Below are positions 1 to 64,000 of a stretch of DNA of 64,000 bases, piece after piece (within the stretch, counting starts at the first letter, position 1; each line of letters opens with the position of its first letter). The notes under the pieces were generated by a model. It ran no database searches. It saw only the letters and a program-made list of their open reading frames with translations, and had not been told where the DNA came from. A program made the translations under genes and the position numbers. This stretch comes from Minisyncoccota bacterium (lineage in GTDB: Bacteria; Patescibacteriota; Minisyncoccia; Phycocordibacterales; UBA9973): contig JARLIG010000009.1 of assembly GCA_031291825.1 (NCBI GenBank), forward strand, positions 65,281 through 129,280. Direction: 5' to 3'.

Positions 1-9
1 GAAAATATA

Positions 10-480
10 ATGACTTCACCAGAAATATTTTTAAACGAAGGAACGATGGGAAAAATAACGCGACCAATTTTTTGGTTAATCACCCAAATCGTATCAATAC
101 TACCCTGGAACCCAAAACCACGTGGTCATGTGGATTATTCAAAATATATAAATGTATCTGAATGGGACATCAGACGAAACTGGGCAGATATGAGCAACAC
201 CGGACTCCGAGCACATATGTACACCTTACGACATTCCTTTAAAAAGGAACAAGAATATGCTTTACAAAATATTTCTGTACCGACCTTAATCATTCATGGA
301 GAAAAGGATGGGATGGTGCCGGTTAAAAATATTCTCAGCCTAAAAGAAAAAATTCCAAACGCAGAAATGATAATTATTCCAAACGCCACTCATGATTCCG
401 CCCGCAATAACTCAAAAGAAATATCAGAAGCCATCGAGTCCTTCATTGATAAAAATAAGGCAAACTTCAAATTTTCCTAA
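10..480 (+). CDS. alpha/beta-hydrolase fold protein, C-terminal part (probably 5'-truncated by the window edge)
   Basis: ORF-track translation has a hydrolase C-terminal core (LIIHGEKDGMVPV, IPNATHD carrying Asp/His of the triad); no N-terminal nucleophile elbow is visible, so the gene probably starts upstream of the window. Confidence 0.45.
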   Translation: MTSPEIFLNEGTMGKITRPIFWLITQIVSILPWNPKPRGHVDYSKYINVSEWDIRRNWADMSNTGLRAHMYTLRHSFKKEQEYALQNISVPTLIIHGEKDGMVPVKNILSLKEKIPNAEMIIIPNATHDSARNNSKEISEAIESFIDKNKANFKFS

Positions 481-507
481 AAACTACTTATTTGTTATAC
501 TATTCGG

Positions 508-1146
508 ATGCAGTCTTATAAAAAATATTTAACCGATAAAAGTTTTCTTATTTCCCTAGCAAGTGGGGCTGTTCTTTTGGGATTAAGTCTGGTAGCTCAA
601 TTTTTCATAAACGGCTATGTGACAAACGCTTCTAGTTCACCCGTCACGGATATTATCTTGAGTAACACTAGAGTCTATGACGTAGATGGCATATTTGTTT
701 GGGGGGCAGTCCTCTTAGCTTTTATTGCTGTTTTTGTAGGAGTTACTCACATTAAATGCATGCCTTTTGGGTTAAAAAGTGTGGCTGTTTTTGTTTTAAT
801 CAGGTCGGTTTTTGTCAGCCTGACGCATATTGGTCCGTTTCCAACACACGTCCTAATCAGCTCAACATTTTTCAACCGAGAAGCTTTTGATGGTATTTTT
901 ACTGGCAACGACCTTTTCTTTTCAGGACATACCGGACTTCCCTTTCTACTTGCTCTGATGTTTTGGGATGATAAAATGTTACGTTACATTTTTCTTGGAT
1001 TTTCTCTGATTCTTGGAACAGCGGTGTTGCTTGGGCACTTACATTACTCAATCGATGTTCTCTCCGCTTTCTTTATTACCTATGCGATTTTCGATATTTG
1101 TAAATTCTTATTCAAAAAAGATTGGGCCAGATTTAAAACAGAATAA
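508..1146 (+). CDS. PAP2 / sphingomyelin-synthase-like integral membrane phosphatase-transferase
   Basis: Multi-TM ORF with SGHTG and HYSIDV motifs that match PAP2_C C2/C3 signature boxes. Confidence 0.45.
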   Translation: MQSYKKYLTDKSFLISLASGAVLLGLSLVAQFFINGYVTNASSSPVTDIILSNTRVYDVDGIFVWGAVLLAFIAVFVGVTHIKCMPFGLKSVAVFVLIRSVFVSLTHIGPFPTHVLISSTFFNREAFDGIFTGNDLFFSGHTGLPFLLALMFWDDKMLRYIFLGFSLILGTAVLLGHLHYSIDVLSAFFITYAIFDICKFLFKKDWARFKTE

Positions 1147-1170
1147 ATTATAATTAATATATATTAAAGT

Positions 1171-2379
1171 ATGAAATATTGTAAAGATTGTGAACCAGCG
1201 CAAGAAAGTCATTTTATCGCGTATACTTCGGTTGTTTTGGGTTGGATAGATGAACCAATCTTTGATTTAATGGAGAAAATTTTTAATAATCTGGCAGAAA
1301 AAATTGGAGATTTAATAACTTTGCCTTTTTTTAGATTGATGGTTTTCTTGAAACTCGGACATTGGACGGACAAGCCTAACGCTAAAGACACTTGGCGCAC
1401 AAAATGTTTTTGGGATGAAGCAGAAAAACGTGGCATAAAAATGCGCGAATTTCATTTAGGTCCAATTGGAGATGGATTCGTTGCCGAATACAAAAGCCCA
1501 CGCCAAGGCGGGGTAAAAAAAACCATAACCTTTGATGGACTACCTCGTCCAGGATTTCAAGAATCAGCTGCCTTGAAGTGGATGGACAACAAAGGCACCA
1601 TGAAAATAAAATTCTTAAAAGAAGGTTTACCGGTAGCTCCTGGCGGAGTCGCTCTGACTCAAAAGGGTGCTCTTAAAATCTTTAACCGCATCCAAAAACC
1701 AGTTATCACCAAACCAAACTTAGGTTCCCGCAGTCGACATACAATGATTCACATCAACACGGAAGAAGCTTTGATAATCGGATTTAAAAAAGCTAAAAAA
1801 CTTTCTCCACTAGTGATAATAGAAGAAGAACTTCGCGGATATCTTTTTCGTGGAACTTTAATCGGCAAAAAATTGGCTGGAGTAGTCAGACGTGACCAGC
1901 CAGAAGTCACAGGCGACGGAAAACATACCTTGCATGAATTAATGGAAGAAGAAAATAAAAGACCAGAGCGTAATGGTCCAATATTCCACAAGATAACTAT
2001 TGATAAAGAAGCAGAGGAAGAATTAAGGAGGCAAAATATAAAATTGGAAGATGTCCCAGAAACAGGCAAGGTAATCACCTTCTCACAAAAAACTAGCCGT
2101 GGATGCGGAGGCATCACCACAGAGGTTACCGACATCGTCCACAAAGATAACGTAGAAATGTTAGAACATGTGGCAAAATTTTTGGACGACCCATTAATCG
2201 GCGTAGATTTTATAATTGAAGACATTACGAAATCTTGGAAGGAAGAACAGCATTGTGGAATAATCGAGTGCAACAGTTTGCCTTTCATTGATTTGCATCA
2301 CTACCCTCTTTTCGGCAAGCCAAACAACATCGCTGGTAAGCTCTGGGATTTAACATTGCCTGAATCAAAAGTCGCATAA
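1171..2379 (+). CDS. stand-alone ATP-grasp ligase resembling the ATP-grasp module of cyanophycin synthetase (CphA-like/RimK-like)
   Basis: ITKPNLGSRSRHT...VTGDGKHTLHEL...SRGCGGITTEVTDIVHKDN...IIECNSLP pattern typical of CphA-type ATP-grasp; paralog at 60615-61643. Confidence 0.5.
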   Translation: MKYCKDCEPAQESHFIAYTSVVLGWIDEPIFDLMEKIFNNLAEKIGDLITLPFFRLMVFLKLGHWTDKPNAKDTWRTKCFWDEAEKRGIKMREFHLGPIGDGFVAEYKSPRQGGVKKTITFDGLPRPGFQESAALKWMDNKGTMKIKFLKEGLPVAPGGVALTQKGALKIFNRIQKPVITKPNLGSRSRHTMIHINTEEALIIGFKKAKKLSPLVIIEEELRGYLFRGTLIGKKLAGVVRRDQPEVTGDGKHTLHELMEEENKRPERNGPIFHKITIDKEAEEELRRQNIKLEDVPETGKVITFSQKTSRGCGGITTEVTDIVHKDNVEMLEHVAKFLDDPLIGVDFIIEDITKSWKEEQHCGIIECNSLPFIDLHHYPLFGKPNNIAGKLWDLTLPESKVA

Positions 2380-2410
2380 AATTAAAAAAAAACCGAGAAT
2401 TTTTTTAATT

Positions 2411-2908
2411 TTATGCGACTTTCTCTATCGTAATTTCTGATTTCGGATTAAAAGCATCTGGATCCATTTCAAGGTAAGATATTTGTTTTTTTTGTACCAC
2501 AAAATCTCCTAAAAATTTCAAGAAGTCTTTTGTTTTGTCTCCTTCCCCTTTTTCCTCCATATGTTCAAATGGGTGTGCTTCGGGAGTATATTCATAGTGT
2601 CCGCAAATTTCTCCATCTTTGTAAACTCGCAAATGATATTGGTCTTGAAAATCGGTCAACTTTCTCCAGCTCAATACTTGGTCTTCATCTATCCAAGCGA
2701 TAAAATGGTTACCAAAACCCCATTTTTCATTCAGATGATGTTTCAGCTCTTCTAGCGTTTTACCTGGAGCCAACCAGCCAATATGATATCTCTGCCTGCC
2801 TTTTTTATGCCAAATTATTCCTCTCTTTAAAAGGAATTGTCTAACAGGCAAAAAGAAGGTATAGATAACATCCCACGTTTTTTGTTTCACCTTATCGAAA
2901 AAATTCAT
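2411..2908 (-). CDS. hypothetical protein
   Basis: 165-aa ORF with no recognisable motif; flanked by an A/T palindrome (2380-2410). Confidence 0.35.
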   Translation of the reverse strand: MNFFDKVKQKTWDVIYTFFLPVRQFLLKRGIIWHKKGRQRYHIGWLAPGKTLEELKHHLNEKWGFGNHFIAWIDEDQVLSWRKLTDFQDQYHLRVYKDGEICGHYEYTPEAHPFEHMEEKGEGDKTKDFLKFLGDFVVQKKQISYLEMDPDAFNPKSEITIEKVA

Positions 2909-2944
2909 ACCAACAATATAGCACAGATATTAATTTTTTATAAA

Positions 2945-4549
2945 TTATTGAAAACTACAGTTATTATCTAACGGCAAAGCAAGAGTGTTGAAAATATTCT
3001 GACAAATATTTTCAATGTCAGGCGTTTTAGTAAAAGTGTGGTCTTCACCTGCGTATGGAATAAACTGAACATTTTTTCCAGCTGTTTGTAGTGCGTTGTA
3101 AAGTAAGTTTGCCTGCGACGGAGGAACAGTTTTATCTGCTTGTGATTGCATTAAAACAACTTTTTGATTGGTCAAATTAGAGATGCGGGAAAGAATTGAT
3201 GCTTTGGCATAGAGCGCCGCATTACTTTTTCCAGGCAGGCCACCAAAATCAACATTGAAGATGGAGGTTCTTAACAGCTTAAGCATCACCGCCCAATCAG
3301 TGACTCCATTAATTGAAATTGCGCCACTAAATTTTGCAGGGTAAGCCATGAGACTACGTAATGCCAAATAGCCACCATAGCTATTCCCTAGTAAATATGT
3401 GTCAGAGATGGACATGTCTTTTTTTACTACGGAAAGTGCATTGACCACATCTGTCACATCACCCTTACCGACATTTTTTAAAATTTCTTTCGAATAAGCA
3501 ACACCATAGCCATAGCTTCCGCGATAATCCAATTTCAAAACAGCAACGTTATTTTCTGCTAACTGATTTAAAATCAGATCGTAAACTGCGTAACTGGCGT
3601 AATCATGATAGCCCAAGCTTGTTTGCCTGTATGGACCACCGTGTAGCCAAATCACCAGAGTATGCGGTGAATTTTTATCAAAATTAAGTGGAGTCATCAA
3701 AACTCCATGCATTCCTCCACCAAAATATATATCTGCACTATTTACGTCTACCGTAGTATTATCAGGAACAATTCCGGAAAAATTTTGTATTTGATTAGTA
3801 GTAGTATTATAAAATTCTGGGAAAGAAGAAGCTCCCTTGATGACAAAAAATGTTATGCCAGTATTCCAATTTCTTATTTTGAAAGCATAAGAAGCATTTT
3901 CCGTAATTATGGATGTAATCTTGGTTGTAAAATCATATTTATATAAATCCCATTCATAAGGACTCGCTTTGTTGGAAATAAAATATAAATTATTGGCAGT
4001 GGCTAAGTCAAAACCATTGACGGTAGTAGACTTCGAAAAAATTTTAATTCCTTTAAAGGCCTTACCTTTGAGCGTCGTCAAATCAAGCGAATAAAGAACT
4101 GGGTAACCACTCGAATCATCTTGATAAACCATCCGTGTTCCATCTGGAGAAAATGACACAATAGTTCCCTCGTCGCCCAAGGTATCCCAAGAACTGAGTT
4201 TATAACTTCGGGTGTAGGTTTTACCAGTCTGGTTGTCTGTCAGATATAAAGTTCTGAGGTGAACATTATTTTTAAAAACAGAGCTAGTAGTATAACTAAA
4301 ACGAGATGTGCTAGGAGTTCCAGTCGGCAACGTCGGCTCGGTTTTTCCTAAATCATTACAAGAAAGTGTGCTGACAGTGCAATTATAATAATCTGGTGTG
4401 TCGGTATTTCCATATTTAAGGATAAAGGAATCAGTCGTTTGCGAGAGAATATCTCCATAAGTAATTCCTGTGGCAAAAGAAAGCAGCGGAGAAAAAATTA
4501 TCATTCCCAAAATAAGAAGCTTATATTTATATTGTACCAAAAATCCCAT
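2945..4549 (-). CDS. secreted S9-family serine peptidase (prolyl oligopeptidase/acylaminoacyl-peptidase-like, beta-propeller plus alpha/beta hydrolase)
   Basis: N-terminal signal peptide; WLHGGP and GNSYGGYLA (GxSxGG nucleophile elbow); C-terminal Asp/His region. Confidence 0.7.
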   Translation of the reverse strand: MGFLVQYKYKLLILGMIIFSPLLSFATGITYGDILSQTTDSFILKYGNTDTPDYYNCTVSTLSCNDLGKTEPTLPTGTPSTSRFSYTTSSVFKNNVHLRTLYLTDNQTGKTYTRSYKLSSWDTLGDEGTIVSFSPDGTRMVYQDDSSGYPVLYSLDLTTLKGKAFKGIKIFSKSTTVNGFDLATANNLYFISNKASPYEWDLYKYDFTTKITSIITENASYAFKIRNWNTGITFFVIKGASSFPEFYNTTTNQIQNFSGIVPDNTTVDVNSADIYFGGGMHGVLMTPLNFDKNSPHTLVIWLHGGPYRQTSLGYHDYASYAVYDLILNQLAENNVAVLKLDYRGSYGYGVAYSKEILKNVGKGDVTDVVNALSVVKKDMSISDTYLLGNSYGGYLALRSLMAYPAKFSGAISINGVTDWAVMLKLLRTSIFNVDFGGLPGKSNAALYAKASILSRISNLTNQKVVLMQSQADKTVPPSQANLLYNALQTAGKNVQFIPYAGEDHTFTKTPDIENICQNIFNTLALPLDNNCSFQ

Positions 4550-4599
4550 TTACAAAGTATAACACAGTGAGAAAAATGACTTCTGGAAGTGGTGAATAT

Positions 4600-5709
4600 T
4601 TATGGACACAATGCACCGCTTAGAAAAACTGACGTAGTGTGGCCTGGACTAACTGAATCCACACACCAATTTTCTGAATTCGGGTTTGAAAAATTTACTC
4701 CGACAGCAAAAGTTTTTTCACTATCTTTGCAAACAAGATTTGTTCCACCTATTTCTTTTAGTTGATTAAGTCCAACCTCACCTTGCTTTGATAGACAAAA
4801 TCCGGAATATGAGGGTGTACTTTGAGGAAGCTGAAAACTAGCTGCTTCCGCACGAATATTGTTTAAATTCGCCTGTATTGATACTTCTTGTTGAGTAAAG
4901 TCTTGGAGCTTGTTAGCAATCATCGTAAATGCGGTTGTGTTTGCAATACCTGATACGCCAAGTTGGTCACCAACTAGAATCCTATACCTGACTGGATTTT
5001 TTCCAATTTGTGGAATAAATGTAGCATTAGTAATATCAACGTACCAATTATTACCAGAGTTTGAAACAACTATTGTATTTCCTGAAACAGAAACTAGTGT
5101 ACCCACTAATTGCGTAATGCCATTATTGCTAGTAATAGTTGAAATAGGTGTATTCGGTGTCGGTGTTACAGAAGTTGTGGGAGTTGGAATAGGAGTTGTT
5201 TGTGTTGGTGGTTGAGTCGTAATTGGAGACGTAGTTGGAGTTGGGATAGTTATTGGATTTGTAGTGACTACTGCTTGTGGTTCCGTAGGTGTTATTACTT
5301 TACTCGGAAAAAACTTTTTTATAATCGGCAAATTTACTAACTTATCTTTATAATAATAAGCAGAGACTCCTCCACCCGCTAATAAAAACAATACTAGTAC
5401 AAGAAAAAACATCTTACCACCAGAATGTTTTTTTATTTGAACTGGAGAAGAAGTTATAGGTTGATTTATGTTTTTATAGGAAGGTGGAATAAATGTATTT
5501 GGAGTTGTTGAAGGAAGAACAGAAACTGGGGCGACAACTACGCTCGGTGTTATGGGAGGGATAGCAGCTGGAATTACAATTGCGCTAAATCCTTCTTGGA
5601 TATCTTGCGCCGTCCAGCCGTTAGCTAGAAGGTCGCTAGTAATTTTTTCTTTAGGTAAACCTTTTGATAATTGCTGCCTAATAAAGTCTAACAATTGTTG
5701 GTTGGTCAT
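4600..5709 (-). CDS. hypothetical membrane-anchored protein with Thr/Pro-rich linkers
   Basis: Small N-terminal domain, one TM helix (FFLVLVLFLLAGG), long T/P-rich low-complexity segments, C-terminal Cys-containing domain. Confidence 0.4.
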   Translation of the reverse strand: MTNQQLLDFIRQQLSKGLPKEKITSDLLANGWTAQDIQEGFSAIVIPAAIPPITPSVVVAPVSVLPSTTPNTFIPPSYKNINQPITSSPVQIKKHSGGKMFFLVLVLFLLAGGGVSAYYYKDKLVNLPIIKKFFPSKVITPTEPQAVVTTNPITIPTPTTSPITTQPPTQTTPIPTPTTSVTPTPNTPISTITSNNGITQLVGTLVSVSGNTIVVSNSGNNWYVDITNATFIPQIGKNPVRYRILVGDQLGVSGIANTTAFTMIANKLQDFTQQEVSIQANLNNIRAEAASFQLPQSTPSYSGFCLSKQGEVGLNQLKEIGGTNLVCKDSEKTFAVGVNFSNPNSENWCVDSVSPGHTTSVFLSGALCP

Positions 5710-5744
5710 GGCTTTATTGTATCAAAAATTTTTAGTCAATGCAT

Positions 5745-5834
5745 TGGCGGAGAGAGAGGGATTCGAACCCTCGGTCCTTTTAAGGGGACGACAGTTTAGT
5801 AAACTGTTGGTTTAAACCACTCACCCATCTCTCC
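5745..5834 (-). tRNA. type II (long variable arm) tRNA, Ser-like, apparent anticodon ACU (unusual)
   Basis: Reverse complement folds as GGAGAGA/TCTCTCC acceptor, GGGTTCGAATCCC T-arm, 3-bp D-stem, long variable arm, G73, encoded CCA; anticodon stem ACAGT/ACTGT with loop TTACTAA. Confidence 0.65.
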
Positions 5835-5914
5835 AACATAAAAGGAGTATATCACATAAAAAATGGAAAAATAGTCTAAATATGCTAGAGTAATTAAGTT
5901 ATTAAAAGTCAAAA

Positions 5915-6005
5915 GGAGCCGTGTCAGAGCGGTCTAACGTACCTCTTTGCTAAAGAGGCAGGGGCTTCAAAACCCCTCGACGGTTCGAATCCGTCCGGCT
6001 CCGCC
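5915..6005 (+). tRNA. tRNA-Ser (GCU)
   Basis: GGAGCCG acceptor, anticodon stem CCTCT/AGAGG with loop TTGCTAA, long variable arm CAGGGGCTTCAAAACCCCTCG, GGTTCGAATCC T-loop, G73. Confidence 0.85.
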
Positions 6006-6040
6006 CTAAATACAAAAGCACCCCGTAGGGTGCTTTTAGT

Positions 6041-6448
6041 TTATTTTGCTTTTTTCTTTTTAGCCCCGCCCGTACGGCTATGGCCGAGGGAAACTTTAGC
6101 TGGCTTTTTTACTGGCTTTTTAGCAGCACCTTTCCATTCTCCTTTTAATTTTTTTGCAAAAGCTTTAATTTCTTTTTCGTGGGCTACATATTCTTTGGCA
6201 TAGTTTTCTGAAACAATATCAACGGTCTTGTGATATATAGGCGTACCAACTTCTTTCGCCTTCTTAACTTCAACCTCTACTTCTTTCTTAATCTTTGTGA
6301 ATAAAGCTGAAGCCTTCTTTTGATGAGCTTTAGCTTTTGGTCCTAATAAATAATATGCTCCAGCGCCAGCTGCGCCAAGCGCGGCCACTCCAACTAAAAC
6401 CTTGCCACCAGATATTCCACCCTTTTTATGCTTTATTACTTTTTTCAT
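6041..6448 (-). CDS. YtxH-like (DUF948-type) lysine-rich protein with one hydrophobic segment
   Basis: GGKVLVGVAALGAAGAGAYYLLGPKAKAHQKK motif, Lys-rich coiled-coil/H1-like tail (AAKKPVKKPAK...KKKKAK). Start taken at the MKKVIKHKK Met because the longer ORF (to 6553) would run through a conserved intergenic motif. Confidence 0.4.
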   Translation of the reverse strand: MKKVIKHKKGGISGGKVLVGVAALGAAGAGAYYLLGPKAKAHQKKASALFTKIKKEVEVEVKKAKEVGTPIYHKTVDIVSENYAKEYVAHEKEIKAFAKKLKGEWKGAAKKPVKKPAKVSLGHSRTGGAKKKKAK

Positions 6449-6461
6449 ATTTATATTGATT

Positions 6462-6506
6462 TGATTTTGCGAAATCATGTCGCGCAACCGTCCATTTAGC
6501 GCGACC
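6462..6506 (+). repeat. conserved intergenic motif (copy 1): TGATTTTGCGAAATCATGTCGCGC-loop-GCGCGAC
   Basis: Near-identical copies at 18990-19031 and, in inverted orientation, at 60064-60108. Contains the palindrome TGATTT-TGCG-AAATCA plus a GTCGCG...CGCGAC hairpin with a variable loop. Confidence 0.7.
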
Positions 6507-6521
6507 TTATTAATAATAATG

Positions 6522-6773
6522 TTAACTTTTTCGACTTTTCTTTTTTTTGCCAAAAAGAAATTTAAAGAAAATATTTTCTCTCATTTCACTCAACAACTCT
6601 TTGGTTGTGTCTCCGATGTTGTTTATATCTTTCTCAAACTTTTCCATAATTCTGGAAAAAGCTCCGGCCGCGCGAATTAAATAAATCAACAGGACCGCTG
6701 TTAAAAACCACAAAACTAGAAATCCAACCGAAGAGATGAAAAAGAAAACTTGTGATTGTAGAAGTGTATCCAT
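6522..6773 (-). CDS. small membrane protein (possible YtxH/DUF948-like)
   Basis: 83-aa ORF with one TM then a charged helical tail (MEKFEKDINNIGDTTKELLSEMREN). Confidence 0.3.
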   Translation of the reverse strand: MDTLLQSQVFFFISSVGFLVLWFLTAVLLIYLIRAAGAFSRIMEKFEKDINNIGDTTKELLSEMRENIFFKFLFGKKKKSRKS

Positions 6774-6810
6774 GGGTGTATTGTACTCTGTTTAGTTATA
6801 TAATTCAAAC

Positions 6811-9006
6811 ATGGAACTCGCCGATAAATTAGAAACAAAATTTCGTTTGGACATAAACCAGAAAAAAGCCTTGCAACGGCTGAAGATTTTTTCAGTGGCA
6901 GATTTACTATTTCACTTTCCTACCCGCTATAGTGACATGAGCGAGATAAAGAACATTGCCGAGCTAACGTCAGGAGATATGGCAACGGTTTATGGAAAAA
7001 TTTCAAAATTAAAAACCAAAAAGGCTTTTCGTTCAGGTCGGCCAATGGGTGAAGGCGAGATTGAAGACTTGTCAGGAAAAATAAAAATAACTTGGTTTAA
7101 CCAACCATACCTAGCCAAGATGATTCATGACGGTGAAAGTGTAAAATTAACAGGCAAAGTCACGCAAGGCAAAAATGGTATTTATTTAGCAAACCCAGAA
7201 TCTGAAAAATTACCTTACATGCCGATTGATTCACATGATACTCTTTTTACCAAAGATAGTATTTCAAATGAGGGATTTTCTTATCCAATTTATGTAGAAA
7301 CTCGCGGGATTACCTCAAAATGGTTCTATCACGCGCTAGACAAAGTCTTTAAGGAAAAAACATTAGATACTATTGAAGACTACATTCCATCTGAAATTTT
7401 AAATAAATATCATCTGCCTACATTAAAAACCGCGCTCATTTGGATTCATAAACCAAAAAATAAAAACGACGCCGAGTCAGCTAGAAAAAGATTCGCCTTT
7501 GAAGAAGTATTTTGTATTCAGTTGGAACGTCAGCACGACAAGATGGAATTCCGAAAGAATAAATCTTTTCAAATTAAACCAACCGAAGAAGATGTTAAAG
7601 AATTTTTACAAAGATTTCCCTTTGAACCAACTAATTCGCAAAAAAAATCCATTGAAACAATTTTGGCAGACATGGCAAGAAACTTTCCAATGTCTCGCCT
7701 CTTGGAAGGAGACGTTGGCTCCGGCAAAACTGCAGTGGCTGCGACCGCGGCTTACGTGGCAGTGCAACAACGACCGGAAGATAAGAATGGTAAAATACAA
7801 ACTTTTGGCAATTTACAAGTGGGCTATATGGCGCCGACAGAAATATTGGCCACCCAACACTTTGAATCTTTCATCCAATATTTTAGACATCTACCAATCA
7901 ACATCGGGCTCATTACTGGCAGTGGTTGCCGTAAATTCCCAGCAAAAACAATCGGCCCCGCCAAGGACGGGGTAAATTGGACCACTATTTCCCGTGCGCA
8001 ACTTTTAAAATGGGTCGCAAGTGGTGAAATTCCAATTTTAATCGGCACTCATGCTCTGATTCAAAAAACTGTTAAATTTAAAAATTTAGCTTTAGTGGTA
8101 ATAGATGAACAACACCGTTTCGGCACTGCTCAAAGAAGAAAACTGGTCCGCAAGGATAATATTGCCCCACACCTCCTTTCGATGACAGCTACACCCATTC
8201 CCCGCACACTCGCGCTAACCATCTATGGCGATTTGGATTTGTCTCTATTAAGTGAAATGCCTAAGGGAAGAAAAGAAATTATTACCGAAATAATTACTCA
8301 GAATAAAAGGCTGGAGACTTATGAGAAAATTCGCGCCGAGCTTCAAAATGGCCGACAGCTTTATGTCATCTGTCCGAGAATTTTTGAAGCTGATGAAGAA
8401 GCAACATCTACTCAACTTGAACTGAAATCTGTCACCTCTGAAGCTAAACGTTTAAAGAAAGAAGTTTTTCCAGAATATGAAATTGGAATTTTGCACAGCA
8501 AAATGAGCAAGGAGAAGAAAGAGCGTGTGATGGAAGATTTTACTTCAGGAAAAATAAATATTTTATGCGCCACGTCAGTGGTGGAAGTCGGAGTGAATGT
8601 ACCAAACGCCACCATCATCATCATCGAAGGTGCAGAACGTTTTGGACTCGCTCAACTGCATCAACTGCGCGGACGAGTCATCCGTAGTTCACACCAAGCT
8701 TATTGTTATATTTTTGCCGATGCCAAAAGTGAAAAGACGATTGCCAGATTAAAAGCTCTAAAGACTGCCAAGAATGGTTTTGAGTTAGCGGAGTTAGATT
8801 TGACCCTACGTGGCGCCGGAGAGCTCGGAGGCACGAAGCAATGGGGCATCACCGACCTCGGAATGGAAGCAATTAAAAATATAAAAATGGTGGAAGCCGC
8901 TCGCACTGAAGCAGTCGCTTTGATAGAAAAAGACCCAGAGCTTTTAAAATACCCTTTGCTAAAAGCTAAGGTAAAACAAAAGACATCTGAATTCCATTTC
9001 GAATAA
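6811..9006 (+). CDS. recG: ATP-dependent DNA helicase RecG
   Basis: Wedge domain followed by DEAH helicase motifs (GDVGSGKT, DEQHRFG, SMTATPIPRT, HQLRGRV); -10 TATAAT sits 6 nt before the ATG. Confidence 0.9.
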   Translation: MELADKLETKFRLDINQKKALQRLKIFSVADLLFHFPTRYSDMSEIKNIAELTSGDMATVYGKISKLKTKKAFRSGRPMGEGEIEDLSGKIKITWFNQPYLAKMIHDGESVKLTGKVTQGKNGIYLANPESEKLPYMPIDSHDTLFTKDSISNEGFSYPIYVETRGITSKWFYHALDKVFKEKTLDTIEDYIPSEILNKYHLPTLKTALIWIHKPKNKNDAESARKRFAFEEVFCIQLERQHDKMEFRKNKSFQIKPTEEDVKEFLQRFPFEPTNSQKKSIETILADMARNFPMSRLLEGDVGSGKTAVAATAAYVAVQQRPEDKNGKIQTFGNLQVGYMAPTEILATQHFESFIQYFRHLPINIGLITGSGCRKFPAKTIGPAKDGVNWTTISRAQLLKWVASGEIPILIGTHALIQKTVKFKNLALVVIDEQHRFGTAQRRKLVRKDNIAPHLLSMTATPIPRTLALTIYGDLDLSLLSEMPKGRKEIITEIITQNKRLETYEKIRAELQNGRQLYVICPRIFEADEEATSTQLELKSVTSEAKRLKKEVFPEYEIGILHSKMSKEKKERVMEDFTSGKINILCATSVVEVGVNVPNATIIIIEGAERFGLAQLHQLRGRVIRSSHQAYCYIFADAKSEKTIARLKALKTAKNGFELAELDLTLRGAGELGGTKQWGITDLGMEAIKNIKMVEAARTEAVALIEKDPELLKYPLLKAKVKQKTSEFHFE

Positions 9007-9007
9007 T

Positions 9008-9565
9008 CTATTTATAGTTAGGTTTAATTTCTTCTGCACCTTCAATATGGCTAGAAATTCTAGCTAGGGCATACAGCAAACTGGAAAGACGATTTAGATA
9101 AGTCATGGTCTCTGCACTGACAACAACTTTGCCTTCTTCTTTCACCGCCACCACTCGTCTTTCTGCGCGGCGGGAGAGTGTACGAGCGACATCAAAAAGT
9201 GCTCCCTCTTCCGTCGCTCCGCTTAGAAAAAAACTTTTGATTGGCGGCAAAACTTTTTCAATTTCATCAACAATACTTTCAGCTTTGGTTATTTTATCTG
9301 CAGTAATGCTTAGCGTAGAGCCAGCCACTTCCGCTTGCACGATAAATAAATTCTGTTGAATATCTAAAACAACGTCTGAAAAACTATTTGCTCCGAGAGC
9401 TGTTTTAAAAATCATTCCTGCTGTTTTCGCGCGGACTAAACCCAAAAAAGAATTGGTTTCATCGAGGGAACCAAGCGCTTCCGCCACAGAAGAACTCTTG
9501 GAAATGCGTTGGTCGCACCCAAAAGTCTTCGTTGTACCACCATCCCCTTTTCGTGTGTAAAGCAT
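9008..9565 (-). CDS. pduO: ATP:cob(I)alamin adenosyltransferase, PduO-type
   Basis: MLYTRKGDGGTTKTFG...LGSLDETNSFLGL PduO/MMAB N-terminal signature; directly downstream of nrdJ. Confidence 0.8.
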   Translation of the reverse strand: MLYTRKGDGGTTKTFGCDQRISKSSSVAEALGSLDETNSFLGLVRAKTAGMIFKTALGANSFSDVVLDIQQNLFIVQAEVAGSTLSITADKITKAESIVDEIEKVLPPIKSFFLSGATEEGALFDVARTLSRRAERRVVAVKEEGKVVVSAETMTYLNRLSSLLYALARISSHIEGAEEIKPNYK

Positions 9566-9572
9566 CGTTTAA

Positions 9573-11873
9573 CTATATTTCGCAAACCCCAGAAACACAA
9601 GCAAGTTCCTTGGCTCCGACAGTATTGTCGGTAGCTTCGTATTGAGAAAGCTTAGAAAAATCAATCTTACCAATGGCCTTTTTGCGCTTTTCGTATTCTT
9701 CTTTACTGATAGTTTCATATGGAGCCAATTTATAAACATGGTCAGATCGAGGCAAGAAAGACATACCGCCGACGTAATCCCAGTTTTCATAAACAAAGTT
9801 TCCAACGGCCAACCATTCATCTGGACCAACATAAATAGTCGCGGATGGATTGTGTTCCACAAAGTGTTGTTTTAATCTCTTCCATTCTTTCATCAAATCC
9901 AAGGCAGAGACTTCGTCTTTGAAGATTGCTCCCTCTGGAGCTTTAACTGGAAATTCTAAAACAAAAGTAGTTGCAGTTTCTGGAGACTGTCCAACTTCCG
10001 GCACGCAAGGCACTCCTTGATCTCGAGCCATCTGAAGCAATGTGTCAGTGTGTGAAATGCGAACACGACGAATAAAGTATGGAGCATACCAAGGATGCAT
10101 ACCACTTCCTACTCCGAGAAGCTGTCCCGAATTTCCGTGCGGCTTTACGCAAGTGATAGCGGTCGATTGATTGATACCAAAACGCTTAGCATATTTTTTA
10201 TTTGTTTCAATTGCATCAAGTCTCAAAGTATCCAAAACTTTATCATCTCGGATAATTGGATTGTCATAGTATCCGGTCAAAGAAACACCGAGCAATCTTT
10301 CTGCGTCACAATTTTCTTTCCATTTCTTAGAAAGATAACCAAAGTTCGTCAAAGTTGATTGATAAGTTCCGAGCAAGGTCGCTAATTCCATTTTTTTCTT
10401 TAAGGTAGCAACCGTATCTTTCGGACGAATCACAATACTGGTCAAATTACAAAATTGTTTGGAGCGTAGGTAAATTTCTCCGCAAGGATTCAAACCAATT
10501 TGTTTTTCGTCTTTGATAGCTGCCCATCTTCGCGCAGGTAACTGTTTCTCTAATCCCCCACGATTGAAAATTCCTCTCTCTCCAGAACGAGACTTCACTA
10601 AAGCTGTCCATTCACTTAGAAATTCTTCCGCTGATGGTTTAGTGTCATAAACTGCAGAATTGTTTGCCATCGCTCTTTGTCCTTCAGTTAGATAAAATTG
10701 TCCTTTCTTCGCATCACGCATTTCGGTGTCTTCCAATTCAGAAAGAGAAATGAGTGCACTGCGTCGTACTCCACCAGCCACGACAATCATACCAATCTGG
10801 CAGATCAAGTCATGCATATCAAGATTTGAAAGACGACGACCTTGCTTAGATAAAATTTTTCTTTTCGCAAACTCCACTAAATCAATGAGCGGTTGCGGAC
10901 CTGAGGCTTTTCCGCCAGCTGTCTCTAATCTTGCTCCAGCTGGCCTAATCATAGAGTAATCAAACTTTACGTCCTTTCCATCAAACCAAGCGTTTAATCC
11001 CAACACAAAAGCATCTGCCCAACCTTCTTTACTGTCTTTGACTACGTGTACGGCAGGCTTTTCATGACCTTGCTTCTTTATCTGAGGAAATTGTTGAACA
11101 TTTTCCGATTCAACGGCGAAACCAAGCCCTGCGCCACACATTGAAACATACATTATTTCTCCCAAGTCTTGCGTGCAGGTAGGAGCGATGTAGGAACAAT
11201 TGTAAGCCCAGACATTTGAATTGCGACAAGCCTTACCGGAAGACCACAAGAGGCGCATCGATGGACAGATATCCTGATTTAAAATTGCTTCGCGAACTTC
11301 GGCATATTCTTTGGCCGTCAATTTGTCTCCAAGATTTTCTTTCATATAAGCCATGTAGCGGTCAACAGTTTCTATCCAAGTCTCGCGACGACCCAACTCT
11401 GGAATCCATCGTGAATAAAATTGATAGAAAATATATTCGGAGTAAGGACTAGAAAAATATTTACTCGACTCTTCAACAGCTAAACGCACCGCTTCTGACA
11501 CCGGACCAAATTCTTTACGGAGTTCTGAACGCTTGTTTCGGTAAAGAATATATTTTTTTGCTGTCTCGGAAAAACCACCTTTCATTAATTCTTTTTCCAC
11601 TAAGTCTTGAACAACTTCCACGGTTGGCAAAAATTTTGCTCCTTTCACCTCACTGACTAATTTACTTTGCAAATCGTGCAAACTTTTCAAAACACCATTA
11701 GCAACAATTTGAGCTTCCTTCTCTCCTCCTTCACTCGAAGCTTCGAAGGCTTTGAAGGATGCGCGAATGATTCTCTCTAAATCAAAAGGAACTACTTCTC
11801 CAGTGCGGCGACGAATTGATTTTATTTTTGATGATGCACTTTTTGAAATTTTTTCAGTTGTTTTTGTTTTCAT
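9573..11873 (-). CDS. nrdJ: adenosylcobalamin-dependent (class II) ribonucleotide reductase
   Basis: 766 aa with N-terminal ATP-cone (VVPFDLERIIRA) and the NrdJ catalytic core (NPCGEI active-site Cys loop). Confidence 0.85.
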   Translation of the reverse strand: MKTKTTEKISKSASSKIKSIRRRTGEVVPFDLERIIRASFKAFEASSEGGEKEAQIVANGVLKSLHDLQSKLVSEVKGAKFLPTVEVVQDLVEKELMKGGFSETAKKYILYRNKRSELRKEFGPVSEAVRLAVEESSKYFSSPYSEYIFYQFYSRWIPELGRRETWIETVDRYMAYMKENLGDKLTAKEYAEVREAILNQDICPSMRLLWSSGKACRNSNVWAYNCSYIAPTCTQDLGEIMYVSMCGAGLGFAVESENVQQFPQIKKQGHEKPAVHVVKDSKEGWADAFVLGLNAWFDGKDVKFDYSMIRPAGARLETAGGKASGPQPLIDLVEFAKRKILSKQGRRLSNLDMHDLICQIGMIVVAGGVRRSALISLSELEDTEMRDAKKGQFYLTEGQRAMANNSAVYDTKPSAEEFLSEWTALVKSRSGERGIFNRGGLEKQLPARRWAAIKDEKQIGLNPCGEIYLRSKQFCNLTSIVIRPKDTVATLKKKMELATLLGTYQSTLTNFGYLSKKWKENCDAERLLGVSLTGYYDNPIIRDDKVLDTLRLDAIETNKKYAKRFGINQSTAITCVKPHGNSGQLLGVGSGMHPWYAPYFIRRVRISHTDTLLQMARDQGVPCVPEVGQSPETATTFVLEFPVKAPEGAIFKDEVSALDLMKEWKRLKQHFVEHNPSATIYVGPDEWLAVGNFVYENWDYVGGMSFLPRSDHVYKLAPYETISKEEYEKRKKAIGKIDFSKLSQYEATDNTVGAKELACVSGVCEI

Positions 11874-11878
11874 ATAAT

Positions 11879-12472
11879 TTAAATTGTTTTAGGATTAAAG
11901 GTGTTAATAATTAGCTCGGGCTCTTTTTCCCGACTGGGCAGTGAAATCTTTTTCCTTACTAAAAAATTATATACAGCTGGAGATAACACGATGGCAAAAG
12001 CGACATTACCAATCAAGTGCAACGCAGTAAATGGAATTTGTCCAATCAAAGCATTCATAAATGGCTGATGAAACATCATCGGACCAACCATCAATCCAGT
12101 TACTGCGTCAAAAAATAAAGTTCCGAAGATTGCAAAACGCACATAACCCCACCTATTCCCCTTATCTTTCGCAAAATAAAGAGCAGAACAAAGTCCAATG
12201 ATGCCATAAGCTCCTGCTGTAAAAAATGTTTGTAATCCAAGTGTGTGTGTCACTAAATCAAAAAGTAAAATACTCAATACTGCAAAAGAAAAACCACCCA
12301 TCGCTCCATAGACACGGCCCATAGGCATCGTAGTCGCCATGATTGGCTCTATGTTCGGAGCACGAAATGGAATTAATCTGACTAAAAGACATAAGACTAA
12401 GGAGATGACGAACTTGAAATAACTTTTCTTAATTGTTTGTTTGCTCGTTTGCATTGGACAGTCATTATACAC
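11879..12472 (-). CDS. ECF-transporter substrate-specific (S) component, possibly the cobalamin-specific CbrT type
   Basis: ~190 aa, 5-6 TM helices typical of ECF S components; 5 nt upstream of nrdJ in the same orientation, so probably one operon with nrdJ-pduO. Confidence 0.5.
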   Translation of the reverse strand: MYNDCPMQTSKQTIKKSYFKFVISLVLCLLVRLIPFRAPNIEPIMATTMPMGRVYGAMGGFSFAVLSILLFDLVTHTLGLQTFFTAGAYGIIGLCSALYFAKDKGNRWGYVRFAIFGTLFFDAVTGLMVGPMMFHQPFMNALIGQIPFTALHLIGNVAFAIVLSPAVYNFLVRKKISLPSREKEPELIINTFNPKTI

Positions 12473-12721
12473 GAAAACACTCCCCTTGTGTAAAGTGGAT
12501 AACCACCCTTTTTTGACAATTTCCCACCAAAAAATTTTTAAGCAATAGAAAAAAAATAAAACAAGACGTCTCTAACACATCGCTCTTTTTGAGTTTTAAA
12601 ATTGGTCTTTTTTGAGAAAATTTTTTCCCACTTCTAAGATTTTTAAAAAAATATTACCCTTGACAAAACAAAAAATATGATTTTTAGTATAAAAACTGAA
12701 GATTCTTTCAACTTTGGTTCG

Positions 12722-13213
12722 TCAATTTATATATTCTTTCTTTTTTGTCTTTTTATCTTTTATAATTTCTTGTATCCTTCCGATAAGTTGATCAACACTT
12801 GACTTGATTTCTTTTTCTTCTATCTCATCCAAGGTTTCGTCAGGTAAAGCAGGATGATTTTTTTTGTCTGAATTCTTTTCAGACGTCATTGTCTCCAACT
12901 CTTCTCCCTTAGTAACTAATAACTCAAAACGTTTTAAGCTTATTTCTAGTGGTATGTTTAAATCTCTCTGTTTTTCAAGGTCTAGTAGAATATCTTCTTG
13001 AATTTTTTCTGATAAAACTTTAAATCTGCCAAGAGATTTTTCAATATCTGTAGCGTGGTTCAATAAAAAGTCTTCTGCTGAATTTATGGGAACCATTAGA
13101 GGCTCATCAATGACCCCTAAGCCATTATCATTTAAAATTTTCTCCCAATCTAATTCAGGGTCAATCTCTGACTCTGGTTTGATATTTTTTTGTTGTTCAG
13201 GTTTTCCTTCCAT
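12722..13213 (-). CDS. hypothetical acidic protein
   Basis: 163-aa Glu/Asp/Lys-rich ORF, no motif recognised. Confidence 0.35.
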   Translation of the reverse strand: MEGKPEQQKNIKPESEIDPELDWEKILNDNGLGVIDEPLMVPINSAEDFLLNHATDIEKSLGRFKVLSEKIQEDILLDLEKQRDLNIPLEISLKRFELLVTKGEELETMTSEKNSDKKNHPALPDETLDEIEEKEIKSSVDQLIGRIQEIIKDKKTKKKEYIN

Positions 13214-13244
13214 GTTTTTATATTAAATTGATAATGATTAAAAT

Positions 13245-13532
13245 TTATTTAGATTCTTTAGCTAAAATATTTTTTACCGCTTCTAAAAGGTGTTCAATAT
13301 ATTTTTTTCTTTCTTCCAAGACCAGATTGAGCTTGGCTATCGTTTTTGTAAATATTTCATTCCTGCCTGAACTATCTATTAGCAAAGTACCGTCTGGTTC
13401 TCTTTCTAAACTTTCTGGAGATTTTTCTCTCATCAAAGCAATATAATCACCGGCGTCAAAAAAAGCTGTCGCCTTGATTAATGCATCTCTTTTATTTTCT
13501 ATAGGATTTTTTGAAGAAAATTTTTCTGCCAT
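13245..13532 (-). CDS. hypothetical protein
   Basis: 95-aa ORF immediately downstream of a tRNA. Confidence 0.3.
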   Translation of the reverse strand: MAEKFSSKNPIENKRDALIKATAFFDAGDYIALMREKSPESLEREPDGTLLIDSSGRNEIFTKTIAKLNLVLEERKKYIEHLLEAVKNILAKESK

Positions 13533-13548
13533 ATTTTTATTCTTCTTG

Positions 13549-13622
13549 TCCGTCCTCTTGGACTCGAACCAAGGACCCTCGAGGTATAAGCTCGATGCTC
13601 TAACCAGCTGAGCTAAGGACGG
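13549..13622 (-). tRNA. tRNA-Ile (UAU anticodon)
   Basis: Reverse complement CCGTCCTTAGCTCAGCTGGTTAGAGCATCGAGCTTATACCTCGAGGGTCCTTGGTTCGAGTCCAAGAGGACGGA has anticodon stem TCGAG/CTCGA with loop CTTATAC, A73 and C1:G72. Confidence 0.7.
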
Positions 13623-13668
13623 AGTTTCATCTCATAGAACATTATCTCATTTTTAAAAGAAAAACAAA

Positions 13669-15588
13669 CTACACTTCAGTTGTAGTAATAACTTCTTTTT
13701 TCTTTAAAAGAATTCCATGCGCAGTAAGAATCTTTTCATATTCCTCTTGTTCGAGAGTTTCCACCTCGATTAGTTTGTGCGCTATAGCGGTGAAAGCTTT
13801 TTTATATTCGGTCAAAACTTTTTCGGCAGTTTGCAACCCGTCATTGATGATTCTGGAAACTTCCGCATCCACTTTTGTAGAAACAGTTTCAGAAAATTCT
13901 CTTTCAGCTACTTCGCCATATTGTGGCTTGCCACCAGAATCAACCAATGCGATTGGGCCGATGAGTGGAGACATTCCCCAGCGTGTCACCATCGCGCGCG
14001 CCAAACTAGTTGAAACTTGTAAATCACTCGATGGACCAGTCGTCACATCGCCGAAAATCATTTGCTCCGCCACGTAGCCACCAAGTGACATTGCAATATC
14101 ATCAATGAATTCCTTCTTGGATTGCAAACGTCTTTCTTCTAAAGGCAATTTTAAGGTGTATCCACCCGCATTACCACGCGCAATAATAGACACCTTATGT
14201 ACTGGATCAGCGTGCGGAAGCACCGAAGCCACGATGGCATGCCCTGCTTCATGATAAGCGGTGATTTCTTTTTCTTTCTTAGAAAGTAAATGACTCTTAC
14301 GTTCAGGGCCAAGCATTACTTTTTCAATCGCACGGATAAGGTCGAACTGGAAAACTTTTTTACGATTCTCTCGAGCTGCCAAGATAGCACCTTCGTTCAT
14401 CAGTGAATATAAATCAGCTCCAGAAAAACCAGGAGTGCGTTCAGCAATCAATGTAAGATTGATGTCTTCGGCAAGAGGTTTTTTAAGCGCGTGAATTTTT
14501 AAGATTTCTTCGCGGTCAGCGCGGTCTGGTAAGTCAAGAATAACTTTTCTATCAAAACGTCCTGGACGAACAAGCGCTGGGTCTAACACATCTGGTCGAT
14601 TTGTCGCCGCCATGACAATAACTTTATCATTTGGTTCGAAGCCATCCATCTCGACGAGAATTTGATTGAGAGTTTGTTCACGTTCATCGTTGCCTCCGCC
14701 GAATCCTCCGCCACGTGTACGTCCAATCGCATCGATTTCATCCACGAAGATAATCGCTGGTGCCGCGCGCTTGGCCATTTTGAAAAGGTCCCGTACTCTT
14801 GAAGCTCCGACACCGACAAACATTTCTACGAATTCACTTCCGGAAAGATGGAAAAAAGGGACACCTGCCTCCCCTGCGACTGCTCGCGCGAGCAAAGTTT
14901 TTCCTGTTCCTGGAGCACCGGTAAGTATTACTCCTTTCGGAATTCTCGCGCCGATGTCTAAAAACTTTTTCGGACTTTTCAAAAAGTCTACAATTTCTTT
15001 CAGTTCTTCTTTCGCTTCTTTACAACCAGCCACATCTTTAAAGGTCACTCGATTGTTTTTATCATTCGGGTCAGTTACGCGCGCCTTGGATTGTCCAAAA
15101 GAAAATGCCTGCATCCCCGCGCCTTTAACCTGACGAGATAAATACCAGAAGAAAATCAAAATAAACAGCAACGATAAAATTATTGGCGAAAAATTCAAAA
15201 ACCAATACATAAATCCAGTTTCATCTTTTATTTGAATATCTGTCTTCGCAAGCGCTGTCGCCGGCACACCGTAATCAAAAAGTGTCTGTGAAAGTGGCGC
15301 ATCAACTTCTTTTTTGGAATCCTTCACATCGCCGTTTTGATAAGTGATAGTGAGCTGGTCGCCTTCGACGACAATCGTTTTCACATTTCCAGCAATCACG
15401 CTGTTTGCTAAATCCGAAATAGAAACCTGTGGAGTCGCTTTACCACTACCGGTCACTACTAGATAGAGAGCAGTCATCAGCATAAAGAAAAACACTGCGC
15501 CAGCCAAGCTCCCGCCCCATTTCGTGTTCTTTTTCTTCTTTTTACCCTTATCTTGCGGGTCTTTTTGATTAAGGAAATTAAAATCCAT
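13669..15588 (-). CDS. ftsH: ATP-dependent zinc metalloprotease FtsH
   Basis: N-terminal TM helices, AAA Walker A/B ([13 protein letters not shown]), second region of homology, HEAGHA zinc motif. Confidence 0.9.
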
Positions 15589-15647
15589 TCCAGTATATTA
15601 GCACAAAAAAACCGAAAGGTGAAATTCAGTTTATCTATAAATATCTG

Positions 15648-16036
15648 TGGAGATGGGGGAAATCGAATCCCCGTGCAGAAGGTAGTTGTAAAGAAGTCTA
15701 CATGCTTAGCGCGCTTTTTGGTTTAAATTAAAAAATTCTTAAACGTGCCAAATATTTTTTAATCGAGCTCTAAATTTTCGAGCGTATGTTCGAGCGGGCA
15801 ACGCCTTATCCCGATAATATTATGCCTCGTCTTATATATCGGAAGTCTATAAGAGAGACACCACCCTAGGCTTACGCGAAAGATGGAGCAAGAGCTAACG
15901 AGTTACCGAAGTAAGGCGAAAGCATTGCCGTGAAAGCTGATTTTGCAATTAGCTATTGAACGAATTTTTACGAGATTACGTTCATACTCGACATGCATCA
16001 ATGACAAATGGCCAACTGTCTATGCCTTGCATCCCC
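15648..16036 (-). ncRNA. ssrA: tmRNA (ssrA), one-piece
   Basis: Immediately downstream of smpB on the same strand; 5' GGGGATG pairs with 3' CATCTCC acceptor; T-arm GGGGATTCGATTTCCCC; internal tag-like reading frame ending ...LAPSFA-TAA. Confidence 0.65.
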
Positions 16037-16047
16037 ATATTTGTATT

Positions 16048-16494
16048 TCAACGTTCTTTGAAATCCCTGCGAATCTCGCGATCTGTGTCGCGCTTCTTGA
16101 TAGTTTCGCGTTTATCAAATTTTTTCTTGCCTTTGACCAGCGCGATTTCTACCTTGATTTTTCTATTTTTATTATACACTGAAATTGGCACTATTGTCAA
16201 ACTCTTGTTTTTCTCGCTTCCGGCGAGTTCGGCAATTTCTTTTTTGGTCAGTAAAAGTTTTCTGTTTTTAAGCGGGTCGTAATCTTTTGGAGAATTTTTG
16301 GGCTGATATGGAGGGATATTCGCGTTGATGAGAAATGCTTCACCACCACGTATAATGACAAAAGCTCCTTCGAGTGACATCTGCCCCGCACGCACGGACT
16401 TTACTTCCGTACCCAAAAGCTCAATACCTGTTTCGTATTTTTCTAAGATTTCGTAATTGAACCGCGCTTTGCGGTTTTCAGTATAATTTGCCAT
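16048..16494 (-). CDS. smpB: SsrA-binding protein SmpB
   Basis: NRKARFNYEILEKYEAGIEL...GAFVIIRGGEAFL canonical SmpB. Confidence 0.9.
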   Translation of the reverse strand: MANYTENRKARFNYEILEKYETGIELLGTEVKSVRAGQMSLEGAFVIIRGGEAFLINANIPPYQPKNSPKDYDPLKNRKLLLTKKEIAELAGSEKNKSLTIVPISVYNKNRKIKVEIALVKGKKKFDKRETIKKRDTDREIRRDFKER

Positions 16495-16616
16495 AGATAC
16501 ATATTATCACACAATATCTCCTAGCCTATTCTGTGGTTGACTTTAGCCCAGAATTAGGCTATTATCCCCTAGTAGTTAAAGCTCGCTTGGTTCAATCGCG
16601 AGCTACTTAATATCAA

Positions 16617-17120
16617 TTGCGAGAAAGAATAAACAACCAAATACGGGCGCGAGAAGTTCGAGTCTTAGACAGCGAAAACAAAAATCTTGGGGTTTTAAGC
16701 ATTAAAGATGCTCTTGAGATGGCAGAGAGCAAAGGTTTGGATTTAATAGAAATATCTCCAAATGGCAATCCGCCCATCGCCAAGATAATGGATTTCGGCA
16801 AGTATCAGTATGAGGCTAGTAAAAAGTTAAAGAAAGCCAAAGCTGGAGCCAACAAGACCGAAACCAAGTCCATTCAGATAAAAATAGGCACAGGAGACCA
16901 CGATTTAGAGCTCAAAGCGAAAACCGCTTCCAAATGGCTCAAAGAAGGTCATCGCATCAAAGTTGAACTTTTCTTAGCCGGACGTGCAAAGTATATGGAT
17001 GAGAAATTTTTAAGAGAACGTTTAGATAGAGTATTACATTTGATTACCGAAGAATATAAAGTATCAGATTCATACAAAAAAGGTCCAAAAGGTTTAACCA
17101 TAACAATCGAGAAGAAGTAG
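16617..17120 (+). CDS. infC: translation initiation factor IF-3
   Basis: INNQIRAREVRVLD...LDLIEISPNGNPPIAKIMDFGKYQYE; the true start may be a non-ATG codon, as is usual for infC. Confidence 0.85.
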   Translation: MRERINNQIRAREVRVLDSENKNLGVLSIKDALEMAESKGLDLIEISPNGNPPIAKIMDFGKYQYEASKKLKKAKAGANKTETKSIQIKIGTGDHDLELKAKTASKWLKEGHRIKVELFLAGRAKYMDEKFLRERLDRVLHLITEEYKVSDSYKKGPKGLTITIEKK

Positions 17121-17166
17121 TTATAAAGTTTATAAAGTGAAAAGTTATAAAGTATAATACAAATTT

Positions 17167-17361
17167 ATGAAAGGAATGAAAACAAACAAGTCATACAGTA
17201 AGAGATTAAAGCTCACGAAAAATGGGAAAGTTCTTTCCCGCAAGCCTGGCTTTAACCATTTCAATGCCAAACAATCACGCGTCACCGAGCTCGCTGGCAA
17301 GAAACGCCAAAATTTTGTTATTAAAAACAAGCCAAAAAGTCACTTGTTGCCTTTTTCCTAA
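17167..17361 (+). CDS. rpmI: 50S ribosomal protein L35
   Basis: MKGMKTNKSYSKRLKLTKNGKV... L35 pattern; infC-rpmI-rplT order. Confidence 0.85.
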   Translation: MKGMKTNKSYSKRLKLTKNGKVLSRKPGFNHFNAKQSRVTELAGKKRQNFVIKNKPKSHLLPFS

Positions 17362-17380
17362 TTAGTAATTTAAAAAATAT

Positions 17381-17725
17381 ATGACAAGAGTAAAAAAGGG
17401 AGTACATGCATTAAAACGAAGGAGAAGTGTCTTGAAGCAGACCAAAGGAATGCGTCATGGACGTAGCACAAAAGAACGTCAAGCAAAAGACGCACTTTTG
17501 CACTCTGGAAGTTATTCTTTTGCGCACCGCAAAGACAAGAAGTCGCACAATCGCAAGCTTTGGAATATTAAAATCAATGCTGGTGCACGTGAACTCGGTA
17601 TGTCTTATTCAAAACTGATGGGCGCTTTACACAAGAAAAATATTCTGCTTGACCGCAAGATTCTCTCAGGCTTAGCCGAACACAATCCTGAAACTTTTGC
17701 CAAAGTACTTGCAGCTGTAAAATAA
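17381..17725 (+). CDS. rplT: 50S ribosomal protein L20
   Basis: MTRVKKGVHALKRRRSVLKQTKG...FAHRKDKK canonical L20. Confidence 0.9.
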   Translation: MTRVKKGVHALKRRRSVLKQTKGMRHGRSTKERQAKDALLHSGSYSFAHRKDKKSHNRKLWNIKINAGARELGMSYSKLMGALHKKNILLDRKILSGLAEHNPETFAKVLAAVK

Positions 17726-17737
17726 AAATACACAAAT

Positions 17738-17762
17738 AAAAATCCCCTTCTCGGGGATTTTT
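17738..17762. terminator. bidirectional intrinsic terminator AAAATCCCCTTCTCGGGGATTTT
   Basis: GC hairpin flanked by A and T runs after rplT; same architecture at 21277-21298 and 47805-47826. Confidence 0.6.
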
Positions 17763-17778
17763 ATTATTATTTAAATAA

Positions 17779-18282
17779 TTAATCTGAAGAAAAATCAATC
17801 TTTTTAAAAACATCACTCCAAGATGGACCAAATTGCTTACCTAACCTCTTTATTAAAACCCGATCAGAAGGATCACCTTCTTCTTTCAAGAAATTATAGT
17901 CACTTATCGTAAACCTCACCTTTCTCTTTTCTTCTTCACTTAAAATATCTTTTCCGAGTTCTTTGGCCCTCTCTCGACATTTTTTATTAAAAGCTCTATT
18001 GATTGCATCCAGTAGATCTTTTTCAGAAAATTTGTTTTCGATTTTACCTTTTTGTATACCATACTTATCCAAAAAAACACCAACATCAAGATGGTCGAAT
18101 AAATCTGTTGGCACTTCCGACACCGCTCCATCCTTCACAGCACTTTCTAGTTGTGCTGCGGTGGTATTGTGTAATTCCACATAACATCTTAGCCGTTCTG
18201 CATAAGAATCCTTTAAAGGATCATTCCTGTATTTGTTAACGTTAGATTCTTTTTTGGAAAAGTTAACTTCTGGAGTCTTCAT
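17779..18282 (-). CDS. hypothetical protein
   Basis: 167-aa ORF, no motif recognised. Confidence 0.3.
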   Translation of the reverse strand: MKTPEVNFSKKESNVNKYRNDPLKDSYAERLRCYVELHNTTAAQLESAVKDGAVSEVPTDLFDHLDVGVFLDKYGIQKGKIENKFSEKDLLDAINRAFNKKCRERAKELGKDILSEEEKRKVRFTISDYNFLKEEGDPSDRVLIKRLGKQFGPSWSDVFKKIDFSSD

Positions 18283-18302
18283 AAAGAAATTTATTTAACT
18301 TT

Positions 18303-18908
18303 CTAAGCAGATGTTTTTGTAACTTTATACTCAACCTTATCTTTTTTTACCATAACAATGATTTCTTCTAATAGTTTTTTGGGGTCCTTGCCTTTGACAA
18401 TCTTTGAATTAGGACGGTGGCCTTTGGCAAGAATTTCTTCCAGCTCTGCCCCCATATCCCATGGGCCTTCAAATATACCTAGAGGTTTTGCATCTTCAAA
18501 AGCGACAGTGAACTCGTGAATCGTACCGATACGTCCACAGCCACAGATGACTGCATCTGCACTACGAGTGAGAAGTAGGTCACGTCCAGGATAGCCAAAG
18601 CCAGTGTAAATAATCAAATCCATATAATCAAGCGGAAGCTTGTAGACTTCCACATGTTCTCGTTCAGATGCGGCTGGAGATATGCCAATAGAAATTCCAC
18701 CGGCTTCTTTCGCTCCCATCGCTGTCCAAAAAGGAAAACCCGTCGTAGCGCCAGTTACCAACACTGCTCCTTGGCGGGCAATTTCTCGTCCGAGTTCTTT
18801 TGCTAGATCGAGTGCACCGAGACCGCAAGCACTAGTCTCTGCCGCACCAGAAACACAAATTTTTATTTGATTGTGTCCATGTTTATCGTTTAGTTCTTTT
18901 AAATCCAT
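18303..18908 (-). CDS. LOG/TIGR00725-like Rossmann-fold nucleotide-binding protein
   Basis: ICVSGAAETSACGLG...VTGATTGFPFW...ICGCGRIGTIHE resembles LOG-family GGGxGxMG/PGGxGTxxE; TATAAT lies 6 nt before the ATG. Confidence 0.45.
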   Translation of the reverse strand: MDLKELNDKHGHNQIKICVSGAAETSACGLGALDLAKELGREIARQGAVLVTGATTGFPFWTAMGAKEAGGISIGISPAASEREHVEVYKLPLDYMDLIIYTGFGYPGRDLLLTRSADAVICGCGRIGTIHEFTVAFEDAKPLGIFEGPWDMGAELEEILAKGHRPNSKIVKGKDPKKLLEEIIVMVKKDKVEYKVTKTSA

Positions 18909-18942
18909 TCGAGCATTATAGCACCAAAAAAGAAGATTCCAA

Positions 18943-19054
18943 AATTTTAGAGACTTGCGCAGTGCGACGGCACGAGCAGGAAGAATTTTTGATTTTGCGA
19001 AATCATGTCGCGTAAGTCCTACTAACGCGACTAAAATATCTGTGCTCTAAAATT
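18943..19054 (+). repeat. composite intergenic repeat: ~75-nt element X with 10-nt terminal inverted repeats (AATTTTAGAG...CTCTAAAATT) that contains a copy of the 45-nt GCGAAATCATGTCGCG motif
   Basis: Second copy of X at 25262-25338 lacks the inner motif and has compensatory changes in both arms (AATTTTGGAG...CTCCAAAATT); shared core CTTGCGCAG...CGAGCAGGAAGAATTTTT...ATATCTGTGCTC. Confidence 0.65.
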
Positions 19055-19075
19055 TGGGAATCTTCTTTTAATTTT

Positions 19076-20452
19076 TTAGAAATCCAACACCACACTGCTC
19101 CCTTGTTCTGGCGCGGAAGCATTGAGTCCTAGATTGTCACGAATTTTTTGTACTAAAAACATTTCCGATTTTGGTTCTCCCATTACGACGAAAATTCTTT
19201 TGACTGTATCTTGCATATATGACACAAATTCGAGCAAATGGTCAGAATCTTTATGCCCAGAATATCCAGAAATTATTACGATATGTGCTCGAACAATAAC
19301 CTCTTCACCAGAAATACGTACTGTTTTCATTCCCTCTTCAATCAAACGCCCAGGTGTGCCGACAGACTGATAACCAGTCAAAAGCAATGTATTGTTCGCA
19401 TTCGGTAGATAATGTCTCTCATGATGCACTACTCGTCCGCCAGTAGACATGCCACTCCCAGCAATCACTATCTTTGGGTCTGGCACGGTGCCAATCAGCT
19501 TGGATTCTTCGGAACGAAGCGTACTATGTAATCCAGGGAAATCAAATAAATATTTTCCAGGAGAAATCATTGCTTGTGCGGCATCATTAAAATATTCTTT
19601 ATATTGCTTGAAAACTTCTGTCAGACGGATAGCCAACGGAGAATCAAAAAATATCGGCATCACTGGAATACGGTCATTTGTCACCATACCATCCAATTCA
19701 AAAAGAAGTTCTTGTGAACGTTCCAAAGAAAAAGTCGGAATAACTAGTGTTCCTTTTCTCTTGTAATTATCTTGAATCGTTTCTGCTAAAAACTTTTGAC
19801 GGTCATTTCTGTCTTCGTGGTTGCGGTCGCCATAGACACTTTCCATTATCAAATAGTCCGCATCAGTAATCTTTTCCGTATCGGGCAAAATTGGCGAAGG
19901 ACTATTACCTAAATCTCCTGTGAAAACAATTTTTTTGCCGTTATAAATAAATTCCACCATCGCGGACCCTAAAATATGTCCGGCATTTAAAAAATTAACC
20001 GTCACGTTTGGAGTGATTTTTATATCTTCATGATATTTAAAGCCTTGCCAGAGTGAAAGTGAAAGTTTGATATTCTCTGCAGAATAAATTTTATCTAAAC
20101 CTAGTTCCGTATTTTTGCTTAAAATTCCAGCGGTATCTTCGAGCATCGGCAAAGCTAATCCATGCGTCGGCTCAGTGGAATAAATTTTACCGCGGAAGCC
20201 TTCTTCTATTAATTTTGGCACTCGGCCTAGATGGTCTACGTGCGCATGCGTTACAAAAAGTATATCTATTTCTTTTGGATTATAAGTAAATGGGTCCCAG
20301 TTTATGTCATCTGCCACTTTGGCGCCTTGGGTTAATCCGCAATCAACTAAAACTCTTAGGCCATCAATTTCCAATAGAAAATTTGCGCCAGTAACTGAAC
20401 CTGTTCCTCCGTAAAATGTCACCTTGGCTGTTTTGCCTGTTGTATTTTCCAT
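19076..20452 (-). CDS. MBL-fold beta-CASP ribonuclease/hydrolase (CPSF73/RNase-J-like, short form)
   Basis: HAHVDHLGRVP (HxHxDH), beta-CASP region, ~460 aa; probable start at MENTTGKT. Confidence 0.6.
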   Translation of the reverse strand: MENTTGKTAKVTFYGGTGSVTGANFLLEIDGLRVLVDCGLTQGAKVADDINWDPFTYNPKEIDILFVTHAHVDHLGRVPKLIEEGFRGKIYSTEPTHGLALPMLEDTAGILSKNTELGLDKIYSAENIKLSLSLWQGFKYHEDIKITPNVTVNFLNAGHILGSAMVEFIYNGKKIVFTGDLGNSPSPILPDTEKITDADYLIMESVYGDRNHEDRNDRQKFLAETIQDNYKRKGTLVIPTFSLERSQELLFELDGMVTNDRIPVMPIFFDSPLAIRLTEVFKQYKEYFNDAAQAMISPGKYLFDFPGLHSTLRSEESKLIGTVPDPKIVIAGSGMSTGGRVVHHERHYLPNANNTLLLTGYQSVGTPGRLIEEGMKTVRISGEEVIVRAHIVIISGYSGHKDSDHLLEFVSYMQDTVKRIFVVMGEPKSEMFLVQKIRDNLGLNASAPEQGSSVVLDF

Positions 20453-20484
20453 TATTTGTATATTGTACCCCATTTGTAAAAAAA

Positions 20485-20517
20485 AATCCGCAATTATGCG
20501 GAATTCTTTTTAGGACT
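20485..20517. terminator. hairpin TCCGCAATTATGCGGA flanked by A-run/T-run (bidirectional terminator-like)
   Basis: Perfect 6-bp stem with AAAAAAAAA upstream and ATTCTTTTT downstream. Confidence 0.4.
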
Positions 20518-20720
20518 ATCTCGGATGTATTACCATAGCTTAAAGCTAAGTGGGTGTTAGACGTTTGAAACCAAGGCTTCACTCGATCGAAACTCCCATA
20601 AATTAGTGTTCTAGGTAATAATCAGAAATAACCCTACCTAAACTATACACTCCGTAAAATTTTCTGCAACCTAGACGAACTATTTTTTTTGTTTTCGAAT
20701 GAATTCAAGAAAAAATTTAA

Positions 20721-21260
20721 TTAAAAATGCATATCAAACCAATTCAAACCGTAATTTTTTGTAATTACATCTCTCTCGCCGAGAGGAGTTGCTATTTTAC
20801 TTTCAAAACCAAATAATTTAATTGCTTCTTGAATGCTTTCTTCGCTGTTCCCTTCTATTTCTAAATAAGCAGGCATTTTAGGATATTGATCTAAGTCAAA
20901 TCTCCAATCCTTGTACTTCCATGAAATACGATCTTTTTCTTGGTGACCATAAATTTCTAAACCTATCTCCAAAAACAACTCTTCACACGACTTAAGGTCC
21001 GTAATTTTTAAATTTATTTCTTTTTTTGTACTAGAGGCGCCTAAGTGTTCTCTTTTGCCTTTCCAGGTAATTTCACTATTCCCTTCGCTGTCTGTTCTAA
21101 TGCGCAGAAACCAAGGATATTTACCTTCTTCGTGGTTTGGTGCTTTAAACCAATCAACTGAAAGCCGTGTATCAAGAATTTTCTCTGCATTCAATTCAAG
21201 CATTTTTTCTCTAAATTTATTTACATCCACCTCTAAAATTTTTGTTTCTATTTCTTGCAT
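20721..21260 (-). CDS. CYTH-domain protein (triphosphate tunnel metalloenzyme; class IV adenylate cyclase/thiamine-triphosphatase-like)
   Basis: N-terminal EIETKILEVD (ExExK CYTH signature) and size ~180 aa. Confidence 0.55.
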   Translation of the reverse strand: MQEIETKILEVDVNKFREKMLELNAEKILDTRLSVDWFKAPNHEEGKYPWFLRIRTDSEGNSEITWKGKREHLGASSTKKEINLKITDLKSCEELFLEIGLEIYGHQEKDRISWKYKDWRFDLDQYPKMPAYLEIEGNSEESIQEAIKLFGFESKIATPLGERDVITKNYGLNWFDMHF

Positions 21261-21276
21261 AAAATTATCTTAACAT

Positions 21277-21298
21277 AAAATCCCCTTTCGGGGATTTT
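21277..21298. terminator. intrinsic terminator AAAATCCCCTTTCGGGGATTTTAT downstream of ndk
   Basis: GC hairpin plus T-run. Confidence 0.55.
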
Positions 21299-21310
21299 AT
21301 CAATTATTAT

Positions 21311-21895
21311 TTACTCGTCTATTCCATAACGCTTGTAATCATACGTCTCACCATCTCCAAACCAATGTTTAATCTCATGCTCTGCCTCTTCTGGAGTCTC
21401 AGAACAGTGTATGATGTTTGCCACAGCTCGCTTTTCTTTGTTTGCAAGAGCAGGACTGTCTACAGAAAAATCTCCGCGAATAGTGCCCACAGCCGCGAGA
21501 TACGGCATAGTTTCCCCTGCAACCTTACGGACTACGTCTACTGCGTGAGTACCTTGCACTACTATCTTTACAAGTGGTGCGGACTTCATAAAATCAAGAA
21601 GCCACTTGCGAATTTCCGGACCAATTTTTTCCGGTTCAATGGTGCCAAAGTCTAGCATCGCATCATAGCCATATTTCTGATAAGTAGAGAGGGTCTTTTG
21701 TCCCAATCTGGTTATCCAAGCTTCATCTTTTGGGTAGTGATTGTGTAGCTGGTCATGAGTAGGCTGAAACATTTCAAGCGCCACGATCTTTAAATCTCGC
21801 TGTTCAAAACGACTAATAATTTCGCCAATAAGGCCCTTTCGAACTCCGTCTGGCTTTATCATCACATATGTTCTCTCTTTTTTTGGATCTGTCAT
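21311..21895 (-). CDS. ndk: nucleoside diphosphate kinase (long form)
   Basis: ERTYVMIKPDGVRKGLIGEIISRFE ... NIIHCSETPEEAEHEIKHWF (NIIHGSD motif). Confidence 0.85.
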   Translation of the reverse strand: MTDPKKERTYVMIKPDGVRKGLIGEIISRFEQRDLKIVALEMFQPTHDQLHNHYPKDEAWITRLGQKTLSTYQKYGYDAMLDFGTIEPEKIGPEIRKWLLDFMKSAPLVKIVVQGTHAVDVVRKVAGETMPYLAAVGTIRGDFSVDSPALANKEKRAVANIIHCSETPEEAEHEIKHWFGDGETYDYKRYGIDE

Positions 21896-21938
21896 AAATT
21901 CTATCTTAGCAGAAAAAAGTTTTTTTGTAAAATTTTAT

Positions 21939-22454
21939 TTATTTAAAAACACTAGTCGTGTCATAGCCCAATTCTTTCGCCCGAGCGATAGATTTTTTGA
22001 AAAAATAAATCCAATGGTCATAATCTTTTTCCTGATTTCTAGAATTCCAATTCTCTAAAATTTCCTGCGCCGTTACCCATTCCAGAGTAAATTTTTCATG
22101 CGCCTCAAGTTGAGTTGACATCAATTTGGTACTTTTTAAGATTACCAGAAAACATGTCGCGTGTGCCACGCGGTCGACATTTTTTAATGTATTGTGGAAA
22201 TGACACAAAGCTTCGGCAATTTTTTCAACATAAAGAAAATCAGACAATCCACTTTCTTCTCTAACCTCTCGAAGAACGCCATCTTTAATATCTTCGCCTA
22301 CGTTAACACCTCCAGAAAAAAGCCGGTACAAACCACTTTCCTGTTTACCAACTGCGTACTTCTGACTTTGCGGGTCAAAAACAACTCCGCATCCACCATC
22401 TCGACGTTCTTCCTTTTCTCTCTTTATTCCAAATTCAGGAATATCAGTTTCCAT
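21939..22454 (-). CDS. NUDIX hydrolase
   Basis: Nudix box GGVNVGEDIKDGVLREVREESGL; 5 nt from the start of the next gene, so operonic. Confidence 0.75.
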   Translation of the reverse strand: METDIPEFGIKREKEERRDGGCGVVFDPQSQKYAVGKQESGLYRLFSGGVNVGEDIKDGVLREVREESGLSDFLYVEKIAEALCHFHNTLKNVDRVAHATCFLVILKSTKLMSTQLEAHEKFTLEWVTAQEILENWNSRNQEKDYDHWIYFFKKSIARAKELGYDTTSVFK

Positions 22455-22459
22455 AAATT

Positions 22460-25228
22460 TTATTCCATTGAACTAAATCTTGCCATAATCTCAGCCTCGA
22501 CTTCTTCCCTGTCTCGACCATATTTTTCGTAAGAAAGTTGCTTTAAGCTGTCCACCACATCCATACTACTGCCTTTTTCTGGCGGAAGAGTTTTTATATT
22601 AAAAGGTTTAGTTGGCTGACCATTAACAAGCATATTCACATACGCATTGTAGTTATCTAGTTTCGTTATGTCAGATGCGCTAAATTGAGGTTTAAATCTT
22701 GGTTCCAAAAATGTCGCGTCTTCGGTGCCGACACGGAAGACAGCCATCGAGCCTACGTTTCCAAATACGGCATTTTTAATATTGTCTTCCAACTGAGCAA
22801 TGTATTGATGAGCGATATTCAAGGAAAGTCTATACTTGCGCGCTTCGGACAAAATAGAAGCTATGGAATCCGTTGTGACATTTTGGAACTCGTCAATGTA
22901 AAGATAAAAATCATTCATCGGTTTACCGAACATATCTACTCGTGAGAGTGCCGCCATTTGAATCTTTCCAACCAACACAAGACCAATAAGATTTGCGTTA
23001 ATATCGCCGAGTCTGCCCTTGGAAAGATTCACAAGAAGAATTTTTTTCTCGTCCATAATTTTTCGGAAATTGAAAACTGAATTTTGTTGCAACACGACTG
23101 GACGCATGATATCGTTCGAAATAAAATTATCAAATTTGGAAGAAATATAAGGAACGAAGTTTGCCAAGGATTGGTCTCCAGTCGTCTGTTCGGCGGAAAT
23201 CCAAAACTGTTTGATGATTGGATTCTTGCAACGAGAAAGTTTCAAGTCACGGAATTCTTTGTCTGCCAAAACACGTGTAATTTCCAGTAAAGTTGAACCC
23301 GACTCTGGGTCTTCCATCACCAAAAATGCACTATTTCTAAAATATTGTTCAAACATCGCTCCGCCGCCGACTTTCATATCAAAGAGTTTATTAAAAATTC
23401 CCATCATTTCGTTCACCACAAAAGTTTTCTGTTCGGGATATTTCGGGTCATATTCAAGCATGTTAAGTCCCATCGGTCGAGCTGTGTAAGCTGGGTCAAA
23501 ATAAATCACATCGTCAATACGTTCAGGCGGAATACGAGACAAAATAGTTTGAATGTCTGTGCCGTGCGGGTCAATATAGCAACAACCGTCTCCATTTCGG
23601 ATGTCCTGCGTAATCATATTGAGCATGATATTTGTCTTTCCAGTACCAGTCTGACCGATAACATAAAAATGTCGCATACGGTCTTCACGTGCCAAATGAA
23701 TTTCTGTGTCTCGTCCCCGATAACTGTTTACCCCTATGACTATTCCCTGCTGTCCCATCTCAATTGGTGCTGGCGCAATACCCGCTTTCGCTTCCTTGAG
23801 CTGTGGCTGTCCGCCGATACCAACTGGGAAATGAAACACCGAAGATAATTCTTGTAAATTCAAAGGCAAAGTATGTTCGGCAGAAAATGTGCGGTAAGAA
23901 AAATCATGGAAAAGTTGTTTTAGTTCGCTGCCATTCGCCTGCTCAAAAACAAAAGAATTACTAGCCGCTTCAGAAAACTGATTGAAGGATGACTCTATCT
24001 CTTTCAAAACAGCTTCTGCTCGTTCTCTGGTAGTACCTGAAGCCACCACACGAATATTTGCTTTCATGATGGTGCTTTTTATTTTGTTGCCTATCTTTTC
24101 AGCTGCGCCTTCATCTATTGCTCTCCTGCCTTTAATGGATTTTTCTTTAACTTCTTCTTTTTTTTCTTTATATCCAAACAAAAGGCCCTTGCCTGCTTTC
24201 AAAAAAGCATGGTTGATTTTATAAAAATTATCAGCCGCATTTTTTACCGAATAACCATCCTTAACATCGTCCAAAATTTTATGAAACTCATTAATAAATT
24301 TTTCTCCAGCCGGCATAATCACAACCTGAATCGCTGCGCCCTCTCCCGCAGTTTTTAATTGAGAAAAAACATTTAAGATTGGATTCATCGGGTCATGTTC
24401 TATCTTGTCATAAGTTTTAATCGGCATTACGTCACGCTGTGTAAAGCTAGCATAGGCGCCAACTGAAAAGCCACCATCGTTGAACACATTGTAGTCATCT
24501 GTCACTTCACGAATCTTAGCATTATGATAGAAGGCTAAAATTTGTTTTTCAAAAAGAGAGATGTGTTTGTTTGGTATCGCAGCAAAAACAACAACTTCGT
24601 CGGTGTTAATACCCAGCCCTACTTCCAAAACAAAATAATTTTCTTTTTCATTATACTTACCTTCACCGATGGACTGCATCCCAGCATAAAATTGTTCCAT
24701 CGCGCCGATGAACTCTTTGAAACCTTTTGATTTATCTGCTTCATCGACTGACGGCGGAAGCGTAATTTCAAAAAGTGTCATATTGAGAGCTTTGTATTGA
24801 GGAGAACTTTCTTTAAAATCAAGCTTAGCATATCCATTCTTTATGTATTGAATAAGAATTCGATGAAAATCAGCATCAATATGTGGATTATTCATAGCCT
24901 CCACCACACTAAGTGCGTTCCTAACACCTTTAGTGATGACAATCCCCAAAAGTTCTTCCATCACATTATCGTGCGGCTCAGGACGCAAAGCTAAAACGAT
25001 ACTCTCCACTTCTTTTTCTTTTAAGATATTGCTCTTGTGAACAAATTCTTCAGCTGGTATTTCTTTGTATAGGCCAATGACATCTTTCGCAGCATCATCT
25101 CCCGCGTTTTCTATGTGTCCGATATTAATCAATTCCTTCTCACGCATTTCTACATGCGCACGCAAATAATTGAGCTCGTCTTCAGGAGTTTTAAACTTCG
25201 GCATTTCTCTGAAAAAGGATGGTTCCAT
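22460..25228 (-). CDS. large cytoplasmic P-loop ATPase with C-terminal VirD4/TraG (type IV coupling protein)/HerA-FtsK-like domain and ~500-aa unknown N-terminal region
   Basis: Walker A GQTGTGKT, CCYIDPHGT (xxDPKGE-like), Walker B LYIDEF, IAHQYIAQL...FGNVGSMAVFRVG (T4CP Q/AQL motif); no N-terminal TM helices. Confidence 0.5.
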   Translation of the reverse strand: MEPSFFREMPKFKTPEDELNYLRAHVEMREKELINIGHIENAGDDAAKDVIGLYKEIPAEEFVHKSNILKEKEVESIVLALRPEPHDNVMEELLGIVITKGVRNALSVVEAMNNPHIDADFHRILIQYIKNGYAKLDFKESSPQYKALNMTLFEITLPPSVDEADKSKGFKEFIGAMEQFYAGMQSIGEGKYNEKENYFVLEVGLGINTDEVVVFAAIPNKHISLFEKQILAFYHNAKIREVTDDYNVFNDGGFSVGAYASFTQRDVMPIKTYDKIEHDPMNPILNVFSQLKTAGEGAAIQVVIMPAGEKFINEFHKILDDVKDGYSVKNAADNFYKINHAFLKAGKGLLFGYKEKKEEVKEKSIKGRRAIDEGAAEKIGNKIKSTIMKANIRVVASGTTRERAEAVLKEIESSFNQFSEAASNSFVFEQANGSELKQLFHDFSYRTFSAEHTLPLNLQELSSVFHFPVGIGGQPQLKEAKAGIAPAPIEMGQQGIVIGVNSYRGRDTEIHLAREDRMRHFYVIGQTGTGKTNIMLNMITQDIRNGDGCCYIDPHGTDIQTILSRIPPERIDDVIYFDPAYTARPMGLNMLEYDPKYPEQKTFVVNEMMGIFNKLFDMKVGGGAMFEQYFRNSAFLVMEDPESGSTLLEITRVLADKEFRDLKLSRCKNPIIKQFWISAEQTTGDQSLANFVPYISSKFDNFISNDIMRPVVLQQNSVFNFRKIMDEKKILLVNLSKGRLGDINANLIGLVLVGKIQMAALSRVDMFGKPMNDFYLYIDEFQNVTTDSIASILSEARKYRLSLNIAHQYIAQLEDNIKNAVFGNVGSMAVFRVGTEDATFLEPRFKPQFSASDITKLDNYNAYVNMLVNGQPTKPFNIKTLPPEKGSSMDVVDSLKQLSYEKYGRDREEVEAEIMARFSSME

Positions 25229-25261
25229 TAGAAATATTATATCATAAAGGGTGAATTTTTG

Positions 25262-25338
25262 AATTTTGGAGACTTGCGCAGGCTGGCGAGCCGAGCAGGA
25301 AGAATTTTTTAGTAAAAAAATATCTGTGCTCCAAAATT
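25262..25338 (+). repeat. element X copy 2 (AATTTTGGAG...CTCCAAAATT terminal inverted repeats)
   Basis: See 18943-19054; lies between map and the ATPase gene, ~30 nt upstream of a TTCAAA-N16-TATAAT-N7-ATG promoter. Confidence 0.6.
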
Positions 25339-25351
25339 TAAAATATACCCT

Positions 25352-26131
25352 TTAAACTTTCGTTAAAATTTCCGGATCGCCTTCGGTAATCAAAATAGTT
25401 TTTTCAAAATGCGCGCTGGGCTTTCTATCCGCCGTACGAAAAGTCCAATCATCGTCATCAATCGTTACATTCTTTGTTCCCAGATTTAACATCGGTTCAA
25501 TAGCTATGATCATTCCAGGCACCAGCTTTGCACCTGTTCCCTTTTTACCAAAGTTTGGTACAAAAGGATCTTCGTGGATAGCCTTGCCGACACCATGCCC
25601 CGCCAAAACCTCCACAATGCCATATTTCTGCCCTTTTTCCTGTGATCGTACAAACTTCTCGATGGCATAGCCGATATCTCCAACTCTATTACCTGCCACG
25701 GCGGCATCAATTCCAACCTGTAAAGATTTCTCAGTAACTTCCAAAAGTTTTAAATTTTTTTCACTTGTTTTTCCCACGGGCACAGTTATCGCCATGTCGG
25801 TAAACATTCCGTGATGTTTAGTGCCTAAATCAAGCGAAATAATATCACCTTCTTTTAGAATTCTTGTTTTGCTGGGAATTCCATGCACCACTTCATCGTT
25901 GACCGAAACGCACAAAGTTGCCGGAAAAGGAGTCGAGGCGCCTTCTGGACGATAATTCAAAAAAGCAGGAACGTCACCCATCTCACGAATTATTTTTTCC
26001 GCATAAATATCTAAATCTTTTGTGGAGACCCCTACCGCTACTTTTTCTTTAACCTTATAAAGAACAGTCGCTAGGTTTTTACAACCCTCGCGCATTATTT
26101 CAATTTCTTCTGGTGTTTTAATTATTATCAT
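25352..26131 (-). CDS. map: methionine aminopeptidase type I
   Basis: Canonical MAP-1 fold residues (DIISLD, HGVG, metal-binding D/H/E pattern). Confidence 0.9.
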   Translation of the reverse strand: MIIIKTPEEIEIMREGCKNLATVLYKVKEKVAVGVSTKDLDIYAEKIIREMGDVPAFLNYRPEGASTPFPATLCVSVNDEVVHGIPSKTRILKEGDIISLDLGTKHHGMFTDMAITVPVGKTSEKNLKLLEVTEKSLQVGIDAAVAGNRVGDIGYAIEKFVRSQEKGQKYGIVEVLAGHGVGKAIHEDPFVPNFGKKGTGAKLVPGMIIAIEPMLNLGTKNVTIDDDDWTFRTADRKPSAHFEKTILITEGDPEILTKV

Positions 26132-26718
26132 TAAAATTCTAGCGCTTTCACAATATCTTTATGGACATCTTCGACACTTTGTTCACCATTAATTGTGTAT
26201 ATTGTATAACCTTTTTTTCCTTTAAAATAATTCATAGATGGAACAACGCTTTTTACGTATTCATCAAATCTTTTAGTGATTCCTTCATCTGTATCATCGT
26301 GTCTCCCCCTCTTTTTCAACCTTCTCACAGCCTCTTCTTTAGATATTTCAATATAAATAATATTTACATTTTCACGTTCAAAAAACTCAATCATTTTTTC
26401 AAATGAAACAGATTGATCCACCGCGCGAGGATATCCGTCAGCTATTAAATTCTTTTCTGGAGTTAGGAAAGAAATAAAAATATTAGCCATAATTGCATCA
26501 GTCAAGAATCCAGGAAGAAGTTCACCTCTAGAAAGAGGACCTTTGACTAAAGAACCGATGTAATCGTCGGATTGTGTTATTCTCCTATATTCATTACCCG
26601 GAGAAGCATAGACAGTATCTAATCCAGTTTTATTTTTAAGTAGTTCTGTTAAAAGCTTAATTTGAGTCCCCTTTCCAGCACCCGCTATTCCATAAAATAC
26701 GAAGGTTTGTGATTGCAT
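26131..26718 (-). CDS. adk: adenylate kinase
   Basis: P-loop GIAGAGKGTQ, LID and NMP-binding regions; follows secY as in the spc operon. Confidence 0.9.
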   Translation of the reverse strand: MQSQTFVFYGIAGAGKGTQIKLLTELLKNKTGLDTVYASPGNEYRRITQSDDYIGSLVKGPLSRGELLPGFLTDAIMANIFISFLTPEKNLIADGYPRAVDQSVSFEKMIEFFERENVNIIYIEISKEEAVRRLKKRGRHDDTDEGITKRFDEYVKSVVPSMNYFKGKKGYTIYTINGEQSVEDVHKDIVKALEF

Positions 26719-26791
26719 AAACTAACAATACAAAATTTGGCTTGAATAATCAAGGTTATCTTTTTACCGTAAAATATGTTTTAATAATGCT

Positions 26792-27364
26792 ATGAACAAG
26801 AAAGAAATTATTACTATTTGTGGAAGTTTGGGCAGTGGAAAGTCCAGCACCGCCAAAAAAGTGGCTCAAATTTTAGGATTTAAACATTTCTCTTCTGGAG
26901 ATTTTTTCCGCCAAGTCGGACTGGAATTAGGTTTGTCTGTCACCGAAACCAACAAAAGAGCCGAAACCGACCCGAAGATAGATGAAATGACCGACCAGAA
27001 ATTGAGAGACATGCGAGATGCCGACAGGGTTGTCATTGATTCTCGCACCGCCTATCACTGGATTCCAGAATCTTTTAAGGTTTATTTGGACCTTTCCCCT
27101 GATATTGCCAAGGAAAGAATTTTAAGCAGTATGAAAAATGACGCGCTGCGCAAACAAAGCGAGCAAGCCGAAAATAGTGAAGAAGTTTTGAAAAAGATGA
27201 CGGAACGCTTTGAAAGTGAGCAGAAAAGATATTGGGAACTTTACAAAATAGACAATACGGACAAAAATCAATTTGATCTCGTAATCGATACAAACAAAAA
27301 CAACCTTGAACAGGTTGTTAATATTATCGTAGAGGAATATAAAAAGTGGGCAGAGAATAATTAG
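26792..27364 (+). CDS. cytidylate-kinase-like P-loop NMP kinase
   Basis: ICGSLGSGKSSTAKKVAQILGFKHFSSGDFFR matches the CMP-kinase N-terminus. Confidence 0.55.
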   Translation: MNKKEIITICGSLGSGKSSTAKKVAQILGFKHFSSGDFFRQVGLELGLSVTETNKRAETDPKIDEMTDQKLRDMRDADRVVIDSRTAYHWIPESFKVYLDLSPDIAKERILSSMKNDALRKQSEQAENSEEVLKKMTERFESEQKRYWELYKIDNTDKNQFDLVIDTNKNNLEQVVNIIVEEYKKWAENN

Positions 27365-28632
27365 TATTCCCTCATTGAAACCTGAGCATCAACTTTCTTG
27401 ATGAGGTCAAGAACGACAGAGACCACGATGAGCACAGAGGTGCCGCCTAAGGCAAACGATGTATTCCCGGTTATAAATTGCATTATGAGAGGCAAGATTG
27501 CCACAACTCCTAAGAAGGATGCACCGAGCAATGTGATACGATTTAGAACATTGGAAATATAAAGAGAAGTCGATGCGCCTGGACGAATACCTGGGATGAA
27601 TGCTCCGTTCTTTTGTAAATTTTCCGATAGAGCTTCTGGGTCAAAAGTGACTGCGGTATAAAAGTATGTAAATAGGAAGACAAAGATAAAATATAGCACT
27701 GCATATAGTACCGATGTCTGGGTAAAGCCAATCAAGACATGAGAAATCTTTGAGACAATAGCATTGGAATATCTAGAAAGAAAAGCTCCGATCATTTGCG
27801 GAAAGAGCAAAATAGAAAGCGCAAAGATGATTGGGATAACTCCCGCTTGGTTCACCCGAAGTGGAAGATAAGTTGAACCACCGCTCGTCATCTTTGTCCC
27901 ACGGACACGCTTCGCATAGGTGACAGGAATTGGACGCTCCGCTTCCGTAACGAGAACAATCCCCGCCAAGATGAGTATACCCACAACTATAAAGACAAGA
28001 TATAAAGGGAGCTGAGAGATATCAAAAGTGAAAATGTGTTGGCTAACCCAAGCAGGCAGACGAGCAACGATTCCGGCAAAAATGATAAGTGACACGCCAT
28101 TACCAATACCAAATTCAGAGACGAGCTCACCAACCCACATCAAAAGAACTGAACCCGCGATAACAATGATAACGTTGGTAATACGGTCAAAAGTTGTTAG
28201 ATTAACCAAAATATTTTGTTTTTCTAAAATATACAAAAGACTGAAACCTTGGATACCCGCCAGAGGAACTGTGAGAAGTCTACTGTATTGAGCAAATTTC
28301 TTGCGGCCTGCTTCTCCTTCTTCGTGATAAATTTTCTTCAGAGCTGGCACCATGATAGTCAAAAGCTGCATGATGATAGAGCCAGTGATATAAGGACCGA
28401 CACCAAGCATGATGATAGAAAGATTGGAAAGTCCACCACCAGAGAAAATATTTAAGATACCAAAAAATTGGTTGTTATTTAAAAACTGATTCAGTTGAAC
28501 TGTATCCACTCCTGGAATCGGAATAGCTGCCAGTAATCGAAAAATTATCAACGCAAAAAACACAAACAAGACTCTCATGCGTAAAGTTTTGTCGGTCCAA
28601 ATCAACTTTATTTTATTCCAAAAATTTTGCAT
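27361..28632 (-). CDS. secY: preprotein translocase subunit SecY
   Basis: 10-TM protein with SecY signature regions; position after rplO. Confidence 0.9.
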   Translation of the reverse strand: MQNFWNKIKLIWTDKTLRMRVLFVFFALIIFRLLAAIPIPGVDTVQLNQFLNNNQFFGILNIFSGGGLSNLSIIMLGVGPYITGSIIMQLLTIMVPALKKIYHEEGEAGRKKFAQYSRLLTVPLAGIQGFSLLYILEKQNILVNLTTFDRITNVIIVIAGSVLLMWVGELVSEFGIGNGVSLIIFAGIVARLPAWVSQHIFTFDISQLPLYLVFIVVGILILAGIVLVTEAERPIPVTYAKRVRGTKMTSGGSTYLPLRVNQAGVIPIIFALSILLFPQMIGAFLSRYSNAIVSKISHVLIGFTQTSVLYAVLYFIFVFLFTYFYTAVTFDPEALSENLQKNGAFIPGIRPGASTSLYISNVLNRITLLGASFLGVVAILPLIMQFITGNTSFALGGTSVLIVVSVVLDLIKKVDAQVSMREY

Positions 28633-28644
28633 CTTACTTTTTAA

Positions 28645-28956
28645 CTATTTAATCTTGATTTTACCCCCTTTGATTCCGAGATTTTTCCTGATTGCAGAAT
28701 ATGATTCTATCTTTCCATCTTTCCCAGTCGCTTTAGCGATAGTTACGATATAAGGCTTGCGTACAGACTTGAATTGGTAACCGCGATTCTTCGGCAATTT
28801 CTTAATGATATCACGAAGTTCTGGACGACGCTTGTTACCAGCGCGAGCGGTCTGACCCTTGCCTCCGCGACCAGAAGTCTTGGCATGCTTGCCTCCACGG
28901 CCAACGATGCGGTCTTTCTTATTCTTATGAACTCTTTTTAAATTATGTATTTGCAT
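28645..28956 (-). CDS. rplO: 50S ribosomal protein L15
   Basis: Gly/Arg-rich GRGGKHAKTSGRGGKGQTARAG L15 pattern. Confidence 0.85.
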   Translation of the reverse strand: MQIHNLKRVHKNKKDRIVGRGGKHAKTSGRGGKGQTARAGNKRRPELRDIIKKLPKNRGYQFKSVRKPYIVTIAKATGKDGKIESYSAIRKNLGIKGGKIKIK

Positions 28957-29032
28957 TTAATTTAATTACGAATTATTAATTACGGATTACGAATTGAATT
29001 TTAATTTGAAATTCTTAATTCGTAATTTCTAA
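28957..29032. repeat. AT-rich intergenic palindrome built from AATTACGAATT / AATTCGTAATT units (rpsE|rplO spacer)
   Basis: The same AATTCGTAATT(CGTAATT) unit recurs in the rplR|rpsE spacer 29616-29646 and the rpmC|rpsQ spacer 34323-34355. Confidence 0.6.
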
Positions 29033-29614
29033 TTGCTCTCTTGGCACTTCTTTGTTATCAACCACCACAACTGGACTTTCAGCTGCAATCTTTGTGTATT
29101 TGGAAGAAATTTGGGAAAGTGCGGACATGACTGCCTTGGCATTGTTTAATTTATTTTTACTATTAGACAAGATCTTTCCAGTAATGTCTTTCATACCGGA
29201 AATCTTCACGATGTCACGGATAACCGAACCGGCGACAAGTCCACGTCCTTTGTTTGGTCGTAGTGAGATATGCGAACTAGAGAATTTTGCGGAAAGTTCG
29301 TGAGGAATAGACATCGTTTTGGTCAAATTTAGTCTAATCATATTTTTCTTGGCATTGCGAAGAGCTTTGTTGATAGCGAGCGCGGTGTCTCCAGCTTTTC
29401 CTAAACCTAAACCAACAGCCCCCTTTTTATCACCCGCGATAAGAGCAACACTGAAGGAAAATCTTCGTCCTCCAGCAACTACTCTAGTCACTCGGCGAAT
29501 GTTTAAAATCTTTTGGTCAAACTCTGGCTTGGAGCGTGGAAAAGATGAACCGCCTCTGCGATTATTGTTCTTTCTTCCACTGCCACTGTTTGAATTTTCT
29601 TTTGGTTTTTCCAT
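29015..29614 (-). CDS. rpsE: 30S ribosomal protein S5
   Basis: IRRVTRVVAGGRRFSFSVALIAGDKKGAVGLGLGKA canonical S5. Confidence 0.9.
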   Translation of the reverse strand: MEKPKENSNSGSGRKNNNRRGGSSFPRSKPEFDQKILNIRRVTRVVAGGRRFSFSVALIAGDKKGAVGLGLGKAGDTALAINKALRNAKKNMIRLNLTKTMSIPHELSAKFSSSHISLRPNKGRGLVAGSVIRDIVKISGMKDITGKILSNSKNKLNNAKAVMSALSQISSKYTKIAAESPVVVVDNKEVPREQLEITN

Positions 29615-29643
29615 GTTCTTAATTCGTAATTCGTAATTTTTAA

Positions 29644-29985
29644 TTAGAACTCCAATCCCCCAGCTCGCGCTTCATCAGCCACTAATTTTACACGGCCAGT
29701 ATATTTAAAACCATTTCGGTCAAAGACAACTTTCTTGATTTTGGCTTTCGTGGCATTTAGAGCAATCGCACGACCAACTTCTTTAGCTCTTTCAGTCTTA
29801 GTGCCTTTGGTTGTCTTCACATCACTGGCTTCAGCTAAAGTTTTACCCACCATGTCATTGATCAATTGCGCATAGATAAATTTATTAGAACGAAAAACCG
29901 TGAGTCTTGGACGTTCTGCAGTTCCCACAATCTTGGCTCGGATTTTTCTCTTTAGTCTTATTCTTTTGTCTTGTTTATTTTGCAT
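29644..29985 (-). CDS. rplR: 50S ribosomal protein L18
   Basis: [29 protein letters not shown]18 pattern; no L30 gene between rpsE and rplO. Confidence 0.85.
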
Positions 29986-29998
29986 AATATTTTTTGTT

Positions 29999-30036
29999 TG
30001 AGACGTTGTACATCTTTTAGAGATGTCCAGCGTCTG
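29999..30036. repeat. REP-like palindrome of the GACGTTGGACATC family (rplF|rplR spacer)
   Basis: AGACGTTGTACATCT...AGATGTCCAGCGTCT. Related hairpins at 30594-30632, 33623-33668, 38634-38674 and 47841-47884. Confidence 0.55.
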
Positions 30037-30044
30037 GAAAATTT

Positions 30045-30578
30045 TTAGACAGTCTTCTTGCCTTGCTTACGTCTAATAACTTCGTCCTCATAACGCATAC
30101 CCTTTCCTTTATAAGGTTCTGGCTTTTTCAAAGCGCGGATGGCAGCTGTAAAACTTCCAACTAATTCTTTATCAATTCCGGAAATTGTGATGTTGTTTTT
30201 TTCAGCGGTAGCGGTGATGCCTTCTGGTATCTTTACGATGACTGGATGAGAAAATCCTAGAGCAAAATTAAAAACATTACCTTTGACTTCAGATTTAAAT
30301 CCGACACCTTCTAAAATTAATTTTTTCTGATAAGGCGTCTCAACTCCTTTAATCATATTTTTGATATGGGAAGCATAAGTACCCCAAAGAGACTTGGAAA
30401 ATTTATCGTTTCTCTTTATGTTTAAAGTAATCATCTTGTCAGCCACAGTGATAGCGATATCGTCTCGGAAAACTCTAGTGAGAGTTCCTTTTGGACCAAC
30501 CACTGTTAAAGAATTGCCACTTTGGGTGACCTTCACTCCTCCCGGTATTAAAATTTCTTGTTTTCCTATTCTTGACAT
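30045..30578 (-). CDS. rplF: 50S ribosomal protein L6
   Basis: [17 protein letters not shown]... two-domain L6. Confidence 0.9.
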
Positions 30579-30593
30579 AAATTTTTATTATTC

Positions 30594-30632
30594 CAGACGT
30601 TGGACACCCGTTCTGCGGATGTCCAACGTCTA
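30594..30632. repeat. REP-like perfect palindrome CAGACGTTGGACA-loop-TGTCCAACGTCT (rpsH|rplF spacer)
   Basis: 12-13-bp perfect stem. Confidence 0.6.
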
Positions 30633-30637
30633 TTGTT

Positions 30638-31024
30638 CTACCATACCCTAAACAACGCCTCGCCCCCAACTTGTTCTTTGCGAGCCACCTTACCTGATAA
30701 AATTCCTTTTGGTGTTGAAAGTACAAGTAAACCAGTGCCATTGCGGACAGAGTGAATATCTTTCATACCATAATAAACTCGGCGTGATTGCTTGGAGATT
30801 CTTTCAACTTCAGTTATTTTTGGCTTTTTGTCTGCATAAACCAATTTTACTTCCAAAACAGGAATACCCTTTTTTACTTTCTTGGTAACTTCAGAAAGGT
30901 AGCCTTCCTTTTTCAAACATTCACCAATAGCCAGCTTCATTTTTGAATATGGAAAACTCACAGACTCAAGACCTGCGAGACTACCGTTCTTCATTATTAT
31001 TATCATGTTTGAAATTGAATCCAT
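30638..31024 (-). CDS. rpsH: 30S ribosomal protein S8
   Basis: ISNMIIIMKNG...GECLKKEGYL S8 pattern. Confidence 0.85.
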   Translation of the reverse strand: MDSISNMIIIMKNGSLAGLESVSFPYSKMKLAIGECLKKEGYLSEVTKKVKKGIPVLEVKLVYADKKPKITEVERISKQSRRVYYGMKDIHSVRNGTGLLVLSTPKGILSGKVARKEQVGGEALFRVW

Positions 31025-31029
31025 AAAAT

Positions 31030-31215
31030 TTACCAGCTTGATTTACGAACACCCGGAAGCATTCCTTCATTTGCTAATTCTCGAAAACAAATACGGCAAA
31101 TACCAAAGTCACGCATAAAAGCGTTGCCTCTTCCGCAACGAAAACATCGATTTTTCTGTCGAGTAGAAAATTTTGGTGTCTTTAAAGCTCTTGCTTTGAC
31201 TGATGTTTTTGCCAT
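31030..31215 (-). CDS. rpsZ: 30S ribosomal protein S14 type Z (zinc-binding)
   Basis: 61 aa with [23 protein letters not shown] zinc ribbon. Confidence 0.85.
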
Positions 31216-31437
31216 CCCATTAAAAAAATTAAAATAATAAACTTACTGCTTCTTACAAGTCCACTGATTTTCTAACGGGACAAGTAAATAATTACTGGGA
31301 TTGCTTCGTTAATATCTCACTTTTTTTCTTTAAGTCTTTAAAAGTAAAGATTCAAAGGAGAAAAATGGATTAATCAAAGCCCTATTCCCTTGCGTAGAAT
31401 ACTAGCAGATTAAAAACAATTAGTCAAACATATGTAC

Positions 31438-31989
31438 TTATTTACATATATAAGCTGGAGTAGAAATTTTCCATGCCCAACTAGAGAAAGATGTACCACA
31501 CTGAGTAACGGCACCACCCTCCCTGGCGGGGTCAATAAAAGTAGGATATTGGGCATACATGGAATTAGTCCAGCCAACATCCGAGATGGCGAGATCTAGA
31601 AGAGCATAATCGGTGCCATTAGATTTATAGAGATAACAACTAGTACTATTAGTTGCGTTCATAGTAGGGTCAGCGGGAAAAGTAGGCATATACGTAGAAA
31701 CAAGACCTGGAATAACTGCATTAGCAGCAAAACTACCCCAAGAAGCACATTGACTTTGCGAAGCCCCCCCAGTTGTTGGATATACTCCATAGTCATCATA
31801 GTAATTTTCTAACGCTGTTTGAATTTCTCTCATATCAGACAATCTTCTTGCGATGTTGGCCTTGAGACGTGCAGCATTGACACTAGATAAAACAATCGTG
31901 GAAAGTAGCCCAATAATGGCAACCACCACCAAAAGTTCAATTAAAGTGAAACCTCGATGAGTATTTTTATATGCTTTTAATAACTTCAT
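31438..31989 (-). CDS. type IV pilin (prepilin with class III signal peptide)
   Basis: MKLLKAYKNTHRG|FTLIELLVVVAIIGLLSTIV: leader ending in Gly, Phe+1, Glu+5, hydrophobic N-terminal helix; start chosen at the internal Met of the longer ORF. Confidence 0.7.
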   Translation of the reverse strand: MKLLKAYKNTHRGFTLIELLVVVAIIGLLSTIVLSSVNAARLKANIARRLSDMREIQTALENYYDDYGVYPTTGGASQSQCASWGSFAANAVIPGLVSTYMPTFPADPTMNATNSTSCYLYKSNGTDYALLDLAISDVGWTNSMYAQYPTFIDPAREGGAVTQCGTSFSSWAWKISTPAYICK

Positions 31990-31990
31990 C

Positions 31991-32251
31991 TTAATGAGGA
32001 TAGGTTGGGTTATTTTGATTAGTCGACTGTACGTTATTTGACACATCAAAGTGAATAAATAAAACAATAGAAACGACGACAATTAATATTATAAGTCCAA
32101 ATAAAATCCATTCTGCTTTTCGTGGGTCTTTTACTAATCCACCTGAATTTTTCATAATAAATAATATCACTGCAGGGGCAGCTGTCTCATCGTACAGTTT
32201 AATGGCTTTATATTTTTTAGTATTATTGGGAATTGGTGGTTGGTCACTCAT
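31991..32251 (-). CDS. small C-terminally membrane-anchored protein, MSDQPPIPNN family (paralog 2)
   Basis: 86 aa; identical N-terminus MSDQPPIPNN and homologous C-terminal TM region (AEWILFGLIILIVVVSIVLFIHF) to 32313-32726; stop is 1 nt from the pilin ATG. Confidence 0.5.
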   Translation of the reverse strand: MSDQPPIPNNTKKYKAIKLYDETAAPAVILFIMKNSGGLVKDPRKAEWILFGLIILIVVVSIVLFIHFDVSNNVQSTNQNNPTYPH

Positions 32252-32312
32252 GGTTATATTATATCTAAAATTATTTTAATGACAAGCACTAGAAGTATAA
32301 AATTTGCAATTA

Positions 32313-32726
32313 TTACGGAAAGGTTGAGTCAATTTTACTAGTTGGTGGTACAGGATTTGGGAGATTGAAGTGAATAAATAAAAACACAGAAAAAGCAACC
32401 ATTAATATTACAAACCCTAAGAGTATCGATTCTGCTTGTCTTTGAGTTTTAACTGCGCCTCTGGATAATTTCATAACCATTTTAACCATTCCTGGAGTAG
32501 CTTTTTCTTGATAAGCTGAGATAGCAGCTTGAGCGGATGTCGCCGTTAAAATATCAGTGTCAAAGCTGACTCCATCTATATCATTTTTTCTTGGAATTTC
32601 TGGAATTTTTGTAGTTGAAGCAGAAACTGCTTGTAAAGATTGTCCAGTGTGATATTTACTAGCTTCAAATTCTTTAAGAGCTGCGTCTATTTCAGCGTTA
32701 TTAGGAATAGGTGGTTGATCACTCAT
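32313..32726 (-). CDS. small C-terminally membrane-anchored protein, MSDQPPIPNN family (paralog 1)
   Basis: 137 aa; AESILLGFVILMVAFSVFLFIHF C-terminal TM; upstream region duplicated with paralog 2 (TGCTTGTCATTA...TATAAT-N6-ATG). Confidence 0.5.
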   Translation of the reverse strand: MSDQPPIPNNAEIDAALKEFEASKYHTGQSLQAVSASTTKIPEIPRKNDIDGVSFDTDILTATSAQAAISAYQEKATPGMVKMVMKLSRGAVKTQRQAESILLGFVILMVAFSVFLFIHFNLPNPVPPTSKIDSTFP

Positions 32727-32775
32727 GATTCTATTATAAAGAAAATATATATAATGACAAGCAAAAATACCCCCA
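32727..32775 (-). promoter_or_regulatory. sigma70-like promoter TTGTCA-N16-TATAAT with the -10 ending 6 nt before the ATG (leaderless-type); duplicated at 32252-32300
   Basis: Gene-sense TGCTTGTCATTATATATATTTTCTTTATAATAGAATCATG and, for paralog 2, TGCTTGTCATTAAAATAATTTTAGATATAATATAACCATG. Confidence 0.5.
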
Positions 32776-32815
32776 AAGTAGGGAGTATTTTGAGTTTTAA
32801 TTATTTATTTAAGGC

Positions 32816-33385
32816 TTATTTTTTCTTTTCTTCTCCTTTTTTAAAAGGAACTCCGAGAATTTCAAAAAATGTTGTACCTTCTTTTTTGTTTTTAGCAGTT
32901 GAAACTAAGGTAATAGACATACCGAAAACATCGCGGATGTCCTCATCAGCTGTTTCTGGAAAAATTGTATGCTCTTTTATGCCAATAGTCAGATTGCCGA
33001 TATTATCGACAGCTGTGCGATTAATGCCTCGGAAGTCTTTGGTTCGAGGTAAGGCAACATTTACTAATTTTTCAATAAAAGCGTACATTCTCTTGCCACG
33101 CAATGTGACAACAATACCGACAGGGTCCCCTTGGCGAATCTTGAAGGATGAAATGGATTGCTTGGCACCTCGCAAAGCACCTTTTTGTCCAGTAATTTTT
33201 GCCAAACGGTCTGCAATAGCGTCATTCTTGTTTTTGTCTTTCTTCATCTGTGTGCCAGTGCCACTGTTAACCACTACTTTTTTTAGTCGTGGAGCTGCCA
33301 TCGCATTTTTGAAATGAAAAACTTCTTTCATCTTTGGAAATGCTTCTGTTTCTTTTTCTTTAATTGTTTTATGTGTTGTTGCCAT
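32816..33385 (-). CDS. rplE: 50S ribosomal protein L5
   Basis: Canonical L5 length and motifs (RLKKVVVNSGTG...). Confidence 0.9.
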   Translation of the reverse strand: MATTHKTIKEKETEAFPKMKEVFHFKNAMAAPRLKKVVVNSGTGTQMKKDKNKNDAIADRLAKITGQKGALRGAKQSISSFKIRQGDPVGIVVTLRGKRMYAFIEKLVNVALPRTKDFRGINRTAVDNIGNLTIGIKEHTIFPETADEDIRDVFGMSITLVSTAKNKKEGTTFFEILGVPFKKGEEKKK

Positions 33386-33390
33386 AATAT

Positions 33391-33609
33391 TTAATCTACC
33401 TTTTTAACATTGGAAACGTTGATTGGCATAGCTACACTCACCATTGTTCCCTTTTCTCCAGACTTTCTAGGGCGCTGATGTTTCTTCATCATGTTTAAAC
33501 CATCAATGATAACTTTGTTTTCTTTTACCAAAGCACGAACAACCTTGCCAGACTTTCCTTTGTCCTTACCGGTAATAACTTTTACATTGTCTCCTTTTTT
33601 TATTTTCAT
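33391..33609 (-). CDS. rplX: 50S ribosomal protein L24
   Basis: MKIKKGDNVKVITGKDKGKSGKV KOW motif. Confidence 0.8.
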   Translation of the reverse strand: MKIKKGDNVKVITGKDKGKSGKVVRALVKENKVIIDGLNMMKKHQRPRKSGEKGTMVSVAMPINVSNVKKVD

Positions 33610-33622
33610 ATACTTTGTTTTA

Positions 33623-33668
33623 TTCCAGATGTCGGTATTCTGCTTTAGCAGAAGCCTGACATCTGGAA
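33623..33668. repeat. REP-like long palindrome TTCCAGATGTCGG...CCTGACATCTGGAA (rplN|rplX spacer)
   Basis: ~14-bp outer stem plus inner palindrome TTCTGCTTTAGCAGAA. Confidence 0.55.
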
Positions 33669-33676
33669 TTAATTTT

Positions 33677-34048
33677 TTAAATCACTTCCTGCGCCAAAGA
33701 AATTATCTTTTGGAAACCCTTCTCCGCCAACTCTCTTGGTATTGGTCCGAAAACACGACCTGCCTTAGGGTCTTTCTTGCCTTTTTCTAAAATAACTACT
33801 GCGTTGTCATCAAAGCGGATATAGGAACCATCCTTTCGGCGATAAGCACCACGTGTGCGGACGACGACAGCTTGATGCACGTCTTTCTTTTTAACTGCTT
33901 TTCTGGGACTAGCTACTTTGACAGAAATGATGACCAACTCACCGAGTGTAGCATATCTCTTTTTAGAAGAGCCCAAAATCTTGAACACCTTTCCTACGGT
34001 GCCTCCGGCATTGTCTGTTATTTTTACTAAGGTTTCATTTTGAATCAT
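33677..34048 (-). CDS. rplN: 50S ribosomal protein L14
   Basis: MIQNETLVKITDNAG...canonical L14. Confidence 0.9.
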   Translation of the reverse strand: MIQNETLVKITDNAGGTVGKVFKILGSSKKRYATLGELVIISVKVASPRKAVKKKDVHQAVVVRTRGAYRRKDGSYIRFDDNAVVILEKGKKDPKAGRVFGPIPRELAEKGFQKIISLAQEVI

Positions 34049-34052
34049 AAAT

Positions 34053-34322
34053 TTATTCTTTGGAAATTACTTTAAATCTCTTATCTTTAGAAATTGGTTT
34101 GGTTTCGACAATTTCTACGGTATCCCCTATTTTATAAACATTCCCTTCGTCATGCGCCTTGTATTTCTTGCTGACTTTATAAAACTTTCCATAAAGTGGG
34201 TGCTTCACAAACCTGGAAACCGACACGACGACAGTCTTGTCCATCTTGTCTGAAGTGACTACCCCCTTTAAGGTTTTTCCTTTGACCTCTTCGGTATTCT
34301 CTTTTTTTATTTTTGTTTTCAT
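34053..34322 (-). CDS. rpsQ: 30S ribosomal protein S17
   Basis: [18 protein letters not shown]...[16 protein letters not shown]17 OB fold. Confidence 0.85.
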
Positions 34323-34353
34323 AAATTCGTAATTCGTAATTTTTAATCCGTAA

Positions 34354-34548
34354 TTATTTTTTATTTAATTCGGTCATTGCTCTGGCAATTTGTTTTTTTA
34401 AAATGGTGGACTCTTTTACATTCTTTGATCTTGAACCTTCCGCTTTAAAATGAATCACACGCAAAGCTTCCCTTAAGGACACTAATTCCTTTTTGAGTTC
34501 TGCCTCTTTCATCTCTTTAAAATTTACTTTGGTATTTTTCTTTGCCAT
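34354..34548 (-). CDS. rpmC: 50S ribosomal protein L29
   Basis: 64 aa, [18 protein letters not shown]29 pattern. Confidence 0.8.
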
Positions 34549-34559
34549 ATATTTAAATA

Positions 34560-34988
34560 TTATTGCTTATGCGCTCGGGAAATAATTCTGGTCTTAAGTG
34601 GAAGCTTGGTTCCAGCTTTGCGTAATGCCTCACGAGCAACTTTTTCTTCCGCTCCATCAACTTCAAAAATAATTCTACCTGGTAAAACATCAAAACAATA
34701 TCCTTGTGGGTCACCCTTACCCTTTCCCATGCCTACCTCAGCCGCTTTAGCTGTATAAGGACGGTCTGGAAAAACACGAATCCAATATTTTCCAGTTTTA
34801 GTTAAGGTTCGAGAAATAACTTTTCGAGCAGCTTCAAGTTGGTTTGATTTTACGCGTGATTGAGATTCAGACTTCAAGCCGAAAGAACCGAAGGCAAGCT
34901 TGGTGCCACGAGTATCTGGATTTCGAGACTTGGGATTATTGCGTCCAGTCTGCCACTTTCTAAATTTTACTTTTTTCGGTACTAACAT
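34560..34988 (-). CDS. rplP: 50S ribosomal protein L16
   Basis: MLVPKKVKFRKWQTGR...canonical L16. Confidence 0.9.
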   Translation of the reverse strand: MLVPKKVKFRKWQTGRNNPKSRNPDTRGTKLAFGSFGLKSESQSRVKSNQLEAARKVISRTLTKTGKYWIRVFPDRPYTAKAAEVGMGKGKGDPQGYCFDVLPGRIIFEVDGAEEKVAREALRKAGTKLPLKTRIISRAHKQ

Positions 34989-34991
34989 AAA

Positions 34992-35717
34992 TTAATCCGT
35001 CTTTTGTTTACTTTCTAATGAATTTTTTTCTCCGCCCTCTAAAGAAGCACGAGTTGGTTTTTTATCAGCAAAAATTTTACCACGATAAATCCAGACTTTG
35101 ATACCGACGACTCCATAAGAAAGGGTTGCTCGTTCACGCTTGAAATCGATGTCCGCGCGGAAAGACTGAAGTGGAACACTTCCTCGCTTAAGTTCTTCCG
35201 TACGAGCAATTTCAGCTCCACCTAAACGTCCACCCAATACGATTCTCGCACCCTCTACGCCATGCGCTTGCATAACTTTTTCGATGATTTGTTTAATGAC
35301 TCGACGATAAGGCATTCTTTTCTCTAATCCTTCAGCGATCATGTAAGCGACAATCGCAGCATCAGCTTCAGGGTTGGTGATTTCTACGATTTCTAGCTTA
35401 AAATCTTCAGGCTTTGGAAGTCCAAGCTTGTCCATCTTTTTTAAGATATCTTCTTTAAGTTTGGTTGCGCCTTCGCCGTTTCTACCGATAATCAAACCTG
35501 GACGAGAAGTCTTAATAATGAAACGAGTAGCTTTTCGGCTTCTCTCAATTTCAATTGTAGACACATACATCCCGCGTAATTTTTTAGTTAAATATTCACG
35601 AATCAAAACATCACCTTTTAAGTAAGCGACATATTTTTTAGGGTCGGCAAACCAACGAGACTTCCAGTCTCTTAATATAATCAATCTATGCGCATATGGG
35701 TGAACTATTTTTGACAT
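34992..35717 (-). CDS. rpsC: 30S ribosomal protein S3
   Basis: KH domain and S3-C domain (GRLGGAEIARTE). Confidence 0.9.
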   Translation of the reverse strand: MSKIVHPYAHRLIILRDWKSRWFADPKKYVAYLKGDVLIREYLTKKLRGMYVSTIEIERSRKATRFIIKTSRPGLIIGRNGEGATKLKEDILKKMDKLGLPKPEDFKLEIVEITNPEADAAIVAYMIAEGLEKRMPYRRVIKQIIEKVMQAHGVEGARIVLGGRLGGAEIARTEELKRGSVPLQSFRADIDFKRERATLSYGVVGIKVWIYRGKIFADKKPTRASLEGGEKNSLESKQKTD

Positions 35718-35718
35718 T

Positions 35719-36120
35719 TTATTTTTTTGCTACTTTTTTAACTACTACTTTTGCCTTTTTAACATCTTTAACTTCTTTGGTCTTTTTCACAGCAACAACT
35801 TTCTCCGCCAAGAGAAGGTTGATGTGACTGGTGCGTTTATTAATACGGTGCCCAGTTCCCATGGCAGCCGGCATCATTCTCTTCATTACAATACCTTTAT
35901 CTACTCGCAATTCTTTGATAAATAAATTTTCACTTTCAATTCCCATTTGTTTAGCATTGGCAACAGCAGAAAGTAAAAGTTTCTTGATCGGTAATCCAGC
36001 ACGCTTCGCCAAAAAATCTAGCTCCGCCACAGCTTGAGCTACACCTTTTCCCTTAATGAGTCCCGCCACAAGGCGAACCTTTCTAGGTGATTGTCTGTAA
36101 TTTTTTAAAAATGCTTTCAT
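35719..36120 (-). CDS. rplV: 50S ribosomal protein L22
   Basis: AFLKNYRQSPRKVRLVAGLIKGK L22 pattern. Confidence 0.85.
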   Translation of the reverse strand: MKAFLKNYRQSPRKVRLVAGLIKGKGVAQAVAELDFLAKRAGLPIKKLLLSAVANAKQMGIESENLFIKELRVDKGIVMKRMMPAAMGTGHRINKRTSHINLLLAEKVVAVKKTKEVKDVKKAKVVVKKVAKK

Positions 36121-36152
36121 GATAATTAATTATTTATAGTGAGTATATAGAA

Positions 36153-36500
36153 CTATTTTTTCTTAGCATCGTCAGCGGCTGCAGTCGCACCTTTGGCGGC
36201 GGTTATTTCTGCTTCCTTTTTCTTCTGTTCGAGTTCTTTCTGCATCTTTCCTCCGTGCTTGATAAATTTCTTAGTTGGAGAAAATTCACCCAATCGGTGG
36301 CCCACCATATCTTCGGTGACTAAAACTTCGATGTGAACCTTGCCGTTATAAACGCCAAAAGTAAAACCGAGCATTTCTGGAGAAATAACAGCAGCTCTTT
36401 TCCAAGTCTTTACCATAGGAGTATTGAGCGGGTTTTTACCAGCAATCTTTGATAAGAGCCTCTCGTCAACGTTTAATCCTTTTTTAATACTTCGTGTCAT
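36153..36500 (-). CDS. rpsS: 30S ribosomal protein S19 (with Lys/Ala-rich C-terminal extension)
   Basis: MTRSIKKGLNVDERLLSKI...GHRLGEFSPTKKF canonical S19 core. Confidence 0.85.
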   Translation of the reverse strand: MTRSIKKGLNVDERLLSKIAGKNPLNTPMVKTWKRAAVISPEMLGFTFGVYNGKVHIEVLVTEDMVGHRLGEFSPTKKFIKHGGKMQKELEQKKKEAEITAAKGATAAADDAKKK

Positions 36501-36525
36501 AATAAAAAGCTCCTAACGAGCTTGG

Positions 36526-36557
36526 ATTTATACTAACAAATAAGGAAAAATTGTCAA
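36526..36557 (-). promoter_or_regulatory. strong sigma70-type promoter (TTGACA...TATAAAT) plus SD AGGAG driving rpsS immediately downstream of the island
   Basis: Gene-sense GTTGACAATTTTTCCTTATTTGTTAGTATAAATCCAAGCTCGTTAGGAGCTTTTTATTATG. Confidence 0.5.
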
Positions 36558-36629
36558 CTAGATTTTTAAAAACCATTATGTTAAAAAGCTCAAATCAAAA
36601 AACTACTTTTTTGGTTTAAATAAAAATAC

Positions 36630-36657
36630 GGGACTAGCAAAATTAGCTGCTAGTCCC
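36630..36657 (-). terminator. intrinsic terminator GGGACTAGCAGCTAATTTTGCTAGTCCC plus U-run (minus strand)
   Basis: Perfect 8-bp stem followed by GTATTTTTATTT in gene sense; preceded by a second GC-rich hairpin at ~36790-36830. Confidence 0.55.
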
Positions 36658-36844
36658 GTTGCTTTGGATGTGTAGAAGGATTCTCAGTTCTTCTACCGCA
36701 TGAGATAGCTCTACGGTGGAGACCAATCCAAAAGAACTATCCTGCTCGAAATATAGTATACAGAAAAAAATAAAGCAAATAAAAATCGCCCAGAAATACT
36801 GATGGCCGGCTCCGCGTGTTACGCGAAACCGGCCGTGTTGATGG

Positions 36845-37093
36845 TTACTTTTTGGTTCCTGCGATAACGCACAGGACCCCGAATCCAATCCCTATTGTCG
36901 CGATAATTCCGCGCGAAAGTAAGAGTTGCGTGCCAACGTGATGGTCAGGTCCCATCTGAATGAATACGTCGGCGAAGTGTGTGCCGGCGATGAGCGAGAC
37001 GATTCCAACGTACGGGCAAACTTTGTCCCAAACCCTATCCCAAAAATCGGTCTGGTTCTCGTTGGCGTTTTCGTCCAAAAATTCAAGAGGCAT
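36845..37093 (-). CDS. island sORF g6: small two-TM membrane protein (82 aa)
   Basis: SD GGAG 8 nt before ATG (ACGGAGAACAAGATG); MPLEFLDENANENQTDFWDRVWDKVCPYVGIVSLIAGTHF...GIIATIGIGFGVLCVIAGTKK. Confidence 0.35.
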   Translation of the reverse strand: MPLEFLDENANENQTDFWDRVWDKVCPYVGIVSLIAGTHFADVFIQMGPDHHVGTQLLLSRGIIATIGIGFGVLCVIAGTKK

Positions 37094-37142
37094 CTTGTTC
37101 TCCGTGTTTCTCGCGCACATCTGTACGCGTGTTGATTGCCGG

Positions 37143-37331
37143 TTAGTCGTGGCGATGACGTGATAAATACCATACACCAAAGGGAAGAACGATCGCAGAA
37201 ATCACTCGTAACCACATCTCGGAGCTAGGTCCAAAAACCAGAATTAACCCGGCAACGATGACTAACGTGAAAACGATCCCCGCTTGCGCTCCCTCATTCG
37301 TAGTATCTACATCTTGCCGCTGAGTTTGCAT
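37143..37331 (-). CDS. island sORF g5: small membrane protein (62 aa)
   Basis: SD AAGGAG 8 nt before ATG; own promoter TTGACT-N17-TATGTT (plus 37353-37381); two hydrophobic helices. Confidence 0.4.
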   Translation of the reverse strand: MQTQRQDVDTTNEGAQAGIVFTLVIVAGLILVFGPSSEMWLRVISAIVLPFGVWYLSRHRHD

Positions 37332-37393
37332 GGAATGTACTCCTTCCCCTATAACATATCACATAATATCCTAAAAGTCAAGTAAAAATTGGG

Positions 37394-37432
37394 CAAAAAA
37401 AACGGGCTTCCGGTGTGAACACAGAAGCCCGT
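37394..37432 (-). terminator. canonical intrinsic terminator ACGGGCTTCTGTGTTCACACCGGAAGCCCGUUUUUUUU (minus strand)
   Basis: 9-bp GC stem followed by eight T in gene sense. Confidence 0.6.
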
Positions 37433-37439
37433 TGGGAGA

Positions 37440-37560
37440 ATGGTGCAAATGGCGCAATCCATCCCCTGATAGGTGGTATCAAGGGAGCCAATGGGGCTAC
37501 AACCATCAAGGCATAGTCATTGAAGGGAGCCACCTCCTCAATACCACCGTCCGATAATAT
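37440..37560 (-). ncRNA. candidate small structured RNA (~160 nt transcript ending at the 37394-37432 terminator)
   Basis: No SD-led ORF. Long-range pairing GGUGGUAU...AUACCACC enclosing repeated GGGAGCCA boxes; between a promoter-like box (TTGTAT-N16-TATATT) and a canonical terminator. Confidence 0.25.
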
Positions 37561-37617
37561 AACATACTTATAAAAAAATACAAGTCCAGATAATAAAATT
37601 TGGGTAAACAAGGTAAT

Positions 37618-37646
37618 GGGGTTCGCCGACAGAATCGACGAACCCC
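37618..37646. repeat. GC-rich hairpin GGGGTTCGCCGACAGAATCGACGAACCCC (copy A); identical copy B at 37992-38020
   Basis: 29-nt direct repeat, 12-bp stem; each directly follows the stop codon of a minus-strand sORF. Confidence 0.7.
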
Positions 37647-37657
37647 ATTTTGAAGCC

Positions 37658-37837
37658 TTAGTAGCAGCCTCGATTGTCGTAGCGTATGAGCGCAGGACGC
37701 TCACGCGGAGCACGCACTGCAAGTTTGACGGCTTCGTACCCATCATCTGAGGAGTGAGCAACGAATGGCTCACCGCGACGGTAAGTAGAAGCGGAAACAA
37801 CGGTAAGTGTTTGCGGTACTTTTGTGTTCTTCTTCAT
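37658..37837 (-). CDS. island sORF g3 (59 aa, hydrophilic)
   Basis: SD AGGA 7 nt before ATG (CAGAGGACTTGAGATG); MKKNTKVPQTLTVVSASTYRRGEPFVAHSSDDGYEAVKLAVRAPRERPALIRYDNRGCY; stop abuts hairpin A. Confidence 0.35.
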   Translation of the reverse strand: MKKNTKVPQTLTVVSASTYRRGEPFVAHSSDDGYEAVKLAVRAPRERPALIRYDNRGCY

Positions 37838-37942
37838 CTCAAGTCCTCTGTGTGGATAGGTTGGCTTCCCATCCTCTGCTGTGAACATTGACATTGTGCT
37901 CTGCTTACATTGGACAAACAAAGCAGGAACTTCTTATCTTTA

Positions 37943-37970
37943 TTTATACCACTTAAAATAATTAACACAA
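37943..37970 (-). promoter_or_regulatory. island promoter box B: TTGTGTTAATTATTTTAAGTGGTATAAAT (minus strand)
   Basis: TTGTGT-N16-TATAAA; same box at 38311-38336 (TTGTGTTATTTTAATTAAGTGTTATAAC) and 38586-38612 (TTGTGTTATTTTGAAAAAGTGGTATAAA). Confidence 0.5.
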
Positions 37971-38034
37971 GGGGAAAGTAAACATGAAGATGGGGTTCGC
38001 CGACAGAATCGACGAACCCCAAATTTGATATCTG

Positions 38035-38244
38035 CTACACCCGATACATCAATCTGTCTCCCCTCTCTGCTGACAGAGGAGACGCGACCACCTTCGGCTC
38101 AACACCACGCCGTGCGTCGTCGAATGCCTTCGACAAACCTCCAGGCTGTTCTCCTTCTTGCCGAGATTGGTTGTATTTCAAAAGAGACTGCTTTGAAGAC
38201 TGGTTGCTCTGATGTCTTGATCCTGAAGCGCTTGATTTGCTCAT
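38035..38244 (-). CDS. island sORF g2 (69 aa, Ser/Gln-rich hydrophilic)
   Basis: SD AAGGAG 6 nt before ATG; MSKSSASGSRHQSNQSSKQSLLKYNQSRQEGEQPGG...; stop abuts hairpin B. Confidence 0.4.
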   Translation of the reverse strand: MSKSSASGSRHQSNQSSKQSLLKYNQSRQEGEQPGGLSKAFDDARRGVEPKVVASPLSAERGDRLMYRV

Positions 38245-38310
38245 CGTTTCTCCTTGAGGGGTTGTGTTTGTTAAACAACTTAAACTAAAAAGGTGCATAT
38301 CTTTTTTAGT

Positions 38311-38336
38311 TATAACACTTAATTAAAATAACACAA
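38311..38336 (-). promoter_or_regulatory. island promoter box C
   Basis: TTGTGTTATTTTAATTAAGTGTTATAAC ~60 nt upstream of the g2 SD. Confidence 0.45.
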
Positions 38337-38367
38337 GGTAAAATTTTTAAATTGAGTAGACATAGCG

Positions 38368-38393
38368 AGGGCGCCGAGTTGGTCTCGGCGCCC
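38368..38393. repeat. GC-rich perfect hairpin GGGCGCCGAG-TTGGTC-CTCGGCGCCC
   Basis: 10-bp perfect stem directly after the g1 stop. Confidence 0.6.
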
Positions 38394-38407
38394 TTGAATC
38401 TTAAATC

Positions 38408-38545
38408 TCATTCTTTGTCGTCGAAACGCCGACGGCGGCGCGGCTGACGGTTGCGAGGACGGTTTGGCAACTGCTGCGCGTTACGGGTAACCGCTCTGGT
38501 AACCCACTTCGGAGCTGATAGCTCCGCACGACGAGTTCTCGTCAT
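38408..38545 (-). CDS. island sORF g1 (45 aa, extremely Arg-rich)
   Basis: Hand-translated: SD GGAG 7 nt before ATG; MTRTRRAELSAPKWVTRAVTRNAQQLPNRPRNRQPRRRRRFDDKE-TGA. Not in the ORF track (shorter than 60 aa). Confidence 0.35.
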   Translation of the reverse strand: MTRTRRAELSAPKWVTRAVTRNAQQLPNRPRNRQPRRRRRFDDKE

Positions 38546-38585
38546 CTTTTTTCTCCAAATGGAAAAATGAACATCTATGGAGATA

Positions 38586-38612
38586 TTTATACCACTTTTT
38601 CAAAATAACACA
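38586..38612 (-). promoter_or_regulatory. island promoter box D
   Basis: TTGTGTTATTTTGAAAAAGTGGTATAAA ~40 nt upstream of the g1 ATG. Confidence 0.45.
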
Positions 38613-38633
38613 ATAGCAAAAGTGTATAAAGCA

Positions 38634-38674
38634 AAAGACGTCGGACATCTGTTGCTACAGGTGTCCGACGTCTT
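38634..38674. repeat. REP-like perfect palindrome AAGACGTCGGACA-loop-TGTCCGACGTCTT immediately after the rplB stop
   Basis: 13-bp perfect stem; member of the GACGTyGGACA family. Confidence 0.6.
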
Positions 38675-38695
38675 TTGCTTAAGTATTTTTATTTT

Positions 38696-39535
38696 TTATT
38701 TATTCTTCCCAGTCTTACGGCGAGAAACGATAAACACATTAGAGTATTTCTTTGGACCACGAGTTTTGCGTCCACCAGTAACCTTACCCCACATGGTCTT
38801 AGGACGTTTGGTTCCGCGACCTTGGCGGCCCTCACCTCCTCCGTATGGATGGTCAACTGGATTCATCGCCGTGCCTCGAACAGTTGGACGAATTCCTTTC
38901 CAACGACTGCGTCCAGCTTTACCATAATTTTCCAAATGATGTTCTTCATTAGAAACAGTACCGACACACGCCCAACATTTTTCATTTATTTTTCTGATTT
39001 CCGTTGAAGGCATTTTCAAGTTTGTATATCCATCAGCATTTGCGACAACTTGTGCAAAGATTCCTGCAGAACGTCCAATCTTCGCACCACCCATTGGCTT
39101 AATTTCAACATTATAAACAAATGTTCCAACTGGAATAAACTGCAAAGGTAAACGATTGCCTGGCTTCAATTCTGCTTTCTCGGAAACGATAAATGAATCA
39201 CCAGGCTTTACAGACTTTGGCAAAACCACATATCTTTTTTCTCCGTCCTTGTAAACAGCAAGTCCAATGAAGGCTGAACGATTTGGGTCATATTCAACAG
39301 ATGTAATTTTTGCAGGAATATCTTTTTTGTTGTAAATAAAATCAACTTCGCGGAAAAGACGCTTATGACCAGAACCTTTGTGTCGCATCGTGATACGACC
39401 TTGACTGTTGCGGCCGACAGCGCGCTTGAAACCATAAGTGAGCGACTTGGTTGGTGTCGTCTTCGTCAAGACACCACGGTAAGTCACGTTGGTCATCTGT
39501 CTTCTTGATTTACTTGTTGGTTTGTATGTTTTCAT
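38696..39535 (-). CDS. rplB: 50S ribosomal protein L2
   Basis: 279 aa, canonical L2 (GRNSQGRITMRHKGSGHKR, MNPVDHPYGGGEG). Confidence 0.9.
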   Translation of the reverse strand: MKTYKPTSKSRRQMTNVTYRGVLTKTTPTKSLTYGFKRAVGRNSQGRITMRHKGSGHKRLFREVDFIYNKKDIPAKITSVEYDPNRSAFIGLAVYKDGEKRYVVLPKSVKPGDSFIVSEKAELKPGNRLPLQFIPVGTFVYNVEIKPMGGAKIGRSAGIFAQVVANADGYTNLKMPSTEIRKINEKCWACVGTVSNEEHHLENYGKAGRSRWKGIRPTVRGTAMNPVDHPYGGGEGRQGRGTKRPKTMWGKVTGGRKTRGPKKYSNVFIVSRRKTGKNK

Positions 39536-39538
39536 ATA

Positions 39539-39808
39539 CTAAATTAATTCTATCTTGTCTCCTTTTTTTAAATAAACAAAAGCCTTTCTGCCACCCCCAC
39601 GTGCTCCTTTTATTCCTTTAGACATTGTCTTTTTCTTTGGAATAGAAAGAACATTTACTTTAATTGGGTGAACCTTATAGAGAGCAAAAACTGCTTTTTT
39701 TATTTCTGTCTTATTAGCAGAAGCGGAAATATCAAAAGTGTAAACATTTTGCTCTGCTGCAAAAGATGCTTTCTCGGTAACTCTTGGATTTTTGATTATT
39801 GTTGTCAT
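39539..39808 (-). CDS. rplW: 50S ribosomal protein L23
   Basis: Size and position between rplD and rplB; ...YTFDISASANKTEIKKAV. Confidence 0.8.
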   Translation of the reverse strand: MTTIIKNPRVTEKASFAAEQNVYTFDISASANKTEIKKAVFALYKVHPIKVNVLSIPKKKTMSKGIKGARGGGRKAFVYLKKGDKIELI

Positions 39809-39813
39809 AAAAT

Positions 39814-40485
39814 TTATCCGCGAGCTTCTAAGAATTTAACACTTTCGACCGGATTTTCTATTAAAAGATATTTATATTGAAGCACGTCCATTGGATTTAA
39901 ATTTTTCAAGAAAACTATTTCAAGCGAGGGAATATTTCGGAAACTCTTTTCAGCTTTTTCATCTCGTCCGAATAAAGCTGTCAACACTCTAGGCTTTTTA
40001 GAACTAGCTAGTGTCTTCCATCCGGAAGCTTTGGCTAAATTCTTAACAACCTCCACAGCATTTTTAGTTTTGATATCAGACAAAGACAAACTATCAACAA
40101 AAAGAATTTCATTGTCCTTTAATTTTTTAGAAAGTACAGAAAACAGAGCTTGTGCACGCATTTTCTTGGAAACCTTTCGCTTATAGTTCTTCTCAGCAAG
40201 TGGACCATGGGTGACACCTCCACCAACCCAGATAGGACTACGAGAAGAACCGTGTCGAGCGCGTCCAGTTCCCTTTTGTTTCCAAGGCTTCTTTCCACCC
40301 CCCCGTACTTCTCCACGGTCTTTGGTGTCAGCAGTACCAGAACGCTTGTTGCTGCGCATTCCTTCTACCACTTGGTGCACTAAATCTGCGCGCCACTTTG
40401 CGGCAAAAACTTTTTCCGGCAAACTTATGCTTCCCGCGTCAGTTCCTTTTTGATCATATATTTTTGCTTGTATTTTTGCTTCCAT
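39814..40485 (-). CDS. rplD: 50S ribosomal protein L4
   Basis: Canonical L4 (KPWKQKGTGRARHGS). Confidence 0.85.
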   Translation of the reverse strand: MEAKIQAKIYDQKGTDAGSISLPEKVFAAKWRADLVHQVVEGMRSNKRSGTADTKDRGEVRGGGKKPWKQKGTGRARHGSSRSPIWVGGGVTHGPLAEKNYKRKVSKKMRAQALFSVLSKKLKDNEILFVDSLSLSDIKTKNAVEVVKNLAKASGWKTLASSKKPRVLTALFGRDEKAEKSFRNIPSLEIVFLKNLNPMDVLQYKYLLIENPVESVKFLEARG

Positions 40486-40486
40486 A

Positions 40487-41101
40487 TTATCTTTGTACTA
40501 TTTCTACTAAGGTTCCTTTTCGGCCAGCAATCGCTCCTTTAATAAACATTAAACTATTTTCTTTATCAACAAAAACTACTTCCAAATTTTTCTGGAAAAT
40601 TCTGTCTGAGCCCATTCTGCCTGCCATTCTCATTCCTTTTGGAACGTGAGTACGCAATCCTCCGCCGATACTTCCAGGTTCACGCTCGGAATGCTTTTGA
40701 CCGTGAGTACGTGGACCACCATGGAAACCATGACGCTTCACAACACCCTGAAAACCTTTACCCTTAGAAATACTGGCAACAGAAACTTTGTCTCCTCCTG
40801 CAAAAACAGTTGCATCAATAACATCCCCTTCTTTAGCGGTGTGCTTATCGCTAGGTTTTAGTCTGAATTCTTTTAAGTTTTTATAGAAAGCGCCTTTCAT
40901 TGCACCAGCACTACCCTTAGAAACTCTTTCTTTTTTTTGTGTCCCAACACCAACTTGTACGGAATCATATCCATCTTTGGCTTTCTCAAAAACTCTAGTC
41001 ACCGTAATTGGTGGAACAGAAACAATAGTCACAGGAACAACTGTCCCATCTTCTCGGAAATACTCAGACATATTTTCTTTTGTTCCTAGGATAAATTTCA
41101 T
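40487..41101 (-). CDS. rplC: 50S ribosomal protein L3
   Basis: Canonical L3 (FKGAMQ-like, GKGFQGVVKRHGF). Confidence 0.9.
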   Translation of the reverse strand: MKFILGTKENMSEYFREDGTVVPVTIVSVPPITVTRVFEKAKDGYDSVQVGVGTQKKERVSKGSAGAMKGAFYKNLKEFRLKPSDKHTAKEGDVIDATVFAGGDKVSVASISKGKGFQGVVKRHGFHGGPRTHGQKHSEREPGSIGGGLRTHVPKGMRMAGRMGSDRIFQKNLEVVFVDKENSLMFIKGAIAGRKGTLVEIVQR

Positions 41102-41105
41102 AAAA

Positions 41106-41537
41106 TTACATCATCTTAACGTCAATATCGACTCCGGAAGGCAAAGTTAAATTAGTCAGAGCCTCCACGGTCTTTGCATTTGGATTTATTATGTCAATCA
41201 ATCGCTTGTGCACTCTTATCTCAAATTGTTCTCGTGTGTTTTTGTAAATAAAAGCGGAACGATTAACGGTATATTTTTTTATTTCAGTCGGTAATGGAAC
41301 CGGACCGACAATATTTGCATCGTAACGGGTAGCAGTATCCATGATTTGTTTAACAGAAGCATCCAAAATCTTACTCTCGTAAGCACGAACTCGGATACGA
41401 AGCACAATTTTTCCATCTGTTGCAGTCTTCTCTTTTTTAAGAGAGGCCTTGGTAGTTTTAGCTACCTTTGCAACCTTTGGTGTAGTAGCTTTCACCGTCT
41501 TTGGCTTTTTTATTTTTGTTTCTGTTTCTGTTGTCAT
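41106..41537 (-). CDS. rpsJ: 30S ribosomal protein S10 (with Lys/Thr-rich N-terminal extension)
   Basis: C-terminal ~100 aa is canonical S10 (IRIRVRAYESKILD...HKRLIDI). Confidence 0.85.
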   Translation of the reverse strand: MTTETETKIKKPKTVKATTPKVAKVAKTTKASLKKEKTATDGKIVLRIRVRAYESKILDASVKQIMDTATRYDANIVGPVPLPTEIKKYTVNRSAFIYKNTREQFEIRVHKRLIDIINPNAKTVEALTNLTLPSGVDIDVKMM

Positions 41538-41571
41538 GAATTTATTTTAAAGTACAAATCTACCCTATAAA

Positions 41572-42765
41572 CTATCCCAGAATCTTTGTAACCACTCCTG
41601 CGCCGACTGTCTTGCCTCCCTCACGAATCGCAAATCTTTGTGATTCTTCTAGGGCGACTGGAGTAACTAATTTAACAGTAATTTTAACGGTGTCGCCTGG
41701 CATAACCATTTCAGTTCCTTCAGCCAAGGTAACATCTCCAGTCACATCCGTAGTTCGGATATAAAACTGAGGCTTGTAACCCTTGAAGAAAGGAGTGTGG
41801 CGTCCACCTTCTTCCTTTTTCAAAACGTAAATTTCGCAAGTAAAGTGATCGTGTGGAGTAGTTGTACCTGGCTTGCAGAGAACTTGTCCACGGGTAATGT
41901 CTTCTTTCTTCAAACCACGGAGAAGAACTCCAGCGTTGTCGCCAGCCATACCTTCTTGAAGATTCTTGTTAAACATTTCAATTCCAGTAACAGTGGTCTT
42001 TTGAGTTGGCTTGATTCCGACGATTTCAACTTCTTCACCAACTTTAACGATTCCTCTTTCGATTTTACCGGTCACAACTGTTCCACGGCCTTCAATTGAG
42101 AAAATATCTTCGACTGGCATCAAGAAAGGTTTCTTAATATCTCGTTCTGGGATTGGAATATAAGTATCAAGAGCATTTACGAGTTCAAGAACTTTCGCTG
42201 CCCAAGGGTCACTGATGTCTTTTGCTTCGAGAGCCTTAAGAGCAGAACCACGGATAACTGGAGCGCCTGCGCCATCAAAGCCTTGCTTGGTAAGAAGTTC
42301 ACGAATTTCCTCTTCAACGAGGTCAATCATGTCTTTATCATCAACCATATCGCACTTGTTCAAGAAAACAATAATCTTTGGAACACCAACTTGTTTTGCA
42401 AGCAAAACGTGTTCACGAGTTTGAGGCATCGCTCCATCGGTTGCAGCTACCACCAAGATAGCACCGTCCATTTGAGCGGCACCAGTAATCATGTTCTTGA
42501 TATAGTCAGCGTGTCCAGGAGCATCGATGTGCGCATAGTGACGAGCGTCCGTAGCATACTCGTTGTGTGAAATATTGATGGTTATTCCTCGAGCTTTTTC
42601 TTCAGGAGCGTTGTCGATTTGGTCAACTCCACGAAGACGAACAGTCTTTCCTGCCATGTTTAAAACATGCAAGATTGCAGCTGTTAATGTTGTCTTTCCA
42701 TGGTCAACGTGACCAATGGTGCCGACATTGATGTGCGGCTTATCTCTTTTAAATTCTTCTGCCAT
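41572..42765 (-). CDS. tuf: elongation factor Tu
   Basis: [23 protein letters not shown]-motifs; 397 aa. Confidence 0.95.
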
Positions 42766-42949
42766 AATTTTATTGATTACTAACCAAAACTCAGTGTACG
42801 AGAACCAGTCACTAAGGCTTAGTTACTAATGATAATTAATAAACTTTAATAATAAAAAACCAATATAAAAACTGCAGAAAGTGCAGTTATCAAGATAATA
42901 GCAGATTAGAAAATATTGTCAAACTACCTTGTTGTGATAAACTAAACAG

Positions 42950-43621
42950 ATGAATATGGAATCTAAAGAACCTAAAAATACACCAGAAAAACCGAAAGTC
43001 ACAGACGAGAGAAGTGAGCTCCTCGCAGAAGTATTTAAAAGGTATCATAAAGATTTGATTAAATGGTGTATCGCTAGACTAAACAAGCTAACAATAAAAG
43101 GTAGTCGTATCTCTAATAATCTAAAAAGTGATGCGGAAGAAATCGTCGCGGATGTCTATAAAGTATTATTGACTGATAAAAATCCCATAGACCTAAATCG
43201 TACTGATGCTGAAATAGGAAAATTTTTAAATATTGTCTTAGATCAAGCAGTTATTCATTATGTTAGAAAAATCACAGCTCAGAAAAGATTTCCTAGGGGT
43301 GGTTTCGTGTCGACCGAAGAAATAACTGAGGAAAATGACGAGGAAGAATTGCTTGAAAAACTTAAAGAGTATTTTACTCAAAAGACAGACGACACAATAG
43401 AAGATGGGCGGTGGCCTATGATAAAAGATGCTTTGGTGGAATTAGAAAAACAAGATAAACAACAAGTGGACATGATTAGAGCTTTGTATCAAGAAGGACA
43501 TACCTTGGAAGAAATAGGAAAAAGTTATGGTTTTTCAAGAGAAAATGCAAGACAAAGAATTAAAAGGGGTCTTAATAAGATAAAATATCATATTATTCAA
43601 TACAAAAAACCGCTCAGTTGA
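42950..43621 (+). CDS. sigma-70 family (ECF-like) RNA polymerase sigma factor, between tuf and fusA on the opposite strand
   Basis: Region-2-like LAEVFKRYHKDLIKWC and region-4 HTH LEEIGKSYGFSRENARQRIKRGLNKI; promoter-like TTGTCA-N16-TAAACT upstream. Confidence 0.5.
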   Translation: MNMESKEPKNTPEKPKVTDERSELLAEVFKRYHKDLIKWCIARLNKLTIKGSRISNNLKSDAEEIVADVYKVLLTDKNPIDLNRTDAEIGKFLNIVLDQAVIHYVRKITAQKRFPRGGFVSTEEITEENDEEELLEKLKEYFTQKTDDTIEDGRWPMIKDALVELEKQDKQQVDMIRALYQEGHTLEEIGKSYGFSRENARQRIKRGLNKIKYHIIQYKKPLS

Positions 43622-43626
43622 GCGGT
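43609..43626. terminator. bidirectional terminator AAAAAACCGCTCAGTTGAGCGGTTTTTT shared by the sigma gene and fusA
   Basis: 7-bp GC stem with A-run and T-run. Confidence 0.6.
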
Positions 43627-43646
43627 TTTTTGTATTTAGTCTATTT

Positions 43647-45797
43647 TTATTTTCTAGCAGCGATGATGGTTTCAGCCACGTTGTTTGGCACGATATCGTA
43701 ACGGAAGAATTCCATTGTGAAACCTGCGCGGCCTTCAGTCATCGAACGTAGGCCGGTCATGTAACCGAACATTTCTGAAAGAGGAACCACAGCTTTGATA
43801 ACTTTGTTCATTCCACGGTCTTCCATGCCTTCAATCAGTCCACGCTTAGAGGAAAGATTTCCAGTAACGTCTCCCATGAATTTATCTGGAGTAACAACTT
43901 CCACTTTCATCATCGGCTCAAGAATCACAGGGCCAGCTCGACGACAAGCGTCTTGGATAGCCATGCTAGCGGCGATTTTGAAAGCCATTTCGTTCGAGTC
44001 AACTTCGTGATAACTTCCATCCCATAAATCTACAGAAACATTGACGATTTTGAATCCAGCTAAAATTCCTCGGTCCAAACCTTCTTTGAATCCTTTTTCA
44101 CAAGGAGCAATATATTCTTGTGGAATAACACCTCCTTTGATACTATTCACAAATTCGAAACCTTCCGAACGCTTGGTATTCTTTGGTAAATCTTCTACTT
44201 CTTCCTTGGTCAGCATTTCCATCGGCTTAACTTTAATCTTTACGTGTCCATAGTTTCCACGTCCGCCAGATTGCTTGATATATTTTCCTTCAGCATCAGA
44301 AGTGCCGGTAATTGTTTCGCGATAAGCCACTTGTGGTTTACCAACATTTGCCTCAACGGTAAATTCTCGTTTCATACGGTCCACAATAATTTCCAAATGT
44401 AATTCTCCCATTCCGGCGATAATCGTCTCCCCTGTTTCTTGGTCGGTCGAAACTCGGAAAGTCGGGTCTTCTTGCGCCAAACGATTGAGCGCCATTCCCA
44501 TTTTTTCTTGGTCTGCTTTTGTCTTTGGTTCGATGCGAAGTTGAATAACTGGCTCTGGAAAAACAATACGGTTTAATTCAATAGGATTTTCTTCGTCACA
44601 AATAGTGTCAGAAGTAATCGTATCTTTTAATCCGACAGCGGCGGCGATTTCTCCAGCAAAAACTTCTTTCACTTCTTCTCTATCATTCGCATGCATGCGC
44701 AAGATACGTCCAATACGTTCCTTGTTGCGAGTACGAGGATTATAAACATAACTTCCAGCTGATAAAGTTCCAGAGTAAACGCGGAAGAAGATAATTTGTC
44801 CGACGAATGGATCTGTTGCGACCTTGAAAGCTAGCGCGGCAAATGGTTCAGAGTCGGAAGCATGACGAACCATCGGCTCATCAGTATCTGGATTAATTCC
44901 TGGAATTGGTGGAATATCTAAGGGTGATGGCAAATAATCGACAACACCATCAAGTACTAACTGAACGCCTTTGTTCTTTAATGCACTACCAGCATAAACT
45001 GGAAAAATTTCATTATTAATAACTGCCTTACGAAGAGTCTTTTTCAAAACATCTAGATTTGGAACAATGCCTTCTAAGTATTCAGTCATCATGGTATCAT
45101 CGGTTTCAACTATTTTTTCAATAAGTTCTCCGTGGTATTTTTCCGCTTCTGCTTTTAAGTTTTCAGGAATTTCTTTTTCTACAACCTTATTACCCATTTC
45201 ACCTTCAAAGTAATATGCCTTCATGCGAAGCAAGTCAATCACACCTTCGTGCTGTTCTTCTTGCCCAATTGGGATTTGCATTCTGACCGCTTTTTTTGTC
45301 AGACGATCTAATATCGTAGCAAAAGAATGTTCAAAGGATGCACCAGTGCGGTCTAATTTATTTATAAAACAAATACGAGGAACTTTCGCTTCGTCCGCAT
45401 AGCGCCAGTTGGTTTCGGATTGCGGTTCTACGCCAGCAACTCCGTCAAAAACAACCACGGCACCATCGAGCACGCGAAGAGAACGCTTCACTTCTACAGT
45501 AAAGTCAATGTGTCCAGGTGTATCGATGATATTAAAACGGTGTTTTTTAGATTTATCTTTTATGTCTGCATACGTCGGAGTCCAGAAACAAGTCACTGCC
45601 GCAGAAGTAATGGTGATACCTCGCTCTCGTTCTTGCTCCATCCAATCGGTCGTCGTCTCTCCATCATGCACTTCTCCGATTTTGTGTGATACGCCAGTGT
45701 AAAAAAGCACACGTTCGGTCGTAGTTGTCTTGCCGGCATCAATGTGCGCAATAATTCCAATGTTTCTGACTTTTTCTAACGGATAATCTCGTTCCAT
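43647..45797 (-). CDS. fusA: elongation factor G
   Basis: 716 aa with [21 protein letters not shown] motifs. Confidence 0.95.
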
Positions 45798-45898
45798 AAA
45801 TTAAATCTAACTAATTAAATATTAAAAAAGCGCAGGGTGCGCTTACCGACAATATATAACATAAAACTATTTTTTGCAAATACGTTTTTTCTAAAAAA

Positions 45899-47209
45899 TT
45901 ATTTATTTAATACCGCGCGAGTCATTGCTCCAGCCACTCCATCACCCTTTAATCCATTGGCAATTTGAAACTTACTGAGAGCGATTTGAGTCTTTAATCC
46001 AAACTTACCATCAGCTGTTCCAACACTATAACCAGCATTATTTAAAAATGTTTGTAACTCCACAACTTCATTTCCCGAAGAACCTCTCTTGAGTAATTGA
46101 GTAAATTGAAAAGACGTTGTTGTGGTGGATGTTGGAGTAGTGGTATTACTGTTGCAAGGCAAGCCAGTGGTAACACTAAAACTATTTGTTCCAAGACAAC
46201 CAGGGAGTGGAGCTGTGGGAGTTCCAGTTGGAGTCGTTGCGGGTGTGGTAGTTGGAGTAGTGGTAGGAGTAACGACTGGAGCTGGCATAGTCATCGCACC
46301 AGCGCTGGTAGATTGAGGTGATGTATCCCCCGTAGCATCATAGGATGCTACAGTGAAAGAATATATTGTTCCAGGGGTAAGTGAAGTTACTGTGTAATAA
46401 GTATTTGCGGTAGTTCCAATTTGAGCTCCAGCTTGATAAACATCATAGCCCGTAATTCCAAAACTATCAGTGGGAGCAGTCCAAGTTAAATCAATTTGAG
46501 AAGATGATACTGGAGTCGCTTGCAAGGATGCTGGAGATAGCGGAATTGTTGTGGCTAATGTGGTAGAACCTGGAGTAGTTACACTGACTGGAGTTGATTG
46601 TCCTGAATTATTTCCGAGTGTATCGCGAGCATCAACAGTAAAATAATAAGTCGTAGAAGCCAGCAAGCCATTTATATTGTAATAAGTATTTGTCGTTGTG
46701 CCTATCTGCACTCCGTTTTGAAAAATATCATAACCAGCTATGGCGATACTACTAGTTGACGCCGTCCAAGATAAACTATATTGAGATGGTGAAATGGTGT
46801 TGATGGTTAAAGTAGGTACAGTGGGAGGTAAAAGAACTGTAGTGGTTGCACTAGCGCTTGTTGATTGTCCTGATGTGTTTCCAGCTGCATCATAAGCTGA
46901 AACAGTAAAAGAATAAGTAGTTGACGCACTTAAACCAGAAACATAATAGGAATTGTTTGTGGTCGTTGTAATCTCATTTCCATTTTCATATACATTGTAT
47001 CCAGCAACTCCCGTGTCATCCGTCGAAGCCATCCAAGACAGATTTACTTGCGAAGAAGAAACTGGAATCGCAATAAGTTGTGTTGGAGTTGTTGGAGGAG
47101 TCGTGTCGGCTCCAGCGAAAACATTACGGTTTCCAAGTATACTAAAAGAAACAATTAGCATTAAAGCAAAAAGCTTTTGCAAATTTATTTTTGATATCAT
47201 ATTAAACAT
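45899..47209 (-). CDS. secreted protein with three fibronectin-III-like repeats, Thr/Pro linker and C-terminal peptidoglycan-binding (PG_binding_1-like) domain
   Basis: Signal peptide; thrice-repeated ~90-aa unit (PVSSSQ..L.W.A.TD..G..GY.VY..G..IGTT.N..Y...L...T.Y.F.V.A.D..GN.S.QS); C-terminus GSSGNEVVELQTFLNNAGY...GKFGLKTQIALSKFQ. Confidence 0.6.
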   Translation of the reverse strand: MFNMISKINLQKLFALMLIVSFSILGNRNVFAGADTTPPTTPTQLIAIPVSSSQVNLSWMASTDDTGVAGYNVYENGNEITTTTNNSYYVSGLSASTTYSFTVSAYDAAGNTSGQSTSASATTTVLLPPTVPTLTINTISPSQYSLSWTASTSSIAIAGYDIFQNGVQIGTTTNTYYNINGLLASTTYYFTVDARDTLGNNSGQSTPVSVTTPGSTTLATTIPLSPASLQATPVSSSQIDLTWTAPTDSFGITGYDVYQAGAQIGTTANTYYTVTSLTPGTIYSFTVASYDATGDTSPQSTSAGAMTMPAPVVTPTTTPTTTPATTPTGTPTAPLPGCLGTNSFSVTTGLPCNSNTTTPTSTTTTSFQFTQLLKRGSSGNEVVELQTFLNNAGYSVGTADGKFGLKTQIALSKFQIANGLKGDGVAGAMTRAVLNK

Positions 47210-47245
47210 ATTTTACCATTAGCGATGTATTTTTAGCAAACAAAA

Positions 47246-47506
47246 CTATTTATAAATTTCATGACCTCCAATGTCGGCAAACAAGACTTCATTTTTAGAA
47301 ATGAAGCGAAAAGCTATCCTAAATTTATAGTTTACTGAAAAACCAAAATATTCCTTGAATTTACCATGGAGCTTATGAACTTCTAAAGTTTCATGATTTG
47401 TTCTATCTTTAAATAAATCAATTTTGTCTAAAACATCCTTCTGTAGACCATTCTCCAGTTTTTTAAATTTGCGGACAAAAAATGGAGAATAAATAATTTC
47501 AATCAT
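47246..47506 (-). CDS. type II toxin, RelE/ParE superfamily
   Basis: 86 aa; C-terminus YKFRIAFRFISKNEVLFADIGGHEIYK matches the RelE/ParE core; directly downstream of the RHH antitoxin. Confidence 0.6.
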   Translation of the reverse strand: MIEIIYSPFFVRKFKKLENGLQKDVLDKIDLFKDRTNHETLEVHKLHGKFKEYFGFSVNYKFRIAFRFISKNEVLFADIGGHEIYK

Positions 47507-47510
47507 TTTA

Positions 47511-47729
47511 TTAGAATTTTTTTGCTAATTCTCTCAGGTCTCCTCTTAGGCCTTTCCCTTCTGCAATTTCTCTTTCTGATTGAAGAATATTCTGAACTGC
47601 TTCGTTTTCTTGATATTCTCTTAAGGCACGTCGAACAACATCAGCTTTGTTCGCGCCTTTTCCGTCCTTAATCATTCTTTCTATGAATTTTTCCAAGTCC
47701 CCCGAAATGGGTACAGATAATGTGGTCAT
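47511..47729 (-). CDS. ribbon-helix-helix antitoxin (ParD-like)
   Basis: 72 aa; MTTLSVPISGDLEKFIERMIKDGKGANKADVVRRALREY matches ParD/RHH. Confidence 0.55.
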   Translation of the reverse strand: MTTLSVPISGDLEKFIERMIKDGKGANKADVVRRALREYQENEAVQNILQSEREIAEGKGLRGDLRELAKKF

Positions 47730-47804
47730 GTTTTTTATAAATTATATGATAATGTAATATTATAATATCATATAGTGAAGAAAAAGTGAAGTCAAGATAA
47801 ACAA

Positions 47805-47826
47805 AAAATCCCTTTGGGGATTTTTA
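47805..47826. terminator. intrinsic terminator AAAAATCCCTTTGGGGATTTTT downstream of rpsG
   Basis: GC hairpin plus T-run; followed by REP-like palindrome 47841-47884. Confidence 0.55.
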
Positions 47827-47886
47827 AAATAAAAAGTTTATTCTAGATGTTGGACATCTGCAAAGCAGGTGTACAACATCAGAAAA

Positions 47887-48357
47887 CTACCAAGCAAAGT
47901 GAGCAAAAGCTTTATTGGCTTCGGCCATTTTGTGAGTGTCTTCTTTCTTTTTAATGGCGGCGCCTTCGTTTTTCGAAGCAGCAATCAATTCATCAGCAAG
48001 TTTTAAGTGCATTGGTCGTCCTTTTCCACCACGAGCTGCATCACGAATCCAGCGCATAGCTAAGGCAAGTCGGCGTTCAGCACGAACTTCGACAGGCACT
48101 TGATAGTTTGCACCTCCGATTCTTTTCGAACGAACTTCGGTCATTGGTCCAGCGTTTCTGAGAGCTAAGTCAAAAATTTCCAAAGGATTAGGATTGCCTG
48201 TCTTTTCTTTTATAACATCAAGGGCAGCGTACATAACCTTGCGAGCGGTCTCTTTTTTTCCAGACCACATGACATAGTTAATGAACTTCTCCAATTTTTG
48301 AGAGTTGTAAATAAAATCTGGGGCTACGATATTTCGGTTGTTTACTTTTCTTCGCAT
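47887..48357 (-). CDS. rpsG: 30S ribosomal protein S7
   Basis: MRRKVNNRNIVAPDFIYNSQKLEKFINYVMWSGKKETA canonical S7. Confidence 0.9.
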   Translation of the reverse strand: MRRKVNNRNIVAPDFIYNSQKLEKFINYVMWSGKKETARKVMYAALDVIKEKTGNPNPLEIFDLALRNAGPMTEVRSKRIGGANYQVPVEVRAERRLALAMRWIRDAARGGKGRPMHLKLADELIAASKNEGAAIKKKEDTHKMAEANKAFAHFAW

Positions 48358-48385
48358 AATTTTAATAGGCTCTAGGCATTAGGCA

Positions 48386-48814
48386 CTAGGCTTTAGCTTT
48401 TCCCTCTCGGGGCTTTTTGTTACCATATAAAGATCTACCTTGTCGGCGCTTCTCGACTCCTTGAGTATCAAGTACTCCGCGTACGATGTGATATCTTACT
48501 CCAATCAAGTCTTTCACACGTCCTCCGCGTAGCATGACCACTGAGTGTTCTTGCAAGTTGTGTCCTTCCCCTGGGATATAAGCAGTGACTTCCATGCCGT
48601 TCGTCAAACGTACGCGAGCGATTTTTCGGAGAGCAGAGTTTGGCTTTTTAGGAGTGGTTGTAGAAACTTTCACGCAAACACCTCGTTTGAAAGGAGCTGG
48701 AAAAAAGACTGGTCTGTTTTTCAGAACATTAAATCCACGAGCCAAGGCGACAGTTTTCGTCTTGGAATGGACCTTCACTCTATTTTTCTTTATTAATTGG
48801 TTTATTGTTGGCAT
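48386..48814 (-). CDS. rpsL: 30S ribosomal protein S12
   Basis: [14 protein letters not shown]...[10 protein letters not shown] canonical S12. Confidence 0.9.
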
Positions 48815-48896
48815 AATCTAAAACAGGCGTTAGGCTCTAGGCATTAGCTAAAGCCTAAAACCCTAAAGCCTAGCGCCTAGCTTACTATAAAAAATA

Positions 48897-49517
48897 TTAA
48901 ATTGCAAGACCTGTCAAAAGATGGAAGAGAAAGGCTAAGATTGGATATAAATAACCAGAGAAGAAAACAATAAATACAAGTAACAAAAGTAGGGAGTATT
49001 GTTCGTGACGAAATATTTTTAAGGAAATAGAATCAGGGAAAAAAGAAAAAAGTATTTTAGAACCATCGAGAGGTGGGATAGGAACCAAGTTAAAAATCCC
49101 CAAAGCTAAATTCACGATAACAATTGCCGAAGTTATAGTATAAAAACCAGGCTGTAAATTAAGTGGAGCAGTTAGGCGAAGAATAATTCCAAAGATAATC
49201 GCAATGACAAAATTTGCGCAGACTCCAGCCGCCGCGACTGCAATGGTCCCCCATTTCCTATTACTTAAATTATTTGGATTATAAGGAACTGGTTTAGCCC
49301 AGCCAAACAAAAATGGAGCATGAGTCAAAACCAAAACCGCAGGCAAAAGAATTGAACCAAAAATGTCTAGGTGTGAAATTGGATTTAAAGTCAGACGCCC
49401 AGCATCTCGCGCCGTATCATCACCAAAAGATTCCGCCATGAAACCGTGCGAGACTTCGTGAATCACAATCGACATGATAAGTATCGCGATATAAAAAATT
49501 GCATTGGTTGCGTCCAT
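48897..49517 (-). CDS. M50-family site-2 protease (small SpoIVFB-like zinc metalloprotease)
   Basis: HEVSHGFMA (HExxH in a TM helix), LNPISHLD, multiple TM helices; start taken at MDATNAIFY to avoid overlap with rpmB. Confidence 0.6.
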   Translation of the reverse strand: MDATNAIFYIAILIMSIVIHEVSHGFMAESFGDDTARDAGRLTLNPISHLDIFGSILLPAVLVLTHAPFLFGWAKPVPYNPNNLSNRKWGTIAVAAAGVCANFVIAIIFGIILRLTAPLNLQPGFYTITSAIVIVNLALGIFNLVPIPPLDGSKILFSFFPDSISLKIFRHEQYSLLLLLVFIVFFSGYLYPILAFLFHLLTGLAI

Positions 49518-49546
49518 ACAAATTCTATGATAGCATGAATTCCGCA

Positions 49547-49798
49547 ATGAAAAAAACGTGTGCGATAACTAAAAAGGGCTCAATCGTCGGAGGCGGATAC
49601 TCTAATCGTACTCGTGCAACCAAATTCAACCCAACCGGCAAAATCCGAAAATATCCAAATCTTCAAAAGAAGAGAATTTTTGTGCCTGAATTAAATAAAA
49701 CTGTAAATATTGAAGTTTCTACTCGCGGCATGCGCACCATGAAGAAAAACGGCGTTCACGCTACCCTCCTTAAGGCTGGATTGATAAAAGCAAGATAG
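49547..49798 (+). CDS. rpmB: 50S ribosomal protein L28
   Basis: MKKTCAITKKGSIVGGGYSNRTRATKFNPTGK...TRGMRTMKKNG matches the L28 pattern; start at the internal Met of the longer ORF. Confidence 0.7.
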   Translation: MKKTCAITKKGSIVGGGYSNRTRATKFNPTGKIRKYPNLQKKRIFVPELNKTVNIEVSTRGMRTMKKNGVHATLLKAGLIKAR

Positions 49799-49807
49799 TC
49801 TAAACAA

Positions 49808-49882
49808 AAAAACATAAAGAAAAATCCCCGCGAAAGGTTCCAGCAAAGCTGGAGTAAGCGGGGATTTTTCTTTATGTTTTTT
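49808..49882. terminator. long bidirectional terminator hairpin (AAAAAACATAAAGAAAAATCCCCGC...GCGGGGATTTTTCTTTATGTTTTTT)
   Basis: Extended palindrome between rpmB (+) and the DEAD-box helicase gene (-). Confidence 0.55.
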
Positions 49883-49892
49883 GTTTTTATTT

Positions 49893-51257
49893 TTACGCTG
49901 GCACGAAGGTCAAGGCTGTACCTTTTTTGCCACTGCGGCCGGTTCGGCCGATGCGGTGTACATATGTATCATATGTCTGAGGCACGTCGTAGTTGATGAC
50001 ATGCGTAACGTCTGGAATATCTAGACCTCTGGCGGCCACATCTGTTGCAATTAAAATATTTATTTTGTCTTGTTTAAATAAATCCAAGGTTCGAATGCGG
50101 TCACGACTTCTCTTGTCGCCATGAATGCAACCAACCTTAAAGCCCATGCGAGCTAAATCTTTTGTAAGCTCATCTACATGGTGTTTTCTTTCTCGGAAAA
50201 TCAAAACTTTGTCAGAGCCTTCTTTTTTTAATATTTCATTTAATTTTTCTAGTTTCTCTTCTGTTCCTCTTGCACGCACTACGTCCTGATCAATATTTTT
50301 TGCTGTTTCACCAGAAATAACTGAAATAAAAACAGGATTCACTAAATATTGTTCCGTTAATTTCTTAATATCTGGAGAAAGCGTGGCAGAAAAGAAAAGT
50401 GTCTGTCTTCCCTCTTTGGGAGTCTTGCCGATGATGTAAACCATATCATCTCGAAAACCCATATCGAGCATGCGATCTGCTTCATCTAGCACTACAGAGT
50501 GACACGTAGATAAATCTAAAACTTTTTTATCAATCAAGTCTTTGATACGTCCGGGTGTGCCGATGACAAATGAAACTCCCATTTTGATTTCACGAATTTG
50601 TTTCATGATTGGAAGTCCACCTACGCAAGCAACAGAAAACATTCCAAATCCGAAAGCAAGATTTTTAAAATCTGATTCGATTTGCAAAGCAAGCTCCCGA
50701 GTCGGCGCCATTATCAAAACGGTTTCTTTTTTGTTTAGTCCTTTGGTCTTGGCAATTTTTTCAATCAAGGGTAGAAGGAAGGCTGCTGTCTTGCCTGTGC
50801 CAGTATTTGCCATACCAAAGACATCCATGCCTTTCATGATAGAAGGAATGGCTTGGTCTTGAATTGGTCTTGGACTAGTAAATCCAGCTCGTTCAATATT
50901 TTTGTGGAGCTGTGGATTAAAAGGAAAGTCAGCAAAAGTGTGTTTAGAAACATATGGTTTTTCTTCCACCATTTGTCCTTTTTTAATGAAGCGAGAAAAA
51001 TCAATTCGGTCACCGAATCTTTTTTTACCTCCTCCACCACTTCTTTTAAAAGTAGGTCGAGAATTATAATTTCCTCGGCTATTGCTGCGGATGCTTCGAA
51101 CAGGGCCACTACTTGGTCGACTGCTCGTATTAAAACTCTTTCTAAATGGACCACCAGAAGTGGAACCTAAAGGCGATCTAGCCGAAGCTGGACGCGCAAA
51201 ACTGCGTTTATTCATCATACTTTTCTTTGTGTCATGGACATCAATCACAGGACACAA
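49893..51257 (-). CDS. DEAD-box ATP-dependent RNA helicase with N-terminal Arg/Ser/Gly-rich disordered region
   Basis: Q motif, AxTGTGKT, DEAD, SAT, HRIGRTGR motifs; N-terminal ~90 aa RS/RGG-like low complexity. Confidence 0.85.
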   Translation of the reverse strand: MCPVIDVHDTKKSMMNKRSFARPASARSPLGSTSGGPFRKSFNTSSRPSSGPVRSIRSNSRGNYNSRPTFKRSGGGGKKRFGDRIDFSRFIKKGQMVEEKPYVSKHTFADFPFNPQLHKNIERAGFTSPRPIQDQAIPSIMKGMDVFGMANTGTGKTAAFLLPLIEKIAKTKGLNKKETVLIMAPTRELALQIESDFKNLAFGFGMFSVACVGGLPIMKQIREIKMGVSFVIGTPGRIKDLIDKKVLDLSTCHSVVLDEADRMLDMGFRDDMVYIIGKTPKEGRQTLFFSATLSPDIKKLTEQYLVNPVFISVISGETAKNIDQDVVRARGTEEKLEKLNEILKKEGSDKVLIFRERKHHVDELTKDLARMGFKVGCIHGDKRSRDRIRTLDLFKQDKINILIATDVAARGLDIPDVTHVINYDVPQTYDTYVHRIGRTGRSGKKGTALTFVPA

Positions 51258-51381
51258 AAAGTCTAGATGATTTCCATAAGCGTCAGTCTCGTTAAATAAT
51301 TAGGTGAGAATGATTATTTAAAGAGTAGCACTATAGTTATGGTTTGTCAATGTTTGAAACTGTGCTAGTATAAAGAAATAA

Positions 51382-52080
51382 ATGAAAATAAAGATTTTAT
51401 ACGAAGATTCTAACATCCTAGCCATCGATAAACCTTCTGGCATCGCAGTACATGGCGACCTACGCAGCAAAGAAAAGACTATCGTTGATTGGGTTTTAAA
51501 AAATTACCCAAAAATGAAAGGAGTCGGCGAGCCAATGGGAGAAATTTCGCGGCCAGGTATCGTACACCGCTTAGACAAAGATACTTCTGGGGTTTTACTC
51601 TTGGCAAAAAATCAAAAAACTCATGCACTTTTAAAAAGTCAGTTTCAAAATCACGAAATAAAAAAAACTTATATCGCAATTGTTTCTGGCTGGGTGAAAG
51701 ACGAGCACGGAGTTATCAATAAACCAATCGGCCGAAGTCCGACTGATTTTAGACGTTGGCTTTGCGGACGCGGTGCCCGTGGAACATTACGTGAAGCAAT
51801 AACTGAATATAAAGTTTTAAAAAGATTTGAGGCTCCAGAGAAGTTTTCGCTTCTAGAAATAAAACCAAAAACTGGCCGAACACATCAGATTCGTGTACAT
51901 ATGAAATTTTTAAATCACCCAGTAGTTTGCGATTCGCTTTATAATCCTGACCAACCGCATCCTAAAGAAATTTCTCGCATGGCACTCCACGCCAAATCTA
52001 TAGAATTTAAAGACCTAAAAGGTAAAACAATAAAAGTTGAATCCCCTATTCCTTCCGAGTTCAAAAAAATGATAAAATAA
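51382..52080 (+). CDS. RluA-family pseudouridine synthase
   Basis: HRLDKDTSGVLLLAKN catalytic Asp motif. Confidence 0.85.
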   Translation: MKIKILYEDSNILAIDKPSGIAVHGDLRSKEKTIVDWVLKNYPKMKGVGEPMGEISRPGIVHRLDKDTSGVLLLAKNQKTHALLKSQFQNHEIKKTYIAIVSGWVKDEHGVINKPIGRSPTDFRRWLCGRGARGTLREAITEYKVLKRFEAPEKFSLLEIKPKTGRTHQIRVHMKFLNHPVVCDSLYNPDQPHPKEISRMALHAKSIEFKDLKGKTIKVESPIPSEFKKMIK

Positions 52081-52083
52081 AGT

Positions 52084-53844
52084 ATGCAAAGCGAAACTAA
52101 AAATTGTCAGAATTGCAAAAAAAATTTCGTGATCGATACGGAGGATTTTAATTTCTACAAAAAGATGCAGGTTCCTCCACCAACTTTCTGCCCCTTGTGC
52201 AGAGCGCAGAGAAGACTCGCCTGGAGAAACGAGAGAAAATTATTTAAAGTAAAAAATTTCTTAACTGGCCAAGATATTTTTTCTTCTTATCCAACAGAAA
52301 GCGGTAGAAAAATCATGACCCGAGAAGAATGGTTCAGTGATGACTATAATGATATGGAGTATTCTCTAGATATTGATTTTACTAAGCCATTTTTTGAACA
52401 AATTGAAGAATTAAATAAAATTGTGCCAGTGTATAACTTCAACAACATTGGTACGGTTAATAGCCCGTATGTCTTTAATGTTTCTTATGTGAAAAATTGT
52501 TATCTAATCGTCAACTCAAATTTTTCCGAGGACTGTATGTATGGCAACGGCGTAGATTCGTGTAAAGATTCCAATGACAATTCGCACGTAAGTCAATCCG
52601 AGAGATGTTATGAGTGTTTTTGGATCAGACATTGTTATCAGTGTTATTTTACAACAATGTCTTGGGACTCAAACAATCTTTATTTTTGTAGAGATTGCGG
52701 AGATTGTAATAATTGTTTTGGTTGTGCCAACCTACGTGGTTCATCTTATTGTATTTTCAACGAAAAATATTCAAAAGAGGATTATCAAAACGAAATTAAA
52801 AAAATGCGTTTAGATACAGTTGCTGGATTAGAAGAAGCGAGAGTAAAAACTAGAGCATTTTGGAAAAATCAGCCAACTCGACATCAACAAGGCGTAAGGA
52901 ATTTAAATTCAAGCGGTTCTTATGTGACAGATTGCAAAAATGTAAATGATAGCTATCTGATCAGAGAAAGCGAAAACATGCGTTACTGCCAGTACATGCA
53001 AGTACCAGGGAATAAAGATAATTATGATTCCTGCAACTGGGGAGAACATACGGAAATGAATTACGAAACGTTAGAATGCGGGGAAAATTCTTATAATAAT
53101 AAATTCTCCCGCAGCTGTTGGCCCTCTTCTAGAAACAACGAGTACTCTACTCACCTTTTCAGTTGCTCCGATTGTTTTGGATGCGTCGGCTTAAAAAAAA
53201 GACAGTACTGCATTTTAAATAAACAATGTACAAAAGAAGAATACGAAACTCTTGTGCCAAAAATAAAAAAACACATGGATGAAATGCCTTACGTTGATTC
53301 AGAAGGGATAGTTTATAAATACGGAGAATTTTTCCCAACAGAATTTTCACCACTCGGATATAACAACACCGTTGCCATACAACATTTTCCGATGACTAAA
53401 GAAGAAGCGCTGGCCAAGGGATATGAATGGATAGAAGTACCCCGTGGTGAATATAAAATTACCAAGAAAGCCTCGGACTTGCCAGAATCGATTGCTGAAG
53501 TCGATGAAAATATTATAAAAGAGGTCCTTGAATGTGAAAATTGTAAAAATCCATATAAAATCCTAGAGAATGAATTTCTGTTTTATAAAAAAGAAAAACT
53601 TCCCCTGCCCCGCATCTGCAGTGAGTGCCGACACGAAAGAAGAATTAGCGATCGATTAAAGATCCAATTACATGAAAGGTCTTGCATGTGTAAGGGTGAC
53701 ACCGACCAGAGTGGTTTATATAAAAATACCGCGGTTCACAATCATAAAGATTCTCCTTGCGGCGAACAATTTAAAACTGGTTACTCCCCTGATCGCCCAG
53801 AAATAGTTTACTGCGAGCATTGTTACCAGCAGGAAGTGTACTGA
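52084..53844 (+). CDS. large cysteine-rich protein with duplicated terminal zinc-ribbon motifs (unknown function)
   Basis: ~45 Cys; N-terminal CQNCKKNF...FYKKMQVPPPTFCPLCRAQRR and C-terminal CENCKNPY...FYKKEKLPLPRICSECRHERR share CxNCK-x-FYKK-x-P-x-CxxCR-x-RR; central CxxC/CxDCxxC repeats. Confidence 0.4.
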   Translation: MQSETKNCQNCKKNFVIDTEDFNFYKKMQVPPPTFCPLCRAQRRLAWRNERKLFKVKNFLTGQDIFSSYPTESGRKIMTREEWFSDDYNDMEYSLDIDFTKPFFEQIEELNKIVPVYNFNNIGTVNSPYVFNVSYVKNCYLIVNSNFSEDCMYGNGVDSCKDSNDNSHVSQSERCYECFWIRHCYQCYFTTMSWDSNNLYFCRDCGDCNNCFGCANLRGSSYCIFNEKYSKEDYQNEIKKMRLDTVAGLEEARVKTRAFWKNQPTRHQQGVRNLNSSGSYVTDCKNVNDSYLIRESENMRYCQYMQVPGNKDNYDSCNWGEHTEMNYETLECGENSYNNKFSRSCWPSSRNNEYSTHLFSCSDCFGCVGLKKRQYCILNKQCTKEEYETLVPKIKKHMDEMPYVDSEGIVYKYGEFFPTEFSPLGYNNTVAIQHFPMTKEEALAKGYEWIEVPRGEYKITKKASDLPESIAEVDENIIKEVLECENCKNPYKILENEFLFYKKEKLPLPRICSECRHERRISDRLKIQLHERSCMCKGDTDQSGLYKNTAVHNHKDSPCGEQFKTGYSPDRPEIVYCEHCYQQEVY

Positions 53845-53896
53845 CCCCAGACGTGAGTTTGCCTAAAAAAATATTTTATGTTAGATTAAGTCCACT

Positions 53897-54331
53897 ATGG
53901 CAGGAAATAAAATCAACAAAATAAAGTTCACACCAGTAGACATAGAAGAGCGGAAGTCGCTTGATTTCAAAGCTGGCGACACTATCAACGTCTGGTCTAA
54001 AATTCCCGAAGAAAAAAATGCTAAAAAAGGAGGAGAAGTGAAGTTTCGTTTGCAGGCTTTTGAAGGAATTGTGTTAGCTCGCAAACACGGCAAAGAAGCT
54101 GGTGCTACTTTTACTGTTCGTAAGATTGCTTCTGGTGTGGGTGTTGAAAGAATCTTCCCTCTTTACTCTCCAATGATTGGTAAAATTGAGATTACCAAGA
54201 AAGCTCATGCTCGCCGATCAAAACTATACTATATTCGTACGAAGGCGGTAAAAGATGTTCGCAAAAAAATGCGTTCTGTCACTAGCGTCGAAGACGAAGC
54301 TGAAGCAGTCGCTCCTGCCAGCAATGCTTAA
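53897..54331 (+). CDS. rplS: 50S ribosomal protein L19
   Basis: canonical L19 ([10 protein letters not shown]...FEGIVLARK). Confidence 0.9.
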
Positions 54332-54407
54332 AGCACAGCTTTTGCAGGCTGGGAAAAAGCTGAATAAAAAAATTCAGTTTGATATACTAACTAAAGCAGT
54401 TTGATTT

Positions 54408-54491
54408 GCTCGGGTGGCGAAACTGGTAGACGTACTACCTTGAGGTGGTAGCGCCCGCAAGGGCATGGGAGTTCAAATCTCCCCCCGAGCA
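54408..54491 (+). tRNA. tRNA-Leu (GAG)
   Basis: GCTCGGG acceptor, anticodon stem CTACC/GGTAG with loop TTGAGGT, long variable arm, A73. Confidence 0.85.
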
Positions 54492-54534
54492 CAAATTTTC
54501 TATTTTTAGAAAATTAAAGTTTTGTTTTCTACAT

Positions 54535-54606
54535 GGTGGCTATGGTGTAGCGGTAGCACAGAGGCTTGTGGAGCCTTTAGCTCGGGTTCGATCCCCGATA
54601 GCCACC
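54535..54606 (+). tRNA. tRNA-His (GUG) with encoded G-1
   Basis: GGTGGCTA 5' end (G-1:C73), anticodon loop TTGTGGA, GGTTCGATCC T-loop. Confidence 0.85.
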
Positions 54607-54616
54607 CAATACAATT

Positions 54617-54922
54617 TTATTTCTGTGATCCAAAAACATCCTCCCAAAGATCTTTTTCTTTCTCAGCAGGTTCAAGGTACATTTCCCGACCCGCTTTATA
54701 TTCTCCCATTATTTCTTTTCCTTGTAGTTCCTTGATTGCCTTCGCCACTTCTTCTTTGCTACCCATTTTTACAAAAGCATAACCCATAAATCGCCCAGAC
54801 CCAGAATCAATTGCAAGCTTCACCTCCTTTACATTTCCCGCTGCAGCAAATGTTTCTTTGAGCAACTTCTCAGTCGCATCAAAAGGCATATCCCCTGCAT
54901 AAATCCACATATTTATATCCAT
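54617..54922 (-). CDS. RRM-type RNA-binding protein
   Basis: RNP-1-like RFMGYAFVKM and RNP-2-like IYAGDMP, ~100 aa. Confidence 0.7.
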   Translation of the reverse strand: MDINMWIYAGDMPFDATEKLLKETFAAAGNVKEVKLAIDSGSGRFMGYAFVKMGSKEEVAKAIKELQGKEIMGEYKAGREMYLEPAEKEKDLWEDVFGSQK

Positions 54923-54943
54923 TAGTATAGTATAATTGTTTTT

Positions 54944-55498
54944 ATGAAATGGAGCAATATGGAGTTAATAGAAATACTTAAAAAGGGCGGTGTTGCCGTC
55001 ATGCCAACCGACACCATTTACGGTATTGTGGGGCTTGCGCAAAATGTCGCCACCGTGCACCGTATTTATAATCTTAAAAAAAGGAATCCAGAAAAACCTT
55101 GCATAATATTACTTGGCGACATAAAACAGTTGGAAGAATTTTCTATTACTTTATCCGAAAGGCAAAAAACCGTGCTCGAAGAATATTGGCCGGGTCCAGT
55201 GAGTGTTATCTTTGATTGTGTAGACGAAGCGTTGAGTTACCTACATCGTGGCACAAATACTTTAGCCTTTCGCCTTCCCTCTTCGGAATCTTTAAAAGAT
55301 TTACTTAACAAAGTCGGACCACTCATTGCGCCCTCTGCCAACCCAGAAGGATTGCCACCAGCGCAAAACACAACAGAAGCAAAAAAATATTTCGGTGATT
55401 CAGTAGATTTTTATTTAGATGGAGGCACAATTACAGGCAAAGCATCGAAGCTCATTAAATTGCATAAAGATGGAACTGTCTCTATACTTAGAGCGTGA
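54944..55498 (+). CDS. tsaC: L-threonylcarbamoyladenylate synthase (TsaC/YrdC family)
   Basis: MPTDTIYGIVGLAQN YrdC signature, ~184 aa. Confidence 0.8.
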   Translation: MKWSNMELIEILKKGGVAVMPTDTIYGIVGLAQNVATVHRIYNLKKRNPEKPCIILLGDIKQLEEFSITLSERQKTVLEEYWPGPVSVIFDCVDEALSYLHRGTNTLAFRLPSSESLKDLLNKVGPLIAPSANPEGLPPAQNTTEAKKYFGDSVDFYLDGGTITGKASKLIKLHKDGTVSILRA

Positions 55499-56769
55499 AG
55501 AAGAAACTGAAAAAACTTTTTAAGATACTAGGTCCTGGACTGATTACAGGCGCAGCTGATGATGACCCATCAGGCATTGCCACTTACTCTCAAACAGGCT
55601 CGCAGTTTGGCTACGGACAACTCTGGACAGCACTATTATTATTACCATTCATGACAGCAATTCAGGAAGCCTGCGCCAGAATCGGCGCAGTCACTGGTAA
55701 GGGAATCGCCGCAGTTATAAAAGAAAACTATAGCAAGAAAATTCTTTATGGAGCTGTGGTTTTAGTGGTCATCGCCAACACTATTAATATTGGAGCTGAT
55801 TTAGGAGCAATGGCTGCAGCTACTCATTTAGTGATACCAATCAATCTTGCACTTTTAACACTTTTTTTTACCGCCTTAATTTTATTACTAGAAATATTTG
55901 TCTCTTATAAGGAGTATGCAAAAATTTTGAAATGGTTGGCACTTTCATTGTTGGCATACCCGCTTACTTTGTTTTTAGTGAAGGAACCTTGGCTCACAAT
56001 ACTAAAGGCCAGTTTAATTCCCCACATACAATTAAGCTTTGCATTTTTGTTTATCATCACTGGAGTGTTTGGAACAACAATCTCTCCCTATATGTTTTTC
56101 TGGGAAGCTTCAGAAGAAGTGGAAGAAGAACGAGAGAGGCATCTCATAAAGCACGGCGAAACTCATATCACAAAATCTTTTCTGAAGGCTTTAAGAATCG
56201 ATAATTTTGCAGGCATGCTGTCGTCGGAAATTGCCACCTGGTGTATCATCGTCGTAGCAGCGACCGTTTTGAATGCAAACGGAGTAACTAATATTGCTAC
56301 AGCCGCGGATGCTGCTAGGGCCATAGAGCCATTGGTTCATACTTTCCCGTATGCAGGATTTTTGGCCAAACTTATTTTTGCCGTCGGAATTGTCGGGCTT
56401 GGGCTGTTAGCTGTACCGGTACTTTCTGCTTCTGCCTCTTATGCGGTGGCGGAAACACTCAACTGGAAAGAAAGTTTAAATTTAAAATTAAAAAAAGCTC
56501 ATGGTTTTTATGGAGTTATCACGATTGCCACGATTGTTGGCTTAATGATTAATTTTATAGGCATTGACCCTATAAAAGCGTTAGTTTACACTGCGGTGTT
56601 TAATGGGGTAGCTGCTGTTCCTCTTATATTCATTATTAGCAAAATTGCTAGAAATGAAAAAATTATGGGCGAACACAAGAGCGGCAACCTTTCCAATGTG
56701 TTGGTATGGGGAACATTTATTATTATGGGAACAGCTGCAATTGCTATGTTTTTTACTCTTATACACTAA
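55495..56769 (+). CDS. NRAMP-family divalent metal cation transporter
   Basis: GPGLITGAADDDPSGIATYSQTG N-terminal NRAMP signature, ~11 TM. Confidence 0.7.
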   Translation: MKKKLKKLFKILGPGLITGAADDDPSGIATYSQTGSQFGYGQLWTALLLLPFMTAIQEACARIGAVTGKGIAAVIKENYSKKILYGAVVLVVIANTINIGADLGAMAAATHLVIPINLALLTLFFTALILLLEIFVSYKEYAKILKWLALSLLAYPLTLFLVKEPWLTILKASLIPHIQLSFAFLFIITGVFGTTISPYMFFWEASEEVEEERERHLIKHGETHITKSFLKALRIDNFAGMLSSEIATWCIIVVAATVLNANGVTNIATAADAARAIEPLVHTFPYAGFLAKLIFAVGIVGLGLLAVPVLSASASYAVAETLNWKESLNLKLKKAHGFYGVITIATIVGLMINFIGIDPIKALVYTAVFNGVAAVPLIFIISKIARNEKIMGEHKSGNLSNVLVWGTFIIMGTAAIAMFFTLIH

Positions 56770-56771
56770 AA

Positions 56772-57785
56772 ATGGAAATCAAGAAAAATTACAATTTGTC
56801 TAAACTAAATACTTTTGGCATAGACGTAAATACTGACTTTTTTGCGGAAATAAAATCCGAAAATGACATTGAGGAGCTTTTTAGTTCACCAGAATTTAAG
56901 CACTATGAAAAAATCTTTCTGGGTGGTGGAAGTAATATTTTGTTTACGAAAGATTTTCACGGCATTGTCATCTTAAATAAACTAAAAGGTATAGAAATCA
57001 CTGAAGAGAGCAACGAGAGTGTTTCTGTACGAGCGATGGGCGGAGAGATCTGGAATGACCTTGTGCTATTTGCCGTAAATCATGGCTATTGGGGTATCGA
57101 AAATTTGTCTCTAGTTCCTGGCACCGTCGGCGCGGCACCAATGCAAAACATTGGGGCTTACGGTTCAGAAATAAAAGAAACACTTTTAAATGTAGAAACT
57201 TTTGAAGTAGCAACTGGAAAGAAGAAAATTTTTAACAATGAAGAGTGTGAACTTGGGTATCGCGATAGTATTTTTAAAAATAAAGTAAAAGGTAAATATT
57301 TTATTTCCGCAATAACTTTAAAATTGAGTAAGAAAGAAAATAAAAATGTAACTTATCGCGCGCTAAAGGAATATTTGGAAAATAATAAAATTGAAATACA
57401 TAATTCAAAAGATATTAGTGAAGCAGTAGCCTCTATTCGCAATAGTAAACTCCCCGACCCAAAAATCTTAGGCAATGCTGGAAGTTTTTTCAAAAATGTT
57501 TTTATAAAAAAAGATGAACTGCAAAAATTATTACTGGAATATCCAGATATTCCATCCTTCGAGGAGAAAGGTTTAATGAAAATTCCAGCTGGCTGGCTCA
57601 TCGAGCAGTGTGGATGGAAAGGACGTAAGCTTGGAAATGTCGGTGTCCACGAAAAGCAGGCTTTAGTTTTAGTAAATTACGGAAATGCAACTGGTTCTGA
57701 AGTTTTCAATCTAGCAAATCAAATAATTAAATCAGTTAGGAATAAATTTGGACTTGAACTTATACCAGAAGTAAATTTGATTTAG
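56772..57785 (+). CDS. murB: UDP-N-acetylenolpyruvoylglucosamine reductase
   Basis: FAD-binding GGGSNILF, MurB C-terminal domain; start at MEIKKNY to avoid overlap with the NRAMP gene. Confidence 0.8.
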   Translation: MEIKKNYNLSKLNTFGIDVNTDFFAEIKSENDIEELFSSPEFKHYEKIFLGGGSNILFTKDFHGIVILNKLKGIEITEESNESVSVRAMGGEIWNDLVLFAVNHGYWGIENLSLVPGTVGAAPMQNIGAYGSEIKETLLNVETFEVATGKKKIFNNEECELGYRDSIFKNKVKGKYFISAITLKLSKKENKNVTYRALKEYLENNKIEIHNSKDISEAVASIRNSKLPDPKILGNAGSFFKNVFIKKDELQKLLLEYPDIPSFEEKGLMKIPAGWLIEQCGWKGRKLGNVGVHEKQALVLVNYGNATGSEVFNLANQIIKSVRNKFGLELIPEVNLI

Positions 57786-57835
57786 TGCTTTTTTAGCAGT
57801 ATACTTTCCTTATTAATATTAAGTTATAAATAACT

Positions 57836-58357
57836 ATGGACAAGGAAAATAATAAAAATATGAATATTGTTTTGGCAGTGATAATCTGTTTAGCAGTAGT
57901 GGGGATTCTGGTTTTTATCAGCATAAAAAATAAAGTAAATATGGCTTCAAACAATAATGTCACAAATAATCAACCTAGTGGCACCGATAATACTATTAAC
58001 ATTCCAACCACCCCATCAACTCCAACCCCTGCTCCCACCGAAAACACCACAGCCGGCGACGTAGCAAAGACTGGAGATACTGTTTCGATGAACTACACCG
58101 GAAAATTAGCAGACGGAACTGTTTTTGACTCAAACATAGACCCAAAATTTGGTCACGTGCAGCCATTTGTTTTTACTCTTGGCGCGGGGCAAGTCATTCC
58201 TGGATGGGATACTGGAATCGTCGGAATGAAAATTGGAGAAACAAAGACTCTAGTAATACCTCCAGCGGATGCCTATGGAGCAAATGGCTATCCTCCAACA
58301 ATTCCCCCAAATGCTACTTTGACTTTCGAAGTAACGCTTTTAGCAATTAAGAAGTAA
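57836..58357 (+). CDS. membrane-anchored FKBP-type peptidyl-prolyl isomerase
   Basis: N-terminal TM, FKBP domain YTGKLADGTVFDSN...PGWDTGIVGMKIGE. Confidence 0.8.
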   Translation: MDKENNKNMNIVLAVIICLAVVGILVFISIKNKVNMASNNNVTNNQPSGTDNTINIPTTPSTPTPAPTENTTAGDVAKTGDTVSMNYTGKLADGTVFDSNIDPKFGHVQPFVFTLGAGQVIPGWDTGIVGMKIGETKTLVIPPADAYGANGYPPTIPPNATLTFEVTLLAIKK

Positions 58358-58387
58358 CTTTTCACGCGAATAGCGTGAACAAAACAT

Positions 58388-59218
58388 ATGGATCTATTAA
58401 AATGCGAGAAATCTAGTCTCTTGAAAGCTCTTTTTGTCTTAGCTCTAATTTTGTGTCTGTATTTTGCTATCCAAACAATTTCTGAAATTAAAAATTATAA
58501 CGATGTTCCAGCCGACGTAACAGTAAACACCATGAGCTTTGACGGAGAAGGAGATGTTTCGGCTGTACCAAATTTGGCAACCATTAGCTTTACGCTCGTA
58601 GGAGATGCTGCAAACATGCAAGATGCGCAGACCAAAGTCACAGCCAAGGAAACAGCTGTATTAAATTTTTTAAACACTGACGGTATAGCTAAAGGTGACA
58701 TACAAACACAAGACTATAGTTCATATCCTCAATATCAAAATCAGAATGCTGTTTGTCCACCTACGCCAATACCTATGTCTGGAGGAATTGTTTCTAATAT
58801 TGCTGTGTATTGTCCTCCTTCAAAACAAATTTTAACTGGATATGAAACTTCTGAGAATATTTCAGTAAAAGTTCGCGACCTCACAAAGGTTGGAGCTGTT
58901 GTTGCGGGTATTGGTACAATTGGTGTCTCAAATATAAGTGGTCCAAATTATTCCATTGAGAATCAAGACGCACTACAAGAACAAGCTCGTAAAATTGCGA
59001 TAACTAACGCTGAAGCAAAAGCGCAAACTCTTGCAAAAGACCTAGGTATCAATCTTGTCCGTATTGTAAATTTCTCTGAAGACAATGGCTCACCTATCAT
59101 GTACCCTAAGGCTATGGCAATGACTGTATCCAGCACCGCCAACGCTTCCGCACCAGCATTACCTACTGGAGAAAATAAAATTACCTCAAACGTCACAATA
59201 ACTTACGAAATAAGGTAG
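58388..59218 (+). CDS. SIMPL-domain (DUF541) protein
   Basis: N-terminal TM, TMSFDGEGDVSAVPNLATISFTL SIMPL start motif, ~276 aa. Confidence 0.6.
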   Translation: MDLLKCEKSSLLKALFVLALILCLYFAIQTISEIKNYNDVPADVTVNTMSFDGEGDVSAVPNLATISFTLVGDAANMQDAQTKVTAKETAVLNFLNTDGIAKGDIQTQDYSSYPQYQNQNAVCPPTPIPMSGGIVSNIAVYCPPSKQILTGYETSENISVKVRDLTKVGAVVAGIGTIGVSNISGPNYSIENQDALQEQARKIAITNAEAKAQTLAKDLGINLVRIVNFSEDNGSPIMYPKAMAMTVSSTANASAPALPTGENKITSNVTITYEIR

Positions 59219-59304
59219 AGTTGACTATTTAGGGAAAAAGAGTAGTATTAAAGAAGCCCTCCCGAGGGGCTTTTTTAAAAGCCTAAAAATTTTGAAAGAA
59301 ATCA

Positions 59305-59490
59305 ATGTCAAAAATTACTGAATATTTTAAAGAAACCAAAGCGGAATTAAAGCATGTTATCTGGCCATCCAGAAAACAAACCTTTTACTACACCCTAATT
59401 GTTATTATTTTGTCGGTTATCATCGCGTATTACTTGGGTGTTTTTGATTTTATCTTTTCACAAGGATTACAGAAAATAATAACACCTTAA
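59305..59490 (+). CDS. secE: preprotein translocase subunit SecE
   Basis: 61 aa with ELKHVIWPSRKQT...single TM; precedes nusG. Confidence 0.75.
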   Translation: MSKITEYFKETKAELKHVIWPSRKQTFYYTLIVIILSVIIAYYLGVFDFIFSQGLQKIITP

Positions 59491-59494
59491 ATAT

Positions 59495-60040
59495 ATGTCT
59501 AAACAAGAAACAGAAGGAATTAGAAATTGGTATGCCATACACACCTATGCTGGATACGAAAACGTTGTCTTGCGTAATTTGCGTCAGCGTATTGATTCTC
59601 TTGGCATGAATGACAAAATTTTTAATGTTATTGTTCCAGTTGAGAAAAAAATAAAAATAAAAGCTGGCAAGCGCGTAGAAGTGGAAGAAAAGATTTATCC
59701 AGGCTATGTTTTAGTGGATATGGTTGTGACGGATGATTCTTGGTATGTAGTACGTAACACACCGAGAGTCACTGGCTTCGTTGGTGCTGGAGTCAACCCT
59801 GTACCCTTAAAAAAAGAAGAGGTGGACTATCTCTTCAAGAAAATGGACACAGGCACTCTCAAGCACAATATCGATATGGCTATCGGAGAAACAGTTTTGA
59901 TTAACGATGGACCATTTAAGGATTTGGAGGGCAAGATAAATTCAGTAGACCAAGACCGAGGTAAAGTTAAAGTTCTAGTTTCGATGTTCGGTCGCGAAAC
60001 TCCAGTAGAACTAGACTTCTTGCAAGTAAAGAAGATTTAA
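59495..60040 (+). CDS. nusG: transcription antiterminator NusG
   Basis: NGN domain WYAIHTYAGYEN, KOW domain at C-terminus. Confidence 0.9.
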   Translation: MSKQETEGIRNWYAIHTYAGYENVVLRNLRQRIDSLGMNDKIFNVIVPVEKKIKIKAGKRVEVEEKIYPGYVLVDMVVTDDSWYVVRNTPRVTGFVGAGVNPVPLKKEEVDYLFKKMDTGTLKHNIDMAIGETVLINDGPFKDLEGKINSVDQDRGKVKVLVSMFGRETPVELDFLQVKKI

Positions 60041-60063
60041 GGTAGATTAAGAAATATATAAGA

Positions 60064-60108
60064 GTCGCGCTAAAAGGACGATTGCGCGACATAATTTCGC
60101 AAAATTAA
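60064..60108 (-). repeat. conserved intergenic motif (copy 3, inverted) ending 4 nt before the rplK ATG
   Basis: Reverse complement ATTAATTTTGCGAAATTATGTCGCGCAATCGTCCTTTTAGCGCGAC is near-identical to 6462-6506. Confidence 0.7.
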
Positions 60109-60112
60109 TTAT

Positions 60113-60535
60113 ATGGCAAAGAAAATAACCAAAAAAATAAAACTACAAATTCAGGCCGCAAAGGCTACTCCTGCTCCCCCGCTTGGACCCGCACTCGGAC
60201 AGGCTGGTATTAACATTGGGGACTTCGTCACCAAGTTTAACGCAGCTACTGCCAAAATGGCTGGCGATAAAGTTGGCGTATCTATTACCGTCTACGAAGA
60301 CCGCAGCTATGATTTCGTCGTTAAGACTCCTCCAGTCACTGGTCTAATCCTAAAAGCGGCCGGTGTGGAAAAAGGTTCTGGTAAAAATAAAACTACTAAG
60401 GCAGGAAAGATAACTCGCGCTCAAGCTCTCGAAATAGCAAACAAGAAAAGAGTAGACCTAAATGCGAAAGATGATGAAGGTGCTATCGCAATCGTTGCCG
60501 GCTCCGCTCGTTCTATGGGCATCGATGTAGTCTAA
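60113..60535 (+). CDS. rplK: 50S ribosomal protein L11
   Basis: canonical L11 ([19 protein letters not shown]). Confidence 0.9.
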
Positions 60536-60557
60536 ATAAACTTAAAGTTACTAAACA

Positions 60558-60590
60558 AAGCACCCCATAAACAGGGTGCTTTGTTTTTTG
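60558..60590 (+). terminator. intrinsic terminator AAAGCACCC-loop-GGGTGCTTTGTTTTTT after rplK
   Basis: GC hairpin plus T-run; rplA/rplJ/rplL do not follow. Confidence 0.6.
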
Positions 60591-60614
60591 TAGTTTTAGA
60601 GTATATTAGAAGGA

Positions 60615-61643
60615 ATGAAAAATGACATCAACAAAAAACCACTTCCTTACCTGACAGGACTTGTTCAAAAATTTGCATCCAAAATAGGAGCAAGGGTTGT
60701 CGTCGAACCAGAGTGGGGTTTTGTAGCCCAGATAATTTATAAAAATGGAGTAGTCAGATCAATCAGATATCTTTCGTTGGATTTAAATCACATAGCTGCT
60801 TCAGACATAGCCAAAGACAAGGACTATGCTAAATTTTTCATGCAGAAGAGAGGCTATCCTGTAGCAGAAGGAAAAACAGTTTTTAAAGATTCTTGGGCAA
60901 ATTCCATAAAGAGTACTCGCAAGATTGCTTATGGCGTGAGCTACGCAAAAAAACTCGGTTATCCTGTCATCACAAAACCAAACAGCCAAAGCCAAGGTTC
61001 TGGAGTTTCTGTGGTCTGGAATGAAAAAGAATTAATTTCATCTCTAAAAAAGATTTTCAAAATTGATAAAGTAGCCATTGTCGAAAGATATTTACCAGGA
61101 CATGATTACCGCATTGTTGTATTAGATAAAGAAATTATTTCCGCTTACGAGCGCATTCCCCTTTCCGTCACGGGAGATGGGAAAAATTCTGTCTTGTCAC
61201 TTTTAAAAGAAAAACAAAAACAATTTTTAACACAAGGACGAGACACAAAAATAAATTTTGCTGATCTAAGAATGAAATTAAAATTGCAAAGAAAGGGATA
61301 TTCTTTTAGAGATATCATTCCAAAAGGCCGCCAAGTTTTCTTGCTTGATAATGCAAATTTATCTACCGGCGGAGATTCTATAGACGTTACAAAAAATATT
61401 CATCCAAATTTCGCTAAAATTTCCAAAGAACTTACCAAGTCTATGGGTCTGCGTATGGCGGGAGTGGATATTATGGTCACTAAAGGAAACATTACCCAAA
61501 ATCCCAAAGATTGCAGTTATTATATTATTGAAATCAATGCTGCGCCGGGTTTGGACCATTATGTAACAACTGGAAAGGCACAAAAAAGGAAAGTGGAAGC
61601 AATGTATTTGAAAGTCTTAAAAGCACTTGGAAAGAAAGACTAA
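60615..61643 (+). CDS. stand-alone ATP-grasp ligase, cyanophycin-synthetase-like (paralog of 1171-2379)
   Basis: VITKPNSQSQGSGVSVV...VTGDGKNSVLSL...LSTGGDSIDVTKNIHPN...IIEINAAPGLDHY. Confidence 0.5.
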   Translation: MKNDINKKPLPYLTGLVQKFASKIGARVVVEPEWGFVAQIIYKNGVVRSIRYLSLDLNHIAASDIAKDKDYAKFFMQKRGYPVAEGKTVFKDSWANSIKSTRKIAYGVSYAKKLGYPVITKPNSQSQGSGVSVVWNEKELISSLKKIFKIDKVAIVERYLPGHDYRIVVLDKEIISAYERIPLSVTGDGKNSVLSLLKEKQKQFLTQGRDTKINFADLRMKLKLQRKGYSFRDIIPKGRQVFLLDNANLSTGGDSIDVTKNIHPNFAKISKELTKSMGLRMAGVDIMVTKGNITQNPKDCSYYIIEINAAPGLDHYVTTGKAQKRKVEAMYLKVLKALGKKD

Positions 61644-61991
61644 TTGGAGTATATTATAACCATGGTAGACCTTAAAGAACTGCAAAAAGAAGTCATCCGA
61701 AACAAGGTAGAGAAAGGTTTCAACACTACAAATACCGCCCTAGAATTTTGCCGCGCATACGAAGAACTTTCCGAAGCTTTTTCAAAATTTAACAAAGGAC
61801 AAGATGGTGTAGCGGAAGAATTTGCCGATGTAATGATTTTCATCTTGGGAATGTGTGAAAATATGGGTTTTGATTTGGAAAAAGAACTCGTCGCAAAAAT
61901 AGAAAAAAATAAAAAACGTAAATATTTGAAAAGTAAATCTCCAGACGGAACCGATGTTTTTATTCGTGTCAAAACAGACGAAGACCCTTAA
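61644..61991 (+). CDS. MazG-like nucleotide pyrophosphohydrolase
   Basis: EELSEAFSKF...EEFADVMIFILGMCENMG MazG helix pair. Confidence 0.7.
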   Translation: MEYIITMVDLKELQKEVIRNKVEKGFNTTNTALEFCRAYEELSEAFSKFNKGQDGVAEEFADVMIFILGMCENMGFDLEKELVAKIEKNKKRKYLKSKSPDGTDVFIRVKTDEDP

Positions 61992-61999
61992 TTTTTTAT

Positions 62000-62506
62000 A
62001 TGAAAAAAGTTACAAAAAAAATTACCAAGGACACCAGACCTTCATGGGATGAATATTTTATTAATCTAGCCGAAATGGTTGGCTCACGAGGCACTTGCGA
62101 CCGAGGTCGTGCTGGGGCAGTATTAGTAAAAAATAAAAGAATTCTTGCGACTGGTTATGTTGGTGCACCAGTGGGCTTGCCTAGTTGTGATGAAGTTGGA
62201 CACGAAATGCATACAGTCATAAATGAAGATGGAACTAAATCCCAACATTGCATCCGCACTGCCCACGCGGAACAAAATGCCATCAACAATGCAGCTAGGA
62301 TGGGAGTAGCGATAGAAGGTGGAACAATTTATTGCAAAATGACACCTTGTTATAAATGCGCTCAAAGCATTATAAATTCTGGAATCCTTAGAGTGGTAAC
62401 ATTAAAAGATTACCACGGAGCAAAAAGAAGCAAAGAAATTTTCAAACAAGCTAAAATAAAATTAGAGATTATCAACAAAGAAATTGAACTATATAAAAAT
62501 CAATAG
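62000..62506 (+). CDS. dCMP deaminase (ComEB-like cytidine/deoxycytidylate deaminase)
   Basis: HAEQNAI and PCYKCAQSI zinc motifs. Confidence 0.8.
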   Translation: MKKVTKKITKDTRPSWDEYFINLAEMVGSRGTCDRGRAGAVLVKNKRILATGYVGAPVGLPSCDEVGHEMHTVINEDGTKSQHCIRTAHAEQNAINNAARMGVAIEGGTIYCKMTPCYKCAQSIINSGILRVVTLKDYHGAKRSKEIFKQAKIKLEIINKEIELYKNQ

Positions 62507-62511
62507 TATTT

Positions 62512-63003
62512 TTATATAAATTTTTCATAAACAGAAAAAGTATAATCAAAAGGATTTTTTTCATCCTTTTTATGTTCTATGTGTGATATTTCATTCCAAA
62601 CGATTGGAATAATTTCTGGGAAAAAGATATCAGCGTCTTTATCTGCCGCATCTACGTGTGTAATATAAAGCTTTTCTGCAACTGGCATCGTTTGTGCATA
62701 TAATTCTCCGCCACCAATTATAAAAACTTCTTCTTGGTCATTTCCTACAATGTCTAACGCCTCACTTAAAGAATGCACAATCTCAACACCTTCTTTTTTG
62801 TAATTTGCGTCTCTTGTAATAACAATATTTTTTCTGTTTGGTAAGGGTCTTCCGATAGATTCAAAAGTTTTTCGTCCCATAATTACGGTATGGGCTAAGG
62901 TAATTTTTTTAAAATGTTCCATGTCCGCCGGCAACTTCCAAAGCAAGGTATTACTCTTCCCTAATTCGTTGTTTTTCCCGATGGCAGCGATTAATGAAAT
63001 CAT
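62512..63003 (-). CDS. folA: dihydrofolate reductase
   Basis: MISLIAAIGKNNELGK...LPADMEHFKKITL...VIMGRKTFESIG. Confidence 0.85.
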   Translation of the reverse strand: MISLIAAIGKNNELGKSNTLLWKLPADMEHFKKITLAHTVIMGRKTFESIGRPLPNRKNIVITRDANYKKEGVEIVHSLSEALDIVGNDQEEVFIIGGGELYAQTMPVAEKLYITHVDAADKDADIFFPEIIPIVWNEISHIEHKKDEKNPFDYTFSVYEKFI

Positions 63004-63008
63004 AATAT

Positions 63009-63950
63009 TTAAACTGCGATAGGTGCTTTAATCCCCTCGTGCGGATTGTAATCAACCAATTCAAAATCTTCAATTGTAAAATCTTCAATATTTTTTTTAT
63101 CAGGATTTATTTTCATTTTTGGCAATGCTCTAATATCACTACGACGGGAAAGCTGTAGATTGGCCTGCTCTAAGTGATTTAAATATAAGTGCACATCTCC
63201 TCCGGTCCAAACAAATTCTCCGGCTTCAAGTCCACAAATCTGAGCGATAATCATAGTAAACAAAGAGTAGGAAGCGATATTAAAAGGAACACCAAGGAAT
63301 GTATCACAAGACCGTTGATATAATTGGCAAGAAAGTTTTCCGTCCACAACATAAAATTGAAAGAAACAGTGACAAGGAGGAAGGCCTGCCTTCGCCATTT
63401 CATCTATATCAGCCACATTCCAAGCAGACACTATTAGTCTTCGTGAATCAGGTGTTTTTTTAATTTCTTGTATAACTTTGGCAAGTTGGTCTATGTGTCC
63501 CCCATTTGGTGTCGGCCAACTTCTCCATTGATATCCATAAATTGGACCAAGATTTCCATAATCTTTGGCAAACTTTTCATCTGTTTTTATTTTTTCAATA
63601 AATTCCTTAATGCCGGCACTCCATTCTTCCGAACCAGTTTTGGGTACATTAATTTTATTTCTAATCAAGTAAGCCTTGTAAGGCCATTCATCCCATATAT
63701 GAACGTTATTGTCTGCTAAATATTTTAAATTTGTATCGCCACGCATAAACCACAACAGTTCATGAATGATTGATTTAATTGGAACTTTTTTAGTCGTTAA
63801 AAGAGGAAAACCATCAGATAAGTTAAAACGCATCTGATATCCAAGAATGCTTTTCGTACCCGTACCCGTTCGATCAGTCTTTGTTGCGCCATTTTTTATA
63901 ATGTGTTCCAAAAGATCTAAATAAGATTCATCAACATGTTTGCCTTGCAT
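63009..63950 (-). CDS. thyA: thymidylate synthase
   Basis: 313 aa with conserved ThyA motifs ([11 protein letters not shown] active-site Cys region). Confidence 0.95.
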
Positions 63951-64000
63951 GAATAGATTATAACAAATAAAGGAAAAATAAAAAAACCGCCGGACCCCCA

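Follow-up and report, generated by a model that had tools for sequence, protein, structure and literature searches.

A start-codon-adjoining two-hairpin element of Parcubacteria, a candidate leader cassette for Shine-Dalgarno-independent expression

Rickettsia palindromic elements (RPEs) are palindromic repeats of a reduced genome that are able to sit in frame within genes. Correia elements (CREE/NEMIS) of Neisseria and similar MITEs are mobile, are co-transcribed with their neighbours and alter expression via RNA hairpins. Stabilising structures at mRNA 5' ends are known from the ompA and ermC/aprE leaders, and chloroplast PPR10-type footprints block RNase J. For REPs, intragenic copies have been reported in replication and repair genes (PMC3733652). 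CPR bacteria keep RNase J (PMC12641178), and a subgroup of Parcubacteria was reported to lack both the anti-Shine-Dalgarno (anti-SD) sequence and uL1 (PMC9297842). Here, we describe a 44-base two-hairpin cassette that hardly differs by a letter throughout an entire class of tiny, uncultured bacteria and stands right before the start codons of their most heavily used genes. It may reveal how such genes are expressed in bacteria that have lost the usual ribosome-binding signal.

Three copies in a 64-kb window

The analysed stretch of DNA (64 kb, here called the window) contains three copies of GTCGCGY-loop-RCGCGAC-A-TGATTTCGCAAAATCA at no more than 3 mismatches, compared to 0.01 expected by chance. 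The pattern GTCGCG-N8-20-CGCGAC likewise gave 3 matches versus 0 expected, and relaxed searches of the 64 kb found no fourth copy. All three lie where an initial annotation had placed them, with limits now set to 6462-6505, 18990-19031 and 60064-60107, and each is in the gene sense of the neighbouring genes. Both halves of the double hairpin described there are present and fold as predicted.

Copy 1 (6462-6505, minus strand; covariance model score 77.5 bits) consists of hairpin 1 (6479-6505, minus), with a 7-bp GC stem and the 13-nt loop CTAAATGGACGGT, a linker A (6478, minus) and hairpin 2 (6462-6477, minus; TGATTT-CGCA-AAATCA). Its predicted structure is these two hairpins, with a minimum free energy (MFE) of -15.2 kcal/mol. 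The stop codon of a DUF948 gene lies 16 nt before it and the ATG at 6448 lies 13 nt after it. This ATG opens a gene (6041-6448, minus) for a 135-amino-acid protein (MKKVIKHKKGG...), initially annotated as YtxH-like, for which no Pfam match was found. Copy 3 (60064-60107, plus strand; 74.4 bits) comprises hairpin 1 at 60064-60090 and hairpin 2 at 60092-60107 (both plus), the latter being a compensated A-T variant, TAATTT-CGCA-AAATTA. It follows the nusG stop codon by 23 nt and precedes the ATG of rplK (60113-60535, plus; ribosomal protein L11) by 5 nt, and not by 4 nt as first noted; it is orthologous to the copies at loci L073, L113, L130, L149 and L158. No rplA follows this rplK, and the absence of uL1 here agrees with the Parcubacteria subgroup lacking anti-SD and uL1 (PMC9297842).

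Copy 2 (18990-19031, minus strand; 59.5 bits) has a hairpin 1 (19007-19031, minus) with the stem GTCGCGT/ACGCGAC and an 11-nt loop, followed by hairpin 2 (18990-19005, minus). It lies 44 nt past a beta-CASP/RNase J-like gene and 81 nt ahead of a LOG-like gene, so that the placement "immediately upstream" of a gene, claimed for all three copies, does not hold for copy 2, which is an orphan or 3'-UTR copy. A long hairpin surrounds it (18925-19070, minus; arms AAAAGAAGATTCCCAAATTTTAGAG and CTCTAAAATTTTGGAATCTTCTTTT), with a 26-bp stem followed by U6, an MFE of -55.6 kcal/mol (z = -5.8) and a third inner hairpin. As modelled, the element is embedded in what is probably the terminator region belonging to the beta-CASP gene before it. 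Since the LOG-like gene has its own leaderless-type promoter (18915-18942, minus; TTGGAA-16-TGcTATAAT, 6 nt from the ATG at 18908), copy 2 is not its expression signal.

Compensatory changes occur already among the three copies: pair 7 of hairpin 1, C-G in copies 1 and 3, reads T-A in copy 2, and a G-C pair of hairpin 2 in copies 1 and 2 is A-T in copy 3.

Conservation, placement and gene set of the family

Beyond the window, two scans of the collection and a covariance model yielded some 150 additional distinct copies, every one from Patescibacteria of the Parcubacteria/Paceibacteria group. The window motif belongs to a family of 42-45-nt cassettes spread through this lineage, for which no Rfam family or paper was found. 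The "small regulon" proposed at first does not describe an element that is lineage-wide, precedes dozens of housekeeping genes, occurs in three coding sequences and nests within itself.

Hairpin 1 of the family has a 7-8-bp GC stem (GTCGCGY...RCGCGAC) and an 11-15-nt loop ending in GGACGrTT; a single-base linker joins it to hairpin 2, a weak 6-bp AU stem (TGATTT-loop-AAATCA) whose loop of 4 to 7 nt is the most variable part of the element. In alignments fitted to the model, pairing holds in 98.7-98.9% of cells, and double-sided changes affect 11 of 13 pairs, in both hairpins. None of 500 shuffles reached the observed values, and slid controls gave at most 3 double-sided pairs. Stem variants include GTCGCAC/GTGCGAC, GTCTCGC/GCGAGAC, GCCGTCCC/GGGACGGC, GATTC/GAATC, GACTT/AAGTC and CGATGTC/GACATCG. 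The initial view of a freely varying loop does not hold for hairpin 1, since the 3' half of its loop, GGACGrTT, is near-invariant over the ~150 copies. G·U pairs on the sense strand were not enriched (6 G·U cells versus 10 A·C or C·A cells), so the covariation fits a DNA-level structure, single-stranded or cruciform, equally well. Between nusG and rplK, orthologous copies of the element share 89-98% identity, compared to 76-81% for the rplK coding sequence and 39-52% for its third codon positions. Near-perfect sequence identity also spans orders, e.g., Kaiserbacteria and Nomurabacteria.

The 3' end of the element lies 0-3 nt from an ATG in 96 of 123 cases (78%), at distances of 0 nt (20 cases), 1 nt (55), 2 nt (8) and 3 nt (12), and this spacing persists where intergenic spacers measure 100-300 nt. 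About 20% of copies lie 4-31 nt away, and the spacers between element and ATG are nearly G-free. The stop codon of the preceding gene lies anywhere between -1 and over 300 nt away. Some 148 of 150 copies (~99%) run in the same direction as the genes around them, with a tandem pair in locus L097 as the sole antisense case, and only 3 of about 150 are intragenic; a mostly intragenic or randomly oriented distribution, which would have spoken against a regulatory role, was not observed. There are 27 intercistronic copies, many of them 1-7 nt past the upstream stop (e.g., rplW-element-rplB and rpsG-element-fusA), and three perfect copies in 3' UTRs ahead of terminators. Three in-frame sense copies within the coding sequences of UDG, GatA and PolA appear as insertions of ~12 residues relative to solved homologues. 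Complete elements sit in the loop of another element at seven loci, filled and empty orthologous sites exist among genomes at rpsL, rpsS, secE and rplK, and sub-families are present.

The tally of downstream genes suggested by the initial annotation revealed strong enrichment of translation and transcription genes. Protein-family searches confirmed as downstream genes those for EF-G, L11, S19, AtpA, SecF, S12, S18, EF-Ts, SecE, RpoB, L7/L12, HU, L10, L2, S7, L9, ClpP, NDK and RRF, and, judged by N-terminal sequence only, EF-Tu (five loci), DnaK, RpoC, S4, S20 and a pilin. Eleven ribosomal proteins are among these products. An SD-like tetramer precedes only 3 of the 83 genes in the window and about 10% of the 947 genes at loci that carry the element; the Parcubacteria/Paceibacteria hosts make almost no use of SD sequences, and most of their operons appear to begin with leaderless mRNAs.

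Transcription of the element and its possible role

An extended -10 motif (TGnTAnnnT) was found 25-78 nt before hairpin 1 in 9 of 27 operon-first genes with the element, about the rate of genes without it (36%). At the leaderless position, where gene-first promoters otherwise sit, none of the 27 has one. At rpsS, rpsL and secE, the conserved TTGACa-16/17-TAnnAT promoter and the leader hairpin are kept at sites with the element and at sites without it alike. These canonical sigma-70 promoters upstream identify the element as transcribed leader or intercistronic RNA rather than a promoter or operator; as read from the sequence, the cassette would be transcribed within the mRNA, in the 5' leader or between cistrons. 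Of the functions considered initially, a 5'-UTR hairpin agrees best with the strong covariation of both stems, the gene-sense orientation, the ATG adjacency and the upstream promoters.

We give roughly even chances to the reading that the element is a leader cassette, portable and anchored at the start codon, for expression independent of SD sites, and serves as an expression signal for genes unable to be leaderless. It may act in translation, stability or processing through a trans-acting factor. Stable hairpin 1 would insulate the start region and block 5'-to-3' decay, while the meltable A/U-rich hairpin 2 and the G-free spacer would offer a landing site that needs no SD sequence. A conserved factor of the host, be it part of the ribosome, an RNA-binding protein or an RNase, could recognise the invariant GGACG loop together with the CGCGAC-A-TGATTT core. 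New copies would arise by copy-and-paste, as in a miniature mobile repeat, and be retained where they adjoin a start codon. Against the leader cassette, a hairpin 1-2 nt from the AUG must melt for the ribosome to enter the start codon, and a translation signal has no role at the three 3'-UTR and three coding-sequence copies. A purely structural RNA role also leaves the near-perfect cross-order identity unexplained.

The element also behaves like a miniature mobile repeat. That it is nothing else, a selfish REP/RPE/MITE-like repeat without host function whose hairpins are single-stranded DNA seen by a transposase, seems unlikely to us. The filled and empty sites, nesting, sub-families, Watson-Crick-only covariation and in-frame copies, which parallel the REPs in replication and repair genes (PMC3733652), all suit such a repeat, and its pre-ATG position would reflect insertion tolerance in very compact genomes or target preference. 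However, this accounts poorly for the 0-3-nt spacing kept even behind 100-300-nt spacers, the ~99% gene sense, the enrichment ahead of translation and transcription genes and the retention at one orthologous site with synonymous sites saturated. Inverted dimers and a preference for gene 3' ends, as in REPs, are missing, and short of a systematic search no transposase was identified. Quite unlikely is an RNA processing signal, by which an endonuclease cutting at a fixed distance from hairpin 2 would leave mRNAs that start at the AUG or no more than 3 nt from it, turning internal cistrons and leadered transcripts into leaderless mRNAs, the form that SD-less ribosomes normally translate. Consistent with this are a narrow ATG spacing (mode 1 nt), which matches in tightness the distance from -10 to ATG at genuinely leaderless genes of these genomes, the ATG start codons, the SD-less and largely leaderless host, the use within ribosomal-protein operons and a sequence conservation suited to enzyme recognition. 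Yet perfect copies would get the mRNAs of three essential or repair genes cut, about a fifth of copies lie 4-31 nt from the ATG, no known RNase recognises the shape, and hairpin 2 by itself is too short for tRNA mimicry.

Less credible still is a self-contained compact promoter, possibly for an alternative ECF-like sigma factor, that fires leaderless transcripts at the ATG with GGAC of the hairpin-1 loop as -35 and CG(C/T)A of the hairpin-2 loop as -10. With ATG as +1, these would lie at about -33 to -30 and -11 to -8; a pyrimidine immediately precedes the ATG in 42 of 59 cases, the ATG spacing is tight, and the element frequently follows terminator-like hairpins (e.g., at rpsL, rpsS and secE). 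The supposed -10, in contrast, is the most variable part, its spacing from GGAC shifts by 3-4 nt with loop length, stem covariation is left unexplained, and some copies lie directly ahead of terminators. A sigma-70 promoter, read initially as TTGCGC-N17-CAAAAT, is not supported either: the gap is 12 nt, and CAAAAT, the only -10-like hexamer in the element, typically ends 3 nt from the ATG, whereas leaderless promoters of this genome have their -10 at 6-8 nt. A promoter consensus scan found none in copies 1 and 2, and the upstream promoters also serve the empty sites, which function without the element. We consider it very improbable that, as initially suggested, a dimeric transcription factor on the TGATTT-N4-AAATCA dyad defines a regulon. 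Hairpin 2 is dyad-symmetric, and a site between promoter and start codon would fit a roadblock repressor, but the half-sites change compensatorily within single genomes (GATTT/AAATC versus AATTT/AAATT in this window; GATTC/GAATC, GACTT/AAGTC and CGATGTC/GACATCG elsewhere) around a centre of 4 to 7 nt. Gene-sense orientation, the second, unrelated hairpin always attached, and copies within coding sequences or one another also argue against an operator.

Comparison with known systems

REPs and tagged palindromic repeats (GTAG and CGTC super-families; Di Nocera et al. 2013, PMC3733652) resemble the element as short, GC-stemmed, multi-copy palindromes in transcribed intergenic DNA with some intragenic copies, notably in replication and repair genes, sub-families, filled and empty sites between genomes and a hairpin often beginning with (C)GTC. 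They are, however, single hairpins with a 2-5-nt loop and an unpaired tag that adjoin the 3' end of the preceding ORF, occur in either orientation and frequently form inverted dimers, whereas the element combines two unlike hairpins and a long loop of conserved sequence and is a singleton in gene sense, tied to the 5' end of the ORF that follows it. RPEs share the palindromic nature, the reduced genome and in-frame intragenic copies without gene destruction, but measure 100-150 bp, are often intragenic and have no fixed relation to start codons, while apart from three intragenic copies the element adjoins ATGs. Correia elements are likewise mobile miniature repeats co-transcribed with adjacent genes. 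Their length of ~100-155 bp, terminal inverted repeats, TA target duplication and insertion in either orientation have no counterpart here, nor do the sigma-70 promoter hexamers and RNase III sites that they supply.

5' stabiliser stem-loops and intercistronic end-defining elements also place a stable structure ahead of a cistron, shielding it from 5'-to-3' decay and freeing the start region, and this comparison matters since CPR bacteria keep RNase J (PMC12641178). By analogy, the element may have a stabilising role, although known stabilisers are gene-specific, unrepeated, not mobile and not identical in sequence across orders. SD-independent initiation in Bacteroidetes and leaderless initiation likewise proceed without functional SD pairing, on A-rich unstructured starts or 5'-terminal AUGs; no conserved structured cassette has been described there, whereas here a discrete 44-nt module stands before the AUG.

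Occurrence of the two-hairpin element

In gene sense, the element reads GTCGCGY, an 11- to 15-nt loop, RCGCGAC, A, TGATTT, CGCA, and AAATCA, i.e., a GC-rich hairpin 1 and an AU-rich hairpin 2 joined by a single linker base. The 23-mer TGATTTTGCGAAATCATGTCGCG matched the window three times at ≤3 mismatches (0.01 expected), and the hairpin pattern GTCGCG-N8-20-CGCGAC occurs in it exactly three times (0 expected). Relaxed searches and a covariance model revealed no fourth copy in the window. Copy 1 (6462-6505, minus strand) is flanked by a DUF948 gene and a gene for a 135-amino-acid protein, 13 nt 5' of the ATG of the latter, and copy 3 (60064-60107, plus strand) by nusG and rplK, 5 nt ahead of the rplK ATG. 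Copy 2 (18990-19031, minus strand) is located 44 nt past a beta-CASP/RNase J-like gene and 81 nt ahead of a LOG-like gene, which has its own TTGGAA-16-TGcTATAAT promoter 6 nt from its ATG. This copy is embedded in a hairpin with a 26-bp stem, followed by U6. The resulting structure of about 140 nt (18925-19070), with the 26-bp closing stem and the U6 tail, also holds a third hairpin, GCTCGTGCCGTCGCACTGCGC, and the motif TGCGCAAGTCTC was found again beside the element in two metagenome loci (L095, 891-902; L151, 380-391). The structure and this motif may represent a small RNA or terminator module of their own.

When one genome per species was scanned for exact matches, 88 loci were obtained, about 63 of which belong to Patescibacteria (Nomura-, Kaiser-, and Zambryskibacteria, Paceibacterota, and metagenome-assembled genomes labelled Saccharibacteria); the remaining loci were chance matches within genes of other phyla, without hairpin 1. 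A scan of metagenomes anchored on hairpin 1 alone, with hairpin 2 left free to vary, gave 97 loci, about 92 of them genuine. The covariance model, built from the first set, recovered more diverged copies within the same loci, bringing the total to about 150 distinct copies. Viral contigs contained no match to the element, so carriage by phages was not seen. Rfam searches at the gathering threshold gave no match in the window or in 18 loci, and searches at an E-value threshold around copies 2 and 3 gave nothing above noise. A literature search on the element sequence found no paper, and searches on promoters, leaderless mRNAs, and Shine-Dalgarno (SD) use in CPR bacteria gave background only. 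Neither the window nor any of the retrieved loci contained a 16S gene.

A downstream gene was called for 123 copies. In these, the gap between the element and the ATG is 0 nt in 20 cases, 1 nt in 55, 2 nt in 8, and 3 nt in 12, and the element thus lies within 0 to 3 nt of the downstream ATG in 78% of cases. The intervening spacers are A/T rich and nearly free of G. The distance from the upstream stop codon to the element ranges from −1 to >300 nt. Since the distance to the ATG is tight and that to the upstream stop is variable, it is the start codon to which the element is tied. Many copies separate two cistrons of a conserved operon, e.g., rplW and rplB, rplB and rpsS, or rpsG and fusA, and four (in L043, L086, and L185, and window copy 2) occupy a stop codon-to-terminator position. 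The orientation follows the sense of the flanking genes in all loci but L097. In this only antisense case (10240-10369), two tandem copies 16 nt apart, one of them partly decayed, sit between two opposite-strand genes beside a short AAGGACCGTCCTT palindrome.

Family searches identified the downstream genes as encoding EF-G, EF-Ts, RRF, RpoB, SecE, SecF, AtpA, HU, ClpP, and NDK, together with the ribosomal proteins L2, L7/L12, L9, L10, L11, S7, S12, S18, and S19. By their N termini only, EF-Tu (five loci), DnaK, RpoC, S4, S20, a pilin, and many small secreted proteins were identified as well. No copy was found ahead of a noncoding RNA gene, a placement that would have separated a role in transcription from one in translation.

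Structure and sequence conservation

Across the alignments, 98.7 to 98.9% of cells in the two helices are paired, and 11 of the 13 pairs show double-sided changes. None of 500 shuffles matched these pairing values, and slid controls collapse, so that support for the two helices is strong. All six pairs of hairpin 2 carry compensatory substitutions, with stem variants such as GATTC/GAATC, GACTT/AAGTC, and CGATGTC/GACATCG and a loop of 4 to 7 nt across copies. Variants of the hairpin 1 stem include GTCGCAC/GTGCGAC, GTCTCGC/GCGAGAC, and GCCGTCCC/GGGACGGC. Its loop of 11 to 15 nt has a 3' half conserved as GGACGrTT.

Most copies are almost the same in sequence, including this half of the loop. Between genomes, copies at the orthologous nusG-rplK site share 89 to 98% identity, whereas the third codon positions of rplK in the same genomes are only 39 to 52% identical. 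The far higher conservation of the element therefore means that its sequence, and not the fold alone, is read by something.

Like a structured cis-acting RNA, the element combines helix covariation with a constant orientation and placement with respect to genes. G·U pairs (6) do not outnumber A·C pairs (10), and covariation alone therefore cannot place the structure in the sense RNA rather than in DNA; folding energies likewise did not discriminate between the sense and antisense strands. An ATG inside the motif was rejected as a start codon or leader peptide, since many copies have ATA, GTG, or ACG instead and the triplet covaries with the bases opposite it in the stem.

Transcription and translation context in the host

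Of 83 genes in the window, only 3 have an SD-like tetramer, and for element-bearing loci, the share is about 10% of 947 genes. Moreover, rplK is not followed by rplA; instead, an ATP-grasp gene (D-Ala-D-Ala ligase/RimK-like; 60535-61643) is found, an arrangement common to three further loci (L090, L099, and L168). A large subgroup of Parcubacteria is reported to lack both the anti-SD motif and uL1 (PMC9297842), and the scarcity of SD sites and the missing rplA are consistent with membership of this subgroup. CPR bacteria keep RNase J (PMC12641178).

The S10 operon of the window is split on the minus strand between rplB (38696-39535) and rpsS (36153-36500) by a 2.2-kb island (36501-38695) that is missing from the relatives L032, L106, and L117 and has a higher GC content (0.44). 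The island carries several tiny promoter-plus-terminator units and small open reading frames with good SD sites (AAGGAGA, GGAAGGAG), in contrast to a genome otherwise devoid of such sites. It had no match in Rfam and looks horizontally acquired.

Operon-first genes here typically show an extended −10 motif, TGnTAnnAT, 6 to 8 nt from the ATG, as expected for leaderless transcripts. In the window, this applies to at least a dozen genes, for example, those with ATGs at 508, 2908, 4549, 5709, 15588, 16494, 18908, 21260, 21895, 25228, 42950, and 63950, which indicates that leaderless mRNAs are probably widespread in this region. Element-bearing operon-first genes have an extended −10 motif at the usual frequency (9 of 27 versus 36% in controls), which lies 25 to 78 nt 5' of hairpin 1 and in no case where leaderless genes have it. 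The genes rpsS, rpsL, and secE possess a conserved TTGACa-16/17-TAnnAT promoter and a leader hairpin in genomes with and without the element. Because the promoters lie upstream and are the same in both cases, the element seems to have been inserted into an already transcribed leader, and we infer from these predicted promoters that it is itself transcribed.

In the window, such strong conserved sigma-70 promoters (e.g., TTGACA-16-TAGTAT) are located at about 36500-36565 (rpsS), 48815-48900 (rpsL), and 59225-59304 (secE), with transcription predicted to start at the base of a GC hairpin that leads into a U run. The same arrangement occurs in L016, L032, L042, L099, L106, L117, L128, L132, and L158. 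The terminator-like hairpin thus forms the extreme 5' end of the transcript, only 3 to 30 nt from the ATG, and may serve as an attenuator or 5' stabilizer.

The initial annotation had proposed a promoter or operator, or else a regulatory hairpin in the 5' untranslated region, and had read the motif as TTGCGC-N17-CAAAAT. This spacer was miscounted: the gap is 12 nt, outside the 17 ± 1 nt of a sigma-70 promoter. CAAAAT, the sole −10-like hexamer in the element, was also rejected as a leaderless −10, since it ends most often 3 nt from the ATG, and a −10 is expected 6 to 8 nt upstream of the start site. A consensus promoter scan found nothing at copy 1 or copy 2, neither TAnnnT nor TGnTAnnnT showed a positional peak that would point to a fixed promoter just 5' of hairpin 1, and the candidate −10 of an ECF-like promoter falls in the most variable segment of the element. 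An operator for a dimeric transcription factor is disfavored by the hairpin 2 dyad, which covaries within single genomes, the opposite of operator half-sites, and has a center of 4 to 7 nt. Nor does the element resemble an intrinsic terminator: its hairpin 1 loop has 11 to 15 nt (versus 3 to 8) and is followed by AUGAUUUCG and not by a U run, the terminator scan gave no match at the motif, and real terminators in the same genomes differ in appearance.

Signs of mobility, proposed interpretation, and comparison with known repeats

Orthologous sites are filled with the element in some genomes and empty in others. In seven loci, a complete element is nested in the hairpin 1 loop of another, with the outer stem kept across about 50 nt; copies taken for tandem turned out to be nested in this way. 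Hairpin 2 modules are duplicated in other loci. Three conserved genes, namely, those for a family 4 UDG (L051), GatA (L062), and PolA (L137, in the linker), each contain a sense copy that keeps the gene in frame. These copies share one reading frame (..ARHDFAKS..) and appear as insertions of about 12 residues relative to solved homologues. An inverted pair in L148 was discarded as a composite transposon, as the whole 8,171-nt contig is a perfect fold-back of itself and thus an assembly artifact.

Even in element-free secE leaders (window 59277-59304; L132; L158), the ATG is immediately preceded by ..AATCA, which resembles the 3' end of the element, and the window leader AATTTTGAAAGAAATCA is similar to a decayed hairpin 2; this ending may be what is left of a copy that was excised or degraded. 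Intergenic spacers directly 5' of ribosomal-protein start codons (window 28962-28995, 29616-29638, 34324-34355, 48366-48396, and 48848-48872) are filled by heptamer tandem repeats (AATTACG/TTCGTAA, TAGGCAT, and CTAAAGC). In L132, a CGAATTA repeat occupies the nusG-rplK spacer where the window has the element, and the repeats and the element may be alternative spacer modules.

The best-supported reading is that the element is a transcribed, portable leader cassette, anchored to the start codon, that would serve high expression of genes unable to be leaderless in a host without SD sites. Mechanistically, hairpin 1 could plausibly act as an insulator and a block to 5' exonucleases, hairpin 2 and the spacer would provide a meltable A/U-rich start region, and the invariant loop and core might be the recognition site of a conserved factor. 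A more far-reaching version, which we regard as rather unlikely, is that the element is a structured SD replacement: a specific 44-nt RNA module of two hairpins that would mark internal and leadered starts in Parcubacteria lacking the anti-SD and uL1, whose invariant GGACG loop and core would be recognized by the ribosome, a specialized factor, or an RNase, leading to direct ribosome recruitment or to cleavage into a leaderless mRNA, and which would have spread across the genome as a mobile "plug-in ribosome entry signal."

Three rival explanations compete with the leader cassette: the element could be nothing more than a selfish repeat, a site at which transcripts are processed into leaderless mRNAs, or a promoter of an unconventional kind.

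For the choice of start codons on internal cistrons in anti-SD-less Parcubacteria, the element offers a concrete, testable candidate, being a discrete, ultraconserved module that abuts the AUG of genes for EF-Tu, EF-G, RNA polymerase, and ribosomal proteins. It could be used to flag genuine start codons and strongly expressed genes in genomes of uncultured organisms, as a lineage marker, and as a ready-made expression part for future CPR genetics. In addition, few examples would show as clearly how a mobile repeat either becomes domesticated into a signal for expression or homes in on start codons.

REPs (GTAG/CGTC-tagged palindromic repeats) are defined as single palindromes of 20 to 40 bp with a stem of 6 to 13 bp and a loop of 2 to 5 nt; they carry GTAG or CGTC as an unpaired terminal tag and are found mainly near the 3' ends of upstream open reading frames, between unidirectional or convergent genes, often as inverted dimers (PMC3733652). 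In contrast, the element has two unlike hairpins and an 11- to 15-nt hairpin 1 loop with a conserved 3' half, is anchored to the downstream ATG at a variable distance from the upstream stop, and was not found as inverted dimers. In 51% of 150 copies, the base ahead of GTCGCG is C, giving CGTC, but the GTC is base paired within hairpin 1. In-frame insertion into conserved protein genes, a trait of Rickettsia palindromic elements (RPEs), is seen here too, in only 3 of about 150 copies. In its behavior as a mobile repeat, the element recalls both REP and RPE, and it differs from both in its two unlike hairpins and in being undimerized, oriented, and anchored to gene starts.

Follow-up and report, generated by a model that had tools for sequence, protein, structure and literature searches.

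The BOX elements of pneumococci are modular intergenic repeats with a boxA-boxB(n)-boxC organization. The REP/BIME, ERIC and Correia (CREE/NEMIS) elements of Proteobacteria are palindromic intergenic repeats at gene ends that form RNA hairpins and can serve as terminators or mRNA stabilizers. The element described here resembles BOX in being intergenic, multi-copy and modular, with an optional internal module of ~45 nt, in having terminal parts that pair into a long stem-loop, and in its capacity to adjoin promoters and terminators. It differs in that it occurs in another phylum at low copy density, its outer stem is unique to each locus, and its three-way-junction core is conserved across genomes that are saturated at synonymous sites. 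The resemblance to BOX is architectural only. A pneumococcal BOX, suggested by the optional 45-nt module and a GC content of ~39%, was rejected because the hosts are Patescibacteria metagenome-assembled genomes (MAGs), and the boxA-derived BOXA1R primer sequence gave no match within 3 mismatches. With the proteobacterial repeats the element shares its placement at gene ends, an orientation bias and presence/absence polymorphism. In contrast to them, its conservation in situ is much stronger, covariation extends over four helices, the fold contains a three-way junction where theirs is a simple imperfect palindrome, and no RAYT/transposase link or target-site duplication was seen.

Three other kinds of element are also close. 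Bidirectional intrinsic terminators have the same A-tract/stem/T-tract symmetry that is found at the base of the element, and the same position, immediately following a stop codon and ahead of the next promoter. However, the 'loop' of the element is a conserved structured domain of ~60–100 nt instead of 3–8 nt, its stem of ~20–30 bp is mostly A/U-rich, and selection acts on one strand only. Orphan Rfam-type noncoding RNA candidates likewise rest on covariation, conserve nucleotides in junctions and internal loops, and are lineage-restricted, whereas our element is absent from Rfam 15, has an unusually long locus-specific closing stem and is mostly antisense to the flanking genes. Finally, attC and IS200/IS605-type (PATE) sites are strand-specific single-stranded hairpins with imperfect pairing that lie between genes and lack target-site duplications; unlike these, orthologous copies of the element are vertically conserved in housekeeping synteny, with no cassette array or integrase nearby. 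An integron attC site was rejected since neither copy has GTTRRRY/RYYYAAC at its ends and the neighbors are housekeeping genes whose synteny is conserved across genomes; IS200-type sites were rejected because their boxes are likewise missing and because of this gene context.

The window, i.e. the whole 64-kb stretch of DNA that was analysed, contains two copies of the element, both on the + strand. An initial annotation had reported two look-alike intergenic copies, and both are present and are matched by a single covariance model. This model (R1), which was built from 14 relatives plus copy 2, was used in cmsearch to delimit the cores. The core of copy 1 (18928–19069 for the whole hairpin) extends from 18943 to 19054, scored 78.2 bits (E = 3.7e-17), and comprises the inner part of the basal stem P1, P2/P2a, P3 with an insert, and junction strand J3/1. 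Folding and gapless arm extension placed the P1 arms at 18928–18952 and 19045–19069, enclosing the three-way junction and the nested module. For copy 2 (whole hairpin 25246–25353), the search recovered exactly 25262–25338 as the core, with 98.6 bits (E = 2e-22); this copy has an orthologue in the related locus L001 (related loci are given L numbers throughout). Read inward, it consists of the outer stem AAAGGGT/ACCCTTT, then an internal loop, then the inner stem around the three-way junction, and its 3' base overlaps the stop codon of the MetAP gene (25352–25354). Searching the 64-kb window with the covariance model, with filters off too, identified no copies beyond these two. The predicted folding energy was −57 to −58 kcal/mol for copy 1, with a z score of −3.9 for a 119-nt core fold, and −42 kcal/mol for copy 2.

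Copies 1 and 2 have CTTGCGCAG, CGAGCAGGAAGAATTTTT and ATATCTGTGCTC in common. The core of copy 2 consists of the inner 10 bp of P1, J1/2 (A), P2 (CUUGC/GCAGG), an internal loop (GCA/GA), P2a (GGCU-GGCG-AGCC), J2/3 (A), P3 (AGAAUUUUUU-AGUA-AAAAAAU-A-UCU) and J3/1 (GUG). The alignment of the two copies contains the compensatory A-T to G-C change between 10-nt terminal inverted repeats that had been noticed at the outset. The repeats are real, although the description as terminal undersold them; they form the inner portion of a ~20–30-bp stem whose outer portion differs at every locus. The pairing continues past 10 nt in a locus-specific manner, with AAAAGAAGATTCC pairing with GGAATCTTCTTTT in copy 1 and AAAGGGT pairing with ACCCTTT in copy 2. 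The inner hairpin covaries too, being GTGC-GACG-GCAC in copy 1 and GGCT-GGCG-AGCC in copy 2.

The same architecture is found throughout the family. Each copy is a hairpin of ~100–145 nt in which P1 closes a conserved three-way junction with two arms, the junction strands being 1, 1 and 3 nt long. P1 is mostly ~18–30 bp (12–35 in a gapless count) and commonly starts with an A-run and ends with a T-run. Its inner 10 bp are semi-conserved (UUUUAGAG-type) and present in all copies, with variation that is compensatory within each copy. P2 contains 5 bp, usually including a U·G pair (25 of 31 copies), and is separated by a G(N)A/GA internal loop from the 4-bp P2a, which is capped by an RNCG loop. 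The internal loop, which is 3 × 2 (GCA/GA) or, in the 'type B' copies, 2 × 2 (GA/GA), most likely forms tandem G·A pairs. P3 has ~10 bp that are rich in A/U, a bulged A, and a loop of the ANYA type. Nearly all conserved nucleotides occupy defined structural positions and do not form a long single-stranded seed. Inspection of the alignment revealed no covariation between the RNCG and ANYA loops and no pseudoknot.

About 30 non-redundant copies were identified in MAGs of Patescibacteria (Paceibacterota, Nomurabacteria), including 14 true matches in GTDB representative genomes, ~14 in metagenomes, and further copies in syntenic loci. Thus, many related genomes carry the copies that the initial annotation had proposed to look for, and the covariation analysis proposed with it detected abundant compensatory change. 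In an alignment of 15 sequences 97.5% of positions were paired and 16 of 29 base pairs had double-sided changes, while in the alignment of 31 copies, which was ascertained with a fixed P2 pattern, 96.2% of cells paired and the number of pairs with double-sided changes rose to 27 of 29. None of 500 shuffled controls attained the observed covariation values for either alignment, and only 42–61% of positions paired in slid controls. Divergent copies retain the architecture despite changed helix sequences, examples being P2 in L026 (GUCUC/GAGGC) and L081 (UUUGC/GCAAA), in both of which P3 is GC-rich. The covariation in all helices and a conservation above the neutral rate are what is generally expected of a structured RNA. 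We conclude that the copies constitute one family of structured intergenic elements, uncatalogued so far, in Patescibacteria (Paceibacterota/Nomurabacteria lineage), and that their structure is under selection.

Conservation of orthologous copies was compared with fourfold-degenerate sites of the flanking genes. Between the window and L001 these sites are 38–42% identical, while 69 of 77 core nucleotides are identical and 6 of the 8 differences make up 3 compensatory pairs. Between the window and L021 the corresponding values are 29% and 62 of 68. As orthologous copies are ~90% identical where fourfold sites are saturated (29–42%), we conclude that they are held by strong purifying selection. 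Occupancy of the junctions varies among relatives. An orthologue of copy 1 lies at the same RNase J to LDcluster4 junction in L021 and L081; this junction holds a copy in the window and L081 but none in L072–L074 and L078–L080, and no copy is present at the map to DUF8128 junction of L074, L078, L080 and L082. Different subfamilies can also occupy one junction, with canonical copies in the window, L001 and L073, type B copies in L076 and L079, a copy with a GC-rich P3 in L081, and an unrelated long hairpin in L072. Comparison of filled with empty junctions revealed no direct repeat, although the boundaries lie in A/T runs where a duplication of 1–3 nt could hide.

The same comparison placed the whole hairpin between a stop codon and TGnTATAAT-N6–7-ATG. 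A promoter scan identified the promoters next to both copies on the − strand. The promoter of the LDcluster4/SLOG gene (ATG at 18908) extends from 18915 to 18942 and consists of TTGGAA, a 16-nt spacer and TGcTATAAT, 6 nt from the ATG. That of the DUF8128/VirD4-like gene (ATG at 25228) extends from 25236 to 25263, with TTCAAA, a 16-nt spacer and TGaTATAAT, 7 nt from the ATG. In each case the −35 hexamer lies inside the 5' arm of P1. The initial annotation had correctly recognized that both copies lie between a gene end and the promoter of a minus-strand gene. The placement of the element is exact, with the stop codon of one gene on one side and, on the other, the extended −10 promoter of the leaderless gene that follows. 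Starts of the leaderless type are frequent in the window, where ~28 of 72 open reading frames have such a hexamer at the first start codon. To tell replication polarity from transcription polarity, a replication origin was also sought near 45–51 kb, where only a divergent operon boundary and no dnaA was found.

Where real gene calls were available, 10 copies were antisense and 2 were sense to the flanking genes; over all distinct sites the counts were ~12 and 4, so that a moderate antisense bias (~3:1) is left when each orthologous site is counted once. In ~21 of 25 copies the 5'-side gene points away from the element in divergent orientation. Sense copies were found inside co-directional gene pairs in L076 (18769–18842), L081 (20642–20749) and L017, the assignment in L017 being based on crude open reading frame calls. 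Two copies in L012 are arranged 5'-to-5' with 4 nt between them.

The base pairs of P1 are not equivalent on the two strands. Across copies P1 contains 34 G·T pairs and only 5 A·C mismatches, and the + strand gives the more stable fold in 25 of 27 copies. Because G·T pairs outnumber A·C mismatches to this extent, we conclude that selection acts on the + strand in single-stranded form, most simply as an RNA, and not on a cruciform. Of the two possibilities originally raised, a structured RNA or a cruciform under selection, the former is favored and the latter is disfavored by the strand-asymmetric pairing.

The 45-nt motif that had been recognized as nested in copy 1 was located in the apical loop of P3 (18991–19031, + strand) by alignment with copy 2 and L021, both of which lack it. 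It consists of GAUUU-UGCG-AAAUC followed by GUCGCG-N13-CGCGAC. Two free-standing copies were found in the window. One (6463–6505, + strand) lies between an upstream minus-strand open reading frame and the ATG (6448) of a small membrane-protein gene, and the other (60064–60106, − strand) lies between nusG (59495–60040, + strand) and rplK (ATG at 60113, + strand); each is antisense to both of its neighbors. In the three-copy alignment, hairpin 1 of the copy at 60064–60106 contains a compensatory G-C to A-U change. The motif is a two-hairpin module in its own right, which copy 1 carries as an insert in its P3 loop. No further copy was detected in the other loci compared, apart from a partial TTGCGAAAC...GTCGC flank in L028.

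Scanning the whole window against Rfam 15 at the gathering threshold identified only tmRNA and four tRNAs. At E ≤ 10 the two copies of the element gave chance matches only (miRNA, snoRNA and lncRNA families, 10–16 bits), and a literature search retrieved nothing describing the element. Several known motifs were considered individually. In the hammerhead ribozyme three helices are joined by the conserved core strands CUGANGA and GAAA, and there is an A15.1-U16.1 pair. The CUGACGA of copy 2 is part of the covarying P2a helix and loop and is not conserved, copy 1 having UGCGACGG at this position; the short junction strands and the absence of an Rfam match also argue against a hammerhead. Kink-turns of the L7Ae type contain a 3-nt bulge followed by same-strand tandem G·A and A·G pairs. 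This register is incompatible with the element, in which covariation establishes Watson-Crick pairs 20-33, 21-32, 22-31 and 23-30 immediately after the GCA loop. Bacterial SRP (4.5S) RNA has symmetric and asymmetric loops in helix 8 and a GNAR tetraloop, and is present in a single copy per genome. It was rejected because there is no Rfam SRP match at E ≤ 10, the pairing register differs, and the element is multi-copy (two in the 64-kb window, several in each related locus).

The structure of the element is well supported, and its job is inferred. The reading that we prefer, with a probability of roughly 0.45, is that of a strand-specific structured RNA boundary or terminator element with a predicted binding partner. 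The element would be transcribed and would act in cis as a transcription boundary. Its long stem and flanking A/T tracts may function as a bidirectional intrinsic terminator, possibly tuned for non-coding-strand transcripts leaving the neighboring promoter region. The invariant junction could serve as a recognition platform for a putative conserved factor, and the element might leave a stable small RNA. The terminator-like ends can be read directly in the copies as the A-run and T-run that flank P1, and most copies have a stable stem with a flanking T-run and a symmetric A-run. A consensus terminator scan does not call the copies because their loop is a large structured domain rather than a short one. 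Further support comes from the covariation across the family, the purifying selection on orthologues, the strand asymmetry, the placement between stop codon and promoter in a window where leaderless-type starts are frequent, and the mostly antisense orientation. Several observations run counter to the preferred reading. No positioned + strand promoter could be demonstrated across copies, and the 5'-to-5' pair in L012 has no space for promoters upstream. The A and T tracts are symmetric and the T-tracts were found to have no polarity, so that any termination has no visible direction. A structured 'loop' of 77 nt would be unusual in an intrinsic terminator, and the genome has ordinary short GC-stem terminators (family D15) as well. 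Termination alone does not account for the conserved junction, and the antisense bias is only moderate when each orthologous site is counted once.

The main rival to an RNA boundary is a selfish non-autonomous palindromic repeat, i.e. a BOX-, REP/BIME-, Correia- or PATE-like MITE, maybe spreading as single-stranded DNA. Such a repeat would spread between stop/promoter junctions, and its conserved hairpins would be recognition sites for a mobilizing enzyme rather than having a host function. Like a MITE, the element has terminal inverted repeats (the inner 10 bp of P1), is present at an orthologous junction in some close relatives and missing from it in others, and recurs within a genome in similar copies (2–3 per 21-kb locus in L073, L076 and L081). 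The occupation of one junction by different subfamilies is also consistent with mobility, as are the paralogues within one genome that have common extended flanks (L007 and L028), the insertion of hairpins at helix apices (the P3 loop of copy 1 and, as a 38-nt hairpin, the P2a loop of L081), and the strand asymmetry, which would suit a single-stranded DNA intermediate. However, the ~90% identity of orthologues and their compensatory changes in a background of saturated synonymous sites are not expected of decaying or hitch-hiking insertions, and compensatory variation of the inner P1 is not required by transposase binding alone. Within the window lineage, orthologues resemble one another more closely than paralogues do. 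Moreover, copies are sparse (2 in 64 kb), direct target-site duplications are not evident, each locus has an outer stem of its own, and the immediate annotated neighborhood, in windows of 8–64 kb, contains no transposase, integrase or reverse transcriptase gene. Viral contigs contained no true match, the single pattern match there not being an element. We regard a mobile palindrome as fairly unlikely, and as the foremost of the alternatives.

Somewhat less likely still is an independently transcribed, trans-acting small RNA family, e.g. a protein-sequestering or RNP scaffold RNA. Transcription of such a gene would start at the base of P1 from the reverse face of the −10 box of the neighboring gene and end at its own P1/T-tract. 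The structural nature of the conserved nucleotides suggests protein binding over base-pairing, and the divergent orientation of most 5'-side genes would suit this arrangement. A reverse −10 (NATTAT) lies ~5–7 nt before the base of P1, which is itself 16–20 nt from the ATG of the neighbor, in four copies (window copies, L001 and L073), although its use as a promoter is inferred. In contrast, the distances of TANNNT hexamers to the base of P1 have no peak, such that a positioned + strand promoter conserved across copies was not demonstrated. Sense copies inside co-directional gene pairs and the head-to-head pair in L012, with no space for a promoter, also argue against separate genes, and absence from some close relatives would be odd for an essential RNP component.

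More speculatively, and with a correspondingly small probability, the element may represent a new Patescibacteria-specific class of functional RNA, a promoter-directionality or antisense terminator whose junction recruits RNA polymerase or a termination/processing factor, or is catalytic, and which insulates packed leaderless genes from wrong-strand transcription. The junction in such a class would be the combination of the tandem G·A hairpin and the ANYA hairpin. A catalytic or ligand-sensing RNA, in which the three-way junction would be the scaffold of a new self-cleaving ribozyme or of an aptamer like that of a riboswitch, is very improbable. The junction is compact, its nucleotides and those of the internal loop are highly conserved, and the element is multi-copy with no consistent gene association, which is the typical distribution of small self-cleaving ribozymes; with no known class matching, any such function would be new. 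Against it, the junction strands are short, covariation of the pseudoknot or loop-loop type was not seen on inspection, the hammerhead-like motif lies in a covarying helix, and the mostly antisense orientation disfavors a riboswitch acting in cis. A double-stranded DNA feature, whether a cruciform or a protein-bound palindrome with an effect on the neighboring promoter, is scarcely credible despite the overlap of a P1 arm with the −35 region and the capacity of long perfect palindromes to extrude, since the pairing of P1 and the U·G of P2 are strand-asymmetric whereas both strands of a cruciform must pair, and sequence-specific binding to double-stranded DNA would not yield compensatory changes.

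Patescibacteria (CPR) account for a large, mostly uncultured share of bacterial diversity, and their noncoding RNA is little documented. In these organisms the element is widespread, has very strong covariation support with no Rfam 15 match, and is precisely placed in a compact leaderless gene architecture, with one strand selected, more often the one opposite to the genes. As a boundary or terminator RNA, the element would reveal how antisense and read-through transcription are kept in check in reduced genomes. As a mobile palindrome, it would instead be the first characterized BOX/REP-like family in Patescibacteria, and one domesticated under purifying selection. Either way, the covariance model is ready for annotating Patescibacteria genomes, and the element provides a concrete target for metatranscriptome mapping.

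The two intergenic copies and the blocks that the initial annotation had quoted as common to them were confirmed at 18943-19054 (copy 1) and 25262-25338 (copy 2) by a read of the sequence and by alignment. The compensatory change described for the terminal 10-mers also held, an A-T pair in copy 1 corresponding to a G-C pair in copy 2. Alignment and folds showed that P2a, the hairpin at the tip of the first arm, covaries too (GUGC-GACG-GCAC in copy 1 vs GGCU-GGCG-AGCC in copy 2), and that the inverted repeat extends outward beyond the 10-mers in sequence unique to each copy. The whole hairpins span 18928-19069 and 25246-25353, both on the + strand. Each strand of the window copies folded well beyond shuffled sequences (z about -4), the + strand being the more stable.

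A search for relatives, as the initial annotation had proposed, recovered additional copies in Patescibacteria MAGs. A pattern scan of GTDB representative genomes, in which P2 was held fixed, returned 30 loci. Fourteen contain the same element, all in Patescibacteria MAGs of 34-52% GC labelled Nomurabacteria, Paceibacterota, 'Saccharibacteria' or Patescibacteria group; the remaining loci were chance matches in GC-rich coding DNA. About 14 additional copies, part of them redundant, came from a metagenome scan, and a viral scan yielded no further copies. A covariance model (R1) with a seed of 15 sequences hit both window copies at precisely the annotated coordinates (98.6 and 78.2 bits) and found no third copy anywhere in the 64 kb, even when its filters were disabled. 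No family in Rfam 15 matched copy 1 or copy 2 at E<=10, and the element is undescribed in the literature searched. The window itself belongs to a Candidatus Pacebacteria/Paceibacterota MAG, and as far as sampled the family is limited to Patescibacteria.

The consensus is a three-way junction. In the basal stem, P1, the inner 10 bp are semi-conserved and of the UUUUAGAG type, and the outer 10-20 bp are locus-specific. A single junction nucleotide separates P1 from P2 (CUUGC/GCAGG, including a U·G pair), which is followed by an internal loop (GCA/GA) and the 4-bp P2a capped by an RNCG loop. A single junction A leads from the P2 arm to P3, which consists of AGA-AUUUUUY, an ANYA loop and RAAAAAU-A-UCU with a bulged A, and is followed by GUR and P1'. 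Because a subfamily, type B, retains the P2a hairpin and has a symmetric GA/GA loop, comparison of the two suggests that G(N)A/GA would form tandem G·A pairs.

Covariation, which the initial annotation had put forward as a check, was found in both sets of sequences. In the seed set (n=15), 97.5% of cells were paired and 16 of 29 pairs showed double-sided changes; these values were matched by 0 of 500 shuffles, and slid controls were only 42-58% paired. With 31 copies, 96.2% of cells were paired and 27 of 29 pairs had changed on both sides, counts that lean towards the structure as this alignment was fitted to the model. The invariance of P2 within the pattern-scan set is ascertainment, the pattern having fixed P2; among copies found by the model P2 covaries, as in GUCUC/GAGGC (L026), CUCUAC...GUAGG (L040) and UUUGC/GCAAA (L081), these being numbered loci from related genomes. 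Two paralogous copies from one MAG, CAYHBT01 (L007 and L028), have ~30 nt of identical stem per side, and their outermost stems differ compensatorily (GCCCAAACT/AGTTTGGGC vs TTGCGAAACT/AGTTTCGCAA).

Gene neighbours and a promoter scan agree with the earlier placement of both copies between a gene end and a leaderless-type promoter. Copy 1 separates an RNase J-like gene from an LDcluster4/SLOG gene, copy 2 separates MetAP from a DUF8128/VirD4-like gene, and each copy runs antisense to both of its neighbours. The predicted downstream promoters (TTGGAA-16-TGcTATAAT for copy 1 and TTCAAA-16-TGaTATAAT for copy 2) lie 6-7 nt before the ATG, and both -35 hexamers fall within the P1 arm. Leaderless-type starts are common in the window, ~28 of 72 ORFs having a TANNNT hexamer 5-8 nt before the first ATG. 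The DUF8128 gene (22460-25228, minus strand), so named in relatives, encodes a protein of 922 aa whose TraG/VirD4/HerA-like P-loop matches are weak; the gene's synteny directly after the secY-adk-map cluster is kept in all related genomes examined.

Among syntenic loci with gene calls, an empty junction has the stop codon, TGnTATAAT and ATG within 5-22 nt, and a filled junction has the whole hairpin inserted between stop codon and promoter. At the RNase J junction, the window and L081 alone have the filled form. The MetAP junction has the empty form in L074, L078, L080 and L082, a canonical copy in the window and in L001 and L073, a type B copy in L076 and L079, and a GC-rich P3 variant in L081. 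In L072 the MetAP to DUF8128 junction (6316-6400) holds an unrelated ~47-nt core closed by a similar stem, A/U-rich and 14-16 bp long; apparently, one stop/promoter gap can hold different inserts. The element is precisely positioned at gene boundaries and turns over at orthologous sites. Real gene calls gave 10 antisense and 2 sense copies, which collapse to 3 antisense and 2 sense sites. With the remaining loci included on the basis of crude ORF calls, the tandem sites numbered roughly 12 in antisense and 4 in sense orientation, with 4 further copies between divergent and 2 between convergent genes. The antisense bias is moderate but real. At L012, two copies (2010-2117, minus; 2122-2235, plus) lie 5' to 5', 4 nt apart and between divergent genes; the 3' end of each abuts an extended -10 promoter, and there is no room for upstream promoters.

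Copy 2 and L001 occupy one orthologous junction (MetAP to DUF8128), as do copy 1 and L021/L081 (RNase J to LDcluster4). Fourfold sites of the flanking genes are 38-42% identical between the window and L001, i.e. saturated, and 29% identical between the window and L021; the corresponding cores are identical at 69 of 77 and 62 of 68 positions. Six of the 8 differences from the L001 core make up 3 compensatory pairs and the other 2 are in loops. Purifying selection acts at the locus, unlike the decay expected for a dead insertion.

The + strand gave the more stable fold for 25 of 27 copies, the margin often being 10-19 kcal/mol, and 34 G·T pairs vs 5 A·C mismatches were counted along P1. The + strand has more C than G, a skew usually read as a mutation bias favouring A·C over G·T on that strand. 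As the skew would favour A·C, the G·T excess indicates selection on the single-stranded + strand. The initial annotation had suggested a structured RNA or a cruciform under selection; covariation and core conservation uphold the selected structure, whereas the strand asymmetry of folds and of G·T vs A·C in P1 argues against a cruciform or dsDNA site and points to RNA or, less simply, one DNA strand. We conclude that the element is a conserved strand-specific structure under purifying selection.

The 45-nt motif reported as nested in copy 1 was found in the apical loop of P3 (18991-19031). It is a separate two-hairpin module with two free-standing copies in the window, at 6463-6505 (+) and at 60064-60106 (-), the latter between nusG and rplK, directly upstream of rplK. 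Both are at stop/promoter junctions and antisense to local genes. The three copies differ by compensatory changes in both hairpins (G-C to A-U in the first, C-G to U-A in the second). The module may represent a second family of small structured elements. As the orthologue of copy 1 (L021/L081) is without the module, its insertion at the P3 apex was recent. A second L081 copy (20642-20749, +), sense and lying between the genes for ribonucleotide reductase and cobalamin adenosyltransferase, carries an inserted palindromic hairpin of 38 nt at its P2a apex; its P2 (UUUGC/GCAAA) is all Watson-Crick, replacing the usual U·G. With copy 1 P3 and L081 P2a both affected, small-hairpin insertion at helix apices recurs in the family.

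Other features of the window include a tmRNA gene (15645-16036, minus strand, 115 bits) beside an ORF (16048-16494) that is probably smpB, as SmpB is found in syntenic loci, and tRNAs at 5748-5834, 13549-13622, 54408-54491 and 54536-54606. Within the ribosomal-protein region, the AATTCGTAATTCGTAATTTTTAATT motif, composed of tandem TTCGTAAT units, is repeated a short distance before gene starts (29010-29034, 29621-29645 and 34324-34348) and may act as a common operator or promoter element. At 37600-38680, three short GC-rich ORFs on the minus strand have a common upstream block (TATTTATACCACTT...AATAACACAAGG), and two of them an identical 44-nt block with a GGGGTTCG...CGAACCCC hairpin (37604-37647 and 37978-38021). 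Ordinary bidirectional intrinsic terminators at 17722-17771 and 21259-21308 (AAAATCCCC-TTCT/TTT-CGGGGATTTT) indicate that the genome also uses conventional short terminators.

We favour the interpretation that the element would work as a boundary or terminator RNA, because P1 is built at its base like a bidirectional terminator (A-run/stem/T-run), because the element occupies the stop codon-promoter gap and replaces nothing else, and because the selected strand is usually the one that transcription leaving the adjacent promoter region in the direction opposite to the genes would produce. The reverse of a consensus TATAAT box, NATTAT, lies ~5-7 nt before the P1 base in the window copies, L001 and L073, a placement consistent with transcription starting divergently from the base of the stem; a positioned + strand promoter was not demonstrable as a general feature across copies. 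The invariant junction, unexplained by termination, implies a binding partner. A BOX/REP-like mobile palindrome, the main rival, accounts for the turnover, subfamilies and modularity but not for the conservation in situ, the small number of copies or the lack of evident target duplications. It is compatible with a boundary RNA, as the features of both readings would be found together in a domesticated repeat.

The nearest analogues are pneumococcal BOX, REP/ERIC/Correia elements, bidirectional terminators and orphan Rfam-type motifs. Compared with the criteria for BOX, hammerhead, K-turn, SRP and attC, and with every Rfam family tested, the element belonged to none. We rate it as a new family within a known class, that of structured intergenic repeats or ncRNA motifs, and its interest rests on the very strong covariation, the poorly understood host group and the unusual antisense placement abutting promoters.

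Follow-up and report, generated by a model that had tools for sequence, protein, structure and literature searches.

Gene order and breakpoints in the ribosomal protein string

The window, a 64-kb stretch of DNA analysed at full length, belongs to Candidatus Nomurabacteria (Parcubacteria, Patescibacteria/CPR), a lineage of tiny-genome bacteria. NCBIfam and Pfam bore out the gene identities, and the gene calls are correct. Five blocks of genes lie on the minus strand. Block 1 (47887-48814) holds rpsL (48386-48814) and rpsG (47887-48357), assigned from their translations and from Pfam matches (Ribosom_S12_S23 and Ribosomal_S7) for the identical genes in an independent assembly, L090. Block 2 is fusA as sole gene (43647-45797), assigned by translation and by the EF-G Pfam domains on its relatives. 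Block 3 (38696-42765) runs from tuf (41572-42765) through rpsJ, whose product carries an N-terminal extension of 45 aa, rplC, rplD and rplW to rplB (38696-39535). Block 4 (32816-36500) comprises rpsS (36153-36500), rplV, rpsC, rplP, rpmC, rpsQ, rplN, rplX and rplE (32816-33385), and Block 5 (27361-31215) comprises rpsN (31030-31215, type Z), rpsH, rplF, rplR, rpsE, a short rplO (28645-28956, 103 aa) and secY, with no rpmD between rpsN and secY.

The blocks are separated by gaps of 2089 nt (rpsG/fusA), 881 nt (fusA/tuf), 2195 nt (rplB/rpsS) and 1600 nt (rplE/rpsN). In E. coli, rpsG/fusA and fusA/tuf are internal to the str operon, rplB/rpsS to S10 and rplE/rpsN to spc. Since the rplB/rpsS spacer is at most 106 nt and the rplE/rpsN spacer at most 78 nt in four Firmicutes and 12 basal Parcubacteria, the gaps in the window are real departures from the usual arrangement. 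A preliminary description had listed five disrupted junctions; four are real gaps in the span it covered, while the fifth, at rplK, lies outside that span and reflects the absence of a gene rather than an insertion. That list was also incomplete, as further canonical links are broken upstream of rpsL, between secY and adk, and after map. Upstream of rpsL there is an M50 peptidase gene instead of rpoC, a kinase gene on the opposite strand separates secY from adk, and map is followed by a gene for a 922-aa DUF8128-family protein instead of infA.

At the rplK locus (59495-60586, plus strand), nusG (59495-60040) and rplK (60113-60535) are followed by a predicted terminator (60553-60586), an ATP-grasp gene (60615-61643) and nucleotide-metabolism genes; no rplA, rplJ, rplL or rpoBC follows rplK in the window. 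Among the relatives, rplA adjoins rplK in 0 of 69. Passages of PMC5220378 and of the preprint bioRxiv 10.1101/2022.01.07.475337 report the loss of L1 from OD1-L1 Parcubacteria. The missing rplA is this clade-wide, published loss and not an insertion, and rplK/(rplA) drops out as a disrupted junction.

Contents of the four gaps

In the rpsG/fusA gap, an intrinsic-terminator-like hairpin with a T-run, found by the terminator scan (47804-47825, minus), closes Block 1. Next comes a candidate type II toxin-antitoxin module (47246-47795, minus) with an RHH/ParD-like gene (47511-47729, minus), a RelE/HigB-like gene (47246-47506, minus) and a predicted promoter (47767-47795, minus) overlapping an operator-like palindromic repeat (47732-47785); the assignment draws on weak, below-cutoff Pfam matches, inverted repeats and the promoter scan. 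The same candidate module also occupies the rpsG/fusA junction of one relative (L002). The remaining gene (45899-47209, minus) encodes a secreted protein of 436 aa that combines three fibronectin type III domains (Pfam fn3, 5e-29) with a peptidoglycan-binding domain (PG_binding_1, 6e-15). All 2089 nt of this gap are 100% identical in L090. The fusA/tuf gap carries, on the opposite strand (42950-43621, plus), a gene for a 223-aa sigma-70 region 4/ECF-like protein (Pfam Sigma70_r4, 2.5e-10). It converges with fusA on a common, predicted bidirectional terminator (43595-43640, both strands), and L007 is the only relative with a homolog at this junction.

The rplB/rpsS gap is filled by an island of about seven putative mini transcription units (36558-38628, minus) with a GC content of 45%, against 39% for the window. 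A 37-nt promoter element occurs in it three times (38584-38620, 38307-38343 and 37941-37977, minus) and one terminator twice (37991-38021 and 37615-37649, minus). Five orphan ORFs on the minus strand, each preceded by a Shine-Dalgarno (SD) sequence, encode 45 aa (38408-38545, basic), 69 aa (38035-38244), 78 aa (37658-37894), 62 aa (37143-37331, membrane) and 82 aa (36845-37093, membrane), and two units without an ORF close in terminators at 37401-37433 and 36628-36659 (minus). No homolog of the island was found in 92 related loci, phage and plasmid collections or protein databases except itself, and no Rfam family matched. The 82-aa ORF was also found on a separate Logan contig.

The rplE/rpsN gap holds a cassette (31438-32791, minus). 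A predicted terminator (32764-32791, minus) lies 3' of rplE, followed by two TTGTCA-16-TATAAT promoters (32733-32760 and 32258-32285, minus), genes for two paralogous small membrane proteins (32313-32726 and 31991-32251, minus) and a type IV pilin-like gene (31438-31988, minus; true start ATG 31988; Pfam N_methyl, 7e-09). No terminator separates the pilin gene from the rpsN promoter, and in the closest relative, L084, the rpsN promoter abuts the stop codon of rplE. For these reasons the junction may ancestrally have been an internal promoter in an operon with read-through, not a true split.

Conserved promoters and leaders of the blocks

Each block downstream of a gap is preceded by a promoter-like site, all on the minus strand. 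For fusA this is TTTGCA-N18-TATATT (45851-45880), with a hairpin and U-run near the predicted transcript start (45828-45844; the whole element spans 45828-45880); homologous promoter/leader DNA is found in all relatives with a split rpsG/fusA and is absent from compact ones. The tuf promoter, TTGACA-16-TATTAT (42895-42922, score 11/12), is likewise followed by a hairpin and U-run near the predicted start (42870-42888), and the 5' UTR contains a conserved structured hairpin of 53 nt (42777-42829). In a 20-genome alignment of this leader, 9 of 21 pairs changed on both sides and 96.5% of cells were paired, values reached by 0 of 500 shuffles. Upstream of rpsS lies TTGACA-16-TAGTAT with a TG (36530-36557) and a short U-run hairpin that takes in the SD sequence (36507-36523), a promoter and leader conserved in 23 relatives, minimal-spacer genomes included. 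The rpsN promoter, TTGACT-17-TAGTAT (31399-31427), is followed by a structured leader with a core helix at 31314-31370 (promoter and leader together 31296-31427), for which a 21-genome alignment gave compensatory changes in 12 of 18 pairs; the fold z-score is -3.5. No Rfam family matched the tuf and rpsN leaders, whose structure is supported by covariation and which may be regulatory.

When the window gaps were compared with those of relatives, DNA-level conservation was confined to 60-190 nt immediately 5' of rpsS, tuf and rpsN. In these alignments the -35 and -10 boxes are invariant, even where the spacer is only 75-170 nt (L004, L008, L009 and L019), and promoters and leaders are kept whatever the gap contains. 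The scans returned 51 promoter-like sites, where 40.8 were expected, and 25 terminator-like sites, where the expectation was 16.1; all are consensus matches, so that individual sites are not proof. We nevertheless infer that they work as promoters and terminators. The preliminary description had placed new promoters and terminators at every junction. Such sites are indeed present at each by consensus match, yet the promoters of rpsS, tuf and rpsN, being conserved in relatives even at minimal spacers, are not new; for fusA, whose element is limited to split genomes, the term is reasonable.

Recurrence of breakpoints and turnover of cargo in relatives

We assembled 90 related loci, namely 80 GTDB species representatives retrieved with an rplB query and 10 r-protein loci found by exact-protein look-up. 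The same junctions open repeatedly in them. The L2/S19 gap ranges from -18 to 9692 nt, the lower value (L021) being unreliable because the rpsS start lies in masked N bases, and 36 of 65 genomes have 500 nt or more there. The L5/S14 gap extends up to 2925 nt, 38 of 43 genomes have a fusA/tuf gap of 200 nt or more, and S7/fusA varies from 3 to 3504 nt. Interruptions of the S19...L5 and S14...secY runs were found in none of the relatives. On a neighbour-joining tree of eight concatenated r-proteins from MAGs, the open L2/S19 state maps to one monophyletic clade, which is represented by 55 genomes in the sample and comprises Vogel-, Kaiser-, Taylor-, Zambryski- and Nomurabacteria. Split and compact rpsG/fusA are patchy, and gains, losses and allelic exchange are not separable on this tree. 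The recurrence of the breakpoints and the single clade of the rplB/rpsS split bear out the earlier suggestion of a lineage-specific relaxation of operon integrity.

The gap content behaves differently. Clustering the 304 gap ORFs gave 271 groups, of which 254 (94%) are singletons, and the 150 largest cargo ORFs matched 70 Pfam families with only one transposase. L084, whose L2 is 96.8% identical, has other L2/S19 content and no L5/S14 cassette; the sister pairs L089 and L083, and L086/L087 and L085, also differ in the presence or absence of cargo. RelE-like toxins sit at three different junctions in different genomes, and L064 carries rplJ-rplL within its L2/S19 gap. The pilin and membrane-protein cassette is patchy, recurring in at least seven genomes in addition to the window (including L001, L004, L019, L086, L087 and L089), pyrD-pyrE-pyrF lies at fusA/tuf in at least nine genomes, and diacylglycerol kinase lies at L2/S19 in one subclade. 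Because such cargo is semi-conserved, not all gap content is neutral baggage. The earlier proposal that related genomes might reveal an ancestral, stable arrangement is thus borne out for the positions of the gaps and fails for their content.

A palindromic hairpin family in the cluster

A palindromic hairpin of the GAYGTYGKACAYC..GRTGTMCRACRTC family (47846-47880, minus) directly follows the rpsG stop codon, and a second member of about 24 bp (38629-38680, minus) directly follows that of rplB; both stand on the upstream side of the gap only. Further copies lie in the S8/L6 (30594-30632) and L6/L18 (30001-30035) spacers, and a variant lies at L14/L24 (core 33628-33663), so that three of the five palindromes are inside uninterrupted spacers of 59-67 nt. 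No copy was found at the fusA/tuf or L5/S14 gaps or at the downstream border of any gap. The pattern ACACCTG..CAGATGT has two matches in the window against none in 100 shuffles. Across 1.48 Mb of r-protein loci the motif occurs seven times and is missing from most relatives with insertions at these junctions; their rplB is followed by an unrelated AAAAATCCCC..GGGGATTTTT terminator. The REP-like hairpins said to flank several junctions therefore exist and are related, but they are one-sided, recur where the spacer is intact and are no markers of insertion borders.

Discussion

The conserved promoters and leaders, taken together with the heterogeneous cargo, lead us to the view, held at a probability of about 0.8, that the breakpoints are old, regulated operon boundaries between autonomously promoted units, whose spacers act as permissive landing sites for unrelated genes. 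It builds on direct observations: which genes lie where, how the breakpoints recur and where they fall on the tree, how far promoters and leaders are conserved, and how the cargo varies and turns over. In this lineage the str-S10-spc string keeps its order and orientation, yet would long have been partitioned into autonomous units, namely rpsL-rpsG, fusA, tuf-rpsJ-rplCDWB, rpsS...rplE and rpsN...secY. Every downstream unit would have its own sigma-70-type promoter, together with a conserved 5' leader that carries a small U-run hairpin at fusA, tuf and rpsS and larger structured elements at tuf and rpsN. As downstream expression would no longer need read-through, DNA lying after the terminator of one unit and before the promoter of the following one would carry no polar cost, and the spacers could consequently behave as landing sites. 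Unrelated genes, from toxin-antitoxin modules, the pilin/membrane cassette and surface proteins to a sigma-like regulator, metabolic genes and orphan micro-genes, would be gained, lost and exchanged there, presumably by ordinary recombination, possibly aided by the highly conserved flanking r-protein genes as homology arms.

Chimeric joins or binning errors in a metagenome-assembled genome could in principle produce such gaps, the source being evidently metagenomic and the L2/S19 island of deviant GC. We regard the chance of this as negligible: L090 reproduces the rpsG/fusA gap exactly, the independent assemblies L091 and L092 reproduce the rplK context, an island ORF was recovered in an independent assembly, the same breakpoints appear in dozens of MAGs from unrelated studies, and the conserved promoters and leaders adjoin the gaps in register. 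The preliminary description had also raised a dedicated insertion mechanism that targets the r-protein cluster with the palindromes as recognition or attachment sites. The hairpins after rplB and rpsG are related in sequence, the five copies in the 64-kb window are all within the cluster, and their presence varies among close relatives like that of a small mobile palindrome. Yet copies sit in three intact spacers and on one side of only two gaps, the other two gaps lack them, most relatives with insertions at the same junctions lack the motif, and mobile genes are scarce, with no RAYT, transposase or integrase gene in the window and a single transposase among the 150 largest cargo ORFs of the relatives. 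We therefore consider targeted insertion very unlikely.

Two further readings give the cargo itself a role. If the interposed genes were long-standing and co-regulated with ribosome synthesis, the arrangement would be ancestral, stable and functional, and "insertion" a misnomer. The antiquity of the breakpoints, promoters and leaders, the recurrence of the pilin and pyrD-pyrE-pyrF cassettes, and the conservation in L086/L087 of the first promoter that follows the rplB terminator in the window fit this idea, which nonetheless appears improbable given the 94% of singleton clusters, the 2.1-kb body of the L2/S19 gap that matches nothing in 92 loci, the sister genomes that differ in cargo, and the own promoters and terminators of most cargo units, one of them on the opposite strand. 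The rplB/rpsS spacer might instead be a clade-wide locus of fast-evolving, tiny Arg/Lys-rich proteins and/or small RNAs acting on the ribosome or translation, which we hold possible though unlikely. In nearly all close relatives the GC content of this spacer is raised by 4-12 points, no Pfam-bearing gene was called in it in the seven annotated loci, and its SD-preceded ORFs encode 40-83 aa with a Lys+Arg share of 18-35%. L086 and L087 have conserved small ORFs in common as well as a noncoding-looking 136-nt block that is 87.5% identical, the ORF-less unit at 36625-36745 folds at z = -6.8, and a place beside r-protein genes with strong predicted promoters would suit such a function. On the other hand, homology is undetectable between most genomes; the 82-aa ORF matched only itself, and among 1.84 billion representatives the 78-aa ORF matched nothing credible; positional "homologs" of the 45-aa ORF are merely 19-27% identical; GC-rich DNA readily yields Arg-rich ORFs; and more distant relatives have ordinary genes at rplB/rpsS.

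Relation to known systems

Several known systems offer comparisons. Like REP elements, the palindromes are short and imperfect (35-52 nt), occur between the genes of highly expressed operons, and exist as several related copies whose presence differs between close relatives. They differ in numbering only five within 18 kb, where 64 kb gives no genome-wide copy number, in having no RAYT gene in the window, and in that two copies sit at expected terminator positions. The CPR/OD1-L1 ribosome gene signature, as excerpted from Brown et al. 2015 (cited in PMC5220378) and Tsurumaki et al. (bioRxiv 10.1101/2022.01.07.475337), is matched by the lack of an L30 gene between rpsE and rplO and of an L1 gene after rplK, and by an Ala/Lys-rich C-terminal tail on S19. 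Those excerpts deal with gene absences and with the trimming of proteins and rRNA; the Tsurumaki preprint nowhere in its full text uses "operon", "synteny" or "gene order", and has "gene cluster" once. Most autogenous r-protein mRNA leaders are narrowly distributed (Fu et al. 2013, PMC3616713). The tuf and rpsN 5' UTRs resemble such leaders, for example the S8 site of the E. coli spc mRNA, in being structured and conserved with compensatory changes, and differ in matching no Rfam family and in preceding genes that are operon-internal in model bacteria.

A full-text literature search found no description of intra-operon splits with variable cargo. One of the closest systems is the breaking of operon-operon concatenation by insertions between operons (PMC6735719, 2019). 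There, too, a few unrelated genes lie between consecutive translation-machinery units with order and orientation kept, alteration rates rise in particular lineages, which was taken as relaxed selection on gene order, and some units are fully relocated; the window, for its part, lacks rplJL-rpoBC and the alpha operon. In contrast to that erosion, the breaks described here fall inside single E. coli operons. They are fixed throughout a large clade, every one has a conserved promoter and leader of its own, and the gaps they enclose turn over much faster than their flanks. The arrangement in the window is a lineage-specific variant of known operon-cluster erosion.

Results

On the minus strand of the window (38.7% GC over 64 kb), the str-S10-spc string is complete, with 25 genes running from rpsL to secY in canonical order and in one orientation, and NCBIfam and Pfam confirmed the identities of the genes. 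It comprises rpsL (48386-48814), rpsG (47887-48357), fusA (43647-45797), tuf (41572-42765, then rpsJ, rplC, rplD and rplW), rplB (38696-39535), rpsS (36153-36500, then rplV, rpsC, rplP, rpmC, rpsQ, rplN and rplX), rplE (32816-33385), rpsN (31030-31215, then rpsH, rplF, rplR and rpsE), rplO (28645-28956) and secY (27361-28632). Instead of the short spacers of a contiguous super-operon, we found four gaps with foreign genes, of 2089 nt at rpsG|fusA, 881 nt at fusA|tuf, 2195 nt at rplB|rpsS and 1600 nt at rplE|rpsN, together containing at least 12 non-ribosomal ORFs or units. The string is canonically flanked by rpoBC upstream and infA-rpmJ-rpsMKD-rpoA-rplQ downstream. Both flanks are missing in the window, where an M50 peptidase gene lies upstream of rpsL and a DUF8128-family gene (922 aa) follows map.

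Several features of this neighborhood were recorded alongside. The DUF8128-family protein of about 920 aa (22460-25228 in the window, with the P-loop NTPase motif GQTGTGKT) always comes after map, replacing the alpha operon, in the related loci L081-L088; TraG-D_C is a faint match only, in some of the relatives' proteins. Upstream of rpsL, the genes for the M50 peptidase and a DEAD-box helicase enclose the L28 gene rpmB (49535-49798, plus strand), and the annotation of L090, an independent assembly of the same strain, places it identically. The rplO product (L15) is short, at 103 aa, and aligns to the first 83 of 144 profile positions, under the NCBIfam cutoff; since the relatives' products at this position are also 100-103 aa, without a Pfam match, the truncation is considered clade-wide. 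The rpsJ product (S10; 41106-41537) has an N-terminal extension of about 45 aa rich in Lys, Thr and Ala, and its counterparts in relatives measure 99-154 aa. ARAGORN predicts a tRNA-Ile with anticodon TAT (13548-13622) and a tRNA-Ser with anticodon ACT (5745-5834), both unusual anticodons.

We compared the junctions across relatives; a search with rplB in a set with a single genome for each GTDB species gave 80 loci. The best matches (85-95% identity) are Candidatus Nomurabacteria MAGs, followed by other Parcubacteria, and the NCBI lineage puts Nomurabacteria within the Parcubacteria group of Patescibacteria; both support the placement of the window in Parcubacteria. Exact-protein look-ups with L14, S12 and L11 gave ten further r-protein loci and two short rplK contigs, an exact-sequence look-up of S19 matched no record, and four Firmicutes served as the outgroup. 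Spacers were measured after all 27 window proteins had been placed in every locus by tblastn. In relatives, the L2|S19 (rplB|rpsS) spacer ranges from -18 to 9692 nt and reaches at least 500 nt in 36 of 65 genomes, L5|S14 (rplE|rpsN) extends up to 2925 nt, S7|fusA (rpsG|fusA) ranges from 3 to 3504 nt, and fusA|tuf measures at least 200 nt in 38 of 43 genomes. S10|L3, not widened in the window, is widened in several more distant genomes. The runs from rpsS to rplE and from rpsN to secY are uninterrupted in every locus measured.

In a simple distance (neighbour-joining) tree of eight concatenated r-proteins, built on MAGs, open L2|S19 corresponds to one clade of 55 sampled genomes, from Vogelbacteria through the window. 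In twelve basal Parcubacteria and the Firmicutes, the spacers do not exceed 106 nt at L2|S19 and 78 nt at L5|S14; the spacer measurements for outgroups give maxima of 16 nt and 81 nt at these junctions. The fusA|tuf junction is open across Parcubacteria. The window and L090 are 100% identical over the whole rpsG|fusA gap; the arrangement is therefore no assembly artefact. The preliminary description had offered a lineage-specific relaxation of operon integrity as one explanation, and this is borne out by the confinement of open L2|S19 to a single clade and by the same junctions being open in relatives.

The same description had counted rplK|(rplA) as a fifth disrupted junction. It belongs to another part of the window, where a plus-strand pair of nusG (59495-60040) and rplK (60113-60535) leads into a predicted terminator and then into ATP-grasp, MazG-like and dCMP deaminase genes, not into rplA-rplJ-rplL-rpoBC. 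An rplA gene after rplK is likewise absent in all 69 metagenomic relatives with enough downstream sequence (L11 86-96% identical), where the next gene encodes a dCMP deaminase, a Vut_1 transporter, an ATP-grasp enzyme, an uncharacterised membrane protein or various others. ORFs of about 220 aa found there, L1-like by size only, proved to be Vut_1 transporters. In addition, rpmD (L30) is absent between rpsE and rplO, whose 58-nt spacer (28957-29014) contains no ORF. The relevant passages of two reports (PMC5220378; bioRxiv 10.1101/2022.01.07.475337) describe L1 as absent in OD1-L1 Parcubacteria and L30 as absent in all CPR. The window shares the L30 part of this OD1-L1 signature; as to L1, the 64 kb covered show an rplK without a following rplA. 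We conclude that rplK|(rplA) probably reflects gene loss and relocation of rplJL-rpoBC, not insertion. The DNA after rplK is variable among close relatives (loci L093-L172) and holds mostly nucleotide and folate genes, including those for dCMP deaminase, dCTP deaminase, DHFR, MazG-like, ATP-grasp and F420-ligase-like proteins.

When gap DNA was compared with all loci, the conserved stretch was the 60-190 nt immediately upstream of rpsS, tuf and rpsN; beyond these regions, conservation extends only to a toxin-antitoxin module, found again in the related locus L002, and to small parts of the L5|S14 cassette. The promoter-like sites (51 found, 40.8 expected) and the terminator-like sites (25 found, 16.1 expected) were called by consensus match in an AT-rich genome. 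The predicted -10 boxes of fusA, tuf, rpsS and rpsN end near 45851, 42895, 36530 and 31399, and transcripts would be expected to end at 47804-47880, 43595-43640, 38629-38680 and 32764-32791. Upstream of rpsS, the alignment shows an invariant TTGACA...TGnTAnnAT promoter and then a small hairpin including the Shine-Dalgarno (SD) sequence, both kept even in genomes with spacers of only about 75-170 nt. The tuf promoter and 5' UTR (42777-42922, minus strand) comprise a TTGACA-17-TAnTAT promoter, a U-run hairpin (42870-42888) near the predicted start of transcription, as well as a 53-nt hairpin with the loop ACUGGUUCUCGUA. In this 53-nt hairpin, 9 of 21 pairs are changed on both sides and 96.5% of cells are paired, values matched by none of 500 shuffles, and slid controls collapse. 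Upstream of rpsN-rpsH, a TTGACT-17-TAGTAT promoter precedes a structured leader of about 80 nt (31296-31427 together, minus strand), with compensatory changes in 12 of 18 pairs across 19 genomes, the invariant internal-loop motifs UUCUCC / GAAAAAA and an invariant 3' GAUAU. No Rfam family matched either the tuf leader hairpin or the rpsN leader. Both the rpsN and the tuf leader thus present a covarying, conserved 5' UTR structure of an r-protein operon, as autoregulatory leaders do. The rpsN leader is a candidate new r-protein leader RNA, for which S8 or S14 would be our guess as ligand.

The fusA promoter and hairpin occur in all genomes with a split rpsG|fusA and are absent where the two genes are 9-34 nt apart. 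The terminator-like hairpin just after this promoter-like site had raised a doubt, which we dropped; the predicted promoter is accepted because the promoter-hairpin layout recurs at tuf, at rpsS and in relatives. The leaders of fusA (45828-45844), tuf (42870-42888) and rpsS (36507-36523) each have a short AAGC..GCTT-type hairpin with a U-run close after the promoter, which may be a shared 5' stabiliser or attenuator. The promoters at the open junctions had been described as new. That holds for fusA, whose promoter is found only in split genomes; those of rpsS, tuf and rpsN are conserved across relatives. Given these conserved promoters and leaders, the downstream blocks are taken as established transcription units, probably regulated. 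As judged from the alignments, the blocks are not rescued by promoters brought in with the present cargo.

The cargo differs from gap to gap. At rpsG|fusA it consists of a candidate RHH and RelE-like toxin-antitoxin pair and a 436-aa protein that combines three fibronectin type III domains with a peptidoglycan-binding domain. The candidate toxin-antitoxin genes (72 and 86 aa, 4 nt apart) score under the curated Pfam cutoffs (ParD_antitoxin, 18.4 against 21 bits; HigB-like toxin, 21 against 27), and RelE-like homologs are present at junctions of four other genomes. Mutually overlapping inverted repeats at 47732-47785 coincide with a promoter (47767-47795), a candidate toxin-antitoxin operator. 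The fusA|tuf gap carries an opposite-strand gene for a protein with a sigma-70 region 4 domain, and this sigma-like gene shares a predicted bidirectional terminator with fusA. In the rplE|rpsN gap, a predicted terminator and two predicted, near-perfect promoters accompany a type IV pilin-like gene and a paralogous pair of genes for small membrane proteins; for the pilin-like gene, the start giving a 214-aa ORF was rejected, as the ATG at 31988 gives a normal prepilin leader. Comparison with the empty site of L084, the nearest relative, places this insert downstream of the rplE stop codon and upstream of the rpsN promoter.

Across relatives, cargo ORFs of at least 50 aa from five junction types fall into 271 clusters, 254 of them singletons. 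The 150 largest matched 70 different Pfam families, among them diacylglycerol kinase, pyrD/pyrE/pyrF, pilins, MazF toxins, response regulators, surface proteins and purine enzymes. Of the window's cargo, relatives share only the pilin cassette, which is patchy among them, the sigma-like gene, present in one genome, and the toxin-antitoxin pair, present in one species-level relative and in the same-strain assembly L090. Even L084, with an L2 96.8% identical, has different L2|S19 content and no L5|S14 cassette. In the related locus L064, rplJ-rplL (about 13343-14247) lie inside the 9.7-kb rplB|rpsS gap, with a 416-aa ORF, suspected from its sequence to be TnpB-like, downstream of them; an ORF further on is probably the single ISXO2-like transposase of the census.

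The rplB|rpsS gap is distinct in having 45% GC and no ORF of Pfam-scale length. A large structured RNA or intron was considered and rejected, as Rfam searches (gathering and E-value thresholds) gave only hairpin-driven chance matches, and a search of seven relatives' counterparts gave nothing. Read by strand, the gap instead resolves into repeated promoter-ORF-terminator cassettes, with about seven predicted mini transcription units on the minus strand, a 37-nt promoter element present three times and one terminator present twice. Its SD-preceded ORFs, within 36845-38545, encode 45, 69, 78, 62 and 82 aa. No ORF is present in the units 36625-36745 and 37398-37545, and one of these two folds with z = -6.8. 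A foreign mobile origin of the island was likewise rejected, with no blastn match in phage and plasmid collections. By tblastn against the 92 loci, the ORFs have no homolog. The 82-aa ORF, used in a word-indexed protein search, matched nothing beyond its copy in another assembly, and full HMMER with the 78-aa ORF gave two weak matches to large proteins, in five short stretches each, which we judged not meaningful. Alignment of the 45-aa ORF with its positional counterparts was too weak for a homology claim. The L2|S19 spacer of close relatives is consistently GC-enriched and without Pfam genes, with scattered SD-preceded tiny basic ORFs, some of them conserved between the related loci L086 and L087 (MSANP...KWPPGERTKK). 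These two loci also share a 136-nt block (gap coordinates L086:278-412 and L087:484-619) of 87.5% identity, with hairpin potential, without an ORF and flanked by conserved tiny basic ORFs; this block may encode a small RNA found only in one subclade of Nomurabacteria.

An insertion mechanism with site preference, for which REP-like hairpins were one candidate, had been proposed as the alternative to relaxed operon integrity. The two hairpins in question are related in sequence and belong to a family of five palindromes, all intergenic and all in the r-protein cluster, with copies between 29.9 and 47.9 kb of the 64-kb window; like REP elements, they are imperfect palindromes of about 20-50 nt outside genes. 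Their distribution argues against boundary marks. Three of the five sit in intact spacers (S8|L6, L6|L18 and L14|L24), relatives hold only 8 copies in 2.1 Mb of loci, and where relatives carry an insertion after rplB, the terminator at that site is usually an unrelated one. We found no RAYT (IS200/IS605-like) transposase among the window's ORFs, and Pfam detected no transposase, integrase or recombinase in its cargo; the 150 largest cargo ORFs of relatives include one transposase, IS1595. Within the DNA compared, the hairpins fail as insertion boundaries. The palindromes at 33610-33676, 30594-30632 and 30001-30035 appear and disappear in the same spacers of L084 and of two further relatives, L087 and L005, and these spacers are 5-15 nt when bare and 55-66 nt with a hairpin, which suggests a small mobile or recurrently created element.

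Discussion

The account with most support is a long-standing split of the string into five units with tolerant boundaries. The clade would long ago have turned the super-operon into five autonomous units, whose boundaries would then be the only places in an essential region tolerating extra DNA, so that cargo would build up and be replaced at them. Cargo could plausibly be exchanged by recombination through the conserved flanks. The rpsN and tuf leaders may represent new classes of autoregulatory RNA, and would then have made it possible to divide the S10 and spc operons into units under separate control. The hypervariable rplB|rpsS spacer, rich in GC, may serve specifically for the expression of rapidly evolving micro-proteins or small RNAs linked to the reduced CPR ribosome. 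That the two leaders and this spacer jointly are unrecognised functional elements of the Parcubacteria clade is a tentative proposal, and we rate it as rather unlikely.

The str-S10-spc string is the textbook case of change-resistant gene order, and a block of its genes is widely used in the phylogeny of uncultured bacteria, with synteny assumed. A large CPR clade in which the string is stably cut inside the classical S10, spc and str operons indicates that gene order can survive the loss of co-transcription, each piece having a predicted, conserved promoter and leader of its own. The clade provides a natural model for the development of operon boundaries into gene-turnover hot spots in very small genomes, and the analysis adds two leader RNAs that are candidates for new kinds, along with a group of orphan micro-genes. 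In annotation and binning, foreign inserts of kilobase scale are to be expected within the r-protein block of such organisms.

A full-text search found no literature description of such splits in CPR, and the words 'operon', 'synteny' and 'gene order' are absent from the Tsurumaki preprint (bioRxiv 10.1101/2022.01.07.475337). An invasion-separation model has been described for Gammaproteobacteria and Bacilli (PMC6735719), and the splits seen here resemble its 'invasion' step. Unlike those cases, the present breaks lie inside what are single operons of E. coli, and they are fixed clade-wide.
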